A stretch of DNA of 64,000 nucleotides from an uncultured Chloroflexia bacterium. GTDB taxonomy: Bacteria; Chloroflexota; Anaerolineae; Anaerolineales; UBA4823. The notes beneath the pieces were generated by a model that had not been told where the DNA came from, did not search any database, and saw nothing but the letters and a program-made list of their open reading frames with translations. A program made the translations under genes and the position numbers. Below are positions 1 through 64,000 of the stretch, one piece after another. The stretch covers positions 53,957 through 117,956 of the forward strand of contig CAWHJB010000003.1 in NCBI GenBank assembly GCA_963829555.1. Direction: 5' to 3'. Each line of letters starts with the position of its first letter. Within the stretch, counting starts at the first letter, position 1.

Positions 1-1599
1 CACAGCGACCATCAGGGCCATGACCGCGATCGAGGTCCGGCTGAGTGAATTGATCACATCCCGCGGCGCCATTCGTCCCAATGGGCCCCAGATGCGTCCA
101 AGCGCCGGCGTGATCCTGCGCATTAGAAATCCAGTGGTGACCGGCACCAGCAAGGCAAACCCAACCACAATCGCAAATGTGCCCCCAAAACTGACCACTA
201 GAGAGCGGGTTGGTATCAAGAGGATCAGGCCTCCGCTGACCAGCAGGCTTATGCCCGCCACTGCAGCCAGGAAGATTGCCCGGCGGGCCTTGACCTCCAG
301 GCTCGAGCGTGACAGGGCCGCCCTGGGAGCCACGCTGGCAGCTTCCCAGGCCGGAGGTCCGGCGGTCAGCAAGGTGGCCACCACCCCCAGCAGGCTGCCC
401 TTGATCAGGCTGGCAGGCAATATCTGCACGCCCTGGACGCTGACAACAAAAAATAGATCGTTGATCGTCTGAGTCACCATCCGCACCGCCCCCTGGCCCA
501 GTAAGATCCCCAATCCGGAGCCAAGCAGGGCTCCCAGCAGACCGACCACCAGCGCCTCACTGGTGACCAGTCCAAAGATCTCGCGACGGGTAACACCCAG
601 GCAGCGCAAGGTCCCAAATAGCGGCCGTCGTTGTACGACGGAAAAAGTCATGGTGTTGTAGATCAGGAACATCCCAACCACCAGGGCCAGCATACTGAGA
701 GCCGTCAAATTGATGCGAAAGGCCGCTGTCATTTGCTCAACGGTACCGGTCCGAGCTTCGACCGGCTGCAAACGAGCCTCTTTGGGCAAGAGTTGCTGTA
801 TCTCCGCTGCCAGAGAACTGGAACTGCTCTCGCTTACCCCGCCTGGGCTGTTGGTCTCCGGCAGGATGAGATCGATGCGATCCAGCTTTCCAAGCTTGCC
901 GGTTAACTCCTGGGCTGTAGCGATATCGGCCAGCAGCACACTGTCCAGGCCGCGGCGATTAATCCGATCCGTATTCGGGTTGGCCTGCAGTAGGCCTGCC
1001 ACGAATACGGAGCGGAACTGCCCGCCAAAATCGAGCTCGAGATGGCATCCGGGTTCCGGCAAATCCGGCGCCAGTTGCTGCGCCGGACAGGGTTGGATTT
1101 GGTAGCGATCGGCGAGATCCGCCGACAGCAGGATCGCGCCGGGTTGGGTCAGAAAAGTGGTCAAATCGCCCACAGGCGTGGTTAGGCTCCCCGCAGGCGG
1201 GCGGTTGGTGTTCGTGCCTATTCCCCCACCGAGGTAATCTCGAAATGGACCTTCAGCAAATGGATCGATGCCAAGCAACTGGTATGGGCGATCTCCAAGC
1301 ATGGGCGACGAGACATATTGGCTGATTACCGGGGCTGCAATAACCTCCAGGCCCGAGCGGACCAACCGGGTGTAAACGGACTCGTCCAGGCCGAGGGGTT
1401 CGGCGGTAATCTGGTGAGTGGCTTTGCCGGCAATCGTGGCGGTGCTTAGGTCGAACGCCCGGCTGGCGCTGGCATTGGCCAGATCGATGGCTACGACAAC
1501 TGCCACTCCCAGAGTAATACCCAGTACCATAAGGATACTTTGCCAGGGATGATGGATTAAATAGCGCCAGCCGATTTTGAAAAGGGTCCTCTTTGCCAT
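1..1599 (-). CDS. FtsX-family ABC transporter permease (MacB-like), N-terminal 533 codons; the 3' end lies beyond the window
   Basis: Absent from the ORF track because there is no stop in the window. Hand translation from ATG 1599-1597 gives MAKRTLFKIGWRYLIHHPWQSILMVLGITLGVAVVVAIDLAN... and stays open to base 1 (...SRTSIAVMALMVAV). It shows an N-terminal TM helix, a long loop, then an FtsX-like TM block. Track ORF 1253-1696 is an out-of-frame shadow. Confidence 0.75.
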   Translation of the reverse strand, partial: MAKRTLFKIGWRYLIHHPWQSILMVLGITLGVAVVVAIDLANASASRAFDLSTATIAGKATHQITAEPLGLDESVYTRLVRSGLEVIAAPVISQYVSSPMLGDRPYQLLGIDPFAEGPFRDYLGGGIGTNTNRPPAGSLTTPVGDLTTFLTQPGAILLSADLADRYQIQPCPAQQLAPDLPEPGCHLELDFGGQFRSVFVAGLLQANPNTDRINRRGLDSVLLADIATAQELTGKLGKLDRIDLILPETNSPGGVSESSSSSLAAEIQQLLPKEARLQPVEARTGTVEQMTAAFRINLTALSMLALVVGMFLIYNTMTFSVVQRRPLFGTLRCLGVTRREIFGLVTSEALVVGLLGALLGSGLGILLGQGAVRMVTQTINDLFFVVSVQGVQILPASLIKGSLLGVVATLLTAGPPAWEAASVAPRAALSRSSLEVKARRAIFLAAVAGISLLVSGGLILLIPTRSLVVSFGGTFAIVVGFALLVPVTTGFLMRRITPALGRIWGPLGRMAPRDVINSLSRTSIAVMALMVAV

Positions 1600-1663
1600 G
1601 AAATTCGTTTTTATCCAATAAGGTAATCACGTCGGAGCATATGAATGTATTAGAAAGTGATGC

Positions 1664-1708
1664 GTGGTGTTCTGTTTGGGCGGCATTTTCCGTCAATCAG
1701 AACACCAC
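1664..1708. repeat. Degenerate, inverted copy of the GGTGTTCTGTTTGGGCGGC palindromic repeat family
   Basis: Outer arms gtggtgttctg / cagaacaccac are 11 bp; the inner part of one arm has decayed. Flank 1709-1737 is close to the reverse complement of the 5' flank of the copy at 45000. Confidence 0.6.
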
Positions 1709-1778
1709 ATCTACACATCTCGAACGTACCCAATCACGTTGATCGTGCCCCAGCGATTCAGGTGTGGCCGACTCAAGC

Positions 1779-2906
1779 TTAAAGTTCTTTGCGGAATACC
1801 CGGTGGTTTTTGTAGGCCACCCCGCCTAAATTGATCAAGTCGCTGCGCATATTGGTGGCCGTTTCAGCAACCTGGGTCAAGTCAGCGTCCCCAAAATTAT
1901 AGTCATGGATGGTGTTTTCCATTTCGGCATACAATAAGGCGTTCCCACCTCGGCCTTGAAATTCGGGCAAGATGCCGGCCCCATTCAGTGCGATCCATTT
2001 CGTGCGTCGCAGTTCGAGCATCAGATCGAAGATCCCAAACGGCAGCAGGCGGCCCTTATTGCGCTGGATCGCCGCTGAGACGTCCGGAAAACCGAATAAA
2101 AATCCGACCGCTTCATCTTCATGGGCAATCACTTTGATCAGTCGCGGGTCCGCTATGGTGAGAATATTGTCGACGACGAAATCGATCTCTCGCTCCGTCA
2201 AGGGGTAATACTCCCAGTTATTGACAAAGGCTTTGTTATAGGCCTCGCCAATCCGTTTTGCCCAGGTTAATAACTCCCGCTTGGTCTTGAATTTTAAGAC
2301 CCGCAAGGTGCCGCGTTCCTGAACCCGCCGGGAGATACTATGAATACGTTCCGGCAATTTGAATTTTTCTGCGTTTAAATGGCAGGAAACGAAATCGACT
2401 TCTTTCTCAAAGCCGATGTTTTCCAATAGTTTTGGATAGTACGGGTAGTTATAGTTCATCATGGTCATCATCTGGCGGTGCTCAAACCCTTCCACCAGCA
2501 GACCATAGCCATCCAACGGCCCAAAACCTTTTGGGCCAACGATCGTATCCAGACCACGCTCCCGCGTCCATTCGAATGCCCGTTCAAATAAGGCGTTGGC
2601 CACTTCCTGGTCGTCTTCGCATTCAAAAAAATAAAATTGAGCCTGTTTCGTTTGGTGGTATTCATTGAAGTGCCGGTTTTCGAGGGCGGCAATCCGGCCA
2701 ACATCACGGCCGTCTCGATGTGCGATGAAAAAATCTGCCTCGGAATGGTCATAAAAAGGATGTTTGTTCGGATTCATCTGGGCTTTAATGTCGACCAGGA
2801 TGGGTGGCACCCATTGGGGATGGCCCCGGTATAGACGGAATGGGATCTCGATGAAGCGTTTTACCTGGCTCTTTGCCCCGGTGTCAATTTTTGTTACTGT
2901 TAGCAT
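1779..2906 (-). CDS. GNAT-like N-acyltransferase family protein
   Basis: Track ORF 1779-3014. Likely start is ATG 2906 (MLTVTKIDTG) preceded by GGGAGG. Acetyl-CoA type motif QGRGGNALLY near the C-terminus. Paralogous by eye to 24650-25850. Confidence 0.6.
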   Translation of the reverse strand: MLTVTKIDTGAKSQVKRFIEIPFRLYRGHPQWVPPILVDIKAQMNPNKHPFYDHSEADFFIAHRDGRDVGRIAALENRHFNEYHQTKQAQFYFFECEDDQEVANALFERAFEWTRERGLDTIVGPKGFGPLDGYGLLVEGFEHRQMMTMMNYNYPYYPKLLENIGFEKEVDFVSCHLNAEKFKLPERIHSISRRVQERGTLRVLKFKTKRELLTWAKRIGEAYNKAFVNNWEYYPLTEREIDFVVDNILTIADPRLIKVIAHEDEAVGFLFGFPDVSAAIQRNKGRLLPFGIFDLMLELRRTKWIALNGAGILPEFQGRGGNALLYAEMENTIHDYNFGDADLTQVAETATNMRSDLINLGGVAYKNHRVFRKEL

Positions 2907-2973
2907 GGGTACCTCCCGGCCGAAACGTTGAATTATTGTATTTACCTTGCTAATGTCACAATCGAAGAAATCC

Positions 2974-3029
2974 CCAAAATTTCGATGGGTGTGGCGGGCA
3001 GCTGCCCGCCACACCCATCGAAATTTTGG
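2974..3029. repeat. Perfect 56-nt palindrome (28+28, centre CAGCTG)
   Basis: ccaaaatttcgatgggtgtggcgggcag|ctgcccgccacacccatcgaaattttgg. Flanked by the outer inverted pair aatgtcaca (2952-2960) / tgtgacatt (3041-3049). Lies in the leader of the GNAT-like gene. Confidence 0.85.
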
Positions 3030-3031
3030 TA

Positions 3032-3147
3032 TCCTTTTAATGTGACATTGGCAAACTACTCAGGCATAAGTAGTTATAGGTGTGCATGGGATACGCCCCC
3101 ACGCACACCTATTTCGCCATAGAATTCAGGCGTTGGCTGAGTAGTTA
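3032..3147 (-). repeat. Composite nested-inverted-repeat element, copy A (partner at 11715-11846)
   Basis: Terminal inverted arms aactactcag / ctgagtagtt enclose hairpin 3076-3112 (ataggtgtgc.tggg...ccca.gcacacctat). Hand alignment to copy B gives about 26/33 identities in the 5' block and about 26/29 in the 3' block. Confidence 0.7.
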
Positions 3148-3294
3148 TGAATATTTATTCATTCTTGAAACCCCATAAGCGGTCTGGGGTTTCGTTTCGA
3201 TCGTCTGCCTGATTTCGCAAATGTCCCGCCATGCGGAGGGACGCCTGGATGTCGTTCGGCATCAGACAGGCGCTTCATCTTGCAAAATCAGCCC

Positions 3295-3993
3295 TTACAG
3301 ATTCTGCCTGTTCGTCGGGTTGCCGGTAAGTTTTCCATCTCTCAAGTAAAGAATGCGATCGGCGTAATTCGCCGCTTCCTGGCTGTGGGTGACCAAAATC
3401 ATATTTTTGCCCGCCTGGCGGGTCAGCTTATCCAGCAGTGCCAGCACCTGTTTCCCAGTCTGTTCGTCCAGGTTGCCGGTGGGTTCATCAGCCAATACCA
3501 GTAAAGGATCATGCACCAGGGCGCGTGCGATGGACACCCGCTGTTGTTCGCCTCCGGACAAGCGGTCCGGAAAAGTGCCGGCCCGGTCCAATAAACCCAC
3601 CGCATCCAGCAGGGGCTCGGCCCGTTTTTGGGCCGCCTGGGGTGAGATGCCGCCCAGTTCCAGTGGTAAGGTTACATTTTCGATCACTGTCAGGGTGGCA
3701 ATCAGATTGAAAAACTGAAAGATAAACCCAATGTTGTGGCGACGAAAAAGGGTACGCTGGCGCTCGTCAAGGGCGGTTAAATTTTGACCATTCAGCCAGA
3801 TCTCACCGTGATCGACCCGATCGATTCCACTGATAATATTGAGGAGGGTGCTTTTCCCGCTTCCGCTCCTGCCGAGTATCGCCACAAACTCGCCGGGCTC
3901 GAAGTTCGCGCAGGCGTCCTGCAGGATTTCACGTTGGCGATCGCCTTCCTGGTAGCTTTTGGTGATATTTTCTAAACAGATAAATGGTTCCAT
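3295..3993 (-). CDS. ABC transporter ATP-binding protein (MacB/LolD type)
   Basis: Walker [10 protein letters not shown], signature LSGGEQQR, Walker [10 protein letters not shown]; 232 aa. Confidence 0.9.
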
Positions 3994-4050
3994 TGCCTTT
4001 ATTTTCGTCCGCGGTAGCGATCATCTCGTTCCAACGAGAGTTTCCCGCCA

Positions 4051-5458
4051 TTACTGCCCTTGACGATATGTCTCCAGGGCCCGTTCTCTGGCTGCCTTGT
4101 GGTCGACGATCGGAGCGGGATAGTCCTTGCCAATCCGGCAACCGACCTGGCGCTGTACTTCTTCCGGCATTTTCCAGGGTTCGTGAATAAACTCCACCGG
4201 TACATCGGCAAGCGCTGGCAGCCAGCGTTTGACATAGATGCCTTCCGGATCATACTTTTGACCCTGGGAGGTGGGATTAAAGATCCTGAAATAGGGAGCA
4301 GCATCGGTGCCCGTGCCAGCTGTCCACTGCCAGCCGCCATTGTTTGAGGCCGGATCACCATCGATCAGATTCTGCATGAACCAACGCTCACCCCACCGCC
4401 AGTCGATTAATAAGTCTTTGGTTAAGAATGAGGCAGTGATCATCCTGGCCCGGTTGTGCATCCAGCCAGTGGAAACGAGTTGGCGCATGGCGGCATCCAC
4501 AACGGGATAACCGGTCTCGCTGTTTTTCCAGGCCGCAAACTGAGCGCGGTCATTTTGCCAGGGGATAGTCTGCAGACGAAAGTTTTGGGTCCGCACTTCG
4601 GGAAAGTGGTGCAGGATATGGATGTAAAAATCCCGCCAGATCAATTCATTCAGCCAGGATTTCAGCTGCTTTACGCTCCCTGGCGTTATCAGCGGCCTTG
4701 ACAACCTGGCGGGCAGCCGCAAAAACCCGCCGGGGTGAGATCATTCCGAAACGCAAGTAAGGAGAAAGGCGGGAAGTGCCGTCTTCTCCCAGCAGATTGC
4801 GCCCCGCTGCATAGTCAAAGATGGGCGCGCCGGAGCCACGAGTAAACTGGTCCAGACGTCGGCTTGCTTCTGTTTCCCCGGCCTGGAACGGGACCGATTC
4901 CAGAAGGGCTGGCTGTTCGGGTATCGATAAACTGGCCAGTTCTCCGGGCGTGTTGAGATCCAAAACCGGATCTGAACTCGGTGCAGTCGGGGTGGGCAAA
5001 GCTTTCCAGGCGCGGCTGAACGGCGTGAAAACGATATATGGTTCACTATTCGATTTCAGGACACTGCCCGGCGGGAGAATCGCCGGGCTGCCAACCCACT
5101 CAACCGGCAGTTCCGCCTCGACCAGGCGATCCCGCTGGCTGGCAAACGGTGAACAGTCGGGTTCAGCATAAATCCGGTCAGCACCGCTGGCCTGGAACAA
5201 ATCCGCCAGGATTGCCCTCGGTTCGCCTCTTCGCACGATCAGCCGTCCGCCGCGCTTTAACAAGGCGGTATGTAAAGACCGCAGGCCGTTAAATAGAAAA
5301 GCCACCCGTTGCTGGGCAACATATGAAGACTTAAGCAAGCGGTCGTCTAAAATGAATACCGGGATGATCGCCCGATGGGTTTCCAGGGCGGCGTTCAAAG
5401 CCTGGTTATCATGCAGGCGCAAATCGCGCCGGATCCACCAGATGGCTGTCTCAGGCAC
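4051..5458 (-). pseudogene. phr: Deoxyribodipyrimidine photolyase, reading frame broken by a 1-nt shift (or assembly indel)
   Basis: N-terminal ORF 4646-5458 (MPETAIWWIRRDLRLHDNQAL...) and C-terminal ORF 4051-4722 (...[11 protein letters not shown]...[12 protein letters not shown]...GWMHNRARM...NNGGWQW) overlap in frames offset by 1. The junction is at about 4670-4700. Confidence 0.85.
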
Positions 5459-5476
5459 AGGTAAAAGAGCTCACTT

Positions 5477-6454
5477 TCAAATTGATAAGGTTAAGCTGGC
5501 CTCGTCCAGAATGGCGACTTCGGCATCCGTTAAACGCCAGCCTGATGCCCCTGCATTTTCAAGCGCCTGGCGTTCATTTTTAGCTCCCGGAATGGGGATT
5601 GTTCCTTTGCATATTGCCCAGTTGAGGGCCACCTGGGCAGGCGATTTGCCGTCGTGATCATGCCCAATATCCCGCAGAACCCGGAGCAGTGGCTGGATTT
5701 TCGTCAGATAGCTACGATTGTAATGGCGACCGCGCACCCCGGGGGGAGTGTTTTCGGGAGTATATTTTCCTGTTAGCACGCCTTGCGCCAGAGGGCTATA
5801 AGCGATTAAAGTGATCCCCAGTTCACGGCAGGCCTCAAGCAGGCCATTCAGTTCAACTTTCCGGTTTAATAAGTGATATTCAACCTGATTCGAGGCCAGG
5901 TGGATGTCATGCTTCATTAAGGTCAGATGCGCCTGGCGCATCTGTTGTTCGTTATAGTTTGATACGCCTACCGCCTTTGTTAGACCCAATTCGACCGCTT
6001 CGGCTAAAGCTTCAGCCCAAATTTCTACCGGAATGGGCGGTGATGGAAAATGGATTTGATATAGATCAACGTAGGAGAGTTGCAACCGCTTGAGGCTGCC
6101 TTTTAAAGCGCGGATCAGGGTACCTTTCCAGAGTCTCCATGGAAGCGGCATAAATTTTGTGGCGATGGTAAAATCCTGGCGGGTTTTGGTTTGCTCTGGC
6201 GCTGATAATCTTTCCTGTATGAAGGCGCCTAATAATCTTTCCGAGCGGCCAATCCCATAAACTTCGGCCGTATCGAAGAAGTTTATCCCACTGGCCAGAC
6301 TGGCCTCAAACGCACCACGAACGTCTTCTTGATGGTAATCCCGGTCAAAGCCCCAGACCATACGATCTCCCCAGGCCCAGGCTCCGGTGCCCAAATCTGG
6401 GAGGATAAGATCTGTTTTCCCCAGCCGATTGGTATGCTCAGATGAGATTTGCAT
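5477..6454 (-). CDS. Aldo/keto reductase
   Basis: 325 aa. N-terminal GTGAWAWGD, DTAEVYG and C-terminal IPIPGAKN patterns typical of the AKR family. Confidence 0.85.
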   Translation of the reverse strand: MQISSEHTNRLGKTDLILPDLGTGAWAWGDRMVWGFDRDYHQEDVRGAFEASLASGINFFDTAEVYGIGRSERLLGAFIQERLSAPEQTKTRQDFTIATKFMPLPWRLWKGTLIRALKGSLKRLQLSYVDLYQIHFPSPPIPVEIWAEALAEAVELGLTKAVGVSNYNEQQMRQAHLTLMKHDIHLASNQVEYHLLNRKVELNGLLEACRELGITLIAYSPLAQGVLTGKYTPENTPPGVRGRHYNRSYLTKIQPLLRVLRDIGHDHDGKSPAQVALNWAICKGTIPIPGAKNERQALENAGASGWRLTDAEVAILDEASLTLSI

Positions 6455-6476
6455 GTTGTCTCCGTTGGCTCCGTAG

Positions 6477-7415
6477 TCAGGGAATGGAACTACACAGTGA
6501 GTCGATGAGTTCAGCGCTGGTCTTTAGCTGGCGCATTTCATCTTCGTTCAAAGGCGGTTCAAGTGTGCTGAGCGATCCTTGCCCGCCAATCAGGTGAGGC
6601 AGGGAAATGGTCACATCGCGAACCCCGGCAATTTCATCGGTTGGGGTGCAGATCGTCAGGATGGCGCGTTGGTCGCGTAAAATCACCTCGACCAGTTTGG
6701 CAATGGCGCTGCCTACGCCATAATATGTCGAACCTTTGCCTTCAATGATGTGATAAGCGGCTTTGCGAACCTGATTGTCGATCTCGTCCCGGTCCTCGCC
6801 GCAAACATCAACTTTTTGAATCCGGCAGAATTCTTCCAGTGGGATCCCGCCAATTGTGACCAGCGACCAGGTCAGCACTTCCGAGTCGCCGTGTTCGCCT
6901 AACACATATGCATGAACGTGTTGAGAGTCTACCCCGAGTTTACGGCCTAAAAGGGCCCGAAAACGAGCGCTGTCCAGCGTTGTGCCTGTCCCAATCACGC
7001 GCCCGGAGGGCACACCAAATTTTCGGGCATACCGGGCCGCCAGGTGGGTCATGATATCCACGGGATTGGTCGCAACCAGCAGTACAGAGTTGGGAGCATA
7101 GGTCAGGATGTTTGGAATGATCTGTTGGAACACTTTTGCGTTGCGTTCAAGCAGCTCGAGCCGAGATTCACCCGGCCTCTGGCTGACACCGGCAGTGATC
7201 ACAACCACTCGGGCGCCAGTCAAAGAAACATAATCCCCTGCATGAACGTGGATTGGATTGGCGAACGGAACCGCATGGGAGATGTCATCCGCTTCAGCCT
7301 GGGCACGAGCCTGGTTAAGATCAACCAGGATCACCTCTCGGCCGATACCGCGCAAGACCATAGCATAGGCGGCCGTTGACCCAACCAGTCCGCTGCCAAT
7401 GATGCCAATCTTCAT
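6477..7415 (-). CDS. ldh: L-lactate dehydrogenase
   Basis: Start moved to ATG 7415 ([14 protein letters not shown]), which forms an ATGA overlap with the upstream stop. Motifs: [10 protein letters not shown] (Gln of LDH specificity), ATNPVD, GEHGDS. Confidence 0.85.
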
Positions 7416-8932
7416 GGGATTTTCCCTTCTTTTAGAATGAGCTGGGCTACCCTCAGGCCGCCCAATGCAACTGCTGCTGTCGATTGTCCTGGAAAGATAC
7501 TGTCGCCAACCATCCACAGATCCTTTTCCAGGCGAGGGCCGCTGGTTGTAAATAAACTGGTTTGCGGAAAGCCACCGACCCAACCACGCGATCTGCGTGT
7601 AAAACGTTGGAAGGTCACCGGTGTCCCGGGCAAGATCAGGCTGGCCTTATGGCGCAAACCGGGTATGGCTACTTCTGCAGCAGCCAATACACGCTGAGTA
7701 TAACTCGCTTTTAGGTTTTCGTAAGCAGCCCGTTCCTTTTCGAACAGATTCCACCACTGCGAAAGATCTGTGTGCGTGCTGATCGTGAGCGCTCTCTGTC
7801 CCTGAGGCGCACGCTCGCGATCCCAAGCGGGGCTGAGCGACAGGAAAATGGAATTACCTTCGCCGAGGGGTTCTCTTACGATCACCTGGTGATGCAGGGG
7901 AAAATGATTTTCCAGATCGCTCCCGTCCAAACCTATGTAGAGTGTAAACGCTCCCCAACCCGTTGTAGGGGGCTTGCTGTGAGATTCTATCGTCTTTGGG
8001 ATATCACCTGCCAACAGGCTGGCGATATCCCAGGCCGGTAAATTCGCGATCACCAGATCCGCCGGATAATTGCCGCCTCGTTTTGTTCGCACATCAAAGG
8101 TATGACCGGTTTTCCGAACGATCCGAACTACTTCCTGCCGGTAATTCACTTTCCCGCCATGCTGTTGGACGGCTTCAGCCAGTTGTTTGCTGATTGTTCC
8201 AATCCCACCCTGCATATGGACCACGCCGCGGCGGGCTAAATCCAGGGCAGAGGCGGCATAGAGGGCATTCGCCTGGCGGCTGGTGGTCTGAGCGGAGATC
8301 AGGAGTTGACCGTCAATATATTGCCTCAAGGTCTCTGGCATATTGGTTAAGTGGTGGCCGGTTGATCGAACGGCGTCGGCAACCATCCCCGGATGGAGGC
8401 GTTGGCGGGGCGACTCCGCCAGCCAGGCCAGCCCTGTCCCGATTAACTGCCCCCATTGCGCCGGTGACTGAGGTGGCCACGGCGGCAGTTTCAGTGCCAA
8501 ATCCCATAATGCATCGGCCGTTCGTTCCTGCCAGTGAAAAAAAGGCTCGCTTGCTTGCCCAAAGGCGGCTCGTCTGGCTTGCCATCGGGATTGGTCGCCG
8601 CGCAGTTCGATTCTGGTCCCGTCTGGCAAGTGGACGATCATGACCTGCTGCTCGGCATGGGCCCGCCAGGCAGAGATCCCGACCGCGGCTGCCACCAGGT
8701 CCATTGGTCCGCCTGGGTAAAATCCCCCTGCCAGGGTGGCACCGGCATCGAAGCGATAACCCTGGTGATAGAAGGTCCCGGCGCAGCCCCCCGGATAAAT
8801 ATGAGCTTCCAGCACGGTTACATCGAATCCGGCTTTGGCCAGGCGAGCTGCAGCGGTTAAGCCGCCAACGCCCGCGCCAATGACGACGACTTTCTGGGCG
8901 GATTCACACCCCACCTTGGGCGTGTTATTCAT
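7412..8932 (-). CDS. Phytoene-desaturase-family FAD oxidoreductase (CrtI/CrtD-like)
   Basis: FAD fold [29 protein letters not shown]...YPGGCAG. Likely start ATG 8932 (MNNTPK) in an ATGA overlap with the upstream gene. Confidence 0.7.
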
Positions 8933-9370
8933 GATTGTAACAATCGTTGGGTCTTCCAACCACGGAATGCAAACAGGATCGGCAAATTCCACCACATTAA
9001 TCGCCCGATCAATCCCCAGAACCAGTGGCGTTTGAGTGTGGCTGAAACCTGGTCAACAACCAGGGTCTCCTCTGCAGCCAGCGCTTGAAAACTGTGGCGA
9101 TGCTCCCAGTGGAGGAAAGGGCCTTCGATCTGCCGGTCTGTAAATCCAGTCTCCGAAACTGCCTCGATTTTGGCCAGCCAATTTACTGGAAAGGGCCCCA
9201 GCCACAAAGTGAAACGCATTTCGTCGTCTTCGGCCAGGATATCGGGCGTTTGGTGCAGGCGAACGATGATTGGAGGGGGAGTGATTGCAGCCATGCTGGA
9301 CGAGGGCGCGGTGAAATTCGACCACTTTTTCAAGCGGCGCTTTGACGCTAAAGCTGTGTCTATATCGCAT
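8929..9370 (-). pseudogene. SRPBCC-superfamily protein, frame broken near the N-terminus (or assembly indel)
   Basis: MRYRHSFSVKAPLEKVVEFH (frame of 9370) continues logically in the frame of ORF 8929-9333 (APSSSMAAITPPPIIVRL...GPFLHWEHRHSF). The junction is at about 9307-9313. Confidence 0.6.
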
Positions 9371-9380
9371 GGCGGGATAA

Positions 9381-10319
9381 TTACTGCGATCGGGGTTTCA
9401 GAACGGCTCGCAGGGATGAGACCGCATCCGGGTAATCGAAGGTAAAGCCCGCTTCTGTGAGACGGGTGGGCAACACTCGCTGCCCGTCGAGTAGTACAGT
9501 GGACATTTCACCGAATAAGAACTTCATCAGAAATGCAGGAACCGGGAACCAGGATGGACGGTTCATGACTTTGCCAATCGCTTTTTCGAATTCTTTATTG
9601 GTGACTGGATTCGGTGATGTAAGGTTATAAACGCCAACTGCAGCCTCATTTTCCAATAGAAAACGAATGCCTTTGACCACATCAAAAATATTGATGTAAG
9701 ATACCCACTGTTTTCCACTACCGATCGGACCACCCACAAAAAATTTGAACGGCAGGATCATTCGCGGTAAAGAGCCCTGTTGACCGTCCAGGATGACCCC
9801 TGTTCGGATCACAGCCCGCCTGACACCAAATTTTTCGACGGCTTCAGTCGAGGCTTCCCACTGAACGCAGACCTGGCTTAAGAAATCATCTTGATGGCCC
9901 GCTTCTTCCGTGATCACTTCGTCGCCGCGGGGTCCATAATAACCAACGGCAGAGCTTTGGATCAGAAGTTTTGGCTTTTTCTGGGCCTGCTGGACGGCTT
10001 CCACAATGGCATGCCCGGGTTGTAAGCGACTTTCAAGAATTGTTCGTTTTCGTTCCTTGGTCCAGCGGCTTGGAAATAAAGAATCGCCGGCAAGATTCTC
10101 GCCAGCCAGATTCACAATTGCGTCTGCTTCCTCGACCAAGGAGCCCCACCCGGCAGATGTATTACCATCCCAACCAACGACCCGGATCCCTTCACCAAAT
10201 CTGTCCCGATTTTTTTCGGGAGAACGGCTGAGGATGATGACTTCATGCCCTGATTTAGCCAGTTCGCGTGACAACAAGCTGCCCACCATTCCGCTTCCGC
10301 CTGAAATAATGATTCGCAT
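9381..10319 (-). CDS. TIGR01777-type SDR (epimerase family with DUF1731-like C-terminus)
   Basis: MRIIISGGSGMVGSLLSREL Rossmann motif; 312 aa; RBS AGGAGA upstream of ATG 10319. Confidence 0.8.
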   Translation of the reverse strand: MRIIISGGSGMVGSLLSRELAKSGHEVIILSRSPEKNRDRFGEGIRVVGWDGNTSAGWGSLVEEADAIVNLAGENLAGDSLFPSRWTKERKRTILESRLQPGHAIVEAVQQAQKKPKLLIQSSAVGYYGPRGDEVITEEAGHQDDFLSQVCVQWEASTEAVEKFGVRRAVIRTGVILDGQQGSLPRMILPFKFFVGGPIGSGKQWVSYINIFDVVKGIRFLLENEAAVGVYNLTSPNPVTNKEFEKAIGKVMNRPSWFPVPAFLMKFLFGEMSTVLLDGQRVLPTRLTEAGFTFDYPDAVSSLRAVLKPRSQ

Positions 10320-10388
10320 TTTATTCTCCTGTTTTGAACCACTAGCTTAGTGGTCTCCTCGCTAAGTTCTTTTGCTTTGAAAAGTGAT

Positions 10389-10437
10389 TGTAATGTTCAT
10401 TTTTGTGCGGCGAGGCCGCACAAAAATGAACATTACA
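10389..10437. repeat. 49-nt palindrome (23-bp perfect stem, 3-nt loop) in the operon leader; diverged member of the GGTGTTC...GGGCGGC family
   Basis: tgtaatgttcatttttgtgcggc gag gccgcacaaaaatgaacattaca. Nested inside the imperfect outer inverted repeat 10350-10365 / 10461-10476 (13 of 16 matches). Confidence 0.85.
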
Positions 10438-10585
10438 TTTGCTCTTTTTCCTAAAGATATTTAGCGAGAGAACCACGTAGATGCGTTCGGGATAATTCAA
10501 ATATTTCTTAAATTCAGAGTTGCTTATCCCGTATATTCTCTCTATACTAAGGTAACGTCGCTAAGAGATACATTTACTTACTAGA

Positions 10586-10614
10586 ATTATACAAAAACAA
10601 TGCGAATATGTCAA
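10586..10614 (-). promoter_or_regulatory. Consensus sigma-70 type promoter for the SDR-to-photolyase operon
   Basis: The minus strand reads TTGACA (10614-10609), a 17-nt spacer, then TATAAT (10591-10586). The predicted leader is about 260 nt. Confidence 0.6.
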
Positions 10615-10642
10615 GTTATTGTACAAGTAATGTTCATATTGC

Positions 10643-10671
10643 TTGACAGGTATTAAAACGTATGATAAACT
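10643..10671 (+). promoter_or_regulatory. Candidate promoter of the CarH/LitR-like regulator gene
   Basis: TTGACA (10643-10648), a 17-nt spacer, then TAAACT (10666-10671). Its -35 hexamer lies 28 bp from the -35 of the divergent promoter. Confidence 0.4.
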
Positions 10672-10700
10672 CTTGTAGCATAAAAATAGACGAGTGAAGA

Positions 10701-11672
10701 GTGAACATGAAAACATTACCTGATGTGCAAACTGGAAACGAAGAACCCCTGTACAATATTGGCGTTGTCGCTCGGATGACAGGCGTGTCCATGCCAACTT
10801 TACGGGCCTGGGAAAGGCGGTACGATTTCCCGAATTCGGAGCGAACTGCCGGCGGGCATCGTTTGTATTCAGAAAAGGATGTCTTGCGCCTGCGTTGGGT
10901 GAAAGCCCGGATTGATGAAGGTTTACAGACCTCCCAGGCGATTCAAGCTCTCCATCATCAGGAAGAGGTTGGACGCATGGCGCCAGTGGAACAACCTTAT
11001 AGCTGGCAGGATGGACGCCAATCGGAAGGGGGCACGCATCTGGGGTCGTACCAGCAGCGCCTGATGGAAACGCTGCTGCGCCGCGATGTCGACAGCGCCG
11101 ACCGTCTTCTGGGTGAAGCTTTACCATTATCCTCGCCTGAAGATTTAATTTTGGACGTTATCGGGCCAACTTTTACTCAAATCGGTGAGGCTTGGGAGAA
11201 TGGCCATATCAGTATCGCCACAGAGCATCTTTCGACCAATTACCTGCGCCAAAGATTGTTGATGTGGATGATGAGCGGTCCACCTCCACGAAATACCAAG
11301 CCGATTGTTTTGGCATGTGGTCCGAATGAATGGCATGAAGGCGGCTTGCTGGCTTTGGGTGCTTTGCTGCGACGCAGTCGTTGGCCGGTGGCTTACCTGG
11401 GTCAGTCCCTGCCACTGCAGGATCTGGCGTCATTTGTCCGGGATCTGAGACCCAACCTGGCAATTTTGGTGGCAATGACCGAAGTTTCCGCCAGTGAGCT
11501 GGTGGATTGGCCTCAATATTTACCCGAGGTGGCCCAGACGGGCAAGCCCGTTATCGGGTATGGGGGGCGGGTATTCAGCCTGCAGCCTGAATGGCGTTTG
11601 AGAATGCAGGGTGTATATTTAGGCGATACCCTGCGGGATGGTATGCAAACCATCGAGCGTTTGCTGACTTAA
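10701..11672 (+). CDS. MerR-family transcriptional regulator with cobalamin-binding domain (CarH/LitR-type photoreceptor candidate)
   Basis: HTH YNIGVVARMTGVSMPTLRAWERRY. W-x9-E-H (WENGHISIATEH) and E-x-H-x-x-G (EWHEGG) signatures. The track start is GTG 10701; an alternative start is ATG 10707. Confidence 0.85.
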   Translation: MNMKTLPDVQTGNEEPLYNIGVVARMTGVSMPTLRAWERRYDFPNSERTAGGHRLYSEKDVLRLRWVKARIDEGLQTSQAIQALHHQEEVGRMAPVEQPYSWQDGRQSEGGTHLGSYQQRLMETLLRRDVDSADRLLGEALPLSSPEDLILDVIGPTFTQIGEAWENGHISIATEHLSTNYLRQRLLMWMMSGPPPRNTKPIVLACGPNEWHEGGLLALGALLRRSRWPVAYLGQSLPLQDLASFVRDLRPNLAILVAMTEVSASELVDWPQYLPEVAQTGKPVIGYGGRVFSLQPEWRLRMQGVYLGDTLRDGMQTIERLLT

Positions 11673-11684
11673 TACATCAAACTG

Positions 11685-11707
11685 CTTTACAAGCTTACCT
11701 TGTAAAG
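11685..11707 (+). terminator. Possible terminator hairpin after the regulator gene
   Basis: ctttacaag cttac cttgtaaag (9-bp stem) followed by tcctttg. Confidence 0.4.
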
Positions 11708-11714
11708 TCCTTTG

Positions 11715-11846
11715 TAACAACTCAGCCACTGCTTGGAATATATGGCGGTACAGCTGTGCGTGAGGCATATGCCTCACGCACAGCTGTACCGCTATTATTT
11801 CGTTCTAATGTCGGAGTAGTTTGACGATGTCACATTAAAAAAAGGA
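11715..11846 (+). repeat. Composite nested-inverted-repeat element, copy B, containing a perfect 48-nt palindrome at 11745-11792
   Basis: gcggtacagctgtgcgtgaggcat|atgcctcacgcacagctgtaccgc (centre CATATG). Flanks taacaactcagccactgcttggaatatatggcg and ggagtagtttgacgatgtcacattaaaa match copy A. Confidence 0.75.
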
Positions 11847-11888
11847 CACCTAAATTTCGCTGAGTATTCAGTTCTTCAGGTTCAATAC

Positions 11889-12770
11889 TCAACCCTGGAT
11901 ATGTTCCTGAGAGGCCAGTGAAAACACACTGATCTCAGGCCGGCAGTTAATTCGAACACGAAAACTTGTGGTGCCCAGCCCGCGATTGGTGTATTGAAGC
12001 ATTTCACCTACCCGGTAAAGCCCGCGTGGATATTTGCGTCCAAATGGGGGCAGGAAAGGCGAGCCCACCCACGGCAAAACAACCTGTCCCCCGTGGGAGT
12101 GACCTGAAATCTGCAATCCAAATCGTCCGGTTGCAGCGCTGATATCGGCATAGTCGGGTTCGTGAGCCAACAGGATGGCAGCCCCACGATCGTTTATTTG
12201 ATCGAGCACCTGGTCGAGACGATCGTGGCGATCGTAGGAAGAATCTATCCCGCCGATATGGAACTTTACCTGATCCCGTTGGATTGCGTAAGCCTGGTTG
12301 CGCAGCTCGCGCACGCCTGCCGATTGAAGGGCCATCCGAATCACATCAGGATTGCTCCAGTGATCATGGTTGCCCAGCACTGCCAGGACGCCATCCGGCG
12401 CGGAGAGCGTCCGCAATGCCTCGGCTAAATAGCCTGCATAGTAAGCAGCCTGGTGGCTGATAAAATCTCCTGTAATCGCGATCAGATCTGGTTTCAATCG
12501 GTTAACCATCTCGAACAGTTTGATCAGGCGACCCTGGTTCATCCAGGAGTTCATATGAATATCACTGATCTGGACGATCCGGTAGCCATGAAAAGCAGAG
12601 TGTAAATGCGGCAGTTCAACGGTCAATTTAGAGATCTCGACCCATTCGGGTTCGATCCGGGTGGCGTATTGAAGCCCGCCCAGGCCGATCAAGCCACTGC
12701 TGATCGCCAGCAGCCCACTGATTTTCATAAAATCACGACGATTGATACGTTCCAGGTTCATTTTCTCCAT
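11889..12770 (-). CDS. Metallophosphoesterase with Tat-type signal
   Basis: NRRDFMKISGLLAISSG twin-arginine signal. Motifs DIHMN, GDFI, GNHD, GHSHGG. Confidence 0.8.
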   Translation of the reverse strand: MEKMNLERINRRDFMKISGLLAISSGLIGLGGLQYATRIEPEWVEISKLTVELPHLHSAFHGYRIVQISDIHMNSWMNQGRLIKLFEMVNRLKPDLIAITGDFISHQAAYYAGYLAEALRTLSAPDGVLAVLGNHDHWSNPDVIRMALQSAGVRELRNQAYAIQRDQVKFHIGGIDSSYDRHDRLDQVLDQINDRGAAILLAHEPDYADISAATGRFGLQISGHSHGGQVVLPWVGSPFLPPFGRKYPRGLYRVGEMLQYTNRGLGTTSFRVRINCRPEISVFSLASQEHIQG

Positions 12771-12986
12771 TTATGGTTGCGATATTGCAGACGCTGGTCT
12801 GGCAGGAGGCCTGCCAGTTTTTCGAGCCGGGTGGTCTGCTTACGGTCGCTGACGGTTGTTTTGAAAGCTTGCTGGTCTCACCCCCATTGCCCAGAGCAGC
12901 CTGCCCGAAGAGTCGGGCTGCGTCATTATACAATACAAACGAACTGATTTCCTTTACCGGCGGGGACAAATCGCCCCGATGCGATT

Positions 12987-13021
12987 GTCCAAAAATAAAA
13001 CACCTCACTGGTGTGAGGTGT
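12987..13021 (-). terminator. Rho-independent terminator after tRNA-His
   Basis: On the minus strand: acacctcac acca gtgaggtgt followed by TTTTATTTTT. Confidence 0.7.
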
Positions 13022-13071
13022 CCGGACCTGGATTATTCGGTTATTTATCCGGCCATCTATTGATTTATCAG

Positions 13072-13144
13072 GGTGCCAGATGGGTCTCGAACCCACAACC
13101 CCCGCATCCACAGTGCGGTGCTCTGCCATTGAGCTACTGGCACC
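13072..13144 (-). tRNA. tRNA-His (anticodon GTG) with encoded G-1; CCA not encoded
   Basis: Hand-folded cloverleaf: G-1, acceptor GTGCCAG/CTGGCAC, D arm GCTC/GAGC, anticodon arm CCGCA CTGTGGA TGCGG, T arm GTGGG TTCGAGA CCCAT, discriminator C. Confidence 0.9.
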
Positions 13145-13197
13145 ATATCGGCTTGAATTCTATCATGAAGGTCAACAGGTTTCAAGAGATAAACCTG

Positions 13198-13248
13198 GGG
13201 GTCTTTGGGAACTTGTGGGGCACTGCCCCACAAGTTCCCAAAGACCCC
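13198..13248. repeat. 51-nt hairpin (24-bp perfect stem, 3-nt loop) between hisS and tRNA-His
   Basis: ggggtctttgggaacttgtggggc act gccccacaagttcccaaagacccc. Confidence 0.85.
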
Positions 13249-13293
13249 ATTAATTGATGTTATCCACAACCCATCGACCTCACTCAATCCGGT

Positions 13294-14565
13294 CTATTCT
13301 AACATACGCGCGATCGTATCAGCGGCTTCCTCAATGGGCACAGTGATTTGCTTCCCTGATTTCAAGTTCTTGACAGCCACCTCGCCGCGGGCCTGTTCGT
13401 CAGGTCCCAGGACCAGGGCCACTTGAATACCCATCCGGTCGGCGTATTTGAATTGTTTACCAAGCTTGTTTTCTTCGGGGTAGCAAGCTACCTTCAATCC
13501 TGACTGGCGTAATTGGTTTGCCAGCTGGAATGAGCCGATCAGCGAGCTTTCGTCAAAAGCGGTTACCAGAACCTGGGCAGTTGATAGCCCCGCATTCTCC
13601 GGTAAACAGCCGAATTTCTCCAATACCAGGCCGACGACAACATCTCCCATTGCAAAACCTACGCCAGGCAGCGGATCACCGCCTACATCACCAACCAGAT
13701 TGTCGTAGCGCCCACCCCCTAAGATCGCCCGGAACTCCCCATCTTGATCCCAGGCCTCAAATACGGTCCCGGTGTAATATTCCAGGCCGCGAATGATATA
13801 GGGGGCAAAACGTACGTATTCATTCACACCTAGCGCCTCGATGGCGCTGAAGAAGCGAACCAGTTCGGGGGATTTACGCCACAGGTCATTATCGGCTAAA
13901 TTGGCTTTGAGGCCACTAAACTGCCCCTCGGAAAGACCGATCTCACGGGCATAGCCGGCCCATTCGGCTGGAGACATCTTATCCCGGCGGTCAATCAGGC
14001 GCAAAACATCCGGTCGCTGGCCTTTTGGGATCTGGAGTTTTTCGAACTCACTATCCATCAGGCGCCGGTTGTTGACCAGGATGCTGATCTGATCCGGCTG
14101 TAAACCCACCTCCCGGAAAAAGGAAGCGGCAACGGCAACCATCTCAGCGTCCGCCTCTGGTTGGGCGACCCCGATAAGATCGATATTCCACTGGAAGAAT
14201 TCACGGGTGCGCCCTTTTTGCGGCCGTTCATAGCGCCAGAAAGGCCCCCACGACCACCAGCGTTGTGGATAGACCATCTGGCGCTGGCGTTGAGCAATCA
14301 TCCGGGCCAGGCTGGGGGTAAGCTCAGGCCTTAATGTGATCAGGTCGCCACCGCGATCCGGAAAGACAAAGGACTGCTCTTTGACCAGTTCCTCGCCTGA
14401 TTTGGCTGCATATAATTCGATTGATTCGAGAAAGGGCGCGTCGTATTCCTGGTAACCAAACGCTTCGGATACTTTCCGGACCGTTTGGTAGAGCCAGGAA
14501 CGGATGGCCATCTCTTCCGGGTAGAAGTCGCGGGTCCCCTTGAGGGATTGTATGGTTGATTTCAT
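13294..14565 (-). CDS. hisS: Histidine--tRNA ligase
   Basis: 423 aa. Class II motifs: LRPELT, RYERPQKGRTREFFQWN, GGGRYD. Confidence 0.95.
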   Translation of the reverse strand: MKSTIQSLKGTRDFYPEEMAIRSWLYQTVRKVSEAFGYQEYDAPFLESIELYAAKSGEELVKEQSFVFPDRGGDLITLRPELTPSLARMIAQRQRQMVYPQRWWSWGPFWRYERPQKGRTREFFQWNIDLIGVAQPEADAEMVAVAASFFREVGLQPDQISILVNNRRLMDSEFEKLQIPKGQRPDVLRLIDRRDKMSPAEWAGYAREIGLSEGQFSGLKANLADNDLWRKSPELVRFFSAIEALGVNEYVRFAPYIIRGLEYYTGTVFEAWDQDGEFRAILGGGRYDNLVGDVGGDPLPGVGFAMGDVVVGLVLEKFGCLPENAGLSTAQVLVTAFDESSLIGSFQLANQLRQSGLKVACYPEENKLGKQFKYADRMGIQVALVLGPDEQARGEVAVKNLKSGKQITVPIEEAADTIARMLE

Positions 14566-14719
14566 GGTTCAAATGCCAATCTTCGAGGATTCAAATCTGT
14601 TTCACCGGCCAGTAGAAAACCCAGGGATGTCGCCACACTGGTCCCCACAGGTTTATACGCCAAGGCCCCATTGTAGCATAAATTGGAGTCAGGGGGATGC
14701 ATTCGAGAAGCGTAGACGC

Positions 14720-14761
14720 GGTGTTCTGTTTCGGCGGCATTAGCCGCCGAAACAGAACACC
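14720..14761. repeat. Palindromic repeat family copy (19-bp stem, loop ATTA)
   Basis: ggtgttctgtttcggcggc atta gccgccgaaacagaacacc. The 5' flank gatgcattcgagaagcgtagacgc resembles the flank of the copy at 45000. Confidence 0.85.
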
Positions 14762-14804
14762 ATATTGTTCTTTTTTATAAAGACCCCGTTATTTTCAAGA
14801 AAGC

Positions 14805-15254
14805 CTATTGTTCTTCTTCCTCAGCAATTTTACGCAGGCGGGTCAGGTAGTCCGGAACGATCCGTTGGTAAGTCTCGGCCATAAAAGGGGAGGCGATCAA
14901 GAAATCCGCGGTGGCCCGGTTGGAGGCGGTTGGAATGTTGTAGAGCACCGCCAGGCGCAGCAGTGCCTTGACGTCCGGGTCATGGGGTTGAGGTTCAAGC
15001 GGGTCCCAGAAGAAAATCAGAAAATCAATCTCACCCTCGGCAATCTTCGCGCCAATCTGTTGGTCTCCGCCCAGCGGTCCACTTTTGTAACGCGTCACGG
15101 GCAGCCCGGTCTCTTGAACGATTAATGCCCCTGTTGTTCCGGTAGCATACAGGAAATGGTGGCTGAGCGTCTCGCGATTAAAATGGATCCACTCAAGCAG
15201 GTCTGGTTTGCGAGCGTCATGGGCGATCAACGCAATTTTCTTTTGGGCTTGCAT
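14805..15254 (-). CDS. mgsA: Methylglyoxal synthase
   Basis: 149 aa. [10 protein letters not shown]...ATGTTG...[10 protein letters not shown]...FFWDPL...[11 protein letters not shown]. Confidence 0.9.
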
Positions 15255-15318
15255 GTTACTCTTTGAACCTCATTTCTTAGGTAGGAGAGCGCGTTGCCTG
15301 AATTGGACGCAGACGATC

Positions 15319-16503
15319 TCAGCGGTAGATCAGTTCGGTTTGTGGTTCGCTCAGAAAAACGGTCCCGGTTTCCGTGACGAGAACGTCTTCCTCCAACCCA
15401 ACGTAGCCATATCCCGGGACTTCAATGCCAGGCTCAACAGTATAGACCTGACCGGCTTCAAGGGGATAATTGGGGGTATCGCCATACCGTTCCCAGGTTG
15501 GGCCGAGCAGACCGGCGCCATCGTGAGCCAGCCGTCCGAGGTGATGGCCGGTGGCGTATTTGTACTCCGGATAACCGGCGTCGGTGACCGTTTTGCGGGC
15601 GACTGCATCAACCTCTTTACCCAGCATGCCGGGCACCATCGCTTTGACGGCGGCCTGGACGGCCGCAACAACGGTATCGAATGCCCGCCGAACCTCATCG
15701 GGGGCCTGGGTTTCTTCCGGTTTGAGATAGTAGGCTACCCGCTGGATATCTGAACAGTATTCGTCCTGACGAACGCCAAAGTCAATATGGAGAAGCTGGC
15801 CGCGTTCCAGTCGTATGTCCCCGGGTCCCACATGTCCGACCGGGGATTCGGGCCCGGCATTGACTGACGGGCAATTGTTTAGATCCCAGGCAGGGCCAAC
15901 CCCAACTTCAGACATCTGCTGCTGCATGAATTGGCCGATATCCTTTTCGGTCATTCCAGGCTTGGTAAATTCAAAGGTCCGCTCAAATATCTTTTGGGTC
16001 GTGTCAATTGCTCCCTGAATGCGGGCCAGTTCCCCCTCCGTTTTTCGACCTCGCAGTGCGCTAAGAACTTCTTCGGCTGAAACCAATCTTTGTTCCCAGG
16101 GTGTGTCGTCAAAGTATTTCACCAGGAGCTGGTACATTCCATAGCTCAGTCCATCTGCGTGAACATCATTAAGTGAGTAATTGACTGCAATCTTACCCGG
16201 ATAAATCCGCTCCAGGGTATGGAGCAGACTCCGGCGGATGGACTGATGATAAGGGATGACGGTTGTGTAGGCACCGGTACGTCTGGCAGTCTCTGCCTCA
16301 AAGCCCCCCACAATTGCGTAGGTGTCTCCTTTTTGAGTCAGGATTAATGCACTCTGCCAGGTCAGGTCGTGACCATAGATGATTGGCAGAACTGGGTCAC
16401 CACCTGCGGAAGTTTCCCGCACGAATGTCAGCCAGGCGTCAATGTTCTTTTCCCTTAGGATTTCGATCGCTTGTTTAACTTTTTCCTGAACGATTGTGGA
16501 CAT
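15319..16503 (-). CDS. M24-family Xaa-Pro aminopeptidase
   Basis: Creatinase-like N-domain plus pita-bread fold (HIDFG, GHHLGRLAHDG, VEPG). Start taken at ATG 16503, after GGAG. Confidence 0.8.
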   Translation of the reverse strand: MSTIVQEKVKQAIEILREKNIDAWLTFVRETSAGGDPVLPIIYGHDLTWQSALILTQKGDTYAIVGGFEAETARRTGAYTTVIPYHQSIRRSLLHTLERIYPGKIAVNYSLNDVHADGLSYGMYQLLVKYFDDTPWEQRLVSAEEVLSALRGRKTEGELARIQGAIDTTQKIFERTFEFTKPGMTEKDIGQFMQQQMSEVGVGPAWDLNNCPSVNAGPESPVGHVGPGDIRLERGQLLHIDFGVRQDEYCSDIQRVAYYLKPEETQAPDEVRRAFDTVVAAVQAAVKAMVPGMLGKEVDAVARKTVTDAGYPEYKYATGHHLGRLAHDGAGLLGPTWERYGDTPNYPLEAGQVYTVEPGIEVPGYGYVGLEEDVLVTETGTVFLSEPQTELIYR

Positions 16504-16699
16504 TACCAAACTCCTTTCATTGTCCCGTTCTCACCTGGATATCTTCCAATTGGCATTACAAATCTACCATTAATCGATTTAATGGTAGTTCGTTCAATCT
16601 CTGCCTCATTGGGAATTCCTATGGTGGTATCCCAGAGAACCCAATCTCTTTCGCAAAAATGAAAGATTTGGGTCTTCGACTTGTGCGGCCGCAAATACT

Positions 16700-18373
16700 T
16701 CAAACAAGCTCGACCAGACGGGTGAGTGACCCAGCCCGCTCGCTAAGCACTTGCAGTTTTAGAGTACTCCCATGAGGCGCCTGGACGACCCACTCGTAGC
16801 GAGCCCGGTTATCCGTGCCGGCTGAGCCCCATAAATCGAATTGATCGAGCTTGTTGCTCCTCCCTTCCAGATGGCTTAATTCTACCCGGTTTTTACCTGT
16901 CACCAGCGTTCCGCCCTCTGGTATTTCAAGTTCGATTCGGACTGGACGGGCAGCTTTGCGTTTTTTGGCCTGCTGGCTGGTGTAACTGGGTAAAAACCCA
17001 CTGTTTTCTACTGCGACCACGATTCGAAAGCGATCTTTCCCCAGGGAACTCACATCCAGTGTTTTTAGGTTCAAGTGCGGCAGCAGATCACCAACAGTCA
17101 GCGCGAAGGGAACGTTACGGCTTGCCTCGGCTGCCAGAAAAGCCTCGGGTGGATTGCGCCAGGTATACATTTCGTGCCAGCCGCCCAGTTCCAAAGGGCC
17201 AAGCTGAGGATGGTCAAACGGATACCAATTTACATAACCCTGAGCCCCCACATTCTCATCGGCCCACTTTAGAATTTGCAAATCATCTTTATGGGGATGT
17301 TCACGAAACCATTCGATGAATTTCCTGTCTTTGATACCCGCCTCGGTGGGCAGATCCCACAGTTCAATCGTAAATGCAAACGCGCCGAAATGATCGTACA
17401 TCCAATCATCAAACGCGCCGCTGGTAGTCTCTTTTGGGTGATATTTAAAATCATGGAAAGTTGATACGCAGCGATAGCCGGTTTTATCGGTGCCGATAGC
17501 CCCGATCTTTTTTAATACCCACAGATCTTCTGTCTCCATGTCATCGTCTGGACGGGTGCTGAAAGGACGCAAGATGACCCTCGAGAAGGTGTGATAAGTG
17601 ATTGCCAGGTTAATGTTTGGATGGTCGGCGACAAAATCAGCCAGGGCCCTGATTTCAGGTTCTGAGACCGGATAAGGGCCGGCCCCTGATTGTTCATTCT
17701 CCGGTCGCCACTCAAACGGGAAATTCCGATTGAAATCCAGGCCGGCTGGATCAGGGGCGATTTCAATGACCTCTCCATCAAAATTTTTAATTTTTCCTTC
17801 CGGCAGCAGGCGGTAATATTGGCCTCCGTATTCTGCCGGGGCGCGTTTTTCCATCAGGCGCGGGTCCAGGCTGCTGATCTTCCAATCTCCGTTCGGATCG
17901 GGGATGCGCATTTGCAGGATGCGGCCATCGCCATCGAGGTCCTCTTCGTGCAAGCCGTCCGCCCGCTCATTCCATGGATACGGCCGGGTCCCTGAACGGA
18001 CATAGCGCGGTATATCCGCCAGGGCCATGGCCGCCCCGTCCGGATTGACCCTGGGAACAATATAGTATGTACAGGTGTTCATCAGGCGGGTTGGCTGGTC
18101 TCCCTGGCCATAACCGCTCAATAATGCCTCGGCGACCGCCAGGGCGGTTGTGGTCCCGGTGATTTCGGTTGCATGGATGTTGGCGTCGATCCAAATTGCC
18201 GGCTTGCTGAGATCATTCCCGGTTTCCTGGTTTGTCAGGATCAACAGCCAGATGGGGCGTTTTTCGTAGCTCTGGCCAATCGTTTCTAAACGGACCAGGT
18301 TCGGATATTCCTCAGCCCATGCATGCAGGACTGTTTCCAAAGCTTCGTTGGTGTAATAATGATCAAATTCCAT
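16700..18373 (-). CDS. M14-family zinc carboxypeptidase
   Basis: 557 aa. IWIDANIHATEITG zinc-binding HxxE motif. The start overlaps the upstream stop by 1 nt. Confidence 0.8.
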   Translation of the reverse strand: MEFDHYYTNEALETVLHAWAEEYPNLVRLETIGQSYEKRPIWLLILTNQETGNDLSKPAIWIDANIHATEITGTTTALAVAEALLSGYGQGDQPTRLMNTCTYYIVPRVNPDGAAMALADIPRYVRSGTRPYPWNERADGLHEEDLDGDGRILQMRIPDPNGDWKISSLDPRLMEKRAPAEYGGQYYRLLPEGKIKNFDGEVIEIAPDPAGLDFNRNFPFEWRPENEQSGAGPYPVSEPEIRALADFVADHPNINLAITYHTFSRVILRPFSTRPDDDMETEDLWVLKKIGAIGTDKTGYRCVSTFHDFKYHPKETTSGAFDDWMYDHFGAFAFTIELWDLPTEAGIKDRKFIEWFREHPHKDDLQILKWADENVGAQGYVNWYPFDHPQLGPLELGGWHEMYTWRNPPEAFLAAEASRNVPFALTVGDLLPHLNLKTLDVSSLGKDRFRIVVAVENSGFLPSYTSQQAKKRKAARPVRIELEIPEGGTLVTGKNRVELSHLEGRSNKLDQFDLWGSAGTDNRARYEWVVQAPHGSTLKLQVLSERAGSLTRLVELV

Positions 18374-20800
18374 CAGATGTTATGCTCCTGTAGATCGAAT
18401 TGTATCTCTTGGAATAAGGGCACCTTTAGCTCGGCGCCCTGGATGGGAGCCGCCTGCCCATCGATAACGATCGAGCGGGCGCTGCCCCCATGCAAATGAA
18501 GAACCAACTGTTGGTAAGGGAATGGATAATTGCCCTGGCTTTCACGCCGGATGAGCCAATGGTCGTCTTCCCGATTGAGGATAAATTCATCCAGGCGCCA
18601 ATCAGCATAGCCATCACCGGCGTCACTGAACAATGTCCCTTGATCGTGCCCGTGGCGGGGAATATAGACGTGCAGTTCAAGCTGCTGGGAGGTTGCAATA
18701 GGCAATATACTGCCGGCGCGAACCAGCACCGGGAGGCGATCCAGAGTGGTTAAGATCTCGATCGTATCAGTCCCTTCATAGCGAACGTCTTCCCAAAAAC
18801 TGTACCAATCCCCTTCCGGCAATCGAATGGAACGGGTTTGGGCCTGCGGTTCCAATACAGGGGCAATCAGCAGATCGGGTCCACACAGGAAAGCATCCTG
18901 CACATCCCAGAGGTCGACGTCCTTCAAATTCATCCACCACAATGGCCGGATGAATGGTTGGCCAGTCTGGCCGGCCTGCCAGGCCAGGGTATATAAATAT
19001 GGCAGTAACCGATAACGTAATTTCAGGAAGTCGCCTAAAATCGTTGAATAGGGCTCGCCGAAAACCCAGGGCTCGCGGCGTGCGGTGCCAATTGCGGAAT
19101 GGGTGCGAAAAAGCGGTAAAAACGTCGCCATTTGGAACCAGCGCAGATAAAGCTCGGCAGGCGGATCGCCTGAGAAGCCGCCGATATCCGGGCCGGTCAT
19201 CCCCATCCCACTCAAACTCAAACCCAGGATGGAGGGGATGCTCATCCGAAGGGCCTCCCAGGTGCTCTGGATATCACCGGTCCAATTCCAGGCATAGCGC
19301 TGGATACCTGCCCAGGCAGAGCGTGTAAATAGCCAGGGGCGTTGGTCGGGTTTGAGCTTGTGCAAGGCCTCGTGGGCGGCGCGATTCATCAGCAGGGCGT
19401 ATAGGTTATGGCCGGCCTGATGATCGCCTCCGCTTCCCTCCATGTCGTGCCGGGTGGAGCGCGGTAAGGTCATATCTCCCCAGGCGGAGAAGGAAGTCGG
19501 CTCGTTCATATCATGCCAGAATCCGGCGATGCCCTGCTCCAGTAAAAAGGAATACTGCTCACCCCACCAACGCCTGGCTTTCGGATTCGTGAAATCGGGA
19601 AAGACAGACCAATCAGGCCACACCAATCCGGTCAATGGTTTCCCATCCGGTTTCAGGCAGTAAACTCCCCGATCCAGACCTTCCCGATACAATTTGTTTT
19701 TTGAGTTAACCTTGACCCCTGGATCCAGGATTGTTACTAAGTGGATTGGGCCCGATTTCATCTGCCGGCTCGGCCAGCGATTTTGCCAGACCGGCCAGAT
19801 CCGGGAAACGCTTCCGGTCCACTGTGAAGACCCGATAGCCGTCCATATAATCAATGTCCAGGTGGATGGCGCTGACCGGCCAGCCTCGCTGGCGAAAACC
19901 GTCCACCACCTCGCGGACATCCGCCTCGGAACGGTAACCCCAGCGACACTGATGGTAGCCCAGTGCCCAGCGAGGCGGCAGTCCGGACCGGCCAGTCAGC
20001 TCTGTATAGCGAGCGATTGCCAGCTCCGGCGGCCCAGGGATAAAATAAGACCGCAGCATACCATTTTCAAAACTGACCTTTGCATTACCCTCTTCCCCGG
20101 CGGGTGAGAATTGAAATTGGCCGGGATAATAATTTTCGTAGAAGATCAGGTAACTTCCCCCGGCATGCAAACCCATCAGAACCGGTATGGGCTTGTAAAC
20201 GGGGGCATCATCCGGCCCGTAACTGCCGCCAGGGTCGGTGTTCCACATCTGGTAGCTCTTGCCCCGCAGGTTGAGATCGCCGGTTTGATGCCCAAGGCCA
20301 TACAGGTGTTCATCCTTCGCCAGGTAAGCCTGATGGGCCCAACCAGCTCCCCGGCGTTCAGGAGGAAATTCCTGGCGCAACCGACTTCCCTCCGGGGTGC
20401 TGTAGTCAAGTGTGCCTTCGGGGCCGACCCGGATCATTAATTCCGAACTTGCTATCTGGCTGTACTCGTCCCGTTCTTCCATAAGAACAGACACCTCCGG
20501 CCAGTCTGTTTTAGCCAGGGCATACGGGATCGGTTGTTGAGCGGGTCCCCAGGAGACGCGCGCCAGGTCAGAGGCGAGGAAGACAATCTCAAGTTGGGCC
20601 TGTTCGAACTGCCAGGTTGCACCACTCGGAATCTTTTGAGTTGCTACCCGGCGCCCTGGCAGGATGGCCTCGGTCGGCTCGGGCGCTTGAGCGTATTTTC
20701 TATCCAGGCGATCGCGTTTCAGGCTGTATTGAATTGTTTTCAGACTGGTCTTGAGTTCGGTATTGCGAATACCCGTGACTACCTTTTGGAATAGATTCAT
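18373..20800 (-). pseudogene. GH31 alpha-glucosidase, frame broken by a 1-nt shift (or assembly indel)
   Basis: N-part 19706-20800 (...GYHQCRWGY...AIHLDIDYMDGYRVFTVDRKRFPD) and C-part 18373-19920 (MKSGPIHLVTILDPGVKV...GFWHDMNEP...) are in different frames. The junction is at about 19761-19770. Confidence 0.85.
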
Positions 20801-21966
20801 GGGTTATCCTGCCGGCTGTTTCTGGTTTGAAGGTTTTGGATATATTCTCGGTTCTCGCCCAGACACAGGTCAAGTCCCAGAGCCGTACGGATCAGATCGC
20901 TGTCGAGCGGTACGAATTTTTGCCCGGTAACCACCGCTTGAATTGGCACAACCACGATCTGGTCATTGCGTAAAGCCACCATATATCCCATTCTGTTTTC
21001 TGCAATTAGATGGACAGCCTTATTTCCAAAACGACTGCCCAGCAAACGATCGATCGCGGTAGGTGAGCCGCCCCTTTGCAGGTGCCCTAAAACCGTGACC
21101 CTGACTTCAACATTACAGCAAGCCTCCAATTGTGCGGCGATGATAGCGCCGGCGCCTCCCAGCCGGCGCATCGCTCCAGGCTGGCGTTCGCCCAGGTAGC
21201 TGGGCTGACCACCCTTTGGGAAGGCTCCCTCGGCTGTTACGACAATACTGAATTTTGCGCCGCGCTGATCCCGGGAACGGATTTTTTGGGCAATGGCGTC
21301 CAGATCATAGGGGATTTCGGGAATCAATATGACGTCCGCTCCGCCAGCGATGCCCGCTTCCAGGGCGATCCAGCCTGCATCCCGCCCCATCACCTCCAGC
21401 ACGATGACCCGGTGATGGCTCTCGGCTGTGGTATGCAGGCGATCCAGCGCTTCCATGGCGGTGTTGAGCGCAGTGTCGAACCCGAAGGTAACTTCCGTTT
21501 GATTCAAGTCGTTATCGATCGTCTTGGGTACGCCGATTACGGCTAACCCTTTTTGCATCAGTTCATAAGCAATTCGGAGAGAGCCATCCCCGCCAATGAC
21601 CACCAAAGCGTCTAATCCCAACTCCTGGGCGTGGCGGATTACATCATCAGAAACATCCACAACCACTCGTTCAACCGTATTATCCGGCCCGGGTTTATCA
21701 ACAACATACTCAAATGGATTGGCCCGATTGGTTGTGCCCAGAATTGTCCCACCTTTGGGCAAGATCCCCCGTACGTCACTGAAGGTTAGCTTGCGCGCCT
21801 TGCCGGGCTCGATCAGGCCCTCAAATCCATCCTCGATGCCGATGACTTCCCAGCCGTAATCATTGATGGCGGTTTTGACAACGGAGCGGATGACAGCATT
21901 CAATCCGGGGCAGTCTCCACCGCCTGTCAATACACCAATACGCCGGAAACGATCGATTGCCATCAT
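20797..21966 (-). CDS. pfkA: ATP-dependent 6-phosphofructokinase
   Basis: IGVLTGGGDCPGLNAVIRS, VIGGDGS, PKTIDND. Start ATG 21966 after GGAGG; ATGA overlap with the downstream GH31 gene. Confidence 0.9.
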   Translation of the reverse strand: MMAIDRFRRIGVLTGGGDCPGLNAVIRSVVKTAINDYGWEVIGIEDGFEGLIEPGKARKLTFSDVRGILPKGGTILGTTNRANPFEYVVDKPGPDNTVERVVVDVSDDVIRHAQELGLDALVVIGGDGSLRIAYELMQKGLAVIGVPKTIDNDLNQTEVTFGFDTALNTAMEALDRLHTTAESHHRVIVLEVMGRDAGWIALEAGIAGGADVILIPEIPYDLDAIAQKIRSRDQRGAKFSIVVTAEGAFPKGGQPSYLGERQPGAMRRLGGAGAIIAAQLEACCNVEVRVTVLGHLQRGGSPTAIDRLLGSRFGNKAVHLIAENRMGYMVALRNDQIVVVPIQAVVTGQKFVPLDSDLIRTALGLDLCLGENREYIQNLQTRNSRQDNP

Positions 21967-22240
21967 GCCTCCTGATTTAGCCCAGGTTGCCGGGTTCGAT
22001 TTACTTTGAATGATTTTCAAGGCTTTTTAGCCTGAAACGAATGACTGCATCTATTTTACTTGAGTTTGCCCTAAGGCTGGATGGCAATCATTAGGAATTC
22101 CTGTGGTGGCACCCCCAAATCTGGGAATCCCCCACTGAGTTTCCTGGAGAGCTCTGGATGACAATCATGGGGTTCTTTGGGAAATCCTGTGGCCGAGGCT
22201 ATATGTGAGGGCCTCAAATCCAGAAAGCCCCGCCCGATAG

Positions 22241-22280
22241 AAATTCAAAGGCCTACGAGCAGTCTAAATTCTCGTAGGCC
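22241..22280 (-). terminator. Possible terminator of the AAA+ ATPase gene
   Basis: 10-bp stem ggcctacgag / ctcgtaggcc with an 11-nt loop, followed on the minus strand by CTTTGAATTT. Confidence 0.45.
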
Positions 22281-22359
22281 AGATTATTCTATGTGGCGTT
22301 GTTGCGAAATCTGGGGGACCACCCCGCAAATACGGTCTATAGGAGCTGGCTATAGCCGG

Positions 22360-23652
22360 TCATTCAACGAAGTAGCACTGGCAGGCTTCATCGATCAGCG
22401 CAGGGGTCAGGCGTGGTTTTGTGCCTTCGTAATCACACAATGAAATAACCGTCAGGATCAAGTCGCGCGGATGGACAGCCTGCATAACCCGGCCATTTTG
22501 TCGGTACCAATGTTGAAGCAAGTGCAGAAAAGTGTCTTTATCGAAAGGAATGTTAAATTCTTTGCATGACTGGGTAAAAATCTGGAAATAGAGCTTTTCG
22601 TCGGGGGCTTCCACATTGACCTTGATCTGAATCCTGCGCAAGAAGGCATCATCGACCAGTTCGTTTGGATCCAGGTTGGTGCTGAACACAATCAGCATTT
22701 TGAAAGGCACCACGATGGTTTGCCCGGTGTGCAATCGCAGGAAGTCCACCTTGCTCTCGAGGGGCACAATCCAGCGGTTTAGCAGGTTGGTTGGGCTGAC
22801 CTGTTGACGACCGAAATCGTCCAACAAAAACATGCCGCCATTGGCTTTCATCTGTAACGGCGCTTCATAGATTTTGCTGATGGGGTCATAACGGAGGTCA
22901 AGCGCATCCATAGTTAGCTCACCGCCCGCCATAACTGTGGGCCTTTCAAATAGCCCCCAGCGCCGGTCAACCCGTCCCAGTTCGTTTGTCGGTTTGCGTT
23001 CAACCTCCAGCTCACGGTGGACCAGGCGGTCGTGTATTTGGATGATCTGGCCGCCAGCAGTTAAGGAATAAGGGATCCAGATTGGATCGGTGCCGGCGAT
23101 CAAACGCCCGATGGCTTGCGCAATGGTCGTTTTCCCATTTCCGGGTGGGCCATACAGGAATAGCGATGTGCCGGAGTTGATTGCTGGGCCGATTCGGCGA
23201 TCGAAACCGGACGGCAGGATTAAAAAGTTCAGCGCATCAATGACTTGCTGAGTTTTAACTTTTCGCTTCTTAACATTTTGCAGTTCGATACCCTGATTAT
23301 AGAGATTAATCGGTACCGGAACCGGCCCCACGTACTGGCTGCGTTCCAGCGAATCTCGGGCACGCTGTTCTCCGGCCTGGGTCAGGGTGTAAACATATGC
23401 CAATCGCCCCAATTCGCCGCTGGCTTTGGAGACTTCTACCAGGTGTTCCTTTTGCATCCAAAGTAGCTGGTCGTCAATGATTCTGCTGGAAATCCGCAAC
23501 ACATCAACAAAACGGCTGAGTGCGACATTACCTTCGTTAAATAACAGCCGCAGGATCAGGTCTAAGACAATACTTTGAGGAATACCTAATTCCTCGACAG
23601 TGCTGGGCTCCTTAAGCAGTTGTTTGAGCGAATGATGATCTACCATTCCCAT
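22360..23652 (-). CDS. AAA+ ATPase with N-terminal winged-helix-like domain, function unknown
   Basis: Walker A GPPGNGKTT, Walker B FLLDDFGRQ, sensor region VFSTNLDP...FLRRI. Start at ATG 23652 or 23646; the upstream part of track ORF 22360-23751 looks non-coding. Confidence 0.6.
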   Translation of the reverse strand: MGMVDHHSLKQLLKEPSTVEELGIPQSIVLDLILRLLFNEGNVALSRFVDVLRISSRIIDDQLLWMQKEHLVEVSKASGELGRLAYVYTLTQAGEQRARDSLERSQYVGPVPVPINLYNQGIELQNVKKRKVKTQQVIDALNFLILPSGFDRRIGPAINSGTSLFLYGPPGNGKTTIAQAIGRLIAGTDPIWIPYSLTAGGQIIQIHDRLVHRELEVERKPTNELGRVDRRWGLFERPTVMAGGELTMDALDLRYDPISKIYEAPLQMKANGGMFLLDDFGRQQVSPTNLLNRWIVPLESKVDFLRLHTGQTIVVPFKMLIVFSTNLDPNELVDDAFLRRIQIKVNVEAPDEKLYFQIFTQSCKEFNIPFDKDTFLHLLQHWYRQNGRVMQAVHPRDLILTVISLCDYEGTKPRLTPALIDEACQCYFVE

Positions 23653-23910
23653 CTCCGGTCTGGATTGGTTTGGATATCGTGAGAACCAGGCCAGTACACT
23701 CCCGATCGACCTGTCCGCACGATCAATTCTAACATTGACTATAACAGCCAAAATGCAAGCAGGGGTTTCAATTTTGCAAGGGCAGCTGTCAAATAATTAA
23801 GTAACGTGAATTCAGCCAGGCCCTCCAGAGACCCTGAATTTGGGCTAATCATAATCAATGTGAAATTGTCAAGATAGTTTGAGTTATCATATGATCCATC
23901 AGCATCTTCT

Positions 23911-24624
23911 TTATGCCAGCGCGCGTTGCTGTATTTCCAGCAGGTCTCCGATCCCTTGGTTGGCCAGGTCGAGCAACGTATCCAGCATCTGGCGAGAAAA
24001 TGGCTGCCCTTCGGCGGTTCCTTGAACTTCGATATACTTTCCCTCAGCGTTCATTACTATGTTGAAGTCTGCTTCAGCGTTTGAATCTTCCTGGTAGCAC
24101 AAATCCAGCAGTGGCTGACCGTCCACGATGCCGACACTGACCGCAGCGACCGGGGAAAGGAATATATCCTCCGGAATCTGACCTTGAGCGACCCATTTTC
24201 GTAAGCCTATTACCAGGGCAACATATCCCCCGGTGATGGCAGCAGTCCGGGTGCCCCCGTCTGCCTGGAGCACGTCACAATCGACAATGCAGGTCCAGGG
24301 GCCCAATTTGGTCAGGTCTACGGCTGAACGCAGACTCCGGCCAATCAAGCGACGGATTTCTTGAGTGCGCCCTCCCAGTCCCCGGGTTTCACGGGCGGTG
24401 CGGACCTGAGTTGAACGCGGCAACATCGCATATTCAGCCGTGATCCAGCCGGTTTGGTTATTCTGGGATTGGATCCAGCGCGGTACGCCGGCTTCTATGC
24501 TTACATTGCATAACACCCGGGTATTCCCCACTGTGATCATCACCGAACCTTCCGGATAGATCACAAAATTCGGTTTCAAATCGACCGGTCGCAATTGGTC
24601 TGCTTTTCGATCATCTATTCGCAT
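23911..24624 (-). CDS. rph: Ribonuclease PH
   Basis: Start ATG 24624 (MRIDDRKADQLRPV) after GGGAGGG. Motifs: GSVMITVGNTRVLC, LGGRTQEIRRLIGRSLR, DCDVLQADGGTR. Confidence 0.9.
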   Translation of the reverse strand: MRIDDRKADQLRPVDLKPNFVIYPEGSVMITVGNTRVLCNVSIEAGVPRWIQSQNNQTGWITAEYAMLPRSTQVRTARETRGLGGRTQEIRRLIGRSLRSAVDLTKLGPWTCIVDCDVLQADGGTRTAAITGGYVALVIGLRKWVAQGQIPEDIFLSPVAAVSVGIVDGQPLLDLCYQEDSNAEADFNIVMNAEGKYIEVQGTAEGQPFSRQMLDTLLDLANQGIGDLLEIQQRALA

Positions 24625-24649
24625 CTTTCTCCCTCCCAAGAGCTGGCAT

Positions 24650-25850
24650 TTATGGCCATTCAAAATATTGATAGGTCTGGCGCGGATGTGCGCCGCTATG
24701 GACAAGGAATTGAGCTGCCGGGGTATCATCCAGGATTGGTCCGATCGAGATGCTCTCCCATCCCATTTGCCGGGCGACCTGCATACTGTGGGAAAGCAAT
24801 TGGCGGCCGAATCCATACCCCCGAGCTGTGGAAAGCACGCCACCGAACACGATCCGGCCTGAGCGTACAGATCGCCGGGCAGCCCACCTCAGCCAGGCTC
24901 GCCACCAGGGTCGGCGCCCTCCATTGGCCCGCTTGAGCAGTGGGGCAACGTCGGGTTGGAGCAAGACGAATCCAATGGGCTGGTCCCGTTCCAGCGCCAG
25001 CCAAAGATGAAATCGGCCAGGAACTAATCCAGGTCAATAAAAAGTCGGCTTCAACTCGATCGAGTTCAACCGCCAGCGCTTGTGATTCAACTGCGGATTG
25101 GAAAAGAGGCAGTAAAGTGCTTTTCAAAGTAGCCGGATCGGATGCTTCCAGGCGGGCAGGGCCGGTGGCTTTCTGAGGCCGCTTCGGCACGACCAGGTGA
25201 TACAGCTTGCCTGTCTGGATGGGGGTCATTACGCTCCTTACGATTTCTGCCAAATACGGAGGATCGTAAGCGGTATATAGCGGAGGTGTCTCCCGCCAGT
25301 GGTCGACCAGGAGCCCACCTCCGAGATGGATGGAAAATCCAGTCGGTCCAATAATCCGTTGGTAGCCTCTCGAAGCGCTCTTTTCAAGCAGCGCCGACAG
25401 CAGTTGTTCCAGGCAATCCGGATCATTGGCGGTGATGAATTGGGCCAGATAAGCCGTTTGATCTTTTCGGCGAGGATCATGGAGAACCTCCCCCAGGCCG
25501 ACGGTTTCCTCAATGATGGGATCGATCCAAATCGAATCGCCTCCGGACCAATTTTCCTGGCTGGAACGCTGAACTCGCCGGCGAATGGCGTGGCTGTGCA
25601 CGAACAGGGGCCGCTGCCGCGCGAGATGTGGGTGGGGGCGGATCAATGCAGCGCGCATGGCCTTATATTCAGGCGGGGACCAATGGGGATCCTTTTTATA
25701 AGCACGCCAGAGATGAGATAAAAAGCTGCGCCGCAGTTGAAATTCATTCCCGGCACGATGGTTGTAATTGTAATAATCAAACATTGGATCAATGCCGCCC
25801 ATCCAACTGGCAAGCCTGGCTTTCGCCAACCTGACTAATTCCTGGTCCAT
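24650..25850 (-). pseudogene. GNAT-like N-acyltransferase paralogue, frame broken (or assembly indel)
   Basis: The N-part (frame of 25850) makes sense only up to ...EADFLLTWI. The C-part continues in the frame of ORF 24650-24964 (PGRFHLWLALERDQPIGFVLLQPD...GGVLSTARGYGFGRQLL). The junction is at about 25000-25033. Confidence 0.55.
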
Positions 25851-26051
25851 TGTATCTTATCATTGCCTGCTCGTTCTGCATTATCCCCTTATTGCGTTCC
25901 TCTGGTGGAGACAAGTTGCCCAAACGTAAATCCTCACTTTCCCACCTTACTTGACTGCGAGGAGTTTTTAATCTAGACTGTAGTTGGCCCGAGTATAATT
26001 GGGCTTTGACAAATCATGATGGGTTGAGAAAACTTAGGTTAGGGAAATTGC

Positions 26052-27545
26052 ATGTGGACTCTCACACTGCGTACACCGGATGGGGCGCCGCGTGTATTCA
26101 CGGTCAAGCGGGGCAAAACATCCATAGGCCGTTTAGATGAAAACGATGTTGTACTTTCCGATGTATCAGCATCGCGTCGCCATGCGGAAGTTGAATACGA
26201 TCCACTGGGTGAGATACTTACCATCCGTGATCTGGGCAGCACCAATGGCACTTACGTGAACCGCGAACGTTTAGCTGGAACGAGACGTCTGAACCATAAT
26301 GATGTCATCCGGATCGGCGAGGACGTTATCAATATTGCCTATCACGATACTGCCGAACCGATTGGACTGCGTAATTTTGGAACCCAACCGTTAACCCGCG
26401 AAGTGCTGCTGGAGTCGATCGATCAGCATGCTGTCTTGCTCTACGAAGTTTCCCGAAGATTAAACACGGTCCTGGATATAGACACTGCTTTGCGGGAAGT
26501 GTCAAGCGGGATGCAGCGCGCTATGGGGGCAGATAAATGCGAAGTGATCCTTAAAGATGATTTCAACCGCTTGAGTGATTTGGGATTCCCAACCTCCATC
26601 GCCAACATGGCCATTGATCAGCGCTCGACGATTATTATCCCTGATCTCTCAGCCCAGGGAGACATGGTTGGAAAGAGCGCTTATCTGCTGAAGATCCGCT
26701 CGGCATTATGCGTCCCGGTGATGACCGGGGATGAAATATTGGGCCTGATCTATATGTATAAAACGGATCCCGCCGCTCGCCCCTTCGAGCAACGCGATGT
26801 GCAACTCGCGGTGGCAATCAGCCACCAGGCGGCTCTCACCATCCAGCGTACGGCACTTATCGAGCAGGTCCAGGAGGAGCAGCAAGTTCGCCAGTTGCTG
26901 CAGCGCTTTGTCTCGCCGCTTGAAGCTGATTTTATTATGCAGGAGTATATCCACACCGGCCAGCTCCCTGAACTGGCGGAGCGGACAGTGACCGTCCTGT
27001 TTGCGGATATCGCCGACTCAACCGGCCTGGCGGAAAGGCTGGGACCGAAACGTTTCGGTGAGATTCTGAGAACCTATTATGAAGATATGACCAACATCGT
27101 GTTTGAAAATGGCGGTCTGGTTGATAAGTATTTGGGTGATGGCTTGATGGCCGTATTCGGAATGACCGAAAAGAAGCCCGACCCGGAGGGTCGGGCGGTG
27201 GTCGCCGGTATCCGCATGTTAGAGCACGTAGAACGCCTGAACAAAGAGAACCAGGAAAAGATCGTGATCGGAATCGGGATTAATACCGGGCCGGTCGTCG
27301 CCGGATATGTGGGGACTATGCAGCGGGTGGAATTGACCGTGCTCGGGGATACCGTGAACGTCGCTTCTGGGCTGCAGGGCAATGCCAGGCCAAACCGTTT
27401 GCTGGTAGGGCCGGCAACAGTCGCGGCGATCATCGGCCGTTTCAACATGATCCGGGTAGGTGCTATAACGGTCAAAGGGCGCCTGCGGGACATTCAGGCA
27501 TACGAAGTGATCCGGGACCACAGCCAGGAATACACCTCGAATTAG
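26052..27545 (+). CDS. FHA-GAF-class III adenylate/guanylate cyclase
   Basis: FHA (TSIGRLDENDVVLSDVSASRRHA...GSTNGTYVN), a central GAF-like region, and a cyclase domain (VTVLFADIADSTGL...KYLGDGLMAVFG...GINTGPVVAG...LGDTVNVASGL). Confidence 0.85.
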   Translation: MWTLTLRTPDGAPRVFTVKRGKTSIGRLDENDVVLSDVSASRRHAEVEYDPLGEILTIRDLGSTNGTYVNRERLAGTRRLNHNDVIRIGEDVINIAYHDTAEPIGLRNFGTQPLTREVLLESIDQHAVLLYEVSRRLNTVLDIDTALREVSSGMQRAMGADKCEVILKDDFNRLSDLGFPTSIANMAIDQRSTIIIPDLSAQGDMVGKSAYLLKIRSALCVPVMTGDEILGLIYMYKTDPAARPFEQRDVQLAVAISHQAALTIQRTALIEQVQEEQQVRQLLQRFVSPLEADFIMQEYIHTGQLPELAERTVTVLFADIADSTGLAERLGPKRFGEILRTYYEDMTNIVFENGGLVDKYLGDGLMAVFGMTEKKPDPEGRAVVAGIRMLEHVERLNKENQEKIVIGIGINTGPVVAGYVGTMQRVELTVLGDTVNVASGLQGNARPNRLLVGPATVAAIIGRFNMIRVGAITVKGRLRDIQAYEVIRDHSQEYTSN

Positions 27546-27578
27546 TGAATTTGAACCGGAAGAATTCGCCCTGTAATT

Positions 27579-27623
27579 GCACCCCGGATGGGAATGGCCC
27601 CATCCGGGGTGCTTATCGTTTTA
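27579..27623 (+). terminator. Rho-independent terminator of the cyclase gene
   Basis: 14-bp stem gcaccccggatggg / cccatccggggtgc with loop aatggc, followed by ttatcgtttta. Confidence 0.75.
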
Positions 27624-27714
27624 TGTGTGTCCGGAATAATCCAGACTTATCCGAGATAGGTCTTGTTATTCCAGAACGACTTTGGGCTTGAGCGTACTTG
27701 AACCCGTATTTGGG

Positions 27715-28836
27715 TCAGGCTGAACCTTCTTCCCGCTGATCAGGCTTATCAGGCGCAATAAAGCGTCGCCGGTAATAGCCAAGGCCCAGAAGAATGGAAA
27801 ATTGGATGATAGCGCTCAGGATCGTTGAGAACTGCTCGAAGTAGAACACCAGCAGATTTACGGTCGTCAAAGAGAGCAACAGGCCCAAATAACCCATGGA
27901 GACCGCAAATTCATCTTTGCCTGCCAGGAAAAGTCCCCCCGATACAATCAGCAACAGCCCCACCGAGGTTTCGAGAGCCAACTGGGCAGAAAACCAGGCC
28001 AGGCTCCCATTCCCGGTTAATTGCCCTCTTGCCAGAAGCTGCTGAATAATCTGTTCCAACGAGGTAGGCGAAGAGCCCAAGGGTAAAGCCAGGTACATTT
28101 TATAGATTGCCACCAATCCCAGGGCGATCAGCCCGCCGGCTAAAACGGCTTTTGCCCGCCTGCGAGTGAGCCAGCGTGTTTCAACGCTCTCCCAAAAGGT
28201 CGTGATTTTTTCCCAGATGGTACTGCTGGGCGTGACCAGGCTGAGATTATCATCTTGAACAAATTCAAGTAAATGACTGGCCAGATGGGCCATATCCGGC
28301 GACTCGGTCTGTTGGCTGACATACTGGAGCGTTTCGATCAATTCTGCTCTTTCCCAGCGGTCGAGATCGTGTTCGAGCACCTCTTCAAATCCATCCAGGG
28401 CATGATACAGCGCGGCACGCGGCGCGCGGATTGGCGTTCTTCGAACGCGCATGTATAACAAAACGGTCAGTAAAAAGAAAGCATAGATTATCGGCGCAGC
28501 AAATGGACTGAAGTAATCGTTATTTGCCGTGATAAATTTGCCTACCTCATCGATGAAGAGGCCAACCCCGGCCCCGCTGGTAATCGCGCTGATCGTGTAG
28601 ACCCAGCGGTTGGCGATCAGCAGGGGAGCCAGTGAAGCGATGAAGAGCAGCAGTCCACCCCAAAGGACATGCGCAATGTGAAAACCATTGCCGCCTAACT
28701 GTGGGTACCCGGTCAGATCTAAAAAGATTCTGGTCAAGATAACCGAAGAAGCAAAACTCAACAAGGTGAATAAAATATACTGTTCAGCGCCTTGCCTGAT
28801 TACCGGATTGCGGATTTGACTTCTAAATCTATGCAT
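27715..28836 (-). CDS. Polytopic membrane protein, function unknown (last gene of the Bat-like cluster)
   Basis: 373 aa. Several hydrophobic helices flank a central soluble segment. Its start is 31 nt downstream of the stop of the 1003-aa VWA gene. Confidence 0.55.
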   Translation of the reverse strand: MHRFRSQIRNPVIRQGAEQYILFTLLSFASSVILTRIFLDLTGYPQLGGNGFHIAHVLWGGLLLFIASLAPLLIANRWVYTISAITSGAGVGLFIDEVGKFITANNDYFSPFAAPIIYAFFLLTVLLYMRVRRTPIRAPRAALYHALDGFEEVLEHDLDRWERAELIETLQYVSQQTESPDMAHLASHLLEFVQDDNLSLVTPSSTIWEKITTFWESVETRWLTRRRAKAVLAGGLIALGLVAIYKMYLALPLGSSPTSLEQIIQQLLARGQLTGNGSLAWFSAQLALETSVGLLLIVSGGLFLAGKDEFAVSMGYLGLLLSLTTVNLLVFYFEQFSTILSAIIQFSILLGLGYYRRRFIAPDKPDQREEGSA

Positions 28837-28867
28837 TCAAAATCCTCGTCATTCCTCCAGCTTGCGT

Positions 28868-31800
28868 TCACTTGCGCTGCTTGCGCTTGCGTTTGGCAGC
28901 CAACAAGCTGGCCGCGGTCGTGGTTTCTTCATTGGAGCTGTCCTCGGGCGCATCCTTCGGACGGGCAGCTGGTGCGGTTTCGGCGGATCCGAGGCTGGGA
29001 ATATCTTGCTCCCTGGATCTGCGGTCCTGATTTTGATCCAATGCCGGTCCAGGCTCACGAGCCAGCTGTTGATCCGGGCTTTCAGACTGCCGGTCGAGGC
29101 GCTGTTTCGCACGCATAAAGGCATTCAAACTCGGCGTTTTGGGCGCTTCCTGCGGGATTTCAGAGCCTGCCCACCGTTTCGAAAATCGTCTGGCCAGCGT
29201 CGTGAGTGACTGTCTGATTTCTGCAGGTGTCAGCGCCAATCGTCGGACAGCGATATCGACCGGTAACAAACAGACCGCCAACGTCAACAGCCAGGGCCAG
29301 ACCGGAGTAGCCTGTTCGCCGGCTGGTAAATCGTGCGCGAAGATCCTGGCAAGGTTCTGGTCTGTAGCGGTCCATCCACCGGTCAAGTCACTCAGTTGGG
29401 TCAGGAGCTGGCTGCCATCCTGGTCGAGCTGGCGGTATTCGGACGAATAGGGCTGAACCCATCCGGTCGTCTCGGCCACGCTCTGAAGCCCGGATGGGAC
29501 ATTTGAGGGATTGGTTCGCTCCTGTTCGTTCGCCGGCTGGCCGGTTACGCCGATTAAGTAGGCTCCCTGCATCGATGGTGAAAAACTCCCTGTATATTGG
29601 CCGGGGGCGGTTTGGATGAGGTCTATCCGGTCAATATCCCCATTTGGCAGGGCGATGTTGGCTTGCAGGTTGTAGCCATTCAAATATTCGCCATGACTGT
29701 CCTGGGCATCGACAATGATATTGTTCTGATCACGCCCTTGTTCGACTTTCAAAGTCAGGGCGGAATGGCTTACTTCCGGCAGAAGATATTGGATGGTTTG
29801 TACCCAAAAATCTGGAAAACCCTGCCAGTTAATCCATTCACTGGCCCAGCGCCCGCTGGCATCCGACGTGAACGCAATCGCTCTGCCCAGCCCGTATTGC
29901 CAGCTTGCCAGGACGGGATCCTTCAAATCAGAGACCAGAATGGTTTGGGCTACCGCTCTTGCAGTGGTGCCGACATAACCATTCAGAGCCGGCAGGTCGG
30001 CGCCCAAACCAGCCAGGATGGGTGAACTTCCGATCCTGATCGGTGTAAAGGTTCTTTCTATGATATACGAGCGAGAAGCCAGTGAAGTTTCTTCGGTAAA
30101 GATTCTGGGGATCGATCCGGGATCGGCGGCAAAATGATATCTTCCACCGCCCAATTCGGCCAGATTGGCCAGATAAGGGGCAGCATCACTGCCTACACCG
30201 ACGGTGGATAAGGTAATTCCATCATCCTGGTTCATCCGGCTGACCAGTTCAGGGATTCCCGCCGGATTTGCGCCCCCATCGGTGAGCAGGATGACATGTT
30301 TCACGGAGGCGGGATCATCCGGCAGAACCTGGGCCATGGCCTGCAAACCAGCCAGGATGTCTGTGCCTCCGCCAGCGCGCAGTGTACCGATCCGGTTAAT
30401 CATCCCTTCCGGTTGATCGAGATCGCTGATTGGGACTACCCAGGTTGCGCTGTCGTCGAAGGCGAGCACGCCGACCCGGTCGGTTGGATTCAAAAGCTCG
30501 ATCGACCGAATGGCCGCCTCTTTAGCCAGGGCGAGCTTGGAGACCCCACCGCTGGTTTCACCCATGCTGCCTGAATGGTCGATCACGAAAACCATGGTCA
30601 GGTTTGGACGCCGTAACTGATCTTTCATCTGCATTTCGACCGGCAAGGTCTCTTCCAGCGGCGTGCGGAAATATCCTCCTACGCCGTAGCTGGTCGGTCC
30701 CCCGATAACCAGCAGTCCACCTCCAAGATCGCGTACGAAGCTTTGTACGGTGCTCATCTGTCGTTCGGTCAATTCACGCGCCGGTACATCCACCAGCAGG
30801 ATGGCCGCATAATTCGCAAGCTCGGACAGATTGTCTGGCAGGCCGCTGGGCCGCGCCAGCCTGACAGGGTAGCCCGCGTCCTCGATCACTTTTACCAGCT
30901 GGCCAGCTTCATTTGGCCGGATGGCTGGTCCATTGCTGTCGCGATAGGGCAGCGGTTCGCCAGCGGGCGGAGCGATCACAAGCAAGCGTGGTGGACCTTC
31001 GATCTGCGAATAGGCTGCAGATTCATTGTTCTGATAGAAGCTGTCTACCTGCGGATCGATCTGGACCTGATAGCTGATAAACCGGCCGCTGTTTGTTAAG
31101 GCCTGACTGGCCCGTAATGGCAGGCTGTAAGTTTGCTGGCCGCGCTGCACTTGCAGGTTCCCTTGATACGTCAGTTGGCCGTTGGCGAACACCCGTATCC
31201 GGCTCCCGGTTGGCTGGCTGGCATTAAGACTCACTTGCAGATCGAAGTTCTCACCTGCGTGTAAATGTGCCGGAGCGCTCACAGCTTCTATCAGCACCTC
31301 GGGCTGTTGTAACTCGTTGGCGAGAGACTTCGTCACGATTTGGACCCCGGAAGCGGTTGCCAGCCGGGCGCCAATTTCAGCGTCTCCACGGGTTTGGATG
31401 CCATCCGAGATCAAGACAATCCTGCGAGCAGCATCCGGGGGCATCAGGGCCAGGGCCAGGTTGATCGCACTTTCGATGTCCGTCTGCCCGCGCCCTGGGA
31501 TCGATTGCAGCACACCCAGTCTATGGCTGTTGGATAACGGCCTGTCAACGACGGCTTGTTTGCCAAACAAGATCAATCCAGCCTGGTCGTCTGGTCCCAT
31601 CCTTTCGAGCGAGGACTGGATAAAATCCTCCGCCTCCTCTCGGGCATTGGCAGAAATCGAGTCCGATCCATCCAATAAGAACATGACCGCCAGCCGATTT
31701 GAGCGCTGAACCGTTTCCAAACCGGACAACGCCAGGATAAGGCTGGTTACGATGATCAGACGGATACCGACCGAAAAGATTCCCCTGAGCCTGGTGGCGC

Positions 31801-31879
31801 CGTGCAGCGATGGCCCCCAATATATCAGAATTGGCAGGCTCAACAGGGCCAAAAGGGCAAGTGGGTGGCTGAAACGCAT
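28868..31879 (-). CDS. Large membrane-anchored double-VWA protein
   Basis: 1003 aa. N-terminal double TM; VWA 1 (VMFLLDGSDSIS); a central amidotransferase-like module (GGLLVIGG); VWA 2 (MVFVIDHSGSMG); a C-terminal TM; and a Lys/Arg-rich tail. Confidence 0.75.
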   Translation of the reverse strand: MRFSHPLALLALLSLPILIYWGPSLHGATRLRGIFSVGIRLIIVTSLILALSGLETVQRSNRLAVMFLLDGSDSISANAREEAEDFIQSSLERMGPDDQAGLILFGKQAVVDRPLSNSHRLGVLQSIPGRGQTDIESAINLALALMPPDAARRIVLISDGIQTRGDAEIGARLATASGVQIVTKSLANELQQPEVLIEAVSAPAHLHAGENFDLQVSLNASQPTGSRIRVFANGQLTYQGNLQVQRGQQTYSLPLRASQALTNSGRFISYQVQIDPQVDSFYQNNESAAYSQIEGPPRLLVIAPPAGEPLPYRDSNGPAIRPNEAGQLVKVIEDAGYPVRLARPSGLPDNLSELANYAAILLVDVPARELTERQMSTVQSFVRDLGGGLLVIGGPTSYGVGGYFRTPLEETLPVEMQMKDQLRRPNLTMVFVIDHSGSMGETSGGVSKLALAKEAAIRSIELLNPTDRVGVLAFDDSATWVVPISDLDQPEGMINRIGTLRAGGGTDILAGLQAMAQVLPDDPASVKHVILLTDGGANPAGIPELVSRMNQDDGITLSTVGVGSDAAPYLANLAELGGGRYHFAADPGSIPRIFTEETSLASRSYIIERTFTPIRIGSSPILAGLGADLPALNGYVGTTARAVAQTILVSDLKDPVLASWQYGLGRAIAFTSDASGRWASEWINWQGFPDFWVQTIQYLLPEVSHSALTLKVEQGRDQNNIIVDAQDSHGEYLNGYNLQANIALPNGDIDRIDLIQTAPGQYTGSFSPSMQGAYLIGVTGQPANEQERTNPSNVPSGLQSVAETTGWVQPYSSEYRQLDQDGSQLLTQLSDLTGGWTATDQNLARIFAHDLPAGEQATPVWPWLLTLAVCLLPVDIAVRRLALTPAEIRQSLTTLARRFSKRWAGSEIPQEAPKTPSLNAFMRAKQRLDRQSESPDQQLAREPGPALDQNQDRRSREQDIPSLGSAETAPAARPKDAPEDSSNEETTTAASLLAAKRKRKQRK

Positions 31880-31985
31880 CAGATCGAGTCAATATCCTGG
31901 CGCCCAGGGGGGCGCGGCTTTATCCTGCTACCACAGTTAAGAATTTTATATTGGGTTTGGGTGGCTCTGGAGCATCGGAATGCAA

Positions 31986-33068
31986 TCATTTTCGTTGCCG
32001 GCGAATAAGCCAGATGATCAACAAGGTCAACCCGCCTGCCAGAGACAGGGCCGCGGTGCGCCGGCGCCGGCGTTGAACGGGCCTATTCGTATCCATGCTG
32101 TAAGATAACCATTCGAAGGTTTCCTGCAGTCCCTCGGTCAAGGGGCGCGGCTGCCAGCCAAGTTCGGCCCTGGCCTTGGCGCTGTCGGCCGCATAAGTCG
32201 TATCCAGCATCGCCAGCGAATCCCTGTTGAGCAAGTCGGGGAGCGGCAGCAAGTTCGCCAAAGCAATCAAAATGGGGGCTAAAGGTTTCACAAAACGAGC
32301 AGGTATAAACAGCAAAGGAGCCGGTTTACCGGTCAAATGTGCCCACAGATTGAGGATCTCGCGTAAATTGAGGCTTGGTCCGGCCAAAATATAACTTTCG
32401 CCAGGCCGGCCTTTATCAGCTGCCAGCAGGTGCCCGTCAGCAATGTCATCGACATGCGCCAGGGTGATCGTAAATTCCGGACCCGGAACAATGGGGAGCA
32501 GGCCTCTCTGCCAGTTGCGCATCAATTCTGCGACATATCCGGTGTCTCCCGGACCAAAAACCACGCCCGGCATGACGATGATGATCGGTGCGCCTTGAGC
32601 AATCAAGCGCTCAGCCTCCTGATGGGCCATCCATTTAGTCCGGTCGTAGATCGTTTTGAAATCTTCGGCGGCGGTTATCGGTGTATTTTCGGTCACCAAT
32701 ACGCCGTGCGTGTCTCCATAAACGGCAACCGTGCTGGTGTAGACGATCCGGGGGATACCCATCTCGAATGCCAGGCCGAGCACGTTTCGGGTTCCAATGA
32801 GGTTAATGGCTTCCGCCTGAGCCTGATCGCGGCTGCCAATTTTATACCAGCCGGCGATATGGAAAACCAAATCGCTGCCTTGCAAGCCTTCTCTAAGCGA
32901 TTCCCGTTTGGTGACATCGCCATAGACGACCCGAGCACCCGCAGCTTGCAGCACGGCAGCGTCCTGGCTGGATCGCACCAAAGCTGTTACCTGGTCTCCG
33001 CGCTGCAGCAATTTTCGGGCGACATGACCGCCGATAAAACCAGTTGCCCCTGTGATAAATACTTTCAT
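31986..33068 (-). CDS. NAD-dependent epimerase/dehydratase-family SDR with C-terminal TM anchor
   Basis: MKVFITGATGFIGGHVARKL. The C-terminus RRRRRTAALSLAGGLTLLIIWLIRRQRK is a predicted helix. Confidence 0.8.
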   Translation of the reverse strand: MKVFITGATGFIGGHVARKLLQRGDQVTALVRSSQDAAVLQAAGARVVYGDVTKRESLREGLQGSDLVFHIAGWYKIGSRDQAQAEAINLIGTRNVLGLAFEMGIPRIVYTSTVAVYGDTHGVLVTENTPITAAEDFKTIYDRTKWMAHQEAERLIAQGAPIIIVMPGVVFGPGDTGYVAELMRNWQRGLLPIVPGPEFTITLAHVDDIADGHLLAADKGRPGESYILAGPSLNLREILNLWAHLTGKPAPLLFIPARFVKPLAPILIALANLLPLPDLLNRDSLAMLDTTYAADSAKARAELGWQPRPLTEGLQETFEWLSYSMDTNRPVQRRRRRTAALSLAGGLTLLIIWLIRRQRK

Positions 33069-33195
33069 CGATTAACTCCTTGCCTCAAACGATCTGCGAC
33101 TGGATGAATTGCTTGTTGGTTAACTTTAGGTCTCCAGAAAACTCTGTAGGAGAGTCCCGATTTTGGGGTAACACTACAGAAAATCCCAAAGAGCC

Positions 33196-33960
33196 TTAAC
33201 TTTGCTGGCGCCAGTCCAGTTTTTTCCCAACGACCCACAAGATCAGGCCGCCAAACCCGGTCAGGACTGTTAGGTCCAGCCAGATCTTTGGTGTGACCGG
33301 TCCTAATAAAACCTGTTGAAGGGCGGATGCGGTATAAGTTGCTGGGCTGAAAATACCCAGGGTAATCATAAAATCCGGCAAGCGATCGGGGGGAATGATT
33401 ACCGGCCCCAATCCCAGCAAGATGAATGTCAGCAGGTTGCTGAAGGAGCTGGCTTCTTCGGGATTGCGGGCGCTCGCCCCGACCAGGGCGCCTAAGCCGG
33501 CCAGGGGAAATGCTGCCAAGGGGATAACCACGATCAGCAGGGGGTTGGGATGCATGGGAACGTGTAAAAACCAGGCGCCAAACAGGGCAGTGACTGCCAG
33601 AGCCGGCAAGGAAAGCAGTAAAAAGGCCAGCACAGTCGCGGCGACCAGACTATAGCGCCGGATTGGCAGGCTGGCAAAATATTTCAGCGTCCCCATGGCG
33701 CGCATGAAAGCAAAGTTTCCAGCCACCTTACCCTGATTCTCAAACATCAGGGCTAACACTATATTCCCAATCAGGATATATTGCAGGCTCTGCGGGCCGC
33801 TACCCTTCGCGAAAGTCCCTAAAGCCATGATGCTCAGAATGGGCGCTACCGTCCCAATAATCACCATGCTGCGCCAGGTCCAGCGCCAGTTAGATAACTG
33901 CATCAGGAGCAGGTCAAGAATTTGTATAAGGAATGGCTGCGGCTTTTGCGTTTTGAGCAT
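33196..33960 (-). CDS. ABC-2 type transporter permease
   Basis: Six-helix hydrophobic pattern. The start is uncertain: ATG 33960 overlaps the ATPase gene, while ATG 33903 does not. Confidence 0.65.
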   Translation of the reverse strand: MLKTQKPQPFLIQILDLLLMQLSNWRWTWRSMVIIGTVAPILSIMALGTFAKGSGPQSLQYILIGNIVLALMFENQGKVAGNFAFMRAMGTLKYFASLPIRRYSLVAATVLAFLLLSLPALAVTALFGAWFLHVPMHPNPLLIVVIPLAAFPLAGLGALVGASARNPEEASSFSNLLTFILLGLGPVIIPPDRLPDFMITLGIFSPATYTASALQQVLLGPVTPKIWLDLTVLTGFGGLILWVVGKKLDWRQQS

Positions 33961-34876
33961 AATACAGGTATAAATCCTCAAGCGTGGCTGAGTAGAGCCG
34001 GAAGTCATCAATTTCATCCATGTTCAGGCTTTCCAGCACGCTGCTCGATTGTTGTCGGTCGAGGTAAACCAGCCATCGCCCAGGGTCAATTGGCTTGGCC
34101 GACAGGCCCGTGGGCAGGCGAGGGGGCCTGCCAGGCTGGAAGAATAGTTCAAGTCTTAGTTTTTGATCGATGCCGGCTTTCAACTCGGCCGGCCGGCCAA
34201 GAGCGAGCATCTGGCCTTGATGGATGATACCAATCCGCTGAATAATCTTTTCGGCCTCGATCGCATCGTGGGTGATGAAAATGATGGTCGTGTCCGCATC
34301 GTAATTCAGCTTGCGCAAGTGATCCCATACCTGCCGGCGGTGCTGTGGATCAAGATCGTTCGTCGGCTCATCCAGGATAAGCACCGGGGGATCTGCGACC
34401 ATCGCCACGGCCAGTTGAAGCAGTCGTTTTTGGCCTCCGGAGAGATTTTTGTTTGATTTGCCAGCAAGTTCCGTCAATTCCCAAATCGCAAGCTGTTGGT
34501 CGCGGGCCTCCCTGGCCTGCCTGGCAGAGAGACCGCGTAGATGGGCAGTAAAATAAAGCGCTTCAGCCACAGTCAAGTTGTTCAACGCCAATCCACCCTG
34601 CGGCATGTAGCCGACATAGCGGGATACATGCAGGGGATCGACCTGAACAGGCTGGCCGAACAGTCGGATGACGCCTGATGTGCTGCGGATCAGGTTGGCC
34701 ATTTGTAAGACCAGGGTGCTCTTACCGGCGCCGTTGTCACCCAACAAGCCGAAGATTTCCCCCGAGCGAATTTGCAGATTGATGTCCTGATTTGCTGGAC
34801 GAACCTGCCCCGGGTATATTTTTACCAGATTCTCGATCTCGTAGACCAGGGATGCCTGGGATTGCGGGTCACTCAT
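33914..34876 (-). CDS. ABC transporter ATP-binding protein
   Basis: Walker A GDNGAGKST, signature LSGGQKRL, Walker B VLILDEPT. Start ATG 34876 (MSDPQSQ) overlaps the upstream gene by 8 nt. Confidence 0.9.
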   Translation of the reverse strand: MSDPQSQASLVYEIENLVKIYPGQVRPANQDINLQIRSGEIFGLLGDNGAGKSTLVLQMANLIRSTSGVIRLFGQPVQVDPLHVSRYVGYMPQGGLALNNLTVAEALYFTAHLRGLSARQAREARDQQLAIWELTELAGKSNKNLSGGQKRLLQLAVAMVADPPVLILDEPTNDLDPQHRRQVWDHLRKLNYDADTTIIFITHDAIEAEKIIQRIGIIHQGQMLALGRPAELKAGIDQKLRLELFFQPGRPPRLPTGLSAKPIDPGRWLVYLDRQQSSSVLESLNMDEIDDFRLYSATLEDLYLYYAQNAKAAAIPYTNS

Positions 34877-36821
34877 GACTGCCTCCCGGCTTTCGTTTTC
34901 CACCCAGCACAAGTAAGGCGCGGCTTAACCTGCCTTTCCAATCGCCCGATGCGAATTGGCGCTGATGGTACACCCACCACTCCAGCCAGAGAGTCAGCAA
35001 TGCAGCCCCCGCCAGCCAGGGCCACAATTCACGCTGTCCCGAATCCGTCTGCTGGTTTGCCGGGATCGATGTTTGCCCTATGCTGATTCTTGACGCCGGA
35101 GTTAATTCCGATTCCTCAGGGGAAAACAGATTGACGGCTATCAAGGCTTCTCGGTTCGGCTGGTTTGGATCTGCCAGGCGGTAGAACCCAATTTGATCGA
35201 ACTGCAGTAAAAATTGGCTGTCACGATCCGCTTCGATCCGGGATACCTGGCCGGATGGATCCGTCACCTGCAGTGTTCCGGATGAGGCTGTGGCGGGCAG
35301 GCTCAGGCGCTGGCCTGGTTGGATGGCAGGCAAATCAGCCAGATGGTAAACATCACCAACCTGCAGATCATTGATCAGATTGGCCATCAGAACCGGGAAA
35401 GCCAGCTGAAGCGGCAGATCCGAATCATGCAAATCGAAGCTGATAGCAGCCAGGCGGTGTCCCTGGTATTCGCCGGATAGTACCAGCGGACCTCCCGGGG
35501 CCTGGATCAACGTTTGGGCCCATTCGGGCGGCTGGATCCGGCGCGCCTGGAGAACATGCACGTTGCTCCAGTCGACATATTCCGTCAGGGGCGAAGCATG
35601 CACGATCGCCGGTGATGTATCGGTAAATACCCCCGTCGAGGGGAGCAAATCGCTGGAAGGAGGATTGATCCACAGAATATTGCCTTCTGGGATTGGGTCA
35701 GGCAGCACACCATCCAGAACGTACAGGTCGAACGATTCCTGAGGCATGACCAGGCTGCCGTCCTCGTCCGGTAAAACCCGATATGCCTGGATGCCTTCCA
35801 GGGAGGACAGCATTTGCTCAAGGAACAGGTTGCCGGTTGAAACCAGCAGTGCCCGCCCTTGACGGGCAGTCTGGAAGATCGTAAAAGCCTGATTATCCAA
35901 AGACAGATCGTCCATGAATGAATCCGGCTGGCTGCTGACTGGCTGCAGGCGAGCTTCATACCGGACAGCTTCGGGGGGCAAATCGCTCAAAATAATGGAT
36001 TGGTCTTGCGACCCGTTCAACTCAATTTGCTGGGACTGGACGATTCGATCGTTGGCATAGATCGAGAGGATGGCCTGGGCGGCCAGTCCGCCGTAATTTT
36101 TTACTCGGGCGAAAAGTTCGGCGCCGTCTATGCCCGGCCGCACGGCCAGGGCAGTGATGGCGAGATTGTTCCCGGCCTGTCCAACCGGCCGGTAGATAAC
36201 TTCACCCGGTAAGGGCGGCAACCCTGAATCTGGCAGGCTGCCATCGGAAACAATTACCGTTGCTACAGAAGCGCTGCCGGAGCTGGCTGCCCCAGCTGCC
36301 AGAATGAAAGCAGCCTGCCAGTCGGCTGGGCCCTGGCTTGCGCGGGCCCTTTCCAGAGCCTGCCCCAGCGCACTGCGATCGCTTTCGCCAGCCAGCAAGG
36401 TGCGCGGCTCGGGCCCGACACGAATGATCGTCATTCTGGCGTCTGGGGATAGATTGGTAACATAGTCTTGAGCGATCGCGATGGCTGCATCGAAGCGGGA
36501 AGGTGGGACGTCGGTTGCATTCATCGATGCCGAGGCGTCCAGCAGGATGATGACTGTATCGGTTGTCACGCCGGGAACCGGTTGTGCCGGGCGGGCCAGG
36601 GCCAGGACCAAAGCTGTCAGGATCAGCAGTTGGAGGATCAGCAACAGGTTGCGCTGCAAGCGTTGCCAGGGAGTGTTGGCCTGGCGGTCACGCAGCAGCC
36701 GTTGCCATAACATCGTCGATGAGATCGTGACCGGTTTGCGCCGGAGTTTTAACATGTACAGCAGTAGAATCGGCCCGGCCAACAGGAGCAATCCAAGCGC
36801 GGCAGGCGCCAGCAGGCTCAT
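34869..36821 (-). CDS. BatA-type N-terminal double-TM plus VWA domain protein
   Basis: MSLLAPAALGLLLLAGPILLLYMLKLRR...VIILLDASASM. A C-terminal TM is present. The start forms an ATGA overlap with the DUF58 gene. Confidence 0.75.
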   Translation of the reverse strand: MSLLAPAALGLLLLAGPILLLYMLKLRRKPVTISSTMLWQRLLRDRQANTPWQRLQRNLLLILQLLILTALVLALARPAQPVPGVTTDTVIILLDASASMNATDVPPSRFDAAIAIAQDYVTNLSPDARMTIIRVGPEPRTLLAGESDRSALGQALERARASQGPADWQAAFILAAGAASSGSASVATVIVSDGSLPDSGLPPLPGEVIYRPVGQAGNNLAITALAVRPGIDGAELFARVKNYGGLAAQAILSIYANDRIVQSQQIELNGSQDQSIILSDLPPEAVRYEARLQPVSSQPDSFMDDLSLDNQAFTIFQTARQGRALLVSTGNLFLEQMLSSLEGIQAYRVLPDEDGSLVMPQESFDLYVLDGVLPDPIPEGNILWINPPSSDLLPSTGVFTDTSPAIVHASPLTEYVDWSNVHVLQARRIQPPEWAQTLIQAPGGPLVLSGEYQGHRLAAISFDLHDSDLPLQLAFPVLMANLINDLQVGDVYHLADLPAIQPGQRLSLPATASSGTLQVTDPSGQVSRIEADRDSQFLLQFDQIGFYRLADPNQPNREALIAVNLFSPEESELTPASRISIGQTSIPANQQTDSGQRELWPWLAGAALLTLWLEWWVYHQRQFASGDWKGRLSRALLVLGGKRKPGGSHE

Positions 36822-37699
36822 CGCAGCAATCCCGCTTTCCACAGCTCAACCTGGACGGCCTGATCCCAGGGCAGCGCGGTGCTCAGGTTAAGATAACGAA
36901 CCCCACGTTGGCGGCATCCAGACTGGATCTCCTCCTGCCAGGAATGCAGCCGTTGCCGGTAACGCGTTCGCATGCCGGCATCAATGGAGACTTCTTGAAT
37001 TTCTCCGGTTTCCTGATCGATCAACCGCAGGTCGCCAGCCAGCGGAGGATCCAGCTCGTCCGGAGCCAGCACCTGGATCAGGGCGACCTCATAACCGCGG
37101 TTTTGAAAATGCGCCAATCCGCTCTGATAACCGTTCGGTGAAAATAGATCGGAAATGAGCACCGCCAGCCCCGGCCGTCTGGCCGCCAGCAGGTATTGGC
37201 GCAGGGAGTGATTTAGATCCGTTTGTCCAGCCGGTTTCTGCCGCTCTAAAAACTGAAACAGGTTCAGCAGATTCGTGCGACCCCGCTTTGGACCGAAACT
37301 CTGGCTCAATCCACCCGACCGAAGACAGGTCAGGGTCAACTGATCCCCGGCGGTTAGAGCAATTGCGCCTAATGCAGCCGCAATCCGTTGGGTGTAAAGG
37401 AATTTATTACCTTCAGTCTCACCCCAATCCATGGATTCGGAGCAGTCAACGAGGATGTGGACGGCCAGGTCTTCTTCCTCTTCGAATAGTTTCAAATAAG
37501 GGCGGTCCAGGCGGGCGTAGGCATTCCAGTCTACCCTGCGTAGATCATCTCCAGGCCTGTAATCGCGATAGTCTGCAAATTCGATACTGGTGCCGCGTTT
37601 GGATGAACGGCGGTCGCCCTTCATCATGCCCGCCCGGACCTGATGCGCCACCAGCGCCAGCCGGGTCAATTTTCGCAGCGTAACCTCATCGAAAATCAT
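36818..37699 (-). CDS. DUF58 domain protein
   Basis: GTSIEFADYRDYRPGDDLRRVDWNAYARLDRPYLKLFEEE is the hallmark DUF58 motif. Confidence 0.85.
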   Translation of the reverse strand: MIFDEVTLRKLTRLALVAHQVRAGMMKGDRRSSKRGTSIEFADYRDYRPGDDLRRVDWNAYARLDRPYLKLFEEEEDLAVHILVDCSESMDWGETEGNKFLYTQRIAAALGAIALTAGDQLTLTCLRSGGLSQSFGPKRGRTNLLNLFQFLERQKPAGQTDLNHSLRQYLLAARRPGLAVLISDLFSPNGYQSGLAHFQNRGYEVALIQVLAPDELDPPLAGDLRLIDQETGEIQEVSIDAGMRTRYRQRLHSWQEEIQSGCRQRGVRYLNLSTALPWDQAVQVELWKAGLLR

Positions 37700-37713
37700 T
37701 CTTCAGTCCGATC

Positions 37714-38709
37714 TCATGGCAGGGTTTTCTCTAATTCGGGCACTTGCTCGAGCAGTTCGGACAGGATTTTGTCTGGCGGAATTTCATCCGCCAGGCCCTC
37801 GAAGCTGAGCAGCAGTCTGTGCCTGAGTGCAGCCGGGGCCATAGCGCGCACATCTTCAAAAGCGACATTGTAACGCCCATTGAGGAGCGCAGTGACTTTG
37901 GCTCCCAGCATGATGGCCTGTCCACCGCGTGGAGAAGATCCATAGCGCACATAGCGTTTGACGAGTTCCGGCGCGTCGGGACTGTTTGGATGGGTAGCGA
38001 CAACCAGTCTGGCGATGTATTCGCCAATTTGGCTGGCTGCCGGCACCTGGCGGCCCAATGCCCGCATCGCCAGGATCTGTTCTGCGGAAATAACTTTTAG
38101 CGCCTGGCTTGTATGTTCGCCGGTCGTCCGCACTAAAATCTGGGTAAGTTCCTCGGATGAAGGAAAAAGCACATTGACTTTGAATAAAAAGCGATCCAGC
38201 TGTGCTTCTGGCAAGGGGTAAGTCCCCTCCATCTCGAGCGGATTCTGGGTAGCTAAAACGAAAAAGGGTTCTTGAAGCTGGTAAGTCTGTTTCGCAACCG
38301 TGACCGAATGTTCTTGCATCGCTTCGAGGAGGGCAGATTGCGTCTTGGGCGTGGCCCGGTTGATTTCATCCGCCAGAACAAGATTTGCAAATACAGGACC
38401 GGGTTGAAAGCGGAATTCGCGCTGGCCGTTTTGGTCGATCAGGATTTCGGTGCCGACGATATCCGCAGGCATCAAATCAGGTGTGAATTGGATGCGGGCA
38501 AAACTGAGATCCAGGACTTCACCGAAGGTGCGGATCAACATCGTTTTTCCCAGGCCGGGTACGCCCTCTAACAGCGTATGCCCTCCAGCGATGATGCTGA
38601 TCAGAACGTGCCGGACAACCTCCTGCTGGCCGACGATAACCTTGGCGACTTCTGCTTCGATTTGATCTGCCAGGTGTCTGAAACTCTCTGCTGTTAATTC
38701 TTCGCTCAT
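37714..38709 (-). CDS. MoxR-family AAA+ ATPase
   Basis: GVPGLGKTM Walker A, LADEINRATPKTQSALLEAMQE, ATQNPLEMEGTYPLPEAQLDRF. Confidence 0.9.
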   Translation of the reverse strand: MSEELTAESFRHLADQIEAEVAKVIVGQQEVVRHVLISIIAGGHTLLEGVPGLGKTMLIRTFGEVLDLSFARIQFTPDLMPADIVGTEILIDQNGQREFRFQPGPVFANLVLADEINRATPKTQSALLEAMQEHSVTVAKQTYQLQEPFFVLATQNPLEMEGTYPLPEAQLDRFLFKVNVLFPSSEELTQILVRTTGEHTSQALKVISAEQILAMRALGRQVPAASQIGEYIARLVVATHPNSPDAPELVKRYVRYGSSPRGGQAIMLGAKVTALLNGRYNVAFEDVRAMAPAALRHRLLLSFEGLADEIPPDKILSELLEQVPELEKTLP

Positions 38710-38835
38710 CTTTACTCCTGATGTGACCGGATGGTAGGGCGCTACTGTTAATCAATCAATACCGGGATAAAAATGAATCCGATCGGGGACTCTCATAAAA
38801 ATGCTATAGGATGTCTGTGGTTCCAATAAGCTGGA

Positions 38836-40465
38836 TCAGGGAGCCAGTGAGCTGAAATAATCCCTGACCAGGGCCTGTAAGTGTTGCGGGATTTGGCCGC
38901 TTTCGATTGCCTGCCGAACGACGCTCTCGTAGGCCGGATACACCTCTGTATAGGGCCTCAGATTTTGGTTGGGCGTTCCCGGCGCCTGGCCTGCCTGGCC
39001 GATAACATTCCCTGGCTGGTTGCTGCCGGGTAATCCCACCTCCTGACCCGGCTCGCCAGTCAAACGCTCGGGAGCATAGATGCTCTCGTAAGAGCGCTCG
39101 CCTCCATCTCCGGGCTGGTTAGCGGTGTCAATCGGCAGGGTGCCGGCCTGCCCCCCGCTGGTTTCATTCCCCTGGCTTTCCCCTTGCCCGGCTCCGCTGC
39201 CGCCTGCATTCTGGCCGGCGCCGCCTCCGTTTCCTTGGCTTCCGTTTTGAGAGCCGGCTATCTGGCTCAGCGCCGCTGGATTGGGCGGGATTGCCGCCTG
39301 TTTGCGCCTGAGCGGAGGCGCCGGCCTGGGCCAGGTTTTGCTGGCTGGCATTCAACTGGGAGGCCGCCTGTCCGGCGGCTTCCGCCATAGCAAGGTCCCC
39401 TGCCTGGGAGCGAAGGGTTTGAGCTGCTCGGTCAAGGGATTGTCCGCTGGCCGCTGGATCTCCTGACTGTAAAGCCTCAGCCGCATTCTGGAGACCTTGG
39501 GATAGTTCTGGGTTACTGGCCGATAGGGTTTCCGCCGCGGACTGCAGGTTTTCTGCCAGATCGCGCTGTTGAGTTGCGCTCAGCATGGATGGATCGATGG
39601 CTTCAAGCGCCTGCGCAGCCTGGTCGTACTCGCCCCGGGCAAGGTTCTCGCCAAACGACTCCAGCGCGTTTCCGGCTTGCGAACCGAGAGCCTGTCCGGT
39701 TTGCCTCAATCCCGCGGCTTGTTCTTTTACCCCCTGTGGAGAAAGCGCTTGCAGGTCCTGCTCGGCTTGATTGAGGGCACTCAGGGCTTCCTCCAGGCTT
39801 TGGGCTGATTCCAGCCTGCGAGCTGCCTCATCAACCGGTTCTTCCAGAGCGTAGCGCTGCTCGGCGGTCAAATTTTCTAATTTCTGGATATTGGATTGGA
39901 GTTCTTCCAGCTCAGCAGCCTGGGCTTGAATTTGTTTCATCAAAGTTTGCTTTTGCATGGCTGCCAGGAAATAAGGCTGATCTCGAAGGGACAGTCCGGC
40001 TACGATTGCGATCAAGCCCAAGACCATACCCACCTCCCGCCAGGGGATCTTCCAGGGCAGGCCGTCCTTAACATCGACCTGGCGGGCATGTTCAAGCGCA
40101 TCCTGGCGCTGGTCCGCATACAGAGCGGATTCGGCTGCGGCGAAGCCGGCAAATTCGAAGGCGGTGCTGATCCGCTCTTGCAGACGAAAACGCTGGTCGA
40201 AGGACCGGATGGCTTCTGATCGATTGATTGGCCACAGGAAAGCGGCCAATCCGGCCACAATCAGAATTCCCAGGCTTAACCCGAATACGATCTGCAGGTA
40301 CTGTTCATACAGCAGTTCAGTCCTTGGAATTGCCCATAATGTGAATAGTATTCCGAGAATCTGCCCGAACAAAAGCCCGCGCAGGGACCAAAGCAGAGCG
40401 CGCTGCTTCCGGTAGCGGAGCTGCCAACGATCCAGGATGCGATTGAGTTCAACCAGTGCAGCCAA
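38836..40465 (-). pseudogene. Membrane-anchored Gln/Ala-rich coiled-coil protein, frame broken in its low-complexity region (or assembly indel)
   Basis: ORFs 39164-40465 and 38836-39351 overlap in different frames. The first ends in an implausible Arg/Lys run; the second starts implausibly and ends in a conserved-looking YTEVYPAYESVVRQAIESGQIP...YFSSL. Confidence 0.5.
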
Positions 40466-40476
40466 TTTAGGTTACC

Positions 40477-41433
40477 TTATTTTTCTGAACGCCGGACGAT
40501 CCTGGTGCTGATCAGCAACAAGATCAGGCTCAACAATAGATACAAAATAATATAGGGAATCCAGGGAGAGGGGAGCGGCAGGGTAAAACCGTTGCTGAGC
40601 GGAAGAATATACACAAAGGCGCTCTGTTCTTCCAGCAGGATCACTTCTGTAGCGATTGCAGTTGCCATTGGGTTGCTGGCGATTACAACCCAACCAAGGA
40701 CCACCAGCATAGCCTGCTGAAACGTGCTGAAATTGGGCCCATTAACGCCCGTAAATACGGCGCTTCCCAGGCTAAGCACCACAATGATGATCATTGGCAG
40801 TCCAAAAACCAGCAGAATCGCAAATCCGTAAGCCAACACCGTGGAGACCAAAGTACGGGATACAAGGCTGGAAAAGAATATGCCCACTGCACAAAAAGTA
40901 ATGGCAGTTACGACCAAAACGATGCTGGCAATCACAAACTCTTCGAGGGCGACACCACCAAATAAAAATGCCAGGCTTTGGAGTGGCAGGGCGCAAATCA
41001 GGAGCAGGAGCAGGAACAGCAGACCTGAAAGAAATTTCCCCATGACCAGGGCCCCTGGGGATAAGAGCGTTGTCCGCAAGATGTCATACGTCTGGTGTTC
41101 GCGTTCCGTCGAGATGCCGCCCGCGGTCAAAGCCGGCGCCATAAAACAAACCGATAGCAGTTCGAGCCATACCACCCCCCCAAAGAGAATTTTTCCAAAC
41201 ATTTGGCGTTCGTCCACACTGTTTATCGGTGAACTGGATGAAAGAAAGATCCCATAGATCACGCTTACGGCTGCACTGATGATCAATACATAGCCAGTCA
41301 AGGTGATGAATGCCCTGCGCCCGCGCATCCGGCTGCGGAGTTCTTTTATAACCAGTGGATTGCTGCCAAGCAACCGTTTGAATCGTTCAACCGTATGCCT
41401 GGTGGTTCTGGTTTCCTGGGTCACTTCGCTCAT
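40477..41433 (-). CDS. ABC transporter permease (ABC-2/NosY-like)
   Basis: 318 aa with six hydrophobic helices. ATGA overlap with the upstream ATPase gene. Confidence 0.7.
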   Translation of the reverse strand: MSEVTQETRTTRHTVERFKRLLGSNPLVIKELRSRMRGRRAFITLTGYVLIISAAVSVIYGIFLSSSSPINSVDERQMFGKILFGGVVWLELLSVCFMAPALTAGGISTEREHQTYDILRTTLLSPGALVMGKFLSGLLFLLLLLICALPLQSLAFLFGGVALEEFVIASIVLVVTAITFCAVGIFFSSLVSRTLVSTVLAYGFAILLVFGLPMIIIVVLSLGSAVFTGVNGPNFSTFQQAMLVVLGWVVIASNPMATAIATEVILLEEQSAFVYILPLSNGFTLPLPSPWIPYIILYLLLSLILLLISTRIVRRSEK

Positions 41434-42404
41434 GTCACCAGTCCTTTGGTTGCCCGCATAAAAACTTCTTCCAGGTCGCGGCTGTCTGCGCTGAAACTGA
41501 CGACCGGGATCCGGGCCTCCACTAAAGCAACCAGCACCGCGCTCATGGCCTGATCGTCTCCCGAAAATTCGACGACCAGCCGCTGCCTGGAGCGGAGAAG
41601 CGCTGAGCGGGTGCCATTCGATCCGTTAGCAATCTCGACGCTGGCAACCCCGGGTAAGCGATTCAATATTTGGCGAGCCTCATCGAACCGGTCTAACAGG
41701 GTGATTTCGATCTTACGGCGGGGCATCAGTTGCTGTTGTAGCTCCTCCAGTTCTCCCACTGCTACCAGTTCGCCCGCCTCGAGGATCGCAACCCGGCTGC
41801 AGATCTCGGCTACATCTGCCAGGATATGGGTTGAGAAAAAGATCGTTTTGCCCATCCTGGCCAGTTCAACCAGCAATTCCCGGATCTCGACTCGGGCACG
41901 CGGATCCAGCCCGGAGGCAGGTTCATCCAGGATCAACAACTGGGGGTCATGGACCAGAGTGCGGGCCAAACTCAAGCGTTGTTTCATGCCGCGCGACAGC
42001 TGATCGACCATATCTTCTTGACGATGACTCAATTCAACAAGTTCCAGTAGGTCGGCGATGATACTGGAACGATCGTCAGGAGCAATCTGGTAACAGGCCC
42101 CAAAGAAATCCAGATACTCCCCAACGGTCATATCCTTATAAACGCCAAAGAAATCCGGCATATAACCAATTGCTCGCCGGATGGCATCCGGGGCTGTCAG
42201 AACAGATTGCCCGGCAATCCTTACATCGCCGTTGGTTGGTTGGAGTAACCCGGTCATCATGCGGATGGTGCTGGTTTTTCCAGCTCCATTCGGACCAACG
42301 AAACCAAAAAGCTCACCTTCGTCGATCTGCAGATTGAGCCGGTTGACAGCCAGACGAGCGCCGTAACGTTTGCTGAGGTTCGAAATTTCGATCATGAAAG
42401 CCAT
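41430..42404 (-). CDS. ABC transporter ATP-binding protein
   Basis: Walker A GPNGAGKTS, signature LSRGMKQRL, Walker B LLILDEPASGLD. Confidence 0.9.
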   Translation of the reverse strand: MAFMIEISNLSKRYGARLAVNRLNLQIDEGELFGFVGPNGAGKTSTIRMMTGLLQPTNGDVRIAGQSVLTAPDAIRRAIGYMPDFFGVYKDMTVGEYLDFFGACYQIAPDDRSSIIADLLELVELSHRQEDMVDQLSRGMKQRLSLARTLVHDPQLLILDEPASGLDPRARVEIRELLVELARMGKTIFFSTHILADVAEICSRVAILEAGELVAVGELEELQQQLMPRRKIEITLLDRFDEARQILNRLPGVASVEIANGSNGTRSALLRSRQRLVVEFSGDDQAMSAVLVALVEARIPVVSFSADSRDLEEVFMRATKGLVT

Positions 42405-42413
42405 CGGTTCACC

Positions 42414-44840
42414 TCAAGGCTCAACTTCAAGGGTGAAATCGGCGCGCTCGATCGGTACGTAGGCACTGCTGCCAGCCTGTTCCAGGCGCAAGCGGATCTC
42501 CCCATCTGGGCCGACAAAGTGCTCGGGATTGGAAATGGTTGTATCACCCCAAGTGACCCCTGACAGGAGCGACCAGGCAGCCTGATCGAAATCCCACAGG
42601 TATTGGTTGAATCCGGTTGGACCTTGCCGGTCATAACTCTTCAAGTGCAAGATCAGCCGGTTGACCTTGGAATACCGGATCGGTTGATTGAGCCTGTATT
42701 GGATGCTGAAATCGCCGCCTTCCAGGTAGCTGTCATAGGGAGCCGGGTTAAATACGCCGCTGCCAGCTTCCAATACACTCCAGGTGAACAGGCCGGGCAT
42801 CAGGGCAATTGGGCCGTCTTCCTGAGCGATTGAGGGCTGCAAGGCGATGAGATACAGGGTCGAGTCGCTGCTACGATATGCCTGATCGTCGAATTGGACC
42901 GTGATCGGACTGCCGTCACTCCAACCGGCCAGATAAACACCGCCGCCAATGCCACGAGGAGCTGAATAGCCGCCAAAGGCATTCAGCAGGCTGTAGCGCC
43001 GGTAAGTTGCCTGGTCGCGATAATAATCGCCAGGGCCGAGGATGTCTGTGATGAAGTTACTGTTGCCGGTGTAAGGTGGATAAAAGGCTGCACCGGGCGG
43101 GGTGTTGAGTGCGGGCGCGGCGGGCTGGTAGCTGGCCCGATCACCCTCGGACAGGTTTATCTCAAATTGCTGGTTCTCGCCCGGCTTGAAATCCCCGATC
43201 TGCCAGGCGTCGCCGGGAGAAAGCAAGACCGCATCCTTCAAGCTCAGGCCCGACTGATTGGAGATTTCGCCTTTTAAAGAGATGTCTTGTTTGCCTAAGT
43301 GGATTGTCAGCTCGCCGCTGATTGCAGGGGAAGGAATCTGCCCTTCCAAGCCCATGGCATTCATGCCGGCTACATCGACGCGGAGTTCGGGTATGCGAGT
43401 ATTTTCGGCCGCGGTCGTTTCGAAGGTCCAGCCGCCGGAAGGAGCCATATTGAGATTGTTGGGGATGGGGTGGGACAAGAAATGCCCGTCTATTTCCAGA
43501 TCGTACGTGTCCCGGTTGGGTGAAAAGATGCCTAACAGGCCGACAGCTTGCGCGTAGCGGGCATCTGGCCAGGTCTGCACCACCGCCAGCCGGCTGATGA
43601 CCGGCTCCTTACCCCGGCCGCGGCTGCCAACCAGAAATGCCAGCAGACTGAAGGCCAATACCAGCACCGGTATGCTGATCCAGGCCAGTTCCTTACGTTT
43701 CATTCGGCGTAATACCAGGTAATTGATCGGGCCGAGGGCAATCACGTACATAACCAGATAACCGCACAGCAGGTTGAAAGGCGGCAAGGTCAGATCGGGC
43801 AGGGTGGAAACGGCATTGACTGCCGCATCCCAATTCTGGAAACCATCCGCCCAAGGTGGTGAGACGGTTCCGGTATTGACGATCTGTTCGTATAGATAAA
43901 GCAAGCCGTCCCAACTTTTCAGGGGTTCGAGGCCGGGATCAGCACCCAGGTAATAAATCGCTCCGCCACCTTGAGCCATCCGGGTCAGGATGGGGATTCC
44001 ATCCTGATCGATTATGGTTTCAGCTTGAGGATCGAGATCCCCGATGGACAGCACAGCCTCGCCGGGCAGTCCCAGCAAAGCGGATACGGTTGTCGTGCGG
44101 TTTGGATGAAGAGGCAGCAAAGGATCGAGCCCGGCGGCGGCCGGCTGCCAGTTCGACCCACCGGTTACGATCAGAACACCGCCGCCAGCAATCCAACCAT
44201 GCAGAGCTTCGATTTGATGCGAAGTCAAAGATCCGGTGTCCAGATCTGAAACAACGAGATAATCCAGCGCTTGCCAGGCCGGGCTGCGATCAGGTAAATC
44301 ACCGGCTTCAAGCCGGGCCACCGAAGCACGTCCGTTGGCAGGGTCCAGATCTGCCAGCCCATTAAAGCTGGATGGGTTGCTTGCCAGGACACCGAATAAA
44401 CGATCATTGGTGGAGATGCAGTTGACCGGTGCGTTCGCCCGGGTGATCTCCCGTTGACCGGCGAGAAGGTAAACTTCTACTTCTGTTAAATAGGATTCCG
44501 GCCGGTAATCGAGAGTCACTTGTTTATGCGAGTTGGACGGCAAATTGATCGCTTGTCTGTACGTGGAGGCCGGACCGTTGAGACCAGCGCTCCGTAACTG
44601 GATAACCGCATCCAGACCGGCGCCTTGATTCTCGATCAATACCTTGACTGGAATCCAGGCGCCATCCTTGCACAAACCATCAAAACCGGCCTGAACTTCC
44701 ATCTGTACTCCACTGTCAGCCTGGGCCAGGACGGTCTGGCGCCCAGTTGCCCAAAAGCTCTGAAACAAGAGCAGGATTGTGAGGAGATTCGCCAGGAGGA
44801 GAACAAAAAAAGCCGGCTTTTTCCGGTTAGTTGCATTCAT
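42414..44840 (-). CDS. 808-aa signal-anchored extracytoplasmic protein with an internal TM pair (GldG-like / amidotransferase-like module), first gene of the cluster
   Basis: N-terminal anchor KKPAFFVLLLANLLTILLLF. Module LDYLVVSDLD...WIAGGGVLIVTGG. Internal hydrophobic segments around LLCGYLVMYVIALGPINYLVL and WISIPVLVLAFSLLAFLV. Confidence 0.55.
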   Translation of the reverse strand: MNATNRKKPAFFVLLLANLLTILLLFQSFWATGRQTVLAQADSGVQMEVQAGFDGLCKDGAWIPVKVLIENQGAGLDAVIQLRSAGLNGPASTYRQAINLPSNSHKQVTLDYRPESYLTEVEVYLLAGQREITRANAPVNCISTNDRLFGVLASNPSSFNGLADLDPANGRASVARLEAGDLPDRSPAWQALDYLVVSDLDTGSLTSHQIEALHGWIAGGGVLIVTGGSNWQPAAAGLDPLLPLHPNRTTTVSALLGLPGEAVLSIGDLDPQAETIIDQDGIPILTRMAQGGGAIYYLGADPGLEPLKSWDGLLYLYEQIVNTGTVSPPWADGFQNWDAAVNAVSTLPDLTLPPFNLLCGYLVMYVIALGPINYLVLRRMKRKELAWISIPVLVLAFSLLAFLVGSRGRGKEPVISRLAVVQTWPDARYAQAVGLLGIFSPNRDTYDLEIDGHFLSHPIPNNLNMAPSGGWTFETTAAENTRIPELRVDVAGMNAMGLEGQIPSPAISGELTIHLGKQDISLKGEISNQSGLSLKDAVLLSPGDAWQIGDFKPGENQQFEINLSEGDRASYQPAAPALNTPPGAAFYPPYTGNSNFITDILGPGDYYRDQATYRRYSLLNAFGGYSAPRGIGGGVYLAGWSDGSPITVQFDDQAYRSSDSTLYLIALQPSIAQEDGPIALMPGLFTWSVLEAGSGVFNPAPYDSYLEGGDFSIQYRLNQPIRYSKVNRLILHLKSYDRQGPTGFNQYLWDFDQAAWSLLSGVTWGDTTISNPEHFVGPDGEIRLRLEQAGSSAYVPIERADFTLEVEP

Positions 44841-44999
44841 AAAGTTGTACTTGCTGGCCCGTTATCAGGATACATACGATCTTTATACTACATCTGGTTC
44901 GTTTTCGGCAAGCACTCGGGTGTCGCCATTGCATCCCATCGGTTCGGGAATAAAAGGCAAAATAAGACATCAGCGTGGGGTGCATTCGAATTGTGTAGA

Positions 45000-45047
45000 T
45001 GTGGTGTTCTGTTTGGGCGGCGACCGCCGCCCAAACAGAACACCACA
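45000..45047. repeat. Best-preserved copy of the palindromic repeat family (22-bp stem)
   Basis: tgtggtgttctgtttgggcggc gacc gccgcccaaacagaacaccaca. It explains the mirror-image track ORFs that both start MWCSVWAA. Confidence 0.9.
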
Positions 45048-45128
45048 ATTCATTTTCGAAAACATTCGAGTACTCCCTCAGCGTGGCATTCGCCCACGCG
45101 GAGGCCTTATTTTGCTATAATCTAAACT

Positions 45129-46004
45129 ATGCCAAATCATACCCAGCCACCTCTGATCGTAGGTTTTGTGGCCGATTTGATGTTCAGCGTAAAAATCGAA
45201 TCGGTCGCCGAACGCTTAAATTATTCAATCCGCTGGATTGAAAGTGCGGAACAGCTTGCGCCTGGCGAGTTTGTCTCACCCGGGAACCCCGCAGAACACC
45301 TGTCTGGGTCCGGTATGGCACTGGTAGACCAATTAACCCGTTGGCACCCGGCTTTGATACTGATTGATCTCGGCAATCAGGCTGTTCCCTGGCGAGATTG
45401 GTTGCCAATGTTAAAGACAGTTCCGGCAACCCGGCGCATTCCGGTGATCTGTTTTGGTTCTCATGTTGATGTGGATACACTGAAGTATGCCCGCAGTTGT
45501 GGGGCCGAAGCGGTTTTGGCCCGTTCCCGGTTCGTCAAAGATTTGCCCGATTTGATTCTACGCTATGCCCGCGTACCTGACTATCCTGCAATAGCAGCTG
45601 CTTGCGCCCAACCTTTATCACGTCTGGCTTTGCGGGGTCTGGAAGATTTCAACCGTGGCAGCTATTTTGAAGCGCACGAGTTCTTGGAGGAAGCCTGGAA
45701 CGAAGATCAATCCGCGGGGCGAGATCTCTATCGAGCCATATTGCAGGTAGCTGTCGCCTATTTACAAATCGAGCGTGGCAATTTCAAAGGCGCTGTAAAA
45801 ATATTTTTTCGGATGCGCCAGTGGATCGATCCTCTGCCCGATGAATGTCGGGGCATCGATATTGCTCGTTTGAAGGCCGATGCCGAGCAGGTCCGGCAGG
45901 CGTTAATAGCTCTCGGGCCGGATAAGATCCAGGACTTCGACCCCAACCTGTTCAAACCGGTAGTCTATGAGGTGAAAGATGATCTCGATCGCACTGGCGT
46001 ATGA
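45129..46004 (+). CDS. Receiver-like N-domain fused to DUF309
   Basis: The C-terminal GLEDFNRGSYFEAHEFLEEAW...YRAILQVAVAYLQIERGN is the DUF309 pattern. The N-part has a CheY-like beta-alpha rhythm (LILIDLGN). Confidence 0.65.
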   Translation: MPNHTQPPLIVGFVADLMFSVKIESVAERLNYSIRWIESAEQLAPGEFVSPGNPAEHLSGSGMALVDQLTRWHPALILIDLGNQAVPWRDWLPMLKTVPATRRIPVICFGSHVDVDTLKYARSCGAEAVLARSRFVKDLPDLILRYARVPDYPAIAAACAQPLSRLALRGLEDFNRGSYFEAHEFLEEAWNEDQSAGRDLYRAILQVAVAYLQIERGNFKGAVKIFFRMRQWIDPLPDECRGIDIARLKADAEQVRQALIALGPDKIQDFDPNLFKPVVYEVKDDLDRTGV

Positions 46005-46407
46005 GTTGAAAGCAGCCGGCCTGGACTGGCAGCCGGCGCTGCATGATTTCTTTGCCCTTCCCGACCGCTTGATGGACGACAAGGTGTTTGTGATCAGCGA
46101 TTTGTTAGTCAATATTGAGCAGTTGCAAGACACCCAGATTGTCAGCTTCCAAGGCGCTCCAGAATGGGCGCTCGATTACCTGGTTACCTCCGATGTCGTC
46201 TGGATCCCGACCGAAACGCAGTTGCGTCAACGGCTTGAATCCGCCTTGTTGGGAAGCGGCGGGTTGGCGTTGGCATTGACGACAACCATCGCCGGTGTGC
46301 GCCTGGATTTTAATTATCAGGCTCAGAAATTGAGTTTTGAGGCGCGAGATGCCCAGGATGCTTATGCTCGGGCCTTGCTTTTCCTCTTACGGAATGACCG
46401 CGATTAG
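45979..46407 (+). CDS. Hypothetical protein (142 aa)
   Basis: ATG 45979 follows GGTGA. The ORF overlaps the preceding gene by 26 nt. No recognisable motif. Confidence 0.45.
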   Translation: MISIALAYELKAAGLDWQPALHDFFALPDRLMDDKVFVISDLLVNIEQLQDTQIVSFQGAPEWALDYLVTSDVVWIPTETQLRQRLESALLGSGGLALALTTTIAGVRLDFNYQAQKLSFEARDAQDAYARALLFLLRNDRD

Positions 46408-46511
46408 CTTCTTTGTGTAACTCTGTGGGATACCACTCCACAAACACCCAAAGACAAGCTTTTTCGCCATTCAGTCCCGCCAGCAGCAGATATAAAATTG
46501 GCTGGAACCAC

Positions 46512-48830
46512 TTACTGGCCCATGTCATCAACCAGGCTGATGATCAGCTGGGTTTGATCTTTTGCTTGGATGGACAGGCGCGCCAGGGGAAATGGCAGCC
46601 AATGACCGGCTGAGTGGTCCTGGTTTGGATCCTCCGGCTCGCCAATCGAGTCGATCGAGGCGAGGATACTGTCTAACTGGATTGGAATTGTGCCTTCGAT
46701 GGCGACCGCGGGCCCGTTCTTCTGGCCCCACTGCCAGCCGTCCGGGCTGGGTTCGGCGGTATATTGCTGGCTCCAATCAGGGGTGAAACGCAGCCAGGGA
46801 TCAAAAGCCAGGGGGATCTCGTAGTGAGTCGGCTGGGCCAGTTGCAAGGTTATGGTTAATTTCCCCTGGTCGATCCAGTAGGTTTTGTGTATATCGCCTG
46901 TCTGTGTGGAGAAAACCAGACCATTCGCAGTTTCAAGCAGGCTGTAATCGCCGTCCGAGCGATCCGGGGAGAGCGGATCTTGAAAAGCGGCCAGATCTGC
47001 ACCGGGATCACTGGCGAACCCGGCGCCGATATCCCAGGTTTCCGGTTCGTCCAGTCCGGTGATGAACTGGTAATCCGGACCGATCAGTTGATGGGGACCG
47101 TCATTACCGATCGCGAAGGCGAAAGTCAGGCTTCCATTTTCAGGCTGGATCACGGCCAGCAATTCTTTTGTAGCCAACAGGCATTCAGGCTGCCCATCCA
47201 AATCGATATCCTGCTTACAATCCTGAATGGAAACCGGCGCATCAGCCCAGCGGGCCGCGAGCAAGAACACCTCGACGATACCCTGGTATGCCTCCCGGAG
47301 CTCAGGCAAGCTGGCGGGATGCGGGAATACCGGGGCAAACAGGCTGGCAAATGCCTGCCAGGCAGCCTGCCCCAAACGATTGGTCGGTGCAGCCCCGAGA
47401 TCCTGGATAAGGTCCGGCGAGTTATTTGGCAGCCGGGCCAGGTTGGACGCGGCTGGCGTAGCAGGGATAGGCAGCTCCAGCAGATCAAGGCCATCCAGCA
47501 GTTGGATCCATGGGTGGTTATCCAGATAGCTGAAAGTCGCCCGGGCAATTTCGGGGTTACCCCAGGCGCTGGCGGGTAAATCGCCCCCCAGGACCAGCAA
47601 GCCAGTCCCAGGCCGGTTTGTATTTTCGATTGCCGCTCCAATCAGCTGCCGGCGCATGGCCAGGTCGGGGCCAGTAATCGTGGGCGCGGCTGGCGGTAGT
47701 GCTGGTGGTAGTTCGAGCACCACTTGCTGTTGCCAGCGAGCTCTTCGAGTTGTGGTTATTTCGGGGTTGAAGGTGAAGATAAACTGGCTGGTTGGGTCGG
47801 GTGCAGAGACCAGCCCGGAGGGCGAATAGCGAAACGGGCTGTTTGCAAAGCCGAATTCCGCAGCGACAGCTCGGTTATGGGTTCGAAGCGGGGCCAGGTC
47901 CCAACCCTCAAGCTGTAGCCAGTTTGAGCCGGCCTCGTTCTGTTCCGGGATGAAACCGGGTTGGACTTCAGGCAGGATGAGTTCGCCCTGGCCAGCCATT
48001 TCCAATACCATTGAGAGTCCATCAACATAATCCAGCGCTGACAAAGAAGCCGGCGTTTTGAGATCTAATAAGGCCAGGGGGATCTGCCGGGCGCGGGCAG
48101 TCCGCAGCAGATTGAAGAGACCATGCCTGCCTCCCAATGGCCCGGTGTGGGCGCCGTCCCACCGGCGCAATCCCAGGGCAGGGGAATAGGCCGGTAAAGC
48201 ATCCCAAAAAGCCATCAGGACCGGTGCAGGCTCGGGTGGCCACCCATCTGTTTGAAAGACTCCCAATTCATCGCCAATTGTTGTCGATCCGGCCGGCGTG
48301 GAAACTGCCTGGATTTGAACTGGCTGCTCTTCACCGGTCAAATTCGCGACACTCAGGCTGATGGTGACGGTATCCTGGACAGGATCCCGGATGACGCGCA
48401 GCTCACTGCCGCTGAGTGGATGCAAATCCGGACCCAGTACCTGGATCTCGCCATTTACAGGCAGGATCACCAGAATATCCCAGGCGAGTGTTACCGGTAC
48501 ATGCCAGGGAAGTTCGCGCGCGCCGCCCGGCATGCTGTCCAAAAGCAAGTAAAGGTCTGTAGCGGGAAGTTCATTCAGCTCCAGAAAATCCAGCCGGATC
48601 TGCAATTCATTCCCAGACATCCTGGTATAGCCTGCCAGAAAGTCCTGCTCAGGCATAAGCGCGTCGGCTTCATCCAAAATCTTCAGGTCGGTGTAAACCC
48701 ATTTGGGTTCGGCCAGTTGGATTTGGGAGGATGATTGGCAGCTGCTCAACATATTACTGAGGAGAATAACTACCAACCCGAACCGGATAACCGTAGGGAT
48801 TTTTAACTGGGGAGTTCGTTTGGGATTCAA
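46512..48830 (-). CDS. 772-aa lipoprotein, function unknown
   Basis: Signal with lipobox MLSSC. Long uninterrupted ORF. Confidence 0.6.
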   Translation of the reverse strand: MNPKRTPQLKIPTVIRFGLVVILLSNMLSSCQSSSQIQLAEPKWVYTDLKILDEADALMPEQDFLAGYTRMSGNELQIRLDFLELNELPATDLYLLLDSMPGGARELPWHVPVTLAWDILVILPVNGEIQVLGPDLHPLSGSELRVIRDPVQDTVTISLSVANLTGEEQPVQIQAVSTPAGSTTIGDELGVFQTDGWPPEPAPVLMAFWDALPAYSPALGLRRWDGAHTGPLGGRHGLFNLLRTARARQIPLALLDLKTPASLSALDYVDGLSMVLEMAGQGELILPEVQPGFIPEQNEAGSNWLQLEGWDLAPLRTHNRAVAAEFGFANSPFRYSPSGLVSAPDPTSQFIFTFNPEITTTRRARWQQQVVLELPPALPPAAPTITGPDLAMRRQLIGAAIENTNRPGTGLLVLGGDLPASAWGNPEIARATFSYLDNHPWIQLLDGLDLLELPIPATPAASNLARLPNNSPDLIQDLGAAPTNRLGQAAWQAFASLFAPVFPHPASLPELREAYQGIVEVFLLAARWADAPVSIQDCKQDIDLDGQPECLLATKELLAVIQPENGSLTFAFAIGNDGPHQLIGPDYQFITGLDEPETWDIGAGFASDPGADLAAFQDPLSPDRSDGDYSLLETANGLVFSTQTGDIHKTYWIDQGKLTITLQLAQPTHYEIPLAFDPWLRFTPDWSQQYTAEPSPDGWQWGQKNGPAVAIEGTIPIQLDSILASIDSIGEPEDPNQDHSAGHWLPFPLARLSIQAKDQTQLIISLVDDMGQ

Positions 48831-48863
48831 GTGCGTATCCGCAGTAGCTTCCAGCGTGATCAG

Positions 48864-49823
48864 TTATGCGGCGCGTTGTTTACTCAATGCCAGCAGGGAG
48901 ATGAACTCGAATACAAGATTGGACGCCAGAATAGCAGTGATGTCACTGTGATCGTAAGGAGGCGATACTTCCACAAGGTCGAAACCAACCAGGTTGAGAC
49001 CATCCAGGCCCCGTAGCAGGCGCAGCATTTCGTAGGAGCTAAAACCGCCTACTTCCGGAGTGCCTGTTCCGGGCGCATAGGCTGGGTCAATGGCGTCAAT
49101 ATCCAGGGAAACGTAAACCGGACGTTGGCCGACTACGGCCTGGATCATTTTCTGCACGGCCGGCAAACCCAACTCGTAAACCCGGTCGATGGTCAGGATG
49201 TGGACACCCATCTGGCGGGTTTGTTCCAGGTCGTTCGCCCCACTGATTGGCCCGCGAATGCCGATCTGGAGATAGGCCTGGGTATCGATCAATCCGGCTT
49301 CGATCGCCCTGCGGAAAGGCGTCCCGTGGCTGAAAGGCTGGCCGGGATATTCACTCTCCCAGGTGTCCGGATGGGAGTCGAAATGCACGACTGCCAGCGG
49401 GCCATACTGATTGGCATAGGCCCGCAATAGCGGGTAGCTGATACTGTGGTCCCCACCCAAGGAGATTGCGGTTACACCGGCCTCTAAAATCGAGGCGACC
49501 TCGCTGGTGATCGCAGCTTGCGTTTGTACGATATCCACGGGGATCACCTCGACATCCCCATAATCGATGATGTTCAGTACTTCGGTTGGGGTAACGCCCA
49601 GGGCTGCATGGTGCCCCCATAGTTGCAGAGATGCTTCCCGGATTTTACGGGGTCCAAAACGCGCTCCACTGCGGTAACTGGTGCCGGAATCAAACGGTAC
49701 ACCGAGGATAGCTACATCGACATCCTTAAGCTTGCGGCTGGGCGCCCGGCGCATGAAGGTTGCAATCCCGGCAAAAGGCTGTTGGTCGCTGCCGATTGCA
49801 GGGTCAGGTTGAATTTCAGGCAT
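48864..49823 (-). CDS. speB: Agmatinase / ureohydrolase family
   Basis: Start ATG 49823 (MPEIQPD) after GGGAGG. Mn-binding motifs GGDHSISYP, FDSHPD, SLDIDAIDP. Confidence 0.8.
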   Translation of the reverse strand: MPEIQPDPAIGSDQQPFAGIATFMRRAPSRKLKDVDVAILGVPFDSGTSYRSGARFGPRKIREASLQLWGHHAALGVTPTEVLNIIDYGDVEVIPVDIVQTQAAITSEVASILEAGVTAISLGGDHSISYPLLRAYANQYGPLAVVHFDSHPDTWESEYPGQPFSHGTPFRRAIEAGLIDTQAYLQIGIRGPISGANDLEQTRQMGVHILTIDRVYELGLPAVQKMIQAVVGQRPVYVSLDIDAIDPAYAPGTGTPEVGGFSSYEMLRLLRGLDGLNLVGFDLVEVSPPYDHSDITAILASNLVFEFISLLALSKQRAA

Positions 49824-49884
49824 ATTGCCTCCCAAATCTGGGTCACCACCCCGGAAATCCTGATTAGGAACGAACGGATTAATG

Positions 49885-50835
49885 CTAATGATCGATCGTT
49901 TGTTCCGGTTGGGTTGGCTTGGCGCTACGCAAAGGCACATCGTCCCAGGAGGAAGGATCATTCAGAGATTCGAGGTGGGTGAATACCACCACATTAGGGA
50001 GCGCTTCTGAGATGTCAGCTTCGATCTGTTCCAACAACTGATGACCGCGGTGTACACTCCAGTCTCCAGGGACCAGCACGTGCAGTGAAATAAATTTCAG
50101 TGCCCCCGATTGGCGAGTTCGTAAAGCATGATATTCGACACCCGCCTGACGATGAACCTCCAGGACTTTTCGAATGGTATCTTGTTCTACGGCCGGTAGC
50201 GCGACATCCATCAACCCTGATACTGAGCTGCGCAGGATGCCAACTCCTGACCAGATGATATTGACGGCGACCAGCAGGGCCACGATCGGGTCCAGGCGCT
50301 GCCAGCCGGTCAGGGCCACCAGGCCGACGCCGACCAGCACACCGGCTGAGGTCCATACATCTGTCATTAAGTGCCGGGAGTTAGCCTGAAGCGTGATGGA
50401 TTGATACTTCTTGCCGGCCCGCATCAGGATCATGGCGACGCTAAGGTTCGCCAAAGAGGCCACTACCGATACCGCCAGACCCAGCCCGATTTGTTCCAGG
50501 GGTCGGGGGGTGATCAGTCTCTGTACGGCAGTGACGCCGATGCTGAGCGCGGCAATAAGGATCAGGGTCCCTTCTACTCCGCTGGAAAAATATTCGGCTT
50601 TACTGTGGCCATAGGCGTGGCTCTCATCCGCTGGCCGGGCGGCGATCGAAAGCATCGCCAGGGCCATCAGTGCCCCCACCAGGTTGACGATTGATTCCAG
50701 CGCATCCGATAATAAACCAACGGAACCGGTTAAAAGGTAAGCCCCGGTTTTCAATCCAATAGTTAGCAGCGCTGCGGCGATTGAAAGCCAGGCGTATCGT
50801 GTCAGGAAGGTGCGATCCACAATATGATTAGCCAT
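49885..50835 (-). CDS. Cation diffusion facilitator family transporter
   Basis: 316 aa. Six TM helices with [10 protein letters not shown] and DVWTS motifs, plus a C-terminal cytoplasmic domain. Confidence 0.9.
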
Positions 50836-50960
50836 AGTGTTATCTCAGCGTTCGGACAAGGATAGTTGATAGGGATAAAGAATTGTCGATCCTGCGAATT
50901 CGAAAACCATATCTACTGGGAAGAATTATCTGGTTTCCAGAAACGATGTCAACACGCCCA

Positions 50961-50989
50961 ATTGTATTCAATAACTGTGTATCCGTCAA
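50961..50989 (-). promoter_or_regulatory. Candidate promoter of the CDF gene
   Basis: The minus strand reads TTGACG (50989-50984), a 17-nt spacer, then TACAAT (50966-50961). The leader is about 118 nt. Confidence 0.5.
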
Positions 50990-51039
50990 AGCAAAGCCCT
51001 TTACGGGTCACGGTTTTCAGCAAGTTCCAAAAATGAAGA

Positions 51040-51097
51040 GCTTGGTGTTGGGAATGGGCGGCCTAAGCCGCCCATTCCCAACACCAAGCCTTTTTTT
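51040..51097. repeat. 50-nt hairpin (23-bp stem, loop CTAA) plus T-run; family member, possible bidirectional terminator
   Basis: gcttggtgttgggaatgggcggc ctaa gccgcccattcccaacaccaagc followed by ttttttt; preceded by ccaaaaatg. Confidence 0.8.
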
Positions 51098-51136
51098 GTG
51101 AAAGTCTTGCTTTACGGGTGCATGCAAATGTTGTAA

Positions 51137-51188
51137 AAAAGTTATGGGGTTGATTTTCGGGCGAATTCGCCCGAAAATCAACCCCATA
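51137..51188 (-). terminator. Perfect 46-nt palindrome (centre GAATTC) acting as likely terminator of the response-regulator gene
   Basis: tatggggttgattttcgggcgaa|ttcgcccgaaaatcaaccccata. On the minus strand it is followed by acTTTTTT. Confidence 0.55.
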
Positions 51189-51239
51189 GATCCAAAAAAA
51201 CCCGGGATTTCCCAAAAGTCCTTGTTTTACAGGCTTTGA

Positions 51240-51914
51240 TTATCTATCAAAAGAACTGATAGGATCACTACCTAACCCAGCCTGTTTAGCGCGGATGATC
51301 GCCTGGGCGCGGTCCACAACCTGCAACTTATTCAAAATGTTTGACACGTGATTGCGAATTGTTTTGCTGGCAATCCCCAGTTCATTTGCGATCTCCTGAT
51401 TAGATTTATGCTGGGCCATTAAATTTAACACATCAAGTTCGCGCTCAGAAAGCTCTGGAAATGAATTTGCAGCAATACTTGCGGTGGAGAGGTTGGCAAA
51501 ATGCTGCATGACGCGTTTGGCAATCGGAGCGCCGAAGACAGCTTCGCCCCGTTGAACAGACTGGATCGCGCTGAGAATCTCCGCTTTGGAAGAACCTTTC
51601 AGTAGGTACCCGCGGGCGCCGGCGCGCAAAGCGGCAAACACCGTGTCATCGTCTTCGAACATGGTAAACACCAGAATACCGATATGGGGACTGGTTGACA
51701 GGATTTGTTTCGTCGCCTCGATCCCATTGGTAACAGGCATCTTAATATCCATCAGGACAATATCTGGCTGTAAGCGGGTCGCCAACGAAACAGCCTCATC
51801 TCCGTTTTTAGCTTCTCCCACGACCTCCATGTTCGGTTGAGAACGCAGCAAGGCCCGCAAGCCTTGCGCGTAGGAGGTGTGATCGTCCGCAATGATTACC
51901 CGTATGTATTCCAT
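51240..51914 (-). CDS. LuxR/NarL-family response regulator
   Basis: Receiver (VIIADDH...DIVLMDIKMP...KGYLLK) plus a LuxR HTH (LSERELDVLNLMAQHKSNQEIANELGIASKTIRNHVSNILNKL). Confidence 0.9.
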   Translation of the reverse strand: MEYIRVIIADDHTSYAQGLRALLRSQPNMEVVGEAKNGDEAVSLATRLQPDIVLMDIKMPVTNGIEATKQILSTSPHIGILVFTMFEDDDTVFAALRAGARGYLLKGSSKAEILSAIQSVQRGEAVFGAPIAKRVMQHFANLSTASIAANSFPELSERELDVLNLMAQHKSNQEIANELGIASKTIRNHVSNILNKLQVVDRAQAIIRAKQAGLGSDPISSFDR

Positions 51915-52243
51915 AACTTATCTCCAGCCCGAATGATCCCAGAAATATGAGATCAGGATCCAGGTGAGAAAGCAAGCCAGCCATTGGCTGGTTTTTTATT
52001 TACACCTGGAACTTATTAACTGATTATAGCTTACCTGAAAAATGAGCCTCTTGGGCAGAAATTTTGAATTCTCCTGATGATTTTGGGATGATGTCCCGGG
52101 CAGGCAGGACATATGCTCATGACAGGCATCAGGCAATCGGTTAATCTTATCAAACGATTAAAGTTATTACATGACACATCCCGGTACAGCTTTGTTCGAA
52201 TTCTACCTGAAAAGCTGGGCATCTACTTTTGGAGGAATATCCC

Positions 52244-54404
52244 ATGGAAACGAAAACGAAAAACAGGAGGTGGATATTTATCGTCTTTTGCCTTCTCTTC
52301 TTGTTGCTGCTGCCCGCGGGATATACAGGCTATATGACCTATGTGACAGGTCGAATTCCATTTCTGCCAGGCACTCAGACAGTCTCTGACAATGGCACGA
52401 CCTTGTTTGTAGATATCTTAAGCCCATCGTTGGCCGAGAATTTTAGTGTGGGCCAGCCAATTCAGGTACAAGCCCAGGTTTGGGGCCTGGCACCTGTGGA
52501 TACCGTTCAACTCCTCGTGGATGGACAGATCGTGGCAGATCAAACGGAGGATGCAGTTGCCAAGCCTTTAAATGTGAGTTTGATTTGGAATGGCAGTTCA
52601 CCCGGAGCACATGCCCTCACTGTGAATGCGACTGATTTGCAAGGACAAACCCGACAGTCGCAAACAGTGATCGTCAATTTGAATACTCCTCCCTTGAGTG
52701 CGGCTGTGGCTGCAAGCGGCGATACGCTGGCATCGATCAGTCAGGCTAATGGCGTTTCGGTAAATGAGGTCGTGGCACTCAATCCTGGACTGGCCTCTCA
52801 AGCTCCCAATGACCCGGTTTATCCGGGCTACCAGGTGAATTTACCCTCACGCTTAACCCGCCCGACCCAGAGTAATGGGGCACTTGGCAATCAACCAACT
52901 GTTTCCGTCCAGTCACAAACCGGATTGAGTATGTTGATCCAGTGGGCGCTGAATTTTCATCAGCCGGTTGACAGAATTTATTGTTATCAAACCACAGATG
53001 CAGTCAACTGGCAGCGCAACCCTGTAAGTGCCTTTAATTTTCTGCCTGGTCAACAATGGCAGCAGCCCATTCTACTTTCTGCTCAGCGGTCAAATGTAAT
53101 CCTGGTCTTGGATTGCTGGGGTTGGAAAGCCGGCATTTTGAACTACCTTGGACAAGGCCAGACGATCCTTTCGATTGGTAGTGTCCCGCGTGAGATCACC
53201 CTGGAAGCCAGCGGTTTTCAGGCTGTGGGTGTGCCGTTGATTAACCCGCAGGCAAATATACTCCCTGCCCCGAAAGTGCCGCCGCCTTACGGCTTGCGCG
53301 AACCAAAAAGCGTTTCTGAATGTGTTAAATATTTTGGCAGTTCGCTGGCTTCACTCGCCTGTAATGAATGGATCAACGAGCCGGTACAGACCCATGATTT
53401 GCTGATCTGGGATTGGCAGCCCGGCATCTGTCTGCCGGGAGATAACTACTGCAACTGGATCAACGAAATCCGCGGGTACCAGGTATTTGCGGTTGACGAC
53501 AACGGAAAACCCATCGAGTTGCTGCAATCTGTCGATTTGGGGCAGCAATTGGCGGCCATCCCTGTTTCGTGGGGGCCGGTGTGTTACGGTGTGCGCGCTT
53601 ACAGCGGCCATCCCCTCGGCAACAACCCCCTCAGGTTTTCTGAGGATGGTCGTGCATTGTCCTTCCGATCCGGCGCAGCCGCAGACAGTGACGATTGATA
53701 TGGACGAATGGTATTCAGCGGAAGGCTGGACATTACTCGACACTGAGTGCCCGTATGCAGAGAAAGGTAAAAGTAAAGTCACTTATGTCACAAATACATC
53801 AAAAGATGGTCATCCGCCCCTCAAATTGTATCCAAAGGGAAACCAGGTCCTGGTTGGCGACCAATGGTGGCATGCAAGTAATGGTTGTGATGAACACCGC
53901 AATGCCAAAGCGTTAATTCATTTTCCGCTGGACCAGATTCCACCAAAAGCCGTTATCCAGCAGGCCAGGTTGCAATTTATCCAGGAGGGCAATATTCATT
54001 CGTATGATGGTAGTCCCGCATCCATGGATCGGCCCATATGCGCCACCCGCCTCTTCCCCAGCCAACAAACCTGGCAACCACCTTCCGGTAAACATTTCGT
54101 CAATTATGGCGATCCCCGCCCACCAGGAACTGACTATGGTTATTGGTCCGATCAGTTCACCAACGCTGTGCAAGGCGCGCCATACCAGTCGATATCGAGC
54201 ACCACAACTCAATACGATGTAACCGGCGATGTCTTGCAATGGTACCAGAATCCAGCCAGCAATTATGGCTTTTCCATTCAAGCCTGGACAGTGGACCTTG
54301 AATATACAGGTCTGATCCAACCAAACGCCCATAAATCTGGATACTCATTTTGCTGGTCGACCTTGAATAATATCCAACTCGTAGTCGAGTACTTTGCTCC
54401 CTAG
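52244..54404 (+). pseudogene. Signal-anchored Ig-like + LysM + novel C-terminal domain protein, frame broken (or assembly indel)
   Basis: Start ATG 52244 after GGAGG. LysM motif GDTLASISQANGVSVNEVVALNPGL. ORFs 52229-53698 and 53487-54404 overlap in different frames; the junction is at about 53630-53655. Confidence 0.6.
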
Positions 54405-54422
54405 AGTATAAGGATCAAACAC

Positions 54423-55379
54423 ATGAAATCGAGCCATAGTCTTTCTGACAATATGTACGTTTTTTCTGGCTGCCTGCGCGGGTGGATTTAACCTTCCTTC
54501 TTCTTCGAGTGGCGAGACACCGGTTACCTGGATCGATAAACCCTTGCCAGACAGCCAATATGTTCTCGAACCTATCGAACTACTGGTTCATGCCAATGCA
54601 CCCAAGGGTGTTGCTGCGGTGGCTTTCTCGGTAAATGGGCAGCTGGTTGAAGCGCTCCCAATCAGCGGTGACGCCAGACCATTTGTCACCCTTCCACATT
54701 CCTGGACCCCTTCTGAACCCGGAGAATATACCCTGTCTTTTGCGGCGCAAAATGCAGTTGGTGCCTGGGGGGCAAGCAGCGATGTAACGATCCAGGTGGT
54801 CTCGCGACTGGATAACCCACTTGAGGGGGTTAATTTCACAGTGGAGGATACCCACCGCAGGCTATGGCAACCCAGGCTATCCAAGCGACAGTTACATCTC
54901 TTCCTCCGACGCCAATCTACACTTCGACCGGCGTCCCACCAGCCACTGCTATCCCGGCGACAAATACATCTCATCCTCCTACACCCACGAATATCCCGAC
55001 CAGTGTCCCGCCAACCTCCACTTTCACGCCTGTTCCTCCATTGCCGACTACTCCGCCGCCTCCGCCGGATACAGAACGACCAGTGATCCTCGAATTGGAA
55101 TGGTCTCCGTTCTCTCCGCAAGAGGATTCCCCGGTGTCGTTTAGTGTTGTGGCGCGGGACAACGTTGGCGTCACCCGGATTGAGATTTACTTTGTACGCC
55201 AGGGCAGCGCGGCCAGCGGCCCGATATATACCTGTAATAATACCGATGTTTGCACCTATGATGCCGGCAATGGCTTCTCCTGGGGCACTTACAGCTATTA
55301 TGCTAAAGCCTATGATGCCGCCGGTAACCAGGTAAATACATTTACGCAGACTGTCGTGGTACAGCAGGTGGTGAAATAG
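54423..55379 (+). pseudogene. Lipoprotein with two Ig-like domains and a Pro/Thr linker, two frame breaks
   Basis: ATG 54423 (MKSS) reaches a stop after 22 codons. The lipobox sequence IVFLTICTFFLAAC is in the +1 frame. A second shift at about 54834-54865 returns to the frame of the ATG. Confidence 0.55.
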
Positions 55380-55381
55380 CC

Positions 55382-57190
55382 ATGACTGCTAGAACACTTG
55401 CTGGATTAGGTTGATATACTGCTCTTGCTAACCGCCCTGTTGGCTGCGTGCGGTAGCCAACCTGTTACCCAAAATGCAGGATTATCAACTACACAGAACC
55501 CCACTGCCACCCTGGCCATCGAGCCACAGAGCAGTAGTGGGAATGGGACCTCCGATCTTCGTACCAGTGGAATCCGGGTTACAAGGACTTGACAGTCCGG
55601 CCGCAGATCTGGTTTGGGCCGTTAGATCCGTGGTCGTGGGATCGATATTACCCTGGACAAGGGCCTTTTGAATTCTATGATCTTTTCCAGCCGGATGCTC
55701 CCTGGCCGTGGGCCTCGGAGGCGGTGCAAGTCGTCCGTCTGTATCCGGTCTGGATTGACAATTATGCCACTCCGCAACAATTACAAAACGTGATTGAGGA
55801 TATCCAGGCGCGTGGTATGGCGATCTCGTATGAAGCCGGTCCCTTGCAGGAAACTAGTCAGTGTAATGCCAGCACAATCGAGGGCTTTTGGGGCAAACCT
55901 GGGGCTGAAAACATTGCCCATAACATCAAAGCGGCAGGTGGCAGGCTCTATTCCATGGATCTGGAGCATGGCTTTGATGCTGCCACGTACTACGATGTGG
56001 CGTGCCGTAAATCGCCGCGTGAAATCGCCGAGGATGCTGCGATCACAATAAATGCCCTGCGGGCTATATTTCCGGATGTGTTGATTGGCAGCATTGAGAC
56101 TGCCGACCTAAATGTGGATGATGTGGCTGCCTGGATGGAAGCCTACCGGGAAGTAATGGGCGAAGAGCTGGATTATTTCCATCTGGACATCAATTTCCAA
56201 CGGGTGGATTGGGCAGAACGAGCCCGGGAAATTGAAGATTATGTGGAATCAGGCGGTGTCGAGTTTGGGATCATCTATTTCGGCAACCATGATGATGGCT
56301 CGGATATCGATTGGATCAATCATGCTAAATCGCGCTTTGTTGAATATGAGGTTTTGCAAGGAGGAACGCCCGATCATGTCGTTTTTCAATCCTGGCATAC
56401 TCACCCGCAAAACCTGATCCCAGAGACTGAACCAGACGCGTTCACCAATCTGATTTTGCGCTACTTGCGCCCACGGACAAACATCTCTGTTGAAATCTTG
56501 GGGAATGCTGCCAGCGGCAACTTGCAAACGGACTCAGGAGCGCCGGTGCCTGAGGCTGAGATCGAAATATTTGCGGAACCGCTGGATGGTGATGGTTTGG
56601 TGACGGAATATCACGTTAGCGGCACGGTCCCCGACGGTGCTGTTCGGGGCAATGTGGGCTTCAGAGTCAATACGGAGTGTGATTGTCGAGGAACGGCGGC
56701 TTTTGTACTGGAGCAAGTCTCTTACACTGAGAGTAACCTGCCAGGTGGCAAAGTGCCCAATGGCAGTTTTGGCAATGGGCTGAATGGCTGGGGGTTGTGG
56801 GGTTCTGGGAATCAGAACCTGGTATCCAGTGCCTATGGCAATGGAACTGCGCTGGCGGTTGATGCCAGCCTTGGTCAAAACGCCGGAGCAAACTCGGATG
56901 CTTTTGTCGTAACGCCCGGCGAGACGTTTACGGTTACATTTACCGCCAGAGTGAGTCCACTGACGCATGCAGCCGGATATTTCAGCCTGTTTTTTCTCAA
57001 TGGAGCAACCGAGGTAGCTCGTTTCACGCTCCCCATATCGGCAGGCAGAACCACAATTGCCACGGGGGCCACCAACCAAGACGGAACTTTTTCGATCAAC
57101 CTGGACCAACTGCCTGAAGGCAGTTACCAGTTTGGGGCCTGGTATTCCGGATCGCCAATATTATGGCCAGCGATTGAAATTTTCAAATAG
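55382..57190 (+). pseudogene. Lipoprotein with C-terminal galactose-binding/CBM-like domain, two frame breaks
   Basis: ATG 55382 gives MTARTLAGLG then a stop. Deleting one G at 55409-55410 would give MTARTLAGLVDILLLLTALLAACGSQP. A second shift at about 55538-55585 leads into ORF 55589-57190. CBM-like motif NGSFGNGLNGWGLWG. Confidence 0.5.
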
Positions 57191-57234
57191 TCATTAGGTT
57201 CGATGCCATACCATATCCAATAGGAGTAATTCTG

Positions 57235-58251
57235 ATGAAAATAAAAACACTGATCATCCTGATCCTGGGAACCCTCATGTTTGCTGCGTGTGGTACTCAG
57301 GCCCCAGCCAGCCAGGACCAGGTTTTGGTTTATGCCCAGCAAACGCTAGACGCGCTGAACGCCAGTGTGGGACAGGATCAACCGATTGCTACGGTTGCAC
57401 CCCAATCTAATAGCGTTCAACCGGTTGCCACGGCTGTACCACAATCTAACACGGATACAGTTTCAGCCGGTGATGCGAATTCTGCAGGCAGTGGGAATGC
57501 ATCAGCAGGATTTGCTGGAGCAGTCGGTCAATGGGAGTCTTTAGATACGGATTTGAGTTACCAGACCCTCTCATTTGTTTCAAATGCGGATGGCAGTTAT
57601 GCTTTTCAATATACCGATCAAGGTGCCTCAACCTGCGGCCTTGATCCCAATAATAACGCCTTAAATGCATTGACTTTTTCCGGAACTGGGCTGGCGACAA
57701 ACAATATTTTCCACGCGACTCAGGTTCAGGGCGTTTGTGAGGGTACAGGTAAAACAATTGTTGTCGATTTGCAGTATGCCTTCCAGGCGGATAGCAATAC
57801 CATTATGGATGGCTCCGGGATAGTCTGGAAACAGCGTAACAGCGCCACCGGTTCAAAGCAAAGCGAGCCGACCGGTGAAAGGATAAATTTGTTTGATGCC
57901 ATTGACGGAGCGATCAATTTTCCCGCCAACCAGGCATTTCACATCGAGCATGGTTGGAGCTACGATGCTGGCAATTCTGCCCAGAACGTTTTCGCTACAT
58001 CTGATTTTGCGCTGGTGCTCGATCACCAAGCTTTGCCTTTGGATACGGTTAAAGTCCTGCCAGATGATTCTGGGAATGCTGGTAGCATCAATTGGGTGTA
58101 CAACTTCCCCAATGGCCTGACCGGCACTCATTCGTTTTCAGGGATCTGGACAGCGCCATGCGCCGTAGCGCAATCAGCTGCTAATTGTAATGATCCCAAT
58201 GCAACTGTTGAATCGGAACCGTTAGAAGTAACCATCAATTTCTCGCCGTAA
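57235..58251 (+). CDS. Lipoprotein, function unknown
   Basis: MKIKTLIILILGTLMFAACG lipobox; 338 aa, intact. Confidence 0.6.
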   Translation: MKIKTLIILILGTLMFAACGTQAPASQDQVLVYAQQTLDALNASVGQDQPIATVAPQSNSVQPVATAVPQSNTDTVSAGDANSAGSGNASAGFAGAVGQWESLDTDLSYQTLSFVSNADGSYAFQYTDQGASTCGLDPNNNALNALTFSGTGLATNNIFHATQVQGVCEGTGKTIVVDLQYAFQADSNTIMDGSGIVWKQRNSATGSKQSEPTGERINLFDAIDGAINFPANQAFHIEHGWSYDAGNSAQNVFATSDFALVLDHQALPLDTVKVLPDDSGNAGSINWVYNFPNGLTGTHSFSGIWTAPCAVAQSAANCNDPNATVESEPLEVTINFSP

Positions 58252-58355
58252 TGTTTCTTGCCTACGAACACCCTGGATTGTTGATCAACTATGATTTCAC
58301 CCCTGGAAATTCAACAATTGTGAACTGATGCACTAGTTCTCCATCAGGATGCGTT

Positions 58356-58399
58356 AAAATGCTTCTGGGAAGTTAATTATTAACTTCCAGAAGCATTTT
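58356..58399. repeat. Near-perfect 43-nt palindrome (one extra G in the left arm), possible bidirectional terminator
   Basis: aaaatgcttctgggaagttaat|attaacttccagaagcatttt. Confidence 0.8.
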
Positions 58400-58431
58400 C
58401 ATTTATATACCACTTTATACGACATATCTAT

Positions 58432-60662
58432 ATGCCAAACTCAATGCGCCAGCCACGCCTGATGTTGACAATTTCGATATTAGCCATTGCTTTCTTTTTT
58501 GGCTTTCTCATCCGCCGCGAATTGCTGCCAACCGATGGTACCCGCATCTCACCAGGTGGGATATCTCTCCGGGGTATTCAAATAACTGTCATTGATCCTC
58601 CCCATGACATTTTGCAAACAGGCGATCTCATCAAAAGGGTTGCTGGAATAACGATCGAGCAATGGGTGAACAGCTTAATGGGGAATCTCCCCGGCCATTA
58701 GATTGGTCAAGGGGAGATCTGGTCAATTACACTGTCCTGCGCGATGGGGTTGTGCAGGATATTAGTGTATCTCTAGGCAGATATCCTTTACGATCTGCAT
58801 TCATTGCAAACTGGGGAACGATAATCTATGGATTGGCGTTTTTGCTTGTCGGAAGTTATGTCTATCTCCGCAGTCCGGAAAACCGGGCTGGCCAGGTCTT
58901 ATTCTTCGCATCCACCTGTGTCATAGCCCAAACGGCCTGGTCTTTTGGACTTTCGGTGCGAGATTTGCTGGATGGAACCGGTTTCTGGTTGTATTGGATT
59001 TGTACCTTTTTGTTTTATAACCTCAACTGGATAGCCTTGTTTCATTTCTCGCTGGTATTCCCTCAGCCGGTCCCAATCTTACGCCGCCGCTGGTTCCTTC
59101 CCCTGGTTTATCTGCTGCCAATGCTGGTATTGATAGGGGAAAAAGCGAATTTATTTACCCAGGCAGGTAGTGTACTGGCATGGCTATCCAGCCCATCACT
59201 ATTGGAAGGGTTGCATCCCCCGGTATTTTTGCTTATGTCTCTGGGTGCTGTGATCTGGCAGGCGCGTAACAGCTCCAATTTGCAGGAGCGGCAGCAAATC
59301 CGGTGGTTGTTGCTGGCTTCGCTACTTATGGGTATTACCGTCCTGCTGTTATATCTGGTGCCAAACCTGTTGGGCCTCAAACAATTAGATCCAAACCTGC
59401 TGGGTTTAGTCATCATTCCTTTCCCGGTTTCGCTGGCTATTGCCATTCTTCGGCACAATATCTTTGATATCGATACAATCCTAAATCGGGCTTTAGTCTA
59501 TGGGACGCTAACTCTGGGTACGATTTTGCTGTATATCTTGATAGTTGGTTTGGTTGCAGATTTGTTAAACCTGGAAGACCGCACCCTGATTGCATTTTTC
59601 TCCACCGGACTGGTCGCCGTTTTGTTCCAGCCTATCCGGGAACGATTGCAGCTGGTTGTCAATCGTTTGATGTATGGAGACCGGGATGATCCTTATACGG
59701 TCATCAGCCGTTTAGGGAGCAAGCTGGAAACCATCTATGGAACGGAAGATGTTACCAATACGATTGTGGAAACAATTGCCACTGCCCTCAAATTGCCGTA
59801 TGTTGCCATTCAAATACAGCAGATAGCCCCCCTTCAGTATGGCTCGTTACCTGAGAATGTTGAGGTCACCCAATATCCATTGACTTTTCATAACCAGGTC
59901 TATGGAGAATTGCAGGTTGCTCCGCGTGCAGCAGATGAGCCGTTTACACCAGCGGAGCAGCAATTACTCACTGATCTGGCCCGTCAAATTGAAACCGCAG
60001 TACGCAATGTCCAGTTGATGGATGAACTGCGTCGTTCTCGTCAGAAGTTGGTTACCACACGTGAAGAGGAGCGCCGCCGGATACGGCGTGACCTTCATGA
60101 TGGTCTTGGGCCGACATTGGCAGGCCAGGTTCTCATCCTTGAAACGATTGAGGACCTGCTTGACCCAGATGAAGCCGATGTGCTGGAGCTGGTGGAAAGC
60201 CTAAAAGGGCAAGCGCGTGAAGCGCTTGAGGATGTCCGCCGACTGGTTTACGACCTGCGTCCCCCAGAATTGGATAATCTGGGGATCGTTGAAGCACTGC
60301 GACAAAATACAAGCGTTACGAGTTAGGGTAAAGTCGAATTCATTTTCAAGGCACCCAAGCCATTTCCTGGCTTATCCGCTGCAGTGGAGCTGGCTGCTTA
60401 TCGCATCGCTCAGGAAGCAATTGCAAATGTTATCAAACACGCCAATGCAACAATTGCCATCATTGAATTGAGAATTCAAAGTGAAGCGTTATCTATATCT
60501 GTGTGTGATAACGGAACTGGCTTTCCAACTGAGGTTAAATTTGGAATAGGATTGAATTCTATGAAAGAAAGGGCTGAAGAGCTTGGCGGGAATTGTAAGA
60601 TCACATTTCCAAACCAGGGTGGATTATGTGTTTCGGCCTCACTACCCATCCATATAAATTGA
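58432..60662 (+). pseudogene. NarX/DesK-type (HisKA_3) sensor histidine kinase with polytopic sensor domain; one frameshift and one in-frame TAG
   Basis: H-box RRRIRRDLHDGLGPTL. HATPase AAYRIAQEAIANVIKHA...DNGTGF...GIGLNSMKERAEELGG. Frame shift at about 58660-58690. TAG at 60324-60326 is in the same frame as both flanking ORFs. Confidence 0.8.
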
Positions 60663-60687
60663 CAAATTCCTGAATATTAAAAAAACA

Positions 60688-60712
60688 CCCGAGATTATTC
60701 TCGGGCGTTTCT
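60688..60712 (+). terminator. Possible terminator of the kinase gene
   Basis: cccgaga ttat tctcggg followed by cgtttctt. Confidence 0.5.
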
Positions 60713-60800
60713 TATACCCCCACCGCAGACTCGATGCCCGTAACGACAACCAAAATCTCTCTTGAATTTTTAAATCGCTCGCTCATCGCTGGGGCGAGTG

Positions 60801-60829
60801 TAAAAAATGACCAGAAATGCTCTGGTCAT
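60801..60829 (-). terminator. Rho-independent terminator after tRNA-Arg
   Basis: On the minus strand: atgaccaga gcatt tctggtcat followed by TTTTTTA. Confidence 0.75.
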
Positions 60830-60837
60830 TGAATGAA

Positions 60838-60909
60838 TACCCCCACCGCGACTCGAACGCGGGCTTCTGCCTCCGGAGGGCAGCGCTCTATCCACTGAGC
60901 TATGGGGGC
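60838..60909 (-). tRNA. tRNA-Arg (anticodon CCG)
   Basis: Hand fold: acceptor GCCCCCA/TGGGGGT, D arm GCTC/GAGC, anticodon arm CTGCC CTCCGGA GGCAG, T arm CCGCG TTCGAGT CGCGG, discriminator A. Confidence 0.9.
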
Positions 60910-60966
60910 TTAACTGCGCATGGATTTTACCACGACTGGGACAGCTTGAAAAGCGGTAGAGCGAGA

Positions 60967-61962
60967 TCAACCCATCACGAGGCAAACGGGCTTAGACGGG
61001 TTAAATTCGCTGCGCAGCCTATCGATTGTCGCCGTGTTCCCGCCTTCCTCTCCCAGGGAAGATCGTTGGCGCTTTTTATGCGCCAGTTCGGCGCACATCT
61101 GGTAAAAACGGTTGGTTTGGCTGTAATGCCCGGAGGTCAGGGCATTGAAGCGGGCAGAGTTCATCGCCCAGGCAGAACAGGCTGTCCGGTATTGGCGTTC
61201 GGTTAAAACGCCCAGCGAAACCTCTTCCAATAAGTTGGCTGCGATGGCGCGCTGTTCCTGGAATATCACCCAGATAATAAATAAAAACATCAAAATCCAG
61301 CCGCCCCAATCCAATATGGTTCCAAAAACCATGCCACTGAGACCTTGAAGCAGGTCGGCGAGCGTATTGTGGAATGAATGAGCCATCACAGCTGCGCCCC
61401 AGCCGGTCACAGGCGCCAACAGGCGCACAATTGGCTGTGGGCTCAACCGTGAGGTCGCCAGACCCAGGCCGATGAAAGCAGTGTAAAAAGGATGCTGCCA
61501 GCCGACCAGGATCACCCGGACGAACACCAGCCAGAGCAGGCCATTCATCCCATTTTCCAGATATCCGTACTGGTAGATGTAGTAAGCGTTTTCGGTGGCT
61601 GCAAAACCAAGGGCGACGATCGCGGCATAAATCACCCCATCCAGCAACGAGTCAAATTCACGCCGGAAGATCAAGAAAACGATCAATATGGCGAAACCCT
61701 TCAGGCTCTCCTCGACAATTGGCGCAATCAAAGACCCGGTCGTGAGCTCCGTCGCGCCCTCCGAACCGGTAAACAGGTAGACTCCCATCCCCAGCAAGGT
61801 ATTGATCAGAAAGGCGCCTCCGGCGGCAACCACGGCGCCCCAAAAGAACACCAGGCCAAGCAATAATTTGGGTTCCTTTTCATAACGATCCAGCCAATAG
61901 ACGAACCATGCGAAAAAGAACATGGGCACGAAACCAAAGAATATAGACAGGATCAAACCCAT
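60967..61962 (-). CDS. PrsW-family intramembrane metalloprotease
   Basis: YWLDRYEKEP, PIVEESLKG, ATENAYY and HSFHN motifs in a polytopic membrane protein. Confidence 0.8.
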   Translation of the reverse strand: MGLILSIFFGFVPMFFFAWFVYWLDRYEKEPKLLLGLVFFWGAVVAAGGAFLINTLLGMGVYLFTGSEGATELTTGSLIAPIVEESLKGFAILIVFLIFRREFDSLLDGVIYAAIVALGFAATENAYYIYQYGYLENGMNGLLWLVFVRVILVGWQHPFYTAFIGLGLATSRLSPQPIVRLLAPVTGWGAAVMAHSFHNTLADLLQGLSGMVFGTILDWGGWILMFLFIIWVIFQEQRAIAANLLEEVSLGVLTERQYRTACSAWAMNSARFNALTSGHYSQTNRFYQMCAELAHKKRQRSSLGEEGGNTATIDRLRSEFNPSKPVCLVMG

Positions 61963-62100
61963 ATTTTCCTCCCCTTGGCCTAACTCTTTAAAAAATGAAC
62001 CTGGATGGTGCTAAGGGCGGGAGAAGAGGCAGAAATTCCTCGTCCCGGGTGTGCAGCAACTAGTGAAGAACTACTGGGTGGTAGAGTGGACGAAAAATTG

Positions 62101-62775
62101 TTAAGTTCGTTCCGAAAAATTTAAATCGGTTCGATGCACCCGGCAGTGGGTCGGAATCATGCCCAGGGCTGCGATCACTTCTTCCGGACGACCGGTTGCC
62201 CCTTCTTGCGCGGACAGGCGAACATGCAGACGGGTATGTGATTGCTCATCATCATCCATCCGTTCGGCTGCGAAAATTAACGGCCGCAGGTCATAAGACT
62301 TGCCGCGCCGCTCGCGCTCCAGGCTTTCCGCCTTTAGAAGATTTGACAGCCTTTCTTCCAGCTCGGGAAAAGGATCCAGAAATGTGATGATATAGTCCGT
62401 ACTGAGCAGAATGGTTTGAAGCGTTGGGGCGCTCAAATCGACTTTGCGGACCTCCCGAAGCCTGACGCCGGGTGGAGCAGCCCGGTTGAGAGCGGAAGTA
62501 ACCTGTTCTAGGGAACGATCCTGCTCCAACCAGATATCGATCACTTCGCAATCGCTTGTGAATCCCAGCGGGAGCGCCGAAGCCAGGTTGATGCGGGGGT
62601 GAGGATTATATCCCTGGCTATAAGCCAGGGGAAGGTTGGCCCTGCGAATCGTCCGTTCCCAGGTGCGGTGCAAATCCAGGTGGCTGGTGTAGCGCATCGC
62701 CTCGGTTTTCGAAAATACAATTCGCAGGCGAATCGGGTTTGCATGAACGTGATCCATGGCTGTCTTCTCGCTCAA
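62101..62775 (-). CDS. TIGR03936/DUF2344 radical-SAM-associated protein
   Basis: FSKTEAMRYTSHLDLHRTWERTIRRANLPLAYSQGYNPHPRI. ATGA-type overlap with the upstream radical SAM gene. Confidence 0.85.
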   Translation of the reverse strand: MSEKTAMDHVHANPIRLRIVFSKTEAMRYTSHLDLHRTWERTIRRANLPLAYSQGYNPHPRINLASALPLGFTSDCEVIDIWLEQDRSLEQVTSALNRAAPPGVRLREVRKVDLSAPTLQTILLSTDYIITFLDPFPELEERLSNLLKAESLERERRGKSYDLRPLIFAAERMDDDEQSHTRLHVRLSAQEGATGRPEEVIAALGMIPTHCRVHRTDLNFSERT

Positions 62776-64000
62776 TCGGCTCCCCCAACTTTTTCAAGCG
62801 GAATCAAATGGTCGCTAATCCGGATGCGCTTGGATTTGACTTCCGGGCATTGCCAGACTTCGCCGGGGTTGACGCGGCGAAGGTCTGCAAAAGTGGGCAG
62901 GATGCCGCAGGCAAAACAACGTTCCCGGCAATCAACCCGGGTTTTTCCCTGCAAACTCCACAGGTAATCCTCCGTCAGGAATTTCTTGCGGACGCTGGTG
63001 GAAATATGTTCCCACGGGAAGGTTTCATCGATCGGCCGTTCACGATGCGTATAGAAGTCGGGATTCAGTCCAGTAGTTGCAAAAGCCTGCATCCAGATAT
63101 CGTAGCGGAAATGCTCTTTCCAGGCATCGAATTTTGCCCCATTTTTCCAGGCCTGATAGATCACTTCGGCCATGCGCCGGTCGCCGCGCGATAACCAGGC
63201 TTCCAGCATCGTGTCTTCCGGTGAGTTCCAGTTTAATTTAAGGCCTTTGCCGCGCAATTCGCGCTTGAGCAGGTCCTGTTTGGCCTGGATTTGTTCGATG
63301 GAATCGCATGGCACCCATTGGAAAGGGGTGTGCGGCTTTGGAACAAAGCTGCTTACGCCGGCGGTTACCTGGGCGCGCTTGCCGATCAATTTACGACCTT
63401 CTGCCAGCACTGCTTTGGAAAGATCGGCGATGGCTTGAACGTCTTCCAGCGTCTCGGAGGGGTGGCCGATCATGAAGTAGAGCTTGATGTTGGTCCAACC
63501 CCGGGAGTAAATCGCCCGGGCGGTCTCCAGCAGCTGCTCGGTGCTGACCGGCTTATTGATGATCTCGCGCATTCGCTCGGTGGCTGCTTCCGGAGCCAGG
63601 GTGAAGCCACTACGGCGCGAATCCTTAAGAGCGTCCATTAACTCAACCGAAAAGCTCTCAATCCGCAAAGACGGCAATGAGATCGACAAATGTCGATCGC
63701 TAAACCGTTCGCTGACGGCCTTGACCAATTCAAGGATATGGGTATAGTCTGAGGAGGATAGAGACAGCAAACCCACCTCTTCAAAACCGGTATATTCCAG
63801 GGCCTGGTCAAGTGCGGCAACGATTTCATCAACGCTGCGTTCTCGAACCGGTCGATTGATCATCCCGGCATGGCAGAAGCGGCAACCACGGGTGCAGCCG
63901 CGCATGATCTCAATCGGTACTCGGTTGTGGACAGTGTCAATATATGGGACGATGAAACGGGTGAGAGGCGGCGGTAGTCTCGGTGCTATCCTTTTCATCA
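62772..64000 (-). CDS. TIGR03960-type radical SAM protein, C-terminal part (the 5' end is probably beyond the window)
   Basis: IMRGCTRGCRFCHAG is a CxxxCxxC cluster motif. The ORF is open to the window edge. Confidence 0.85.
   Translation of the reverse strand, partial: MKRIAPRLPPPLTRFIVPYIDTVHNRVPIEIMRGCTRGCRFCHAGMINRPVRERSVDEIVAALDQALEYTGFEEVGLLSLSSSDYTHILELVKAVSERFSDRHLSISLPSLRIESFSVELMDALKDSRRSGFTLAPEAATERMREIINKPVSTEQLLETARAIYSRGWTNIKLYFMIGHPSETLEDVQAIADLSKAVLAEGRKLIGKRAQVTAGVSSFVPKPHTPFQWVPCDSIEQIQAKQDLLKRELRGKGLKLNWNSPEDTMLEAWLSRGDRRMAEVIYQAWKNGAKFDAWKEHFRYDIWMQAFATTGLNPDFYTHRERPIDETFPWEHISTSVRKKFLTEDYLWSLQGKTRVDCRERCFACGILPTFADLRRVNPGEVWQCPEVKSKRIRISDHLIPLEKVGGAD

Follow-up and report, generated by a model that had tools for sequence, protein, structure and literature searches.

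Long-stem, U-tract-poor terminators have been described in actinobacteria, and IS200/IS605 elements are moved by Y1 HUH transposition without flanking direct repeats or terminal-repeat units. MITEs carry direct repeats of 7–9 bp that wane with time, form stable stem-loops and tend to cluster, and the core of QMITE2 contains GTAG (PMC10969869). REPs with GTAG are reported in Chloroflexi, chiefly downstream of genes (PMC3733652). Template switching turns imperfect inverted repeats into perfect ones (PMC5941160, PMC8794818). A full-text literature search found no description of a MITE or REP for the uncultured Anaerolineales (Chloroflexota) lineage studied here. Our analysis suggests that most of the long palindromes in the window (the whole 64-kb stretch of DNA that was analysed) are probably the cores of ~100-bp non-coding MITEs, which are spread in the intergenic DNA of this one narrow lineage.

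Nine perfect stems of 14–28 bp are found in the window, eight of them at least 19 bp long, together with three imperfect hairpins. The null for stem length is given by 30 dinucleotide-preserving shuffles of the window, in which the longest stem is 12 bp and 0.03 stems of at least 12 bp occur per shuffle. An inverted repeat is present at every position listed by the first-pass annotation, which had described stems of 19–28 bp with at most one mismatch; the description is right for the eight long perfect stems but not for those at 3076 and 58356. The copy at 1664 is indeed decayed, as proposed there, with one arm identical to the 45000 arm at 21 of 21 positions and the other degraded. All hairpins lie in intergenic gaps, most of them downstream of genes and two between divergent starts, much as had been described. 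Three conspecific loci (L042, L043 and L129), drawn from two data sources, ENA and Logan, carry all seven hairpins that they cover, six of them identical and the one at 51040 differing at its apex only. Thus the palindromes are not assembly artefacts, a reading that these copies rule out. The apex change at 51040, the only one between strains, looked like direct evidence of a DNA-level process but is probably an assembly indel. The elements are as follows.

1633–1731, minus strand: putative MITE copy of family A, 99 bp; core 1664–1708 with one arm intact and one degraded; 8-bp direct repeat AATCACGT on either side, at 1625–1632 and 1732–1739.
2947–3054, no strand assigned: palindromic element; core 2974–3029 with perfect 28-bp arms, loop 0, centre CAG/CTG, –52.6 kcal/mol; outer imperfect inverted repeat TTGCTAATGTCACA / TGTGACATTGGCAA; 68 nt upstream of the start of the gene at 1779–2906 (minus) and downstream of the ABC ATPase gene at 3295–3993 (minus); a target-site duplication was looked for and none was found.
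3076–3112, minus strand: family-B hairpin with a 15-bp stem and a 7-nt loop; its one mismatch, A.C, reads as G.U on the minus (sense) strand; GTAG precedes the stem on its 5′ side by 2 nt.
10350–10476, no strand assigned: palindromic element; core 10387–10439, 23–25 bp, loop GAG (perfect 23-bp stem at 10389, 25 bp with one mismatch); outer arms with 73% complementarity over 62 nt; sited in the leader that follows a perfect TTGACA-17-TATAAT promoter (10614–10586, minus), with divergent genes on either side.
11716–11821, no strand assigned: family-B palindromic element; core 11742–11795, centre CAT/ATG (perfect 24-bp stem at 11745, 27 bp with one G.T); flanked by convergent carH-like and metallophosphoesterase genes; adjoined by a truncated 2974-type left arm reaching ~11868.
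12998–13023, minus strand: short canonical terminator that follows tRNA-His, ACACCTCA...TGAGGTGT with a T-run; conserved across related species.
13198–13248, minus strand: perfect palindrome with 25-bp arms, loop 1; the hisS stop lies on one side and the tRNA-His promoter on the other.
14693–14761, no strand assigned: family-A copy; left terminus GGGGATGCATTCGAGAAGCGTAGAC and perfect 19-bp core 14720–14761, loop ATTA; right half diverged; differs from 45000 by one G-C to C-G flip; no direct-repeat duplication detectable.
27579–27612, plus strand: intrinsic-terminator-like hairpin, perfect 14-bp stem, 6-nt loop, then TTATCGTTTTATG; between convergent genes, outside the repeat families and absent from the first-pass list.
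44979–45077, plus strand: putative family-A MITE, 99 bp; core 45000–45047, 23 bp, loop AC; perfect 9-bp direct repeat TCAGCGTGG at 44970–44978 and 45078–45086; located between two divergent gene starts, with a conserved promoter ~75 nt downstream.
51009–51109, no strand assigned: putative MITE, 101 bp; core 51040–51089, 23 bp, apex CTAA; 10-bp direct repeat CTTTACGGGT at 50999–51008 and 51110–51119; T-runs on both sides; inserted at the edge of the adjoining 51143 element.
51116–51213, no strand assigned: family-C element, ~98 bp; core 51143–51188, 23 bp, centre GAA/TTC; left terminus GGGTGCATGCAAATGTTGTAAAAAAGT fits the A/D terminal consensus; core followed by ACTTTTTTAC on the minus (sense) strand.
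58354–58399, plus strand: AT-rich hairpin, 21 bp with one bulged G, downstream of the gene at 57235–58251 (plus); ends in ...GCATTTT CATTTAT; unrelated to the repeat families.

What had been taken for a single family of terminator-like hairpins resolves into several dispersed repeat families of ~100 bp with target-site duplications and shared termini. Family A is represented in the window at 1664, 14720 and 45000, family B at 3076 and 11742, and family C at 51143; families D and E are found in relatives, and the arms of 51040 are related to family A. Repeat families are also present in related-species loci (L044, L045, L127 and L128). The homology extends beyond the stems, since the alignment of 1664 with 45000 covers 111 nt at 77% (E = 2e-20) and that of 3076 with 11742 covers 142 nt at 70%. 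The 3076 hairpin and the 2974 element form a composite homologous to 11713–11868. Families A, C and D have a common terminus of ~24 nt, GGGTGCAYT..AA..TGTAGAT; the core that comes after it varies and is perfectly palindromic. The arm similarity claimed for six copies holds in part: beyond base composition it is strong among 1664, 14720 and 45000 (z = 7–9), moderate between these and the 51040 and 10389 arms (z = 3.7–6.1 in five of six pairs; z = 2.8 for 10389 against 14720) and moderate for 3076/11745 (z = 4), but at 51143 it does not reach significance (z at most 2.1).

Direct repeats of 8–11 nt bound the units at 45000 (99 bp), 1664 (99 bp) and 51040 (101 bp), as well as two units in relatives, L044:2318–2420 (103 bp) and L128:13813–13911 (99 bp). 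A 10-nt direct repeat with one mismatch flanks a 99-bp unit at L045:14304, and an 8-nt repeat is found at L044:8475. Direct repeats of at least 9 nt accompany 4 of 28 hairpins versus 1.45% of random sites; when one mismatch is allowed, the 8 matches among 22 do not differ significantly from the 20% null. No target-site duplication is seen at 2974, 3076, 10387, 11742, 13198 and 14720, which are half of the window palindromes.

The elements also come and go between orthologous gaps. The 13198 palindrome is missing from the corresponding gap in two related species (L044 and L045) and has therefore been inserted or deleted. The divergent gap at 45000 holds family A in the window, family D at another place in L128 and neither in L126 and L127, and the carH/metallophosphoesterase gap holds family B in the window and family A in L045. 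One family-E copy has lost its core. Eleven hairpins are found in the 64-kb window versus 16 in ~770 kb from relatives (HisRS identity of 61–75%, and of 86% for one further short contig), so long palindromes of this kind are frequent only in one narrow Anaerolineales clade. Dispersal, direct repeats, shared termini, orthologous presence and absence, sites between divergent promoters, adjoining or nested insertions and clade restriction are features of MITEs. A transposase with staggered cuts ~9 bp apart would move the ~100-bp units in trans. A search of the sampled loci turned up neither a transposase nor a full-length insertion sequence whose termini match. Family-A copies differ more in their termini than in the core, the opposite of what MITEs usually show; this counts against the MITE reading, as does the loose complementarity between the left and right termini of an element.

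The position of most hairpins downstream of genes would also be expected of unusually long, often bidirectional intrinsic terminators or 3′ mRNA stabilisers, kept perfect by RNA selection and alike through convergence or local duplication. T-rich tails are present at 2974, 11742 (plus), 51040 and 10387 (both strands), 51143 (minus), 27579 and 58354, the sole internal mismatch of 3076 is G.U on the sense strand, and from L127 to L128 the hairpin that separates the HHH_3 and NDK genes has diverged far less than the sequence flanking it. However, 45000 and 10387 are located between divergent starts, where a terminator has no role, and no T-run follows 13198, 14720, 45000, 1664 or 3076 in the sense direction. 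The 5′ arms are rich in G and T, the 3′ arms in A and C, a polarity opposite to that of A-tract/stem/U-tract terminators. The canonical terminator after tRNA-His indicates that the same lineage uses short ordinary ones. Independent terminators would not be expected to have target-site duplications, shared termini or 100–140-nt homology between distant loci. We consider this explanation unlikely for the families as a whole. Known Rho-independent terminators, including the long-stem U-tract-poor actinobacterial types, are likewise GC-rich hairpins at gene 3′ ends, some with T-runs, but the stems here are two to four times longer, have the reversed arm polarity (T-rich 5′, A-rich 3′), and occur between divergent promoters with transposon hallmarks. 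The hairpins at 27579 and 58354 do look like ordinary intrinsic terminators. The other hairpins with T-runs are probably compatible with ordinary termination as well. Transcripts that read through an inserted MITE core would form a very stable hairpin there, and the cores followed by T-runs (2974, 11742, 51040, 51143 and 10387) probably terminate transcription or protect 3′ ends.

The covariation between copies reported by the first-pass annotation is real. In the family-A alignment both sides have changed in 7 of 19 pairs, by transversion-type exchanges (UA<->AU, CG<->GC and GC<->UA) with almost no G.U intermediates; wobble-mediated GC<->AU changes, absent from the covarying pairs, would be expected under RNA selection. 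Between two 95%-identical family-D copies, an A-T pair has flipped to T-A. The statement that G-T pairs are lacking applies to the perfect cores; elsewhere, here and in relatives, the few mismatches are mostly of transition type (G.T or A.C). Both innermost pairs are complementary in 8 of 15 even-centred clade elements versus 1/16 expected, and through-apex palindromy is seen in 2 of 14 in far relatives. Complementarity at the apex cannot be selected by hairpin folding or stability, which argues against the terminator reading and for a DNA-level origin of the symmetry. That origin, proposed earlier, is partly supported over RNA selection alone, with the reservation that recent insertion can account for much of the perfect-arm signal where duplications are intact. 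Foldback synthesis or a cruciform-reading protein, named as specific mechanisms, are not demonstrated. A symmetric protein (nucleoid protein, resolvase or restriction-modification-linked factor) that binds the palindromes as double-stranded sites or cruciforms could impose two-fold symmetry, and the symmetry through the centre does resemble dimer-binding sites, with a GGTGT/ACACC motif recurrent in many arms. But core sequences, centre hexamers and arm lengths (16–28 bp) vary widely between families, neither conserved spacing nor a candidate protein was identified, and transposon hallmarks account for the distribution by themselves, which makes such a protein extremely improbable. For the MITE cores, exact symmetry, apex included, would be kept by copying between the arms, most likely by replication template switching that corrects quasipalindromes to perfect palindromes.

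The elements resemble REP/REPINs in being short intergenic palindromes with GTAG by the stem, mostly downstream of genes and in lineage-specific families. At 3076, in the D copies and in each of the three family-A copies, GTAG precedes the stem on its 5′ side by 1–5 nt. If the elements were GTAG-tagged REPs or REPINs, a RAYT transposase (IS200/IS605-type tyrosine, HUH) would mobilise them in single-stranded hairpin form, and selection by this enzyme for an intact DNA hairpin would favour Watson–Crick pairs. Y1 HUH transposition does not yield 8–11 bp flanking direct repeats or ~100-bp units with terminal repeats, which REPs lack, and the stems of REPs tend to be shorter, with imperfect pairing. 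With approximate queries, a weak test, tblastn detects no RAYT-like or IS608-like gene in ~1 Mb (the window and the loci); a single weak match is a dienelactone hydrolase. RAYT-driven mobility is therefore given little credence. The published template-switch model (Ripley; Lavi et al. 2018, PMC5941160; Monttinen and Loytynoja 2022, PMC8794818) explains perfect arms, symmetry unrelated to loop constraints, one-event changes on both arms and matched indels. It is described mainly for 5–15 bp arms or rRNA hairpins, whereas here it would act on the 19–28-bp arms of mobile elements. The closest likeness is to bacterial MITEs (Coxiella QMITE2, Neisseria Correia elements, pneumococcal RUP/SPRITE and enterobacterial ERIC), which are also ~100 bp, non-coding, intergenic and multi-copy, with terminal repeats, 7–11 bp flanking direct repeats that fade with age, insertion beside or into each other, and very stable transcript stem-loops that can act as terminators; QMITE2 shares the GTAG palindrome in its core (PMC10969869). 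The elements here differ in their host, an uncultured Anaerolineales lineage, in having no known cognate insertion sequence, in left and right termini that are only loosely complementary, in a core better conserved than the termini, and in a centre that is a perfect palindrome with 16–28-bp arms, often loop-free. The kind of element is thus already known, and its central hairpin is unusually perfect.

All of the long palindromes listed by the first-pass annotation were recovered in the window by an inverted-repeat scan and by a separate hairpin finder. They are a real feature far above chance, since stems did not exceed 12 bp in any of 30 dinucleotide-preserving shuffles. Every hairpin lies in an intergenic gap. 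Loci of the same species from two data sources (L042, L043 and L129; 99.3–99.9% identity) contain the same hairpins. Hairpins are named here by their window start; 10387/10389, 11742/11745 and 58354/58356 are the same hairpins.

2974: perfect stem, 28 bp
10389: perfect stem, 23 bp
11745: perfect stem, 24 bp
13198: perfect stem, 25 bp
14720: perfect stem, 19 bp
45000: perfect stem, 23 bp
51040: perfect stem, 23 bp
51143: perfect stem, 23 bp
27579: perfect stem, 14 bp, absent from the original list
3076: imperfect, 15-bp stem with one mismatch
58356: imperfect, AT-rich 21-bp stem with a bulge

The stems had been described as carrying at most one mismatch. Eight are indeed perfect at 19–28 bp, but 3076, 58356 and 1664 are imperfect. 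1664 was rightly called a decayed copy, as one arm is degraded and the other is identical to an arm of 45000. At 954–1022, within an ORF without Pfam hit, an imperfect long hairpin is observed, which may be one more decayed element; its outer stem (15 bp, 93%) encloses an inner GGCCTGCAGTAGGCC hairpin, with a folding energy of −39.8 kcal/mol.

An all-against-all comparison with 60-nt flanks reveals that the similarity between hairpins reaches well past the stems. For 1664 and 45000 the alignment covers 111 nt, and 14720 belongs to the same family (family A), whose three window copies are spaced 13–43 kb. 3076 and 11742 (family B) align over 142 nt, and the 3076 and 2974 pair as a whole is homologous to 11742 plus a second, truncated palindrome. 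Direct repeats flanking the units were first seen with the copies printed side by side and were then confirmed by systematic search. Related species were sampled via HisRS and a 772-aa neighbour gene (loci L044/L127, L045/L126 and L128; 58–88% protein identity, coding DNA about 76%). Most of the set is several related families of palindromic MITEs of about 100 bp in an uncultured Anaerolineales lineage, an identity missed in the first-pass annotation, and the remainder is a few ordinary terminators. A MITE is a non-coding unit of 50–500 bp with a duplication of constant length, terminal inverted repeats shared between dispersed copies, and a cognate autonomous insertion sequence. The copies with direct repeats are as follows.

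44979–45077 (hairpin 45000): direct repeat TCAGCGTGG, unit of 99 bp
1633–1731 (hairpin 1664): direct repeat AATCACGT, unit of 99 bp
51009–51109 (hairpin 51040): direct repeat CTTTACGGGT, unit of 101 bp
L044:2318–2420 (hairpin L044:2351): direct repeat TGATCGATAGG, unit of 103 bp
L128:13813–13911 (hairpin L128:13835): direct repeat CTCATCACT, unit of 99 bp
L045:14304: 10-nt direct repeat with one mismatch, unit of 99 bp
L044:8475: 8-nt direct repeat, imperfect core

The repeats are 8–11 nt long, compatible with 9 bp, and those of at least 9 nt flank 4 of 28 hairpins vs 1.45% of random-site trials. No target-site duplication was detected at 2974, 3076, 10387, 11742, 13198 and 14720, and a relaxed search allowing one mismatch gave no significant duplications for the remaining palindromes. 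Unit length, which hardly varies, is a regularity independent of the direct repeats: 99, 99, 101, 103 and 99 bp between direct repeats, with two more copies at 99 and 86 bp. No ORF fits within a unit. The consensus GGGTGCAYT..AA..TGTAGAT, with the core directly after, is common to both termini of D and to the left termini of A and C (hairpin 51143); the two ends of A, E and 51040 are only loosely complementary. The cores are better kept between copies than the termini. The motif GGTGT/ACACC is repeated in many cores that are otherwise unrelated (window, L044, L045, L127 and L128).

REP/REPIN elements, which are moved by a RAYT transposase, insert by a single-strand Y1/HUH mechanism without target-site duplication, and the RAYT gene is typically flanked by repeats. 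The perfect 8–11 nt flanking direct repeats contradict this mechanism. In 1664, 14720, 45000, 3076 and the D copies a GTAG precedes the stem by 1–5 nt on its 5′ side, and such GTAG-type REP repeats are reported in Chloroflexi (PMC3733652); 2974, 13198, 51040 and 10387 have no such GTAG. A tblastn search of about 1 Mb with approximate RAYT and IS608 TnpA queries gave no credible match. An ORF between two hairpins of locus L067, considered as a RAYT/IS200 candidate, is a dienelactone hydrolase.

The distribution of the MITE families is that of mobile DNA. The window families recur in the related species at non-orthologous sites, where families D and E are additional. The 13198 palindrome is missing from the orthologous hisS/tRNA-His gap in L044 and L045, in which the tRNA promoter is conserved. 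The divergent gap holding 45000 is occupied in L128 by another family, inserted at another point, and is empty in L126 and L127. In the carH/metallophosphoesterase gap the window has family B and L045 has family A. The insertion point of 51040 is at the extreme margin of the 51143 element. It is only in this narrow clade that long palindromes are common, with 11 in the 64-kb window vs 16 in a comparison set of about 770 kb (relatives at 61–75% HisRS identity and one short contig at 86%). Pfam listings of about 230 kb of clade DNA contain no transposase, and BLAST with two elements found no match in plasmids. A scan for the motif GGTGTTCTGTTTNGGCGGC in a genome collection without the source genome gave 41 single-strand chance matches in unrelated phyla.

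Could the hairpins simply be intrinsic terminators or 3′-end protection? T-runs in the sense direction follow 2974, 11742, 51040, 51143 and 10387, and the U-run is loosely of terminator type at 2974, 11742(+), 51040 and 51143(−). However, 13198, 14720, 45000, 1664 and 3076 lack a T-run, and 45000 and 10387 lie between divergent starts, not at 3′ ends. The arm polarity is also opposite to that of canonical terminators: a G+T-rich 5′ arm is seen in 25 of the 28 hairpins of the clade (0.54–0.94) and in 5 of 16 from far relatives. Thus some insertions may plausibly cause termination or 3′-end protection as a side effect, which does not explain the set. The hairpins at 27579, 58354 and 12998–13023 are terminator-like and carry the U-run. 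The last of these, on the minus strand 3′ of tRNA-His, is a canonical short terminator (ACACCTCA..TGAGGTGT plus T-run) conserved in three species (window, L044 and L045), so the lineage has ordinary terminators alongside the long palindromes. In the window only two tRNAs were identified by Rfam, whether at gathering or at E-value thresholds; a mir-138 precursor hit on both strands at 51036–51093 (hairpin 51040) reaches 32.7 bits vs a gathering threshold of 50 and reflects no more than a general hairpin similarity. Other candidates, namely retron msd, integron attC, protelomerase sites and CRISPR repeats, were rejected for having no associated gene, the wrong copy pattern and too diverse sequences. 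The co-varying perfect palindromes are thus mobile DNA, and represent no new class of RNA or type of terminator.

The exact symmetry of the arms had been attributed to a DNA-level process or to a protein reading cruciforms. Sites of a symmetric DNA-binding protein are unlikely, because the cores and their centres are too diverse for one such protein. A DNA-level cause is partly supported; through-apex symmetry, transversion-type covariation and a paired change between close copies bear on it. For the apex, stems were defined solely by pairs at least 5 positions off centre. Of 15 even-centred clade elements, 8 are then complementary at both innermost pairs vs 1/16 expected (about 1e-6), and several others are one substitution short of through-apex palindromy; the counts are 2 of 14 in far relatives and 1 of 7 among odd-centred elements. 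As the innermost pairs cannot form in a hairpin, folding cannot select them, which indicates a symmetric generation at the DNA level. The covariation between homologous cores is of transversion type, with base-pair flips dominant. In the family-A core alignment both sides changed in 7 of 19 pairs, the changes being UA<->AU (4), CG<->GC (2) and GC<->UA (3), with no GC<->AU and with G.U confined to three cells. Matched indels are found between family-E copies (GGGG/CCCC vs GGGGG/CCCCC). Between two D copies of about 95% identity, one pair has flipped from A-T to T-A and one position has changed in a single arm, so the paired rate is comparable to the single one, a ratio that independent double hits would not produce.

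Copies whose duplications are intact may simply be recent insertions. In 14720, however, the core is still perfect although the right half and the duplication are gone, and the outer arms of 10387, 11742 and 2974 are 55–75% complementary beside 100% cores. To be noted, an E-family copy at L128:20056–20120 has no palindromic core (deletion between GGGG repeats), and a D-type copy at L044:8475–8560 keeps its 8-bp duplication with an imperfect core; perfect cores are thus not universal. Template switching during replication is known to turn imperfect inverted repeats into perfect ones (PMC5941160, PMC8794818), and correction of imperfect arms by this process would be the best-fitting published model for the arm symmetry. 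A symmetric 2-nt apex difference of 51040 between strains, CTAA vs TA and the sole difference in 281 nt, was considered as a direct template-switch event and is probably an assembly error, the ENA contig being rich in homopolymer indels. In this contig (ERZ25039549:contig_22829; L042/L129) many 1-nt homopolymer indels are seen within genes, including a split arginase and a truncated 772-aa protein. They are typical of a noisy long-read assembly, so its indel differences to the window should not be taken as biological. Family E also shows an apparent inversion of the loop, GA vs TC; this was dismissed, since the copies are oppositely oriented and flank homology favours a reverse-complement alignment.

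Tentatively, and with the odds rather against it, one could imagine a MITE superfamily whose conserved and functionally essential part is the perfect loop-less central palindrome and not the termini, re-made or continually re-symmetrised by hairpin-templated (foldback or template-switch) synthesis at transposition or replication. Paired transversions and matched indels would then arise as single events, and the lineage would offer a natural setting in which quasipalindrome correction is exceptionally active and perhaps linked to the rule of a G+T-rich 5′ arm. Maintenance of hairpins by template switching is an idea already published, and clear long-arm bacterial examples are still few. With their through-apex symmetry and transversion covariation, the elements are well suited as a natural test of such maintenance over evolutionary time.

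The window genes are ordinary chromosomal ones (hisS, mgsA, a carH-like regulator, ABC ATPases and a LuxR-type response regulator), and the nearest named homologues of its HisRS come from Anaerolineales MAGs. Housekeeping genes (hisS, mgsA, a carH light regulon) have the elements in their promoters, leaders and 3′ ends, so that transcription units in the lineage are probably reshaped by them. At 4000–11672 a carH-like B12-dependent photoreceptor regulator (10701–11672) is divergent from an operon encoding a ThyD/epimerase-like protein, amine oxidase, Ldh, aldo-keto reductase and photolyase; the region is probably a light-controlled regulon. A perfect TTGACA-17-TATAAT promoter is found at 10614–10586(−), and its leader holds the 10387 palindrome. 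The LysM/Big_7-type surface-protein genes at 51992–58327 are 90.8% identical to the conspecific ENA contig with flanks at 99.3–99.7%, and form a hypervariable or recombined region.

The mobile-DNA origin of co-varying palindromes is relevant to the annotation of Chloroflexota MAGs and to any use of covariation as evidence for structured RNA. In known bacterial MITEs the direct repeats fade with time, copies cluster, and a GTAG palindrome is found in the QMITE2 core (PMC10969869). The elements of the window and its clade resemble the bacterial MITEs reviewed there in their defining features, namely duplications, dispersal, empty sites and clustering.

Follow-up and report, generated by a model that had tools for sequence, protein, structure and literature searches.

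The window analysed here, a 64,000-nucleotide stretch of DNA from an uncultured Chloroflexia bacterium of the Anaerolineales (contig CAWHJB010000003.1), probably encodes a CarH photoreceptor-repressor that governs a divergent operon and its own gene through a predicted operator at positions 10608-10651, and that releases both in the light. We place the probability of this reading at roughly 0.78. The light switch itself is ordinary; only part of its cargo, an L-lactate dehydrogenase (LDH) and an aldo-keto reductase (AKR), is mildly new. We computed directly the identity of domains and motifs, the fold of the regulator, the geometry and conservation of the operator, the compactness of the operon, and the recurrence of LDH and AKR in related loci.

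The regulator is a plus-strand gene at 10707-11672 whose 321-residue product combines a MerR helix-turn-helix, a four-helix bundle, and a Rossmann B12 domain. An initial annotation had described a MerR and cobalamin-binding protein at 10701-11672; the end holds, and the ATG at 10707 is a likelier start than the GTG at 10701, because homologues are 321 residues long. Profile searches recover all three domains: MerR_1 (5e-15), B12-binding_2 (7e-13), and B12-binding (3e-07), the last at 30.8 bits, slightly below its cut-off of 32.1. The recognition helix RAWERRY (residues 33-39; RxWERRY) aligns to the DNA-binding domain of Thermus thermophilus CarH (TtCarH). In the four-helix bundle, WENGHISIATEH (residues 163-174) supplies W163-x9-E173-H174, the cap over the adenosyl group; in the B12 domain, EWHEGG (residues 208-213) supplies E208-x-H210-x-x-G213. 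These two motifs had been proposed as CarH signatures, a proposal open to refutation by misalignment with the cap; the residues do line up, with W163, E173, H174, and the lower-ligand H210 occupying the columns of TtCarH W131, E141, H142, and H177. All four are invariant across 26 homologues. The best sequence match in the PDB is TtCarH (E 3.7e-35), the DNA-binding and B12 domains aligning in two stretches. A structural comparison agrees: the AF2 model (pLDDT 85) has only TtCarH among its best 50 PDB fold matches, and the B12 domain superposes at TM 0.83-0.85 and an rmsd of about 2.6 Å.

Several features of this protein depart from the canonical form. The classic SxT/V motif lacks its Ser (the position reads V-A-M), the spacer before GG runs to 28 residues where 22-27 are usual, and the strict B12 expression D/ExHxxG-x41-SxT/V-x22-27-GG finds no match in the regulator. 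Where TtCarH has a His after the Trp, which serves as the light-state upper ligand, the regulator has a Glu, so its photoproduct may differ. The CarH equivalog NF052513 is its best NCBIfam match, yet the score of 161.9 bits stays well short of the 400 required; the clade therefore falls outside this narrowly trained equivalog. As for cofactor supply, a PduO-type adenosyltransferase is encoded in the genome, which indicates a capacity to make AdoCbl. Domains, motifs, and modelled fold together argue that the regulator is probably an ordinary class I member of the CarH/LitR family, an adenosylcobalamin (AdoCbl)-dependent photoreceptor-repressor. Some of its homologues already carry a JGI label of light-induced regulator.

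Divergent from carH, on the minus strand, lies a tightly packed operon whose junctions are, in order, 10 nt, ATGA, ATGA, 22 nt, and 18 nt, in line with the two overlaps and the gaps of 22 nt or less noted earlier. It begins with an atypical SDR of the TIGR01777 (YfcH/DUF1731) type (9381-10319; 335.9 bits, above cut-off), followed by a small protein (8929-9370), a FAD-dependent desaturase-like protein (7412-8932), the NAD-dependent L-LDH of 312 residues (6477-7415; TIGR01771, 353 bits against a cut-off of 303.55), the AKR (5477-6454), and a class I CPD photolyase (4051-5458), the only photolyase in the genome. The assignments of SDR, LDH, AKR, and photolyase agree with the initial annotation. 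For the AKR, profile evidence is joined by PDB relatives, the nearest full-length ones being B. subtilis GSP69 (1pz1) and IolS (1pyf). The closest solved relative of the LDH is Thermus LDH (E 7e-107), and the motifs QRPGE, LDSARFR, and GEHGD fall in the same columns of the alignment; we take them to hold Gln102, Asp168/Arg171/Arg173, and His195 in standard LDH numbering.

Two gene names need qualification. The small protein had been called SRPBCC, and even its intact orthologue has no Pfam or NCBIfam profile match, SRPBCC included; its AF2 model (pLDDT 94) matches TTHA0849, PYL, PR-10, and aromatase/cyclase structures at TM 0.7-0.8, and this fold evidence suggests an SRPBCC-like protein of the START/Bet v 1 fold. 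The supposed CrtI-family desaturase does have the amine-oxidase fold, with the CrtD/CRTISO clade as its nearest kin, and it lies below every curated cut-off: 103.4 bits against 238.1 for TIGR02734 (CrtI), and 286.7 against 549.7 for the nearest model, the cyanobacterial-type CrtD TIGR02733. A genuine CrtI (493.8 bits) is encoded elsewhere in the genome. Matches to ThyD, 8-HDF photolyase, and CrtD hinted at a cyanobacterial origin, which we rejected: HIP1 is not enriched, and the homologues belong to Anaerolineales. Downstream, a MacB-type ABC ATPase gene (3295-3993, minus strand) follows after 57 nt with no terminator, and 10 of 56 related carH loci likewise have an ABC ATPase gene behind their light operon; the operon may run on into this gene.

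The predicted operator lies between two back-to-back promoters. It consists of three tandem 11-bp direct repeats (10608-10618, 10619-10629, and 10630-10640), each reading nTGTnnAnnnn on the plus strand, and a pseudo-repeat (10641-10651). The published CarH repeat nnnnTnnACAn is the opposite-strand reading of the same sequence. The predicted operon promoter (10586-10614, minus strand; TTGACA-17-TATAAT) matches consensus at 12 of 12 positions and has its -35 box inside repeat 1; the predicted carH promoter (10643-10671, plus strand; TTGACA-17-TAAACT with a TG extension) has its -35 box inside the pseudo-repeat. The former is the sole promoter-like minus-strand site between 10614 and 3426, and neither a sigma-70-like internal promoter nor a convincing terminator was seen on the minus strand within the operon. 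Three repeats over a promoter are also present at every one of the 11 orthologous loci from the same family, and in 53 of 74 Anaerolineae loci an operator-like site precedes carH. When the 5.97-Mb genome was scanned with a weight matrix built from orthologous loci, the window being left out of training, the window's site was the top match at 31.1 bits; nine matches exceeded 26 bits, whereas 30 column-permuted matrices averaged 0.1 such matches.

The regulon is predicted to extend beyond this locus. Other top matches lie upstream of crtI-crtB-lycopene cyclase and of folE-folK, which are classic light targets. Orthologous crtI and folE genes in relatives also have operator-like sites, and their paralogues lack them; the same repressor probably controls crtI-crtB-lycopene cyclase and folE-folK as well. 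These sites, together with a conserved operator on the operon -35 box, strengthen the light-regulon reading. The original proposal of a six-gene light regulon gains its predicted CarH-type operator and loses its limit of six genes.

From these observations we infer AdoCbl binding, the oligomeric state, the response to light, and the roles of the cargo. In the dark, the AdoCbl-bound regulator would form an oligomer, most likely a tetramer, and occupy the three repeats and the pseudo-repeat. Its footprint would cover the operon -35 box and abut or cover that of carH, so that carH itself and the operon from SDR to photolyase would be repressed, perhaps with the ABC ATPase included. Light would split the Co-C bond, the oligomer would dissociate, and transcription would begin. 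Among the cargo, the AKR could remove reactive carbonyls arising in photo-oxidative stress, and, while light harms respiratory cofactors, the LDH could offer a non-respiratory route back to NAD+ or provide pyruvate.

The unusual composition of the operon extends beyond this genome. Among the 56 Anaerolineae carH loci whose upstream sequence spans 5 kb or more, LDH occurs in the carH-divergent stretch of 13 and AKR likewise of 13, in several different gene orders; these counts come from related genomes and are not independent samples. LDH and AKR are thus recurrent cargo of carH-divergent operons and not a local accident. We rejected a stronger claim, that LDH is exclusive to such operons: in several relatives, among them G024, G012, G025, and G033, the orthologue is isolated or lies at a distance from carH, and orthologues are also encoded in genomes in which no CarH was found. 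Nothing intrinsic to LDH therefore makes it a light gene. Its solitary orthologues lend weight to an alternative in which the regulator is a true CarH to which only the classic photoprotection genes respond, LDH and AKR being housekeeping genes kept in place by synteny and served by unrecognised internal promoters. This LDH is the genome's only one, and putting it under light control seems costly; the downstream ABC genes are likewise syntenic across relatives. The locus itself speaks against that account: the crtD-like gene shares an ATGA with ldh, the next junctions are the short ones of 22 nt (ldh-akr) and 18 nt (akr-phr), and the minus strand within the operon is free of sigma-70-like sites. 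Moreover, LDH remains flanked by light genes in several different gene orders, and adjoins SDR, AKR, or photolyase even where carH sits elsewhere. We regard the housekeeping account as distinctly improbable.

A different objection concerns the signal. The regulator might sense cobalamin availability or redox rather than light, like non-photoreceptor B12-binding MerR relatives; its deviant Rossmann motif, the missing light-state His beside the Trp, and the origin of some host MAGs in dark habitats (for example, the isolates from DeMMO, a deep-mine site) would fit. An intact W-x9-E-H cap is, however, what separates photoreceptor CarH from B12-independent CarA (PMC9304148; PMC11796333), and the regulator is predicted to target photolyase, carotenoid genes, and folE; this makes a signal other than light very unlikely. 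The operon could also be decaying in this strain. Two of its six genes, photolyase and the small protein, are frame-broken as first reported, and if the frameshifts are real both are pseudogenes; a 93%-identical relative has a truncated CrtD-like gene, so the lineage does lose genes. Each break, however, is a one-base surplus in a 3-base run (AAA at 4660-4662 in photolyase, CCC at 9304-9306 in the small protein) between halves that remain well conserved, a 90%-identical relative has both genes intact (468 and 146 residues), and a nearby GH31 gene is split in the same manner. Because surpluses in short runs, intact genes in close relatives, and other split genes coincide, the breaks are probably assembly errors, and decay is an improbable explanation. 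The light-relieved CarH repressor remains our preferred reading.

The resemblance to TtCarH (LitR; PDB 5C8A, 5C8D, 5C8E, 5C8F, and 3WHP) spans the three-part architecture, the cap, lower-ligand, and RxWERRY residues, an operator built of three tandem 11-bp repeats, one of which lies on a -35 box, and a regulator gene divergent from photoprotection genes and apparently autoregulated. The window's regulator differs in being about 30% identical, in the Glu that replaces one of the bis-His light-state ligands, in the absent SxT/V Ser, and in a 20-residue disordered linker (94-108); unlike TtCarH, it has no megaplasmid-borne carotenoid operon as its cargo. CarH of Bacillus megaterium and of myxobacteria binds, in an AdoCbl-dependent manner, three direct repeats and a pseudo-repeat, or four repeats, that overlap promoters; the predicted 3+1 layout across two -35 boxes resembles these four-site operators, whereas their targets are carotenoid genes only (PMC9304148). 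Close in content is the regulon of class II LitR in Pseudomonas (PplR/PmlR), for which experiments show light induction of folE, phrB, an SDR, and a FAD-dependent oxidoreductase. These regulators differ in that they lack the B12 Rossmann domain and depend on LOV proteins; ufaM genes (furan fatty acid) form part of their clusters, and the light-induced genes that the paper names include neither LDH nor AKR (PMC9758184). A literature search on LitR or CarH together with aldo-keto reductase or lactate dehydrogenase returned nothing relevant.

CarH/LitR switches are already well understood. What is new here is a computed regulon (the operon, crtIB-cyclase, and folE-folK) for an uncultured Chloroflexota lineage, and the recurrence of L-LDH and AKR as cargo. 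More tentatively, a non-phototrophic Anaerolineae clade might have hard-wired its sole fermentative L-LDH and an AKR to a B12 light switch, so that light would re-route central redox metabolism and not just switch on pigments and DNA repair; we consider this possible but doubtful. If true, light could shift cells from respiration to lactate fermentation, or promote pyruvate-based peroxide scavenging, and LDH and the SDR/START-fold/CrtD-like block would form one photoprotection module. Light gating of the sole LDH would connect a photoreceptor with the central fermentation of a chemoheterotroph and broaden the range of light responses known in bacteria. The compact predicted operator could also serve as a ready-made part for B12-based optogenetic tools.

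The operon leader of about 260 nt contains an inserted copy of a dispersed nested-palindrome repeat (10358-10476), present in about 12 genome copies of at least 100 nt and many shorter fragments, on 10 contigs. We considered this palindrome as an operon-specific second operator or attenuator and rejected it, given its dispersed, multi-copy nature and its absence from the operon leader of the same genus. Because the palindrome is a dispersed repeat, the 11-mer that it shares with the operator is probably coincidental. The copy contains a 23-bp hairpin, which could attenuate expression of the operon.

The regulator (10701/10707-11672, plus strand) is an ordinary CarH, and what we say of its function is prediction; modestly new are a recurrent cargo of L-lactate dehydrogenase (LDH) and aldo/keto reductase (AKR) and a regulon computed across several loci. 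The MerR helix-turn-helix joined to a cobalamin-binding domain, as first described, is borne out by matches to the Pfam profiles MerR_1, B12-binding_2 and B12-binding, and an RxWERRY recognition-helix motif is present. In the protein collection, its homologues measure 321 aa and open with MKTLPD, which makes ATG 10707 the likely start codon; the named ones come from Chloroflexota or Anaerolineales MAGs, several of them bearing the JGI annotation "light-induced transcriptional regulator".

The closest solved relative is Thermus thermophilus CarH (TtCarH; E 3.7e-35), to which the DNA-binding and B12 domains align as two stretches. In the alignment, GEAW-ENGHISIAT-EH falls on GEAW-HRGEIGVAE-EH of TtCarH and PNEWHEGG on PGERHEIG; thus, counterparts exist for all three cap residues (W131, E141, and H142) and for the lower-ligand residue H177, and this upholds the initial annotation's use of W-x9-E-H and E-x-H-x-x-G as photoreceptor marks. 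A W/E/H cap with a lower-ligand His is the published signature (PMC9304148; PMC11796333), and the residues concerned (W163, E173, H174, and H210) are unchanged across 26 homologues. Superposition agrees: the best 50 PDB matches of the AlphaFold model (pLDDT 85) are solely TtCarH, with the B12 domain at TM 0.83-0.85 and about 2.6 Å. The protein departs from the family at four points. Its top NCBIfam match, the CarH equivalog, scores 161.9 against a cut-off of 400; the SxT/V element lacks its Ser and reads VAM; a 28-residue spacer leads to GG; and Glu follows Trp in place of the His from which TtCarH builds its bis-His light state. The source genome encodes only this one MerR-B12 regulator, along with a PduO-type adenosyltransferase.

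Divergent from the regulator, on the minus strand, lie a TIGR01777 SDR (9381-10319), a small START-fold protein (8929-9370), a CrtD-like flavoprotein (7412-8932), LDH (6477-7415), AKR (5477-6454), and class I photolyase (4051-5458). The tight packing stands, with junctions in gene order of 10 nt, ATGA, ATGA, 22 nt, and 18 nt. Two labels shift: "SRPBCC" is backed by fold alone, and the "CrtI-family" protein is closest to CrtD/CRTISO, below curated cut-offs. A MacB-type ABC ATPase gene follows photolyase after 57 nt, a gap in which we found no terminator. Between this ATPase and an FtsX permease sits a gene of ~375-400 aa (1779-3014; start motif MLTIEKVDT...) with no Pfam or NCBIfam match; it is a constant component of the ABC system, not an insertion, because its place is kept across the family (e.g., L030:3432-4619 and L036:4601-5737 in relatives).

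Photolyase and the START-fold gene are indeed frame-broken, each by a single surplus base within a 3-base run (AAA 4660-4662 and CCC 9304-9306, respectively). L144, a contig whose regulator is 90% identical, has all six genes too, its photolyase (468 aa) and START-fold protein (146 aa) both intact, and on comparison assembly indels are likelier than real breaks. A GH31 glycosidase (18373-20800), uninterrupted in L144, is likewise broken up, probably by another assembly indel, into a pair of overlapping ORFs that differ in frame.

Two back-to-back promoters separate regulator and operon: toward the operon, a perfect TTGACA-17-TATAAT (10614 to 10586); toward carH, TTGACA-17-TAAACT (10643-10671). 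Between and over both -35 boxes lies a predicted operator of three 11-bp units, nTGTnnAnnnn in plus-strand reading (10608-10640); the carH -35 box falls inside a pseudo-unit that comes next. Read on the opposite strand, the unit gives nnnnTnnACAn, the published CarH repeat; among known operators, that of TtCarH comprises three repeats and those of B. megaterium CarH four, or three and a pseudo-repeat, one repeat lying over the -35 box (PMC9304148). We fetched 11 orthologous loci of the same family (regulators 57-88% identical), and every one has this block in the same register; operator-like sites precede carH in 53 of 74 Anaerolineae loci. With a position weight matrix trained on 11 other loci, the window excluded, this operator is the top match in the whole 5.97-Mb genome (31.1 bits); nine matches exceed 26 bits, where 30 column-permuted matrices average 0.1.

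Of the other top matches, two lie just upstream of further operons, crtI-crtB-lycopene cyclase (contig C1, ~398 kb; C1:394768-398100, L041) and folE-folK (contig C16, ~55 kb; C16:53192-55000, L042). Both sites have three repeats, and the target promoter's -35 box, TTGACA, falls within the first. Orthologous crtI genes in two other genomes (G001 and G024) and the nearest folE copies in G001 and G004 have operator-like sites at the same place; crtI and folE paralogues in relatives have none. Carotenoid genes are classic CarH targets. For Pseudomonas LitR, light induction of folE, phrB, an SDR, and an FAD oxidoreductase is experimental (PMC9758184). The regulator-operon features first noted are confirmed, and the light-regulon interpretation is supported by the operator kept in 11/11 loci and by the crtI-crtB-cyclase and folE-folK sites. 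Further high-scoring operator-like sites lie in C11:150000-158100 (L044), C5:231290-232640 (L043), and C3:47589-50460 (L045), the last immediately before the window begins. Near them are weaker candidate targets, which may be additional regulon members: an M50 protease (M50/CBS), an NmrA/DUF2867-SOUL pair, a fasciclin protein, and, just upstream of the window, an alpha/beta hydrolase cluster whose last gene was read by eye as peroxiredoxin.

The ~260-nt operon leader carries a palindrome with a 23-bp stem, which we considered and rejected as part of the switch. It is an insertion, because it belongs to a dispersed, MITE-like nested-palindrome repeat of ~120 bp (10358-10476) that is missing from the same-genus leader. 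The family has about 12 copies of at least 100 nt, 88-96% identical (among them C12:87224-87354, C7:161132-161249, C11:79451-79568, C5:49314-49429, and C6:143054-143170 of the source genome), and many shorter fragments. Shorter forms without the inner 49-nt palindrome suggest one element nested within another. The palindrome might attenuate transcription.

The operon LDH, the sole one in the source genome, is canonical: it exceeds the TIGR01771 cut-off, among solved structures Thermus LDH is closest (E 7e-107), and QRPGE, LDSARFR, and GEHGD align as in that enzyme, motifs that we take to include Gln102, Arg171, the FBP-site Arg173 and His188, and His195 in standard numbering. Across Anaerolineae, with one genome per species, we examined 80 carH loci, 56 of them with at least 5 kb of upstream sequence. 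In the divergent gene run of those 56, TIGR01777 SDR occurs in 17, photolyase in 14, AKR and LDH in 13 each, crtI in 11, crtB, START-fold protein, NmrA-like SDR, and ABC ATPase in 10 each, CrtD-like in 9, and lycopene cyclase in 4; the "unusual composition" initially proposed is therefore real and recurrent. LDH occurs in several gene orders, among them SDR-LDH-photolyase, SDR-LDH-AKR-photolyase, SDR-START-CrtD-LDH, and crtI-crtB-SDR-...-LDH-AKR, so a single inherited arrangement does not explain its presence. LDH orthologues also stand well away from carH, and some belong to relatives in which we found no CarH. Many of these remote LDH orthologues still adjoin SDR, AKR, or photolyase; judged by gene neighborhood, LDH and AKR are thus genuine recurrent members of this photoprotection module. 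In the CarH/LitR literature, we found no paper reporting either as a module member. Under photo-oxidative stress, AKR would remove reactive carbonyls, and LDH would regenerate NAD+ independently of respiration or supply pyruvate.

In another genome (L155, G017:C9:1006000-1022000), a distant CarH-like gene (31% identity, ORF ~445 aa) precedes SDR-START-CrtD-like-LDH-photolyase and points in the same direction; this cargo thus also occurs with a different regulator clade and layout. The module sheds genes fast. In two contigs of close relatives, with a 93%-identical regulator, what remains of the CrtD-like gene is its C-terminal 149 aa, lying between the START-fold gene and LDH (L145:2039-2488 and L146:157-606).
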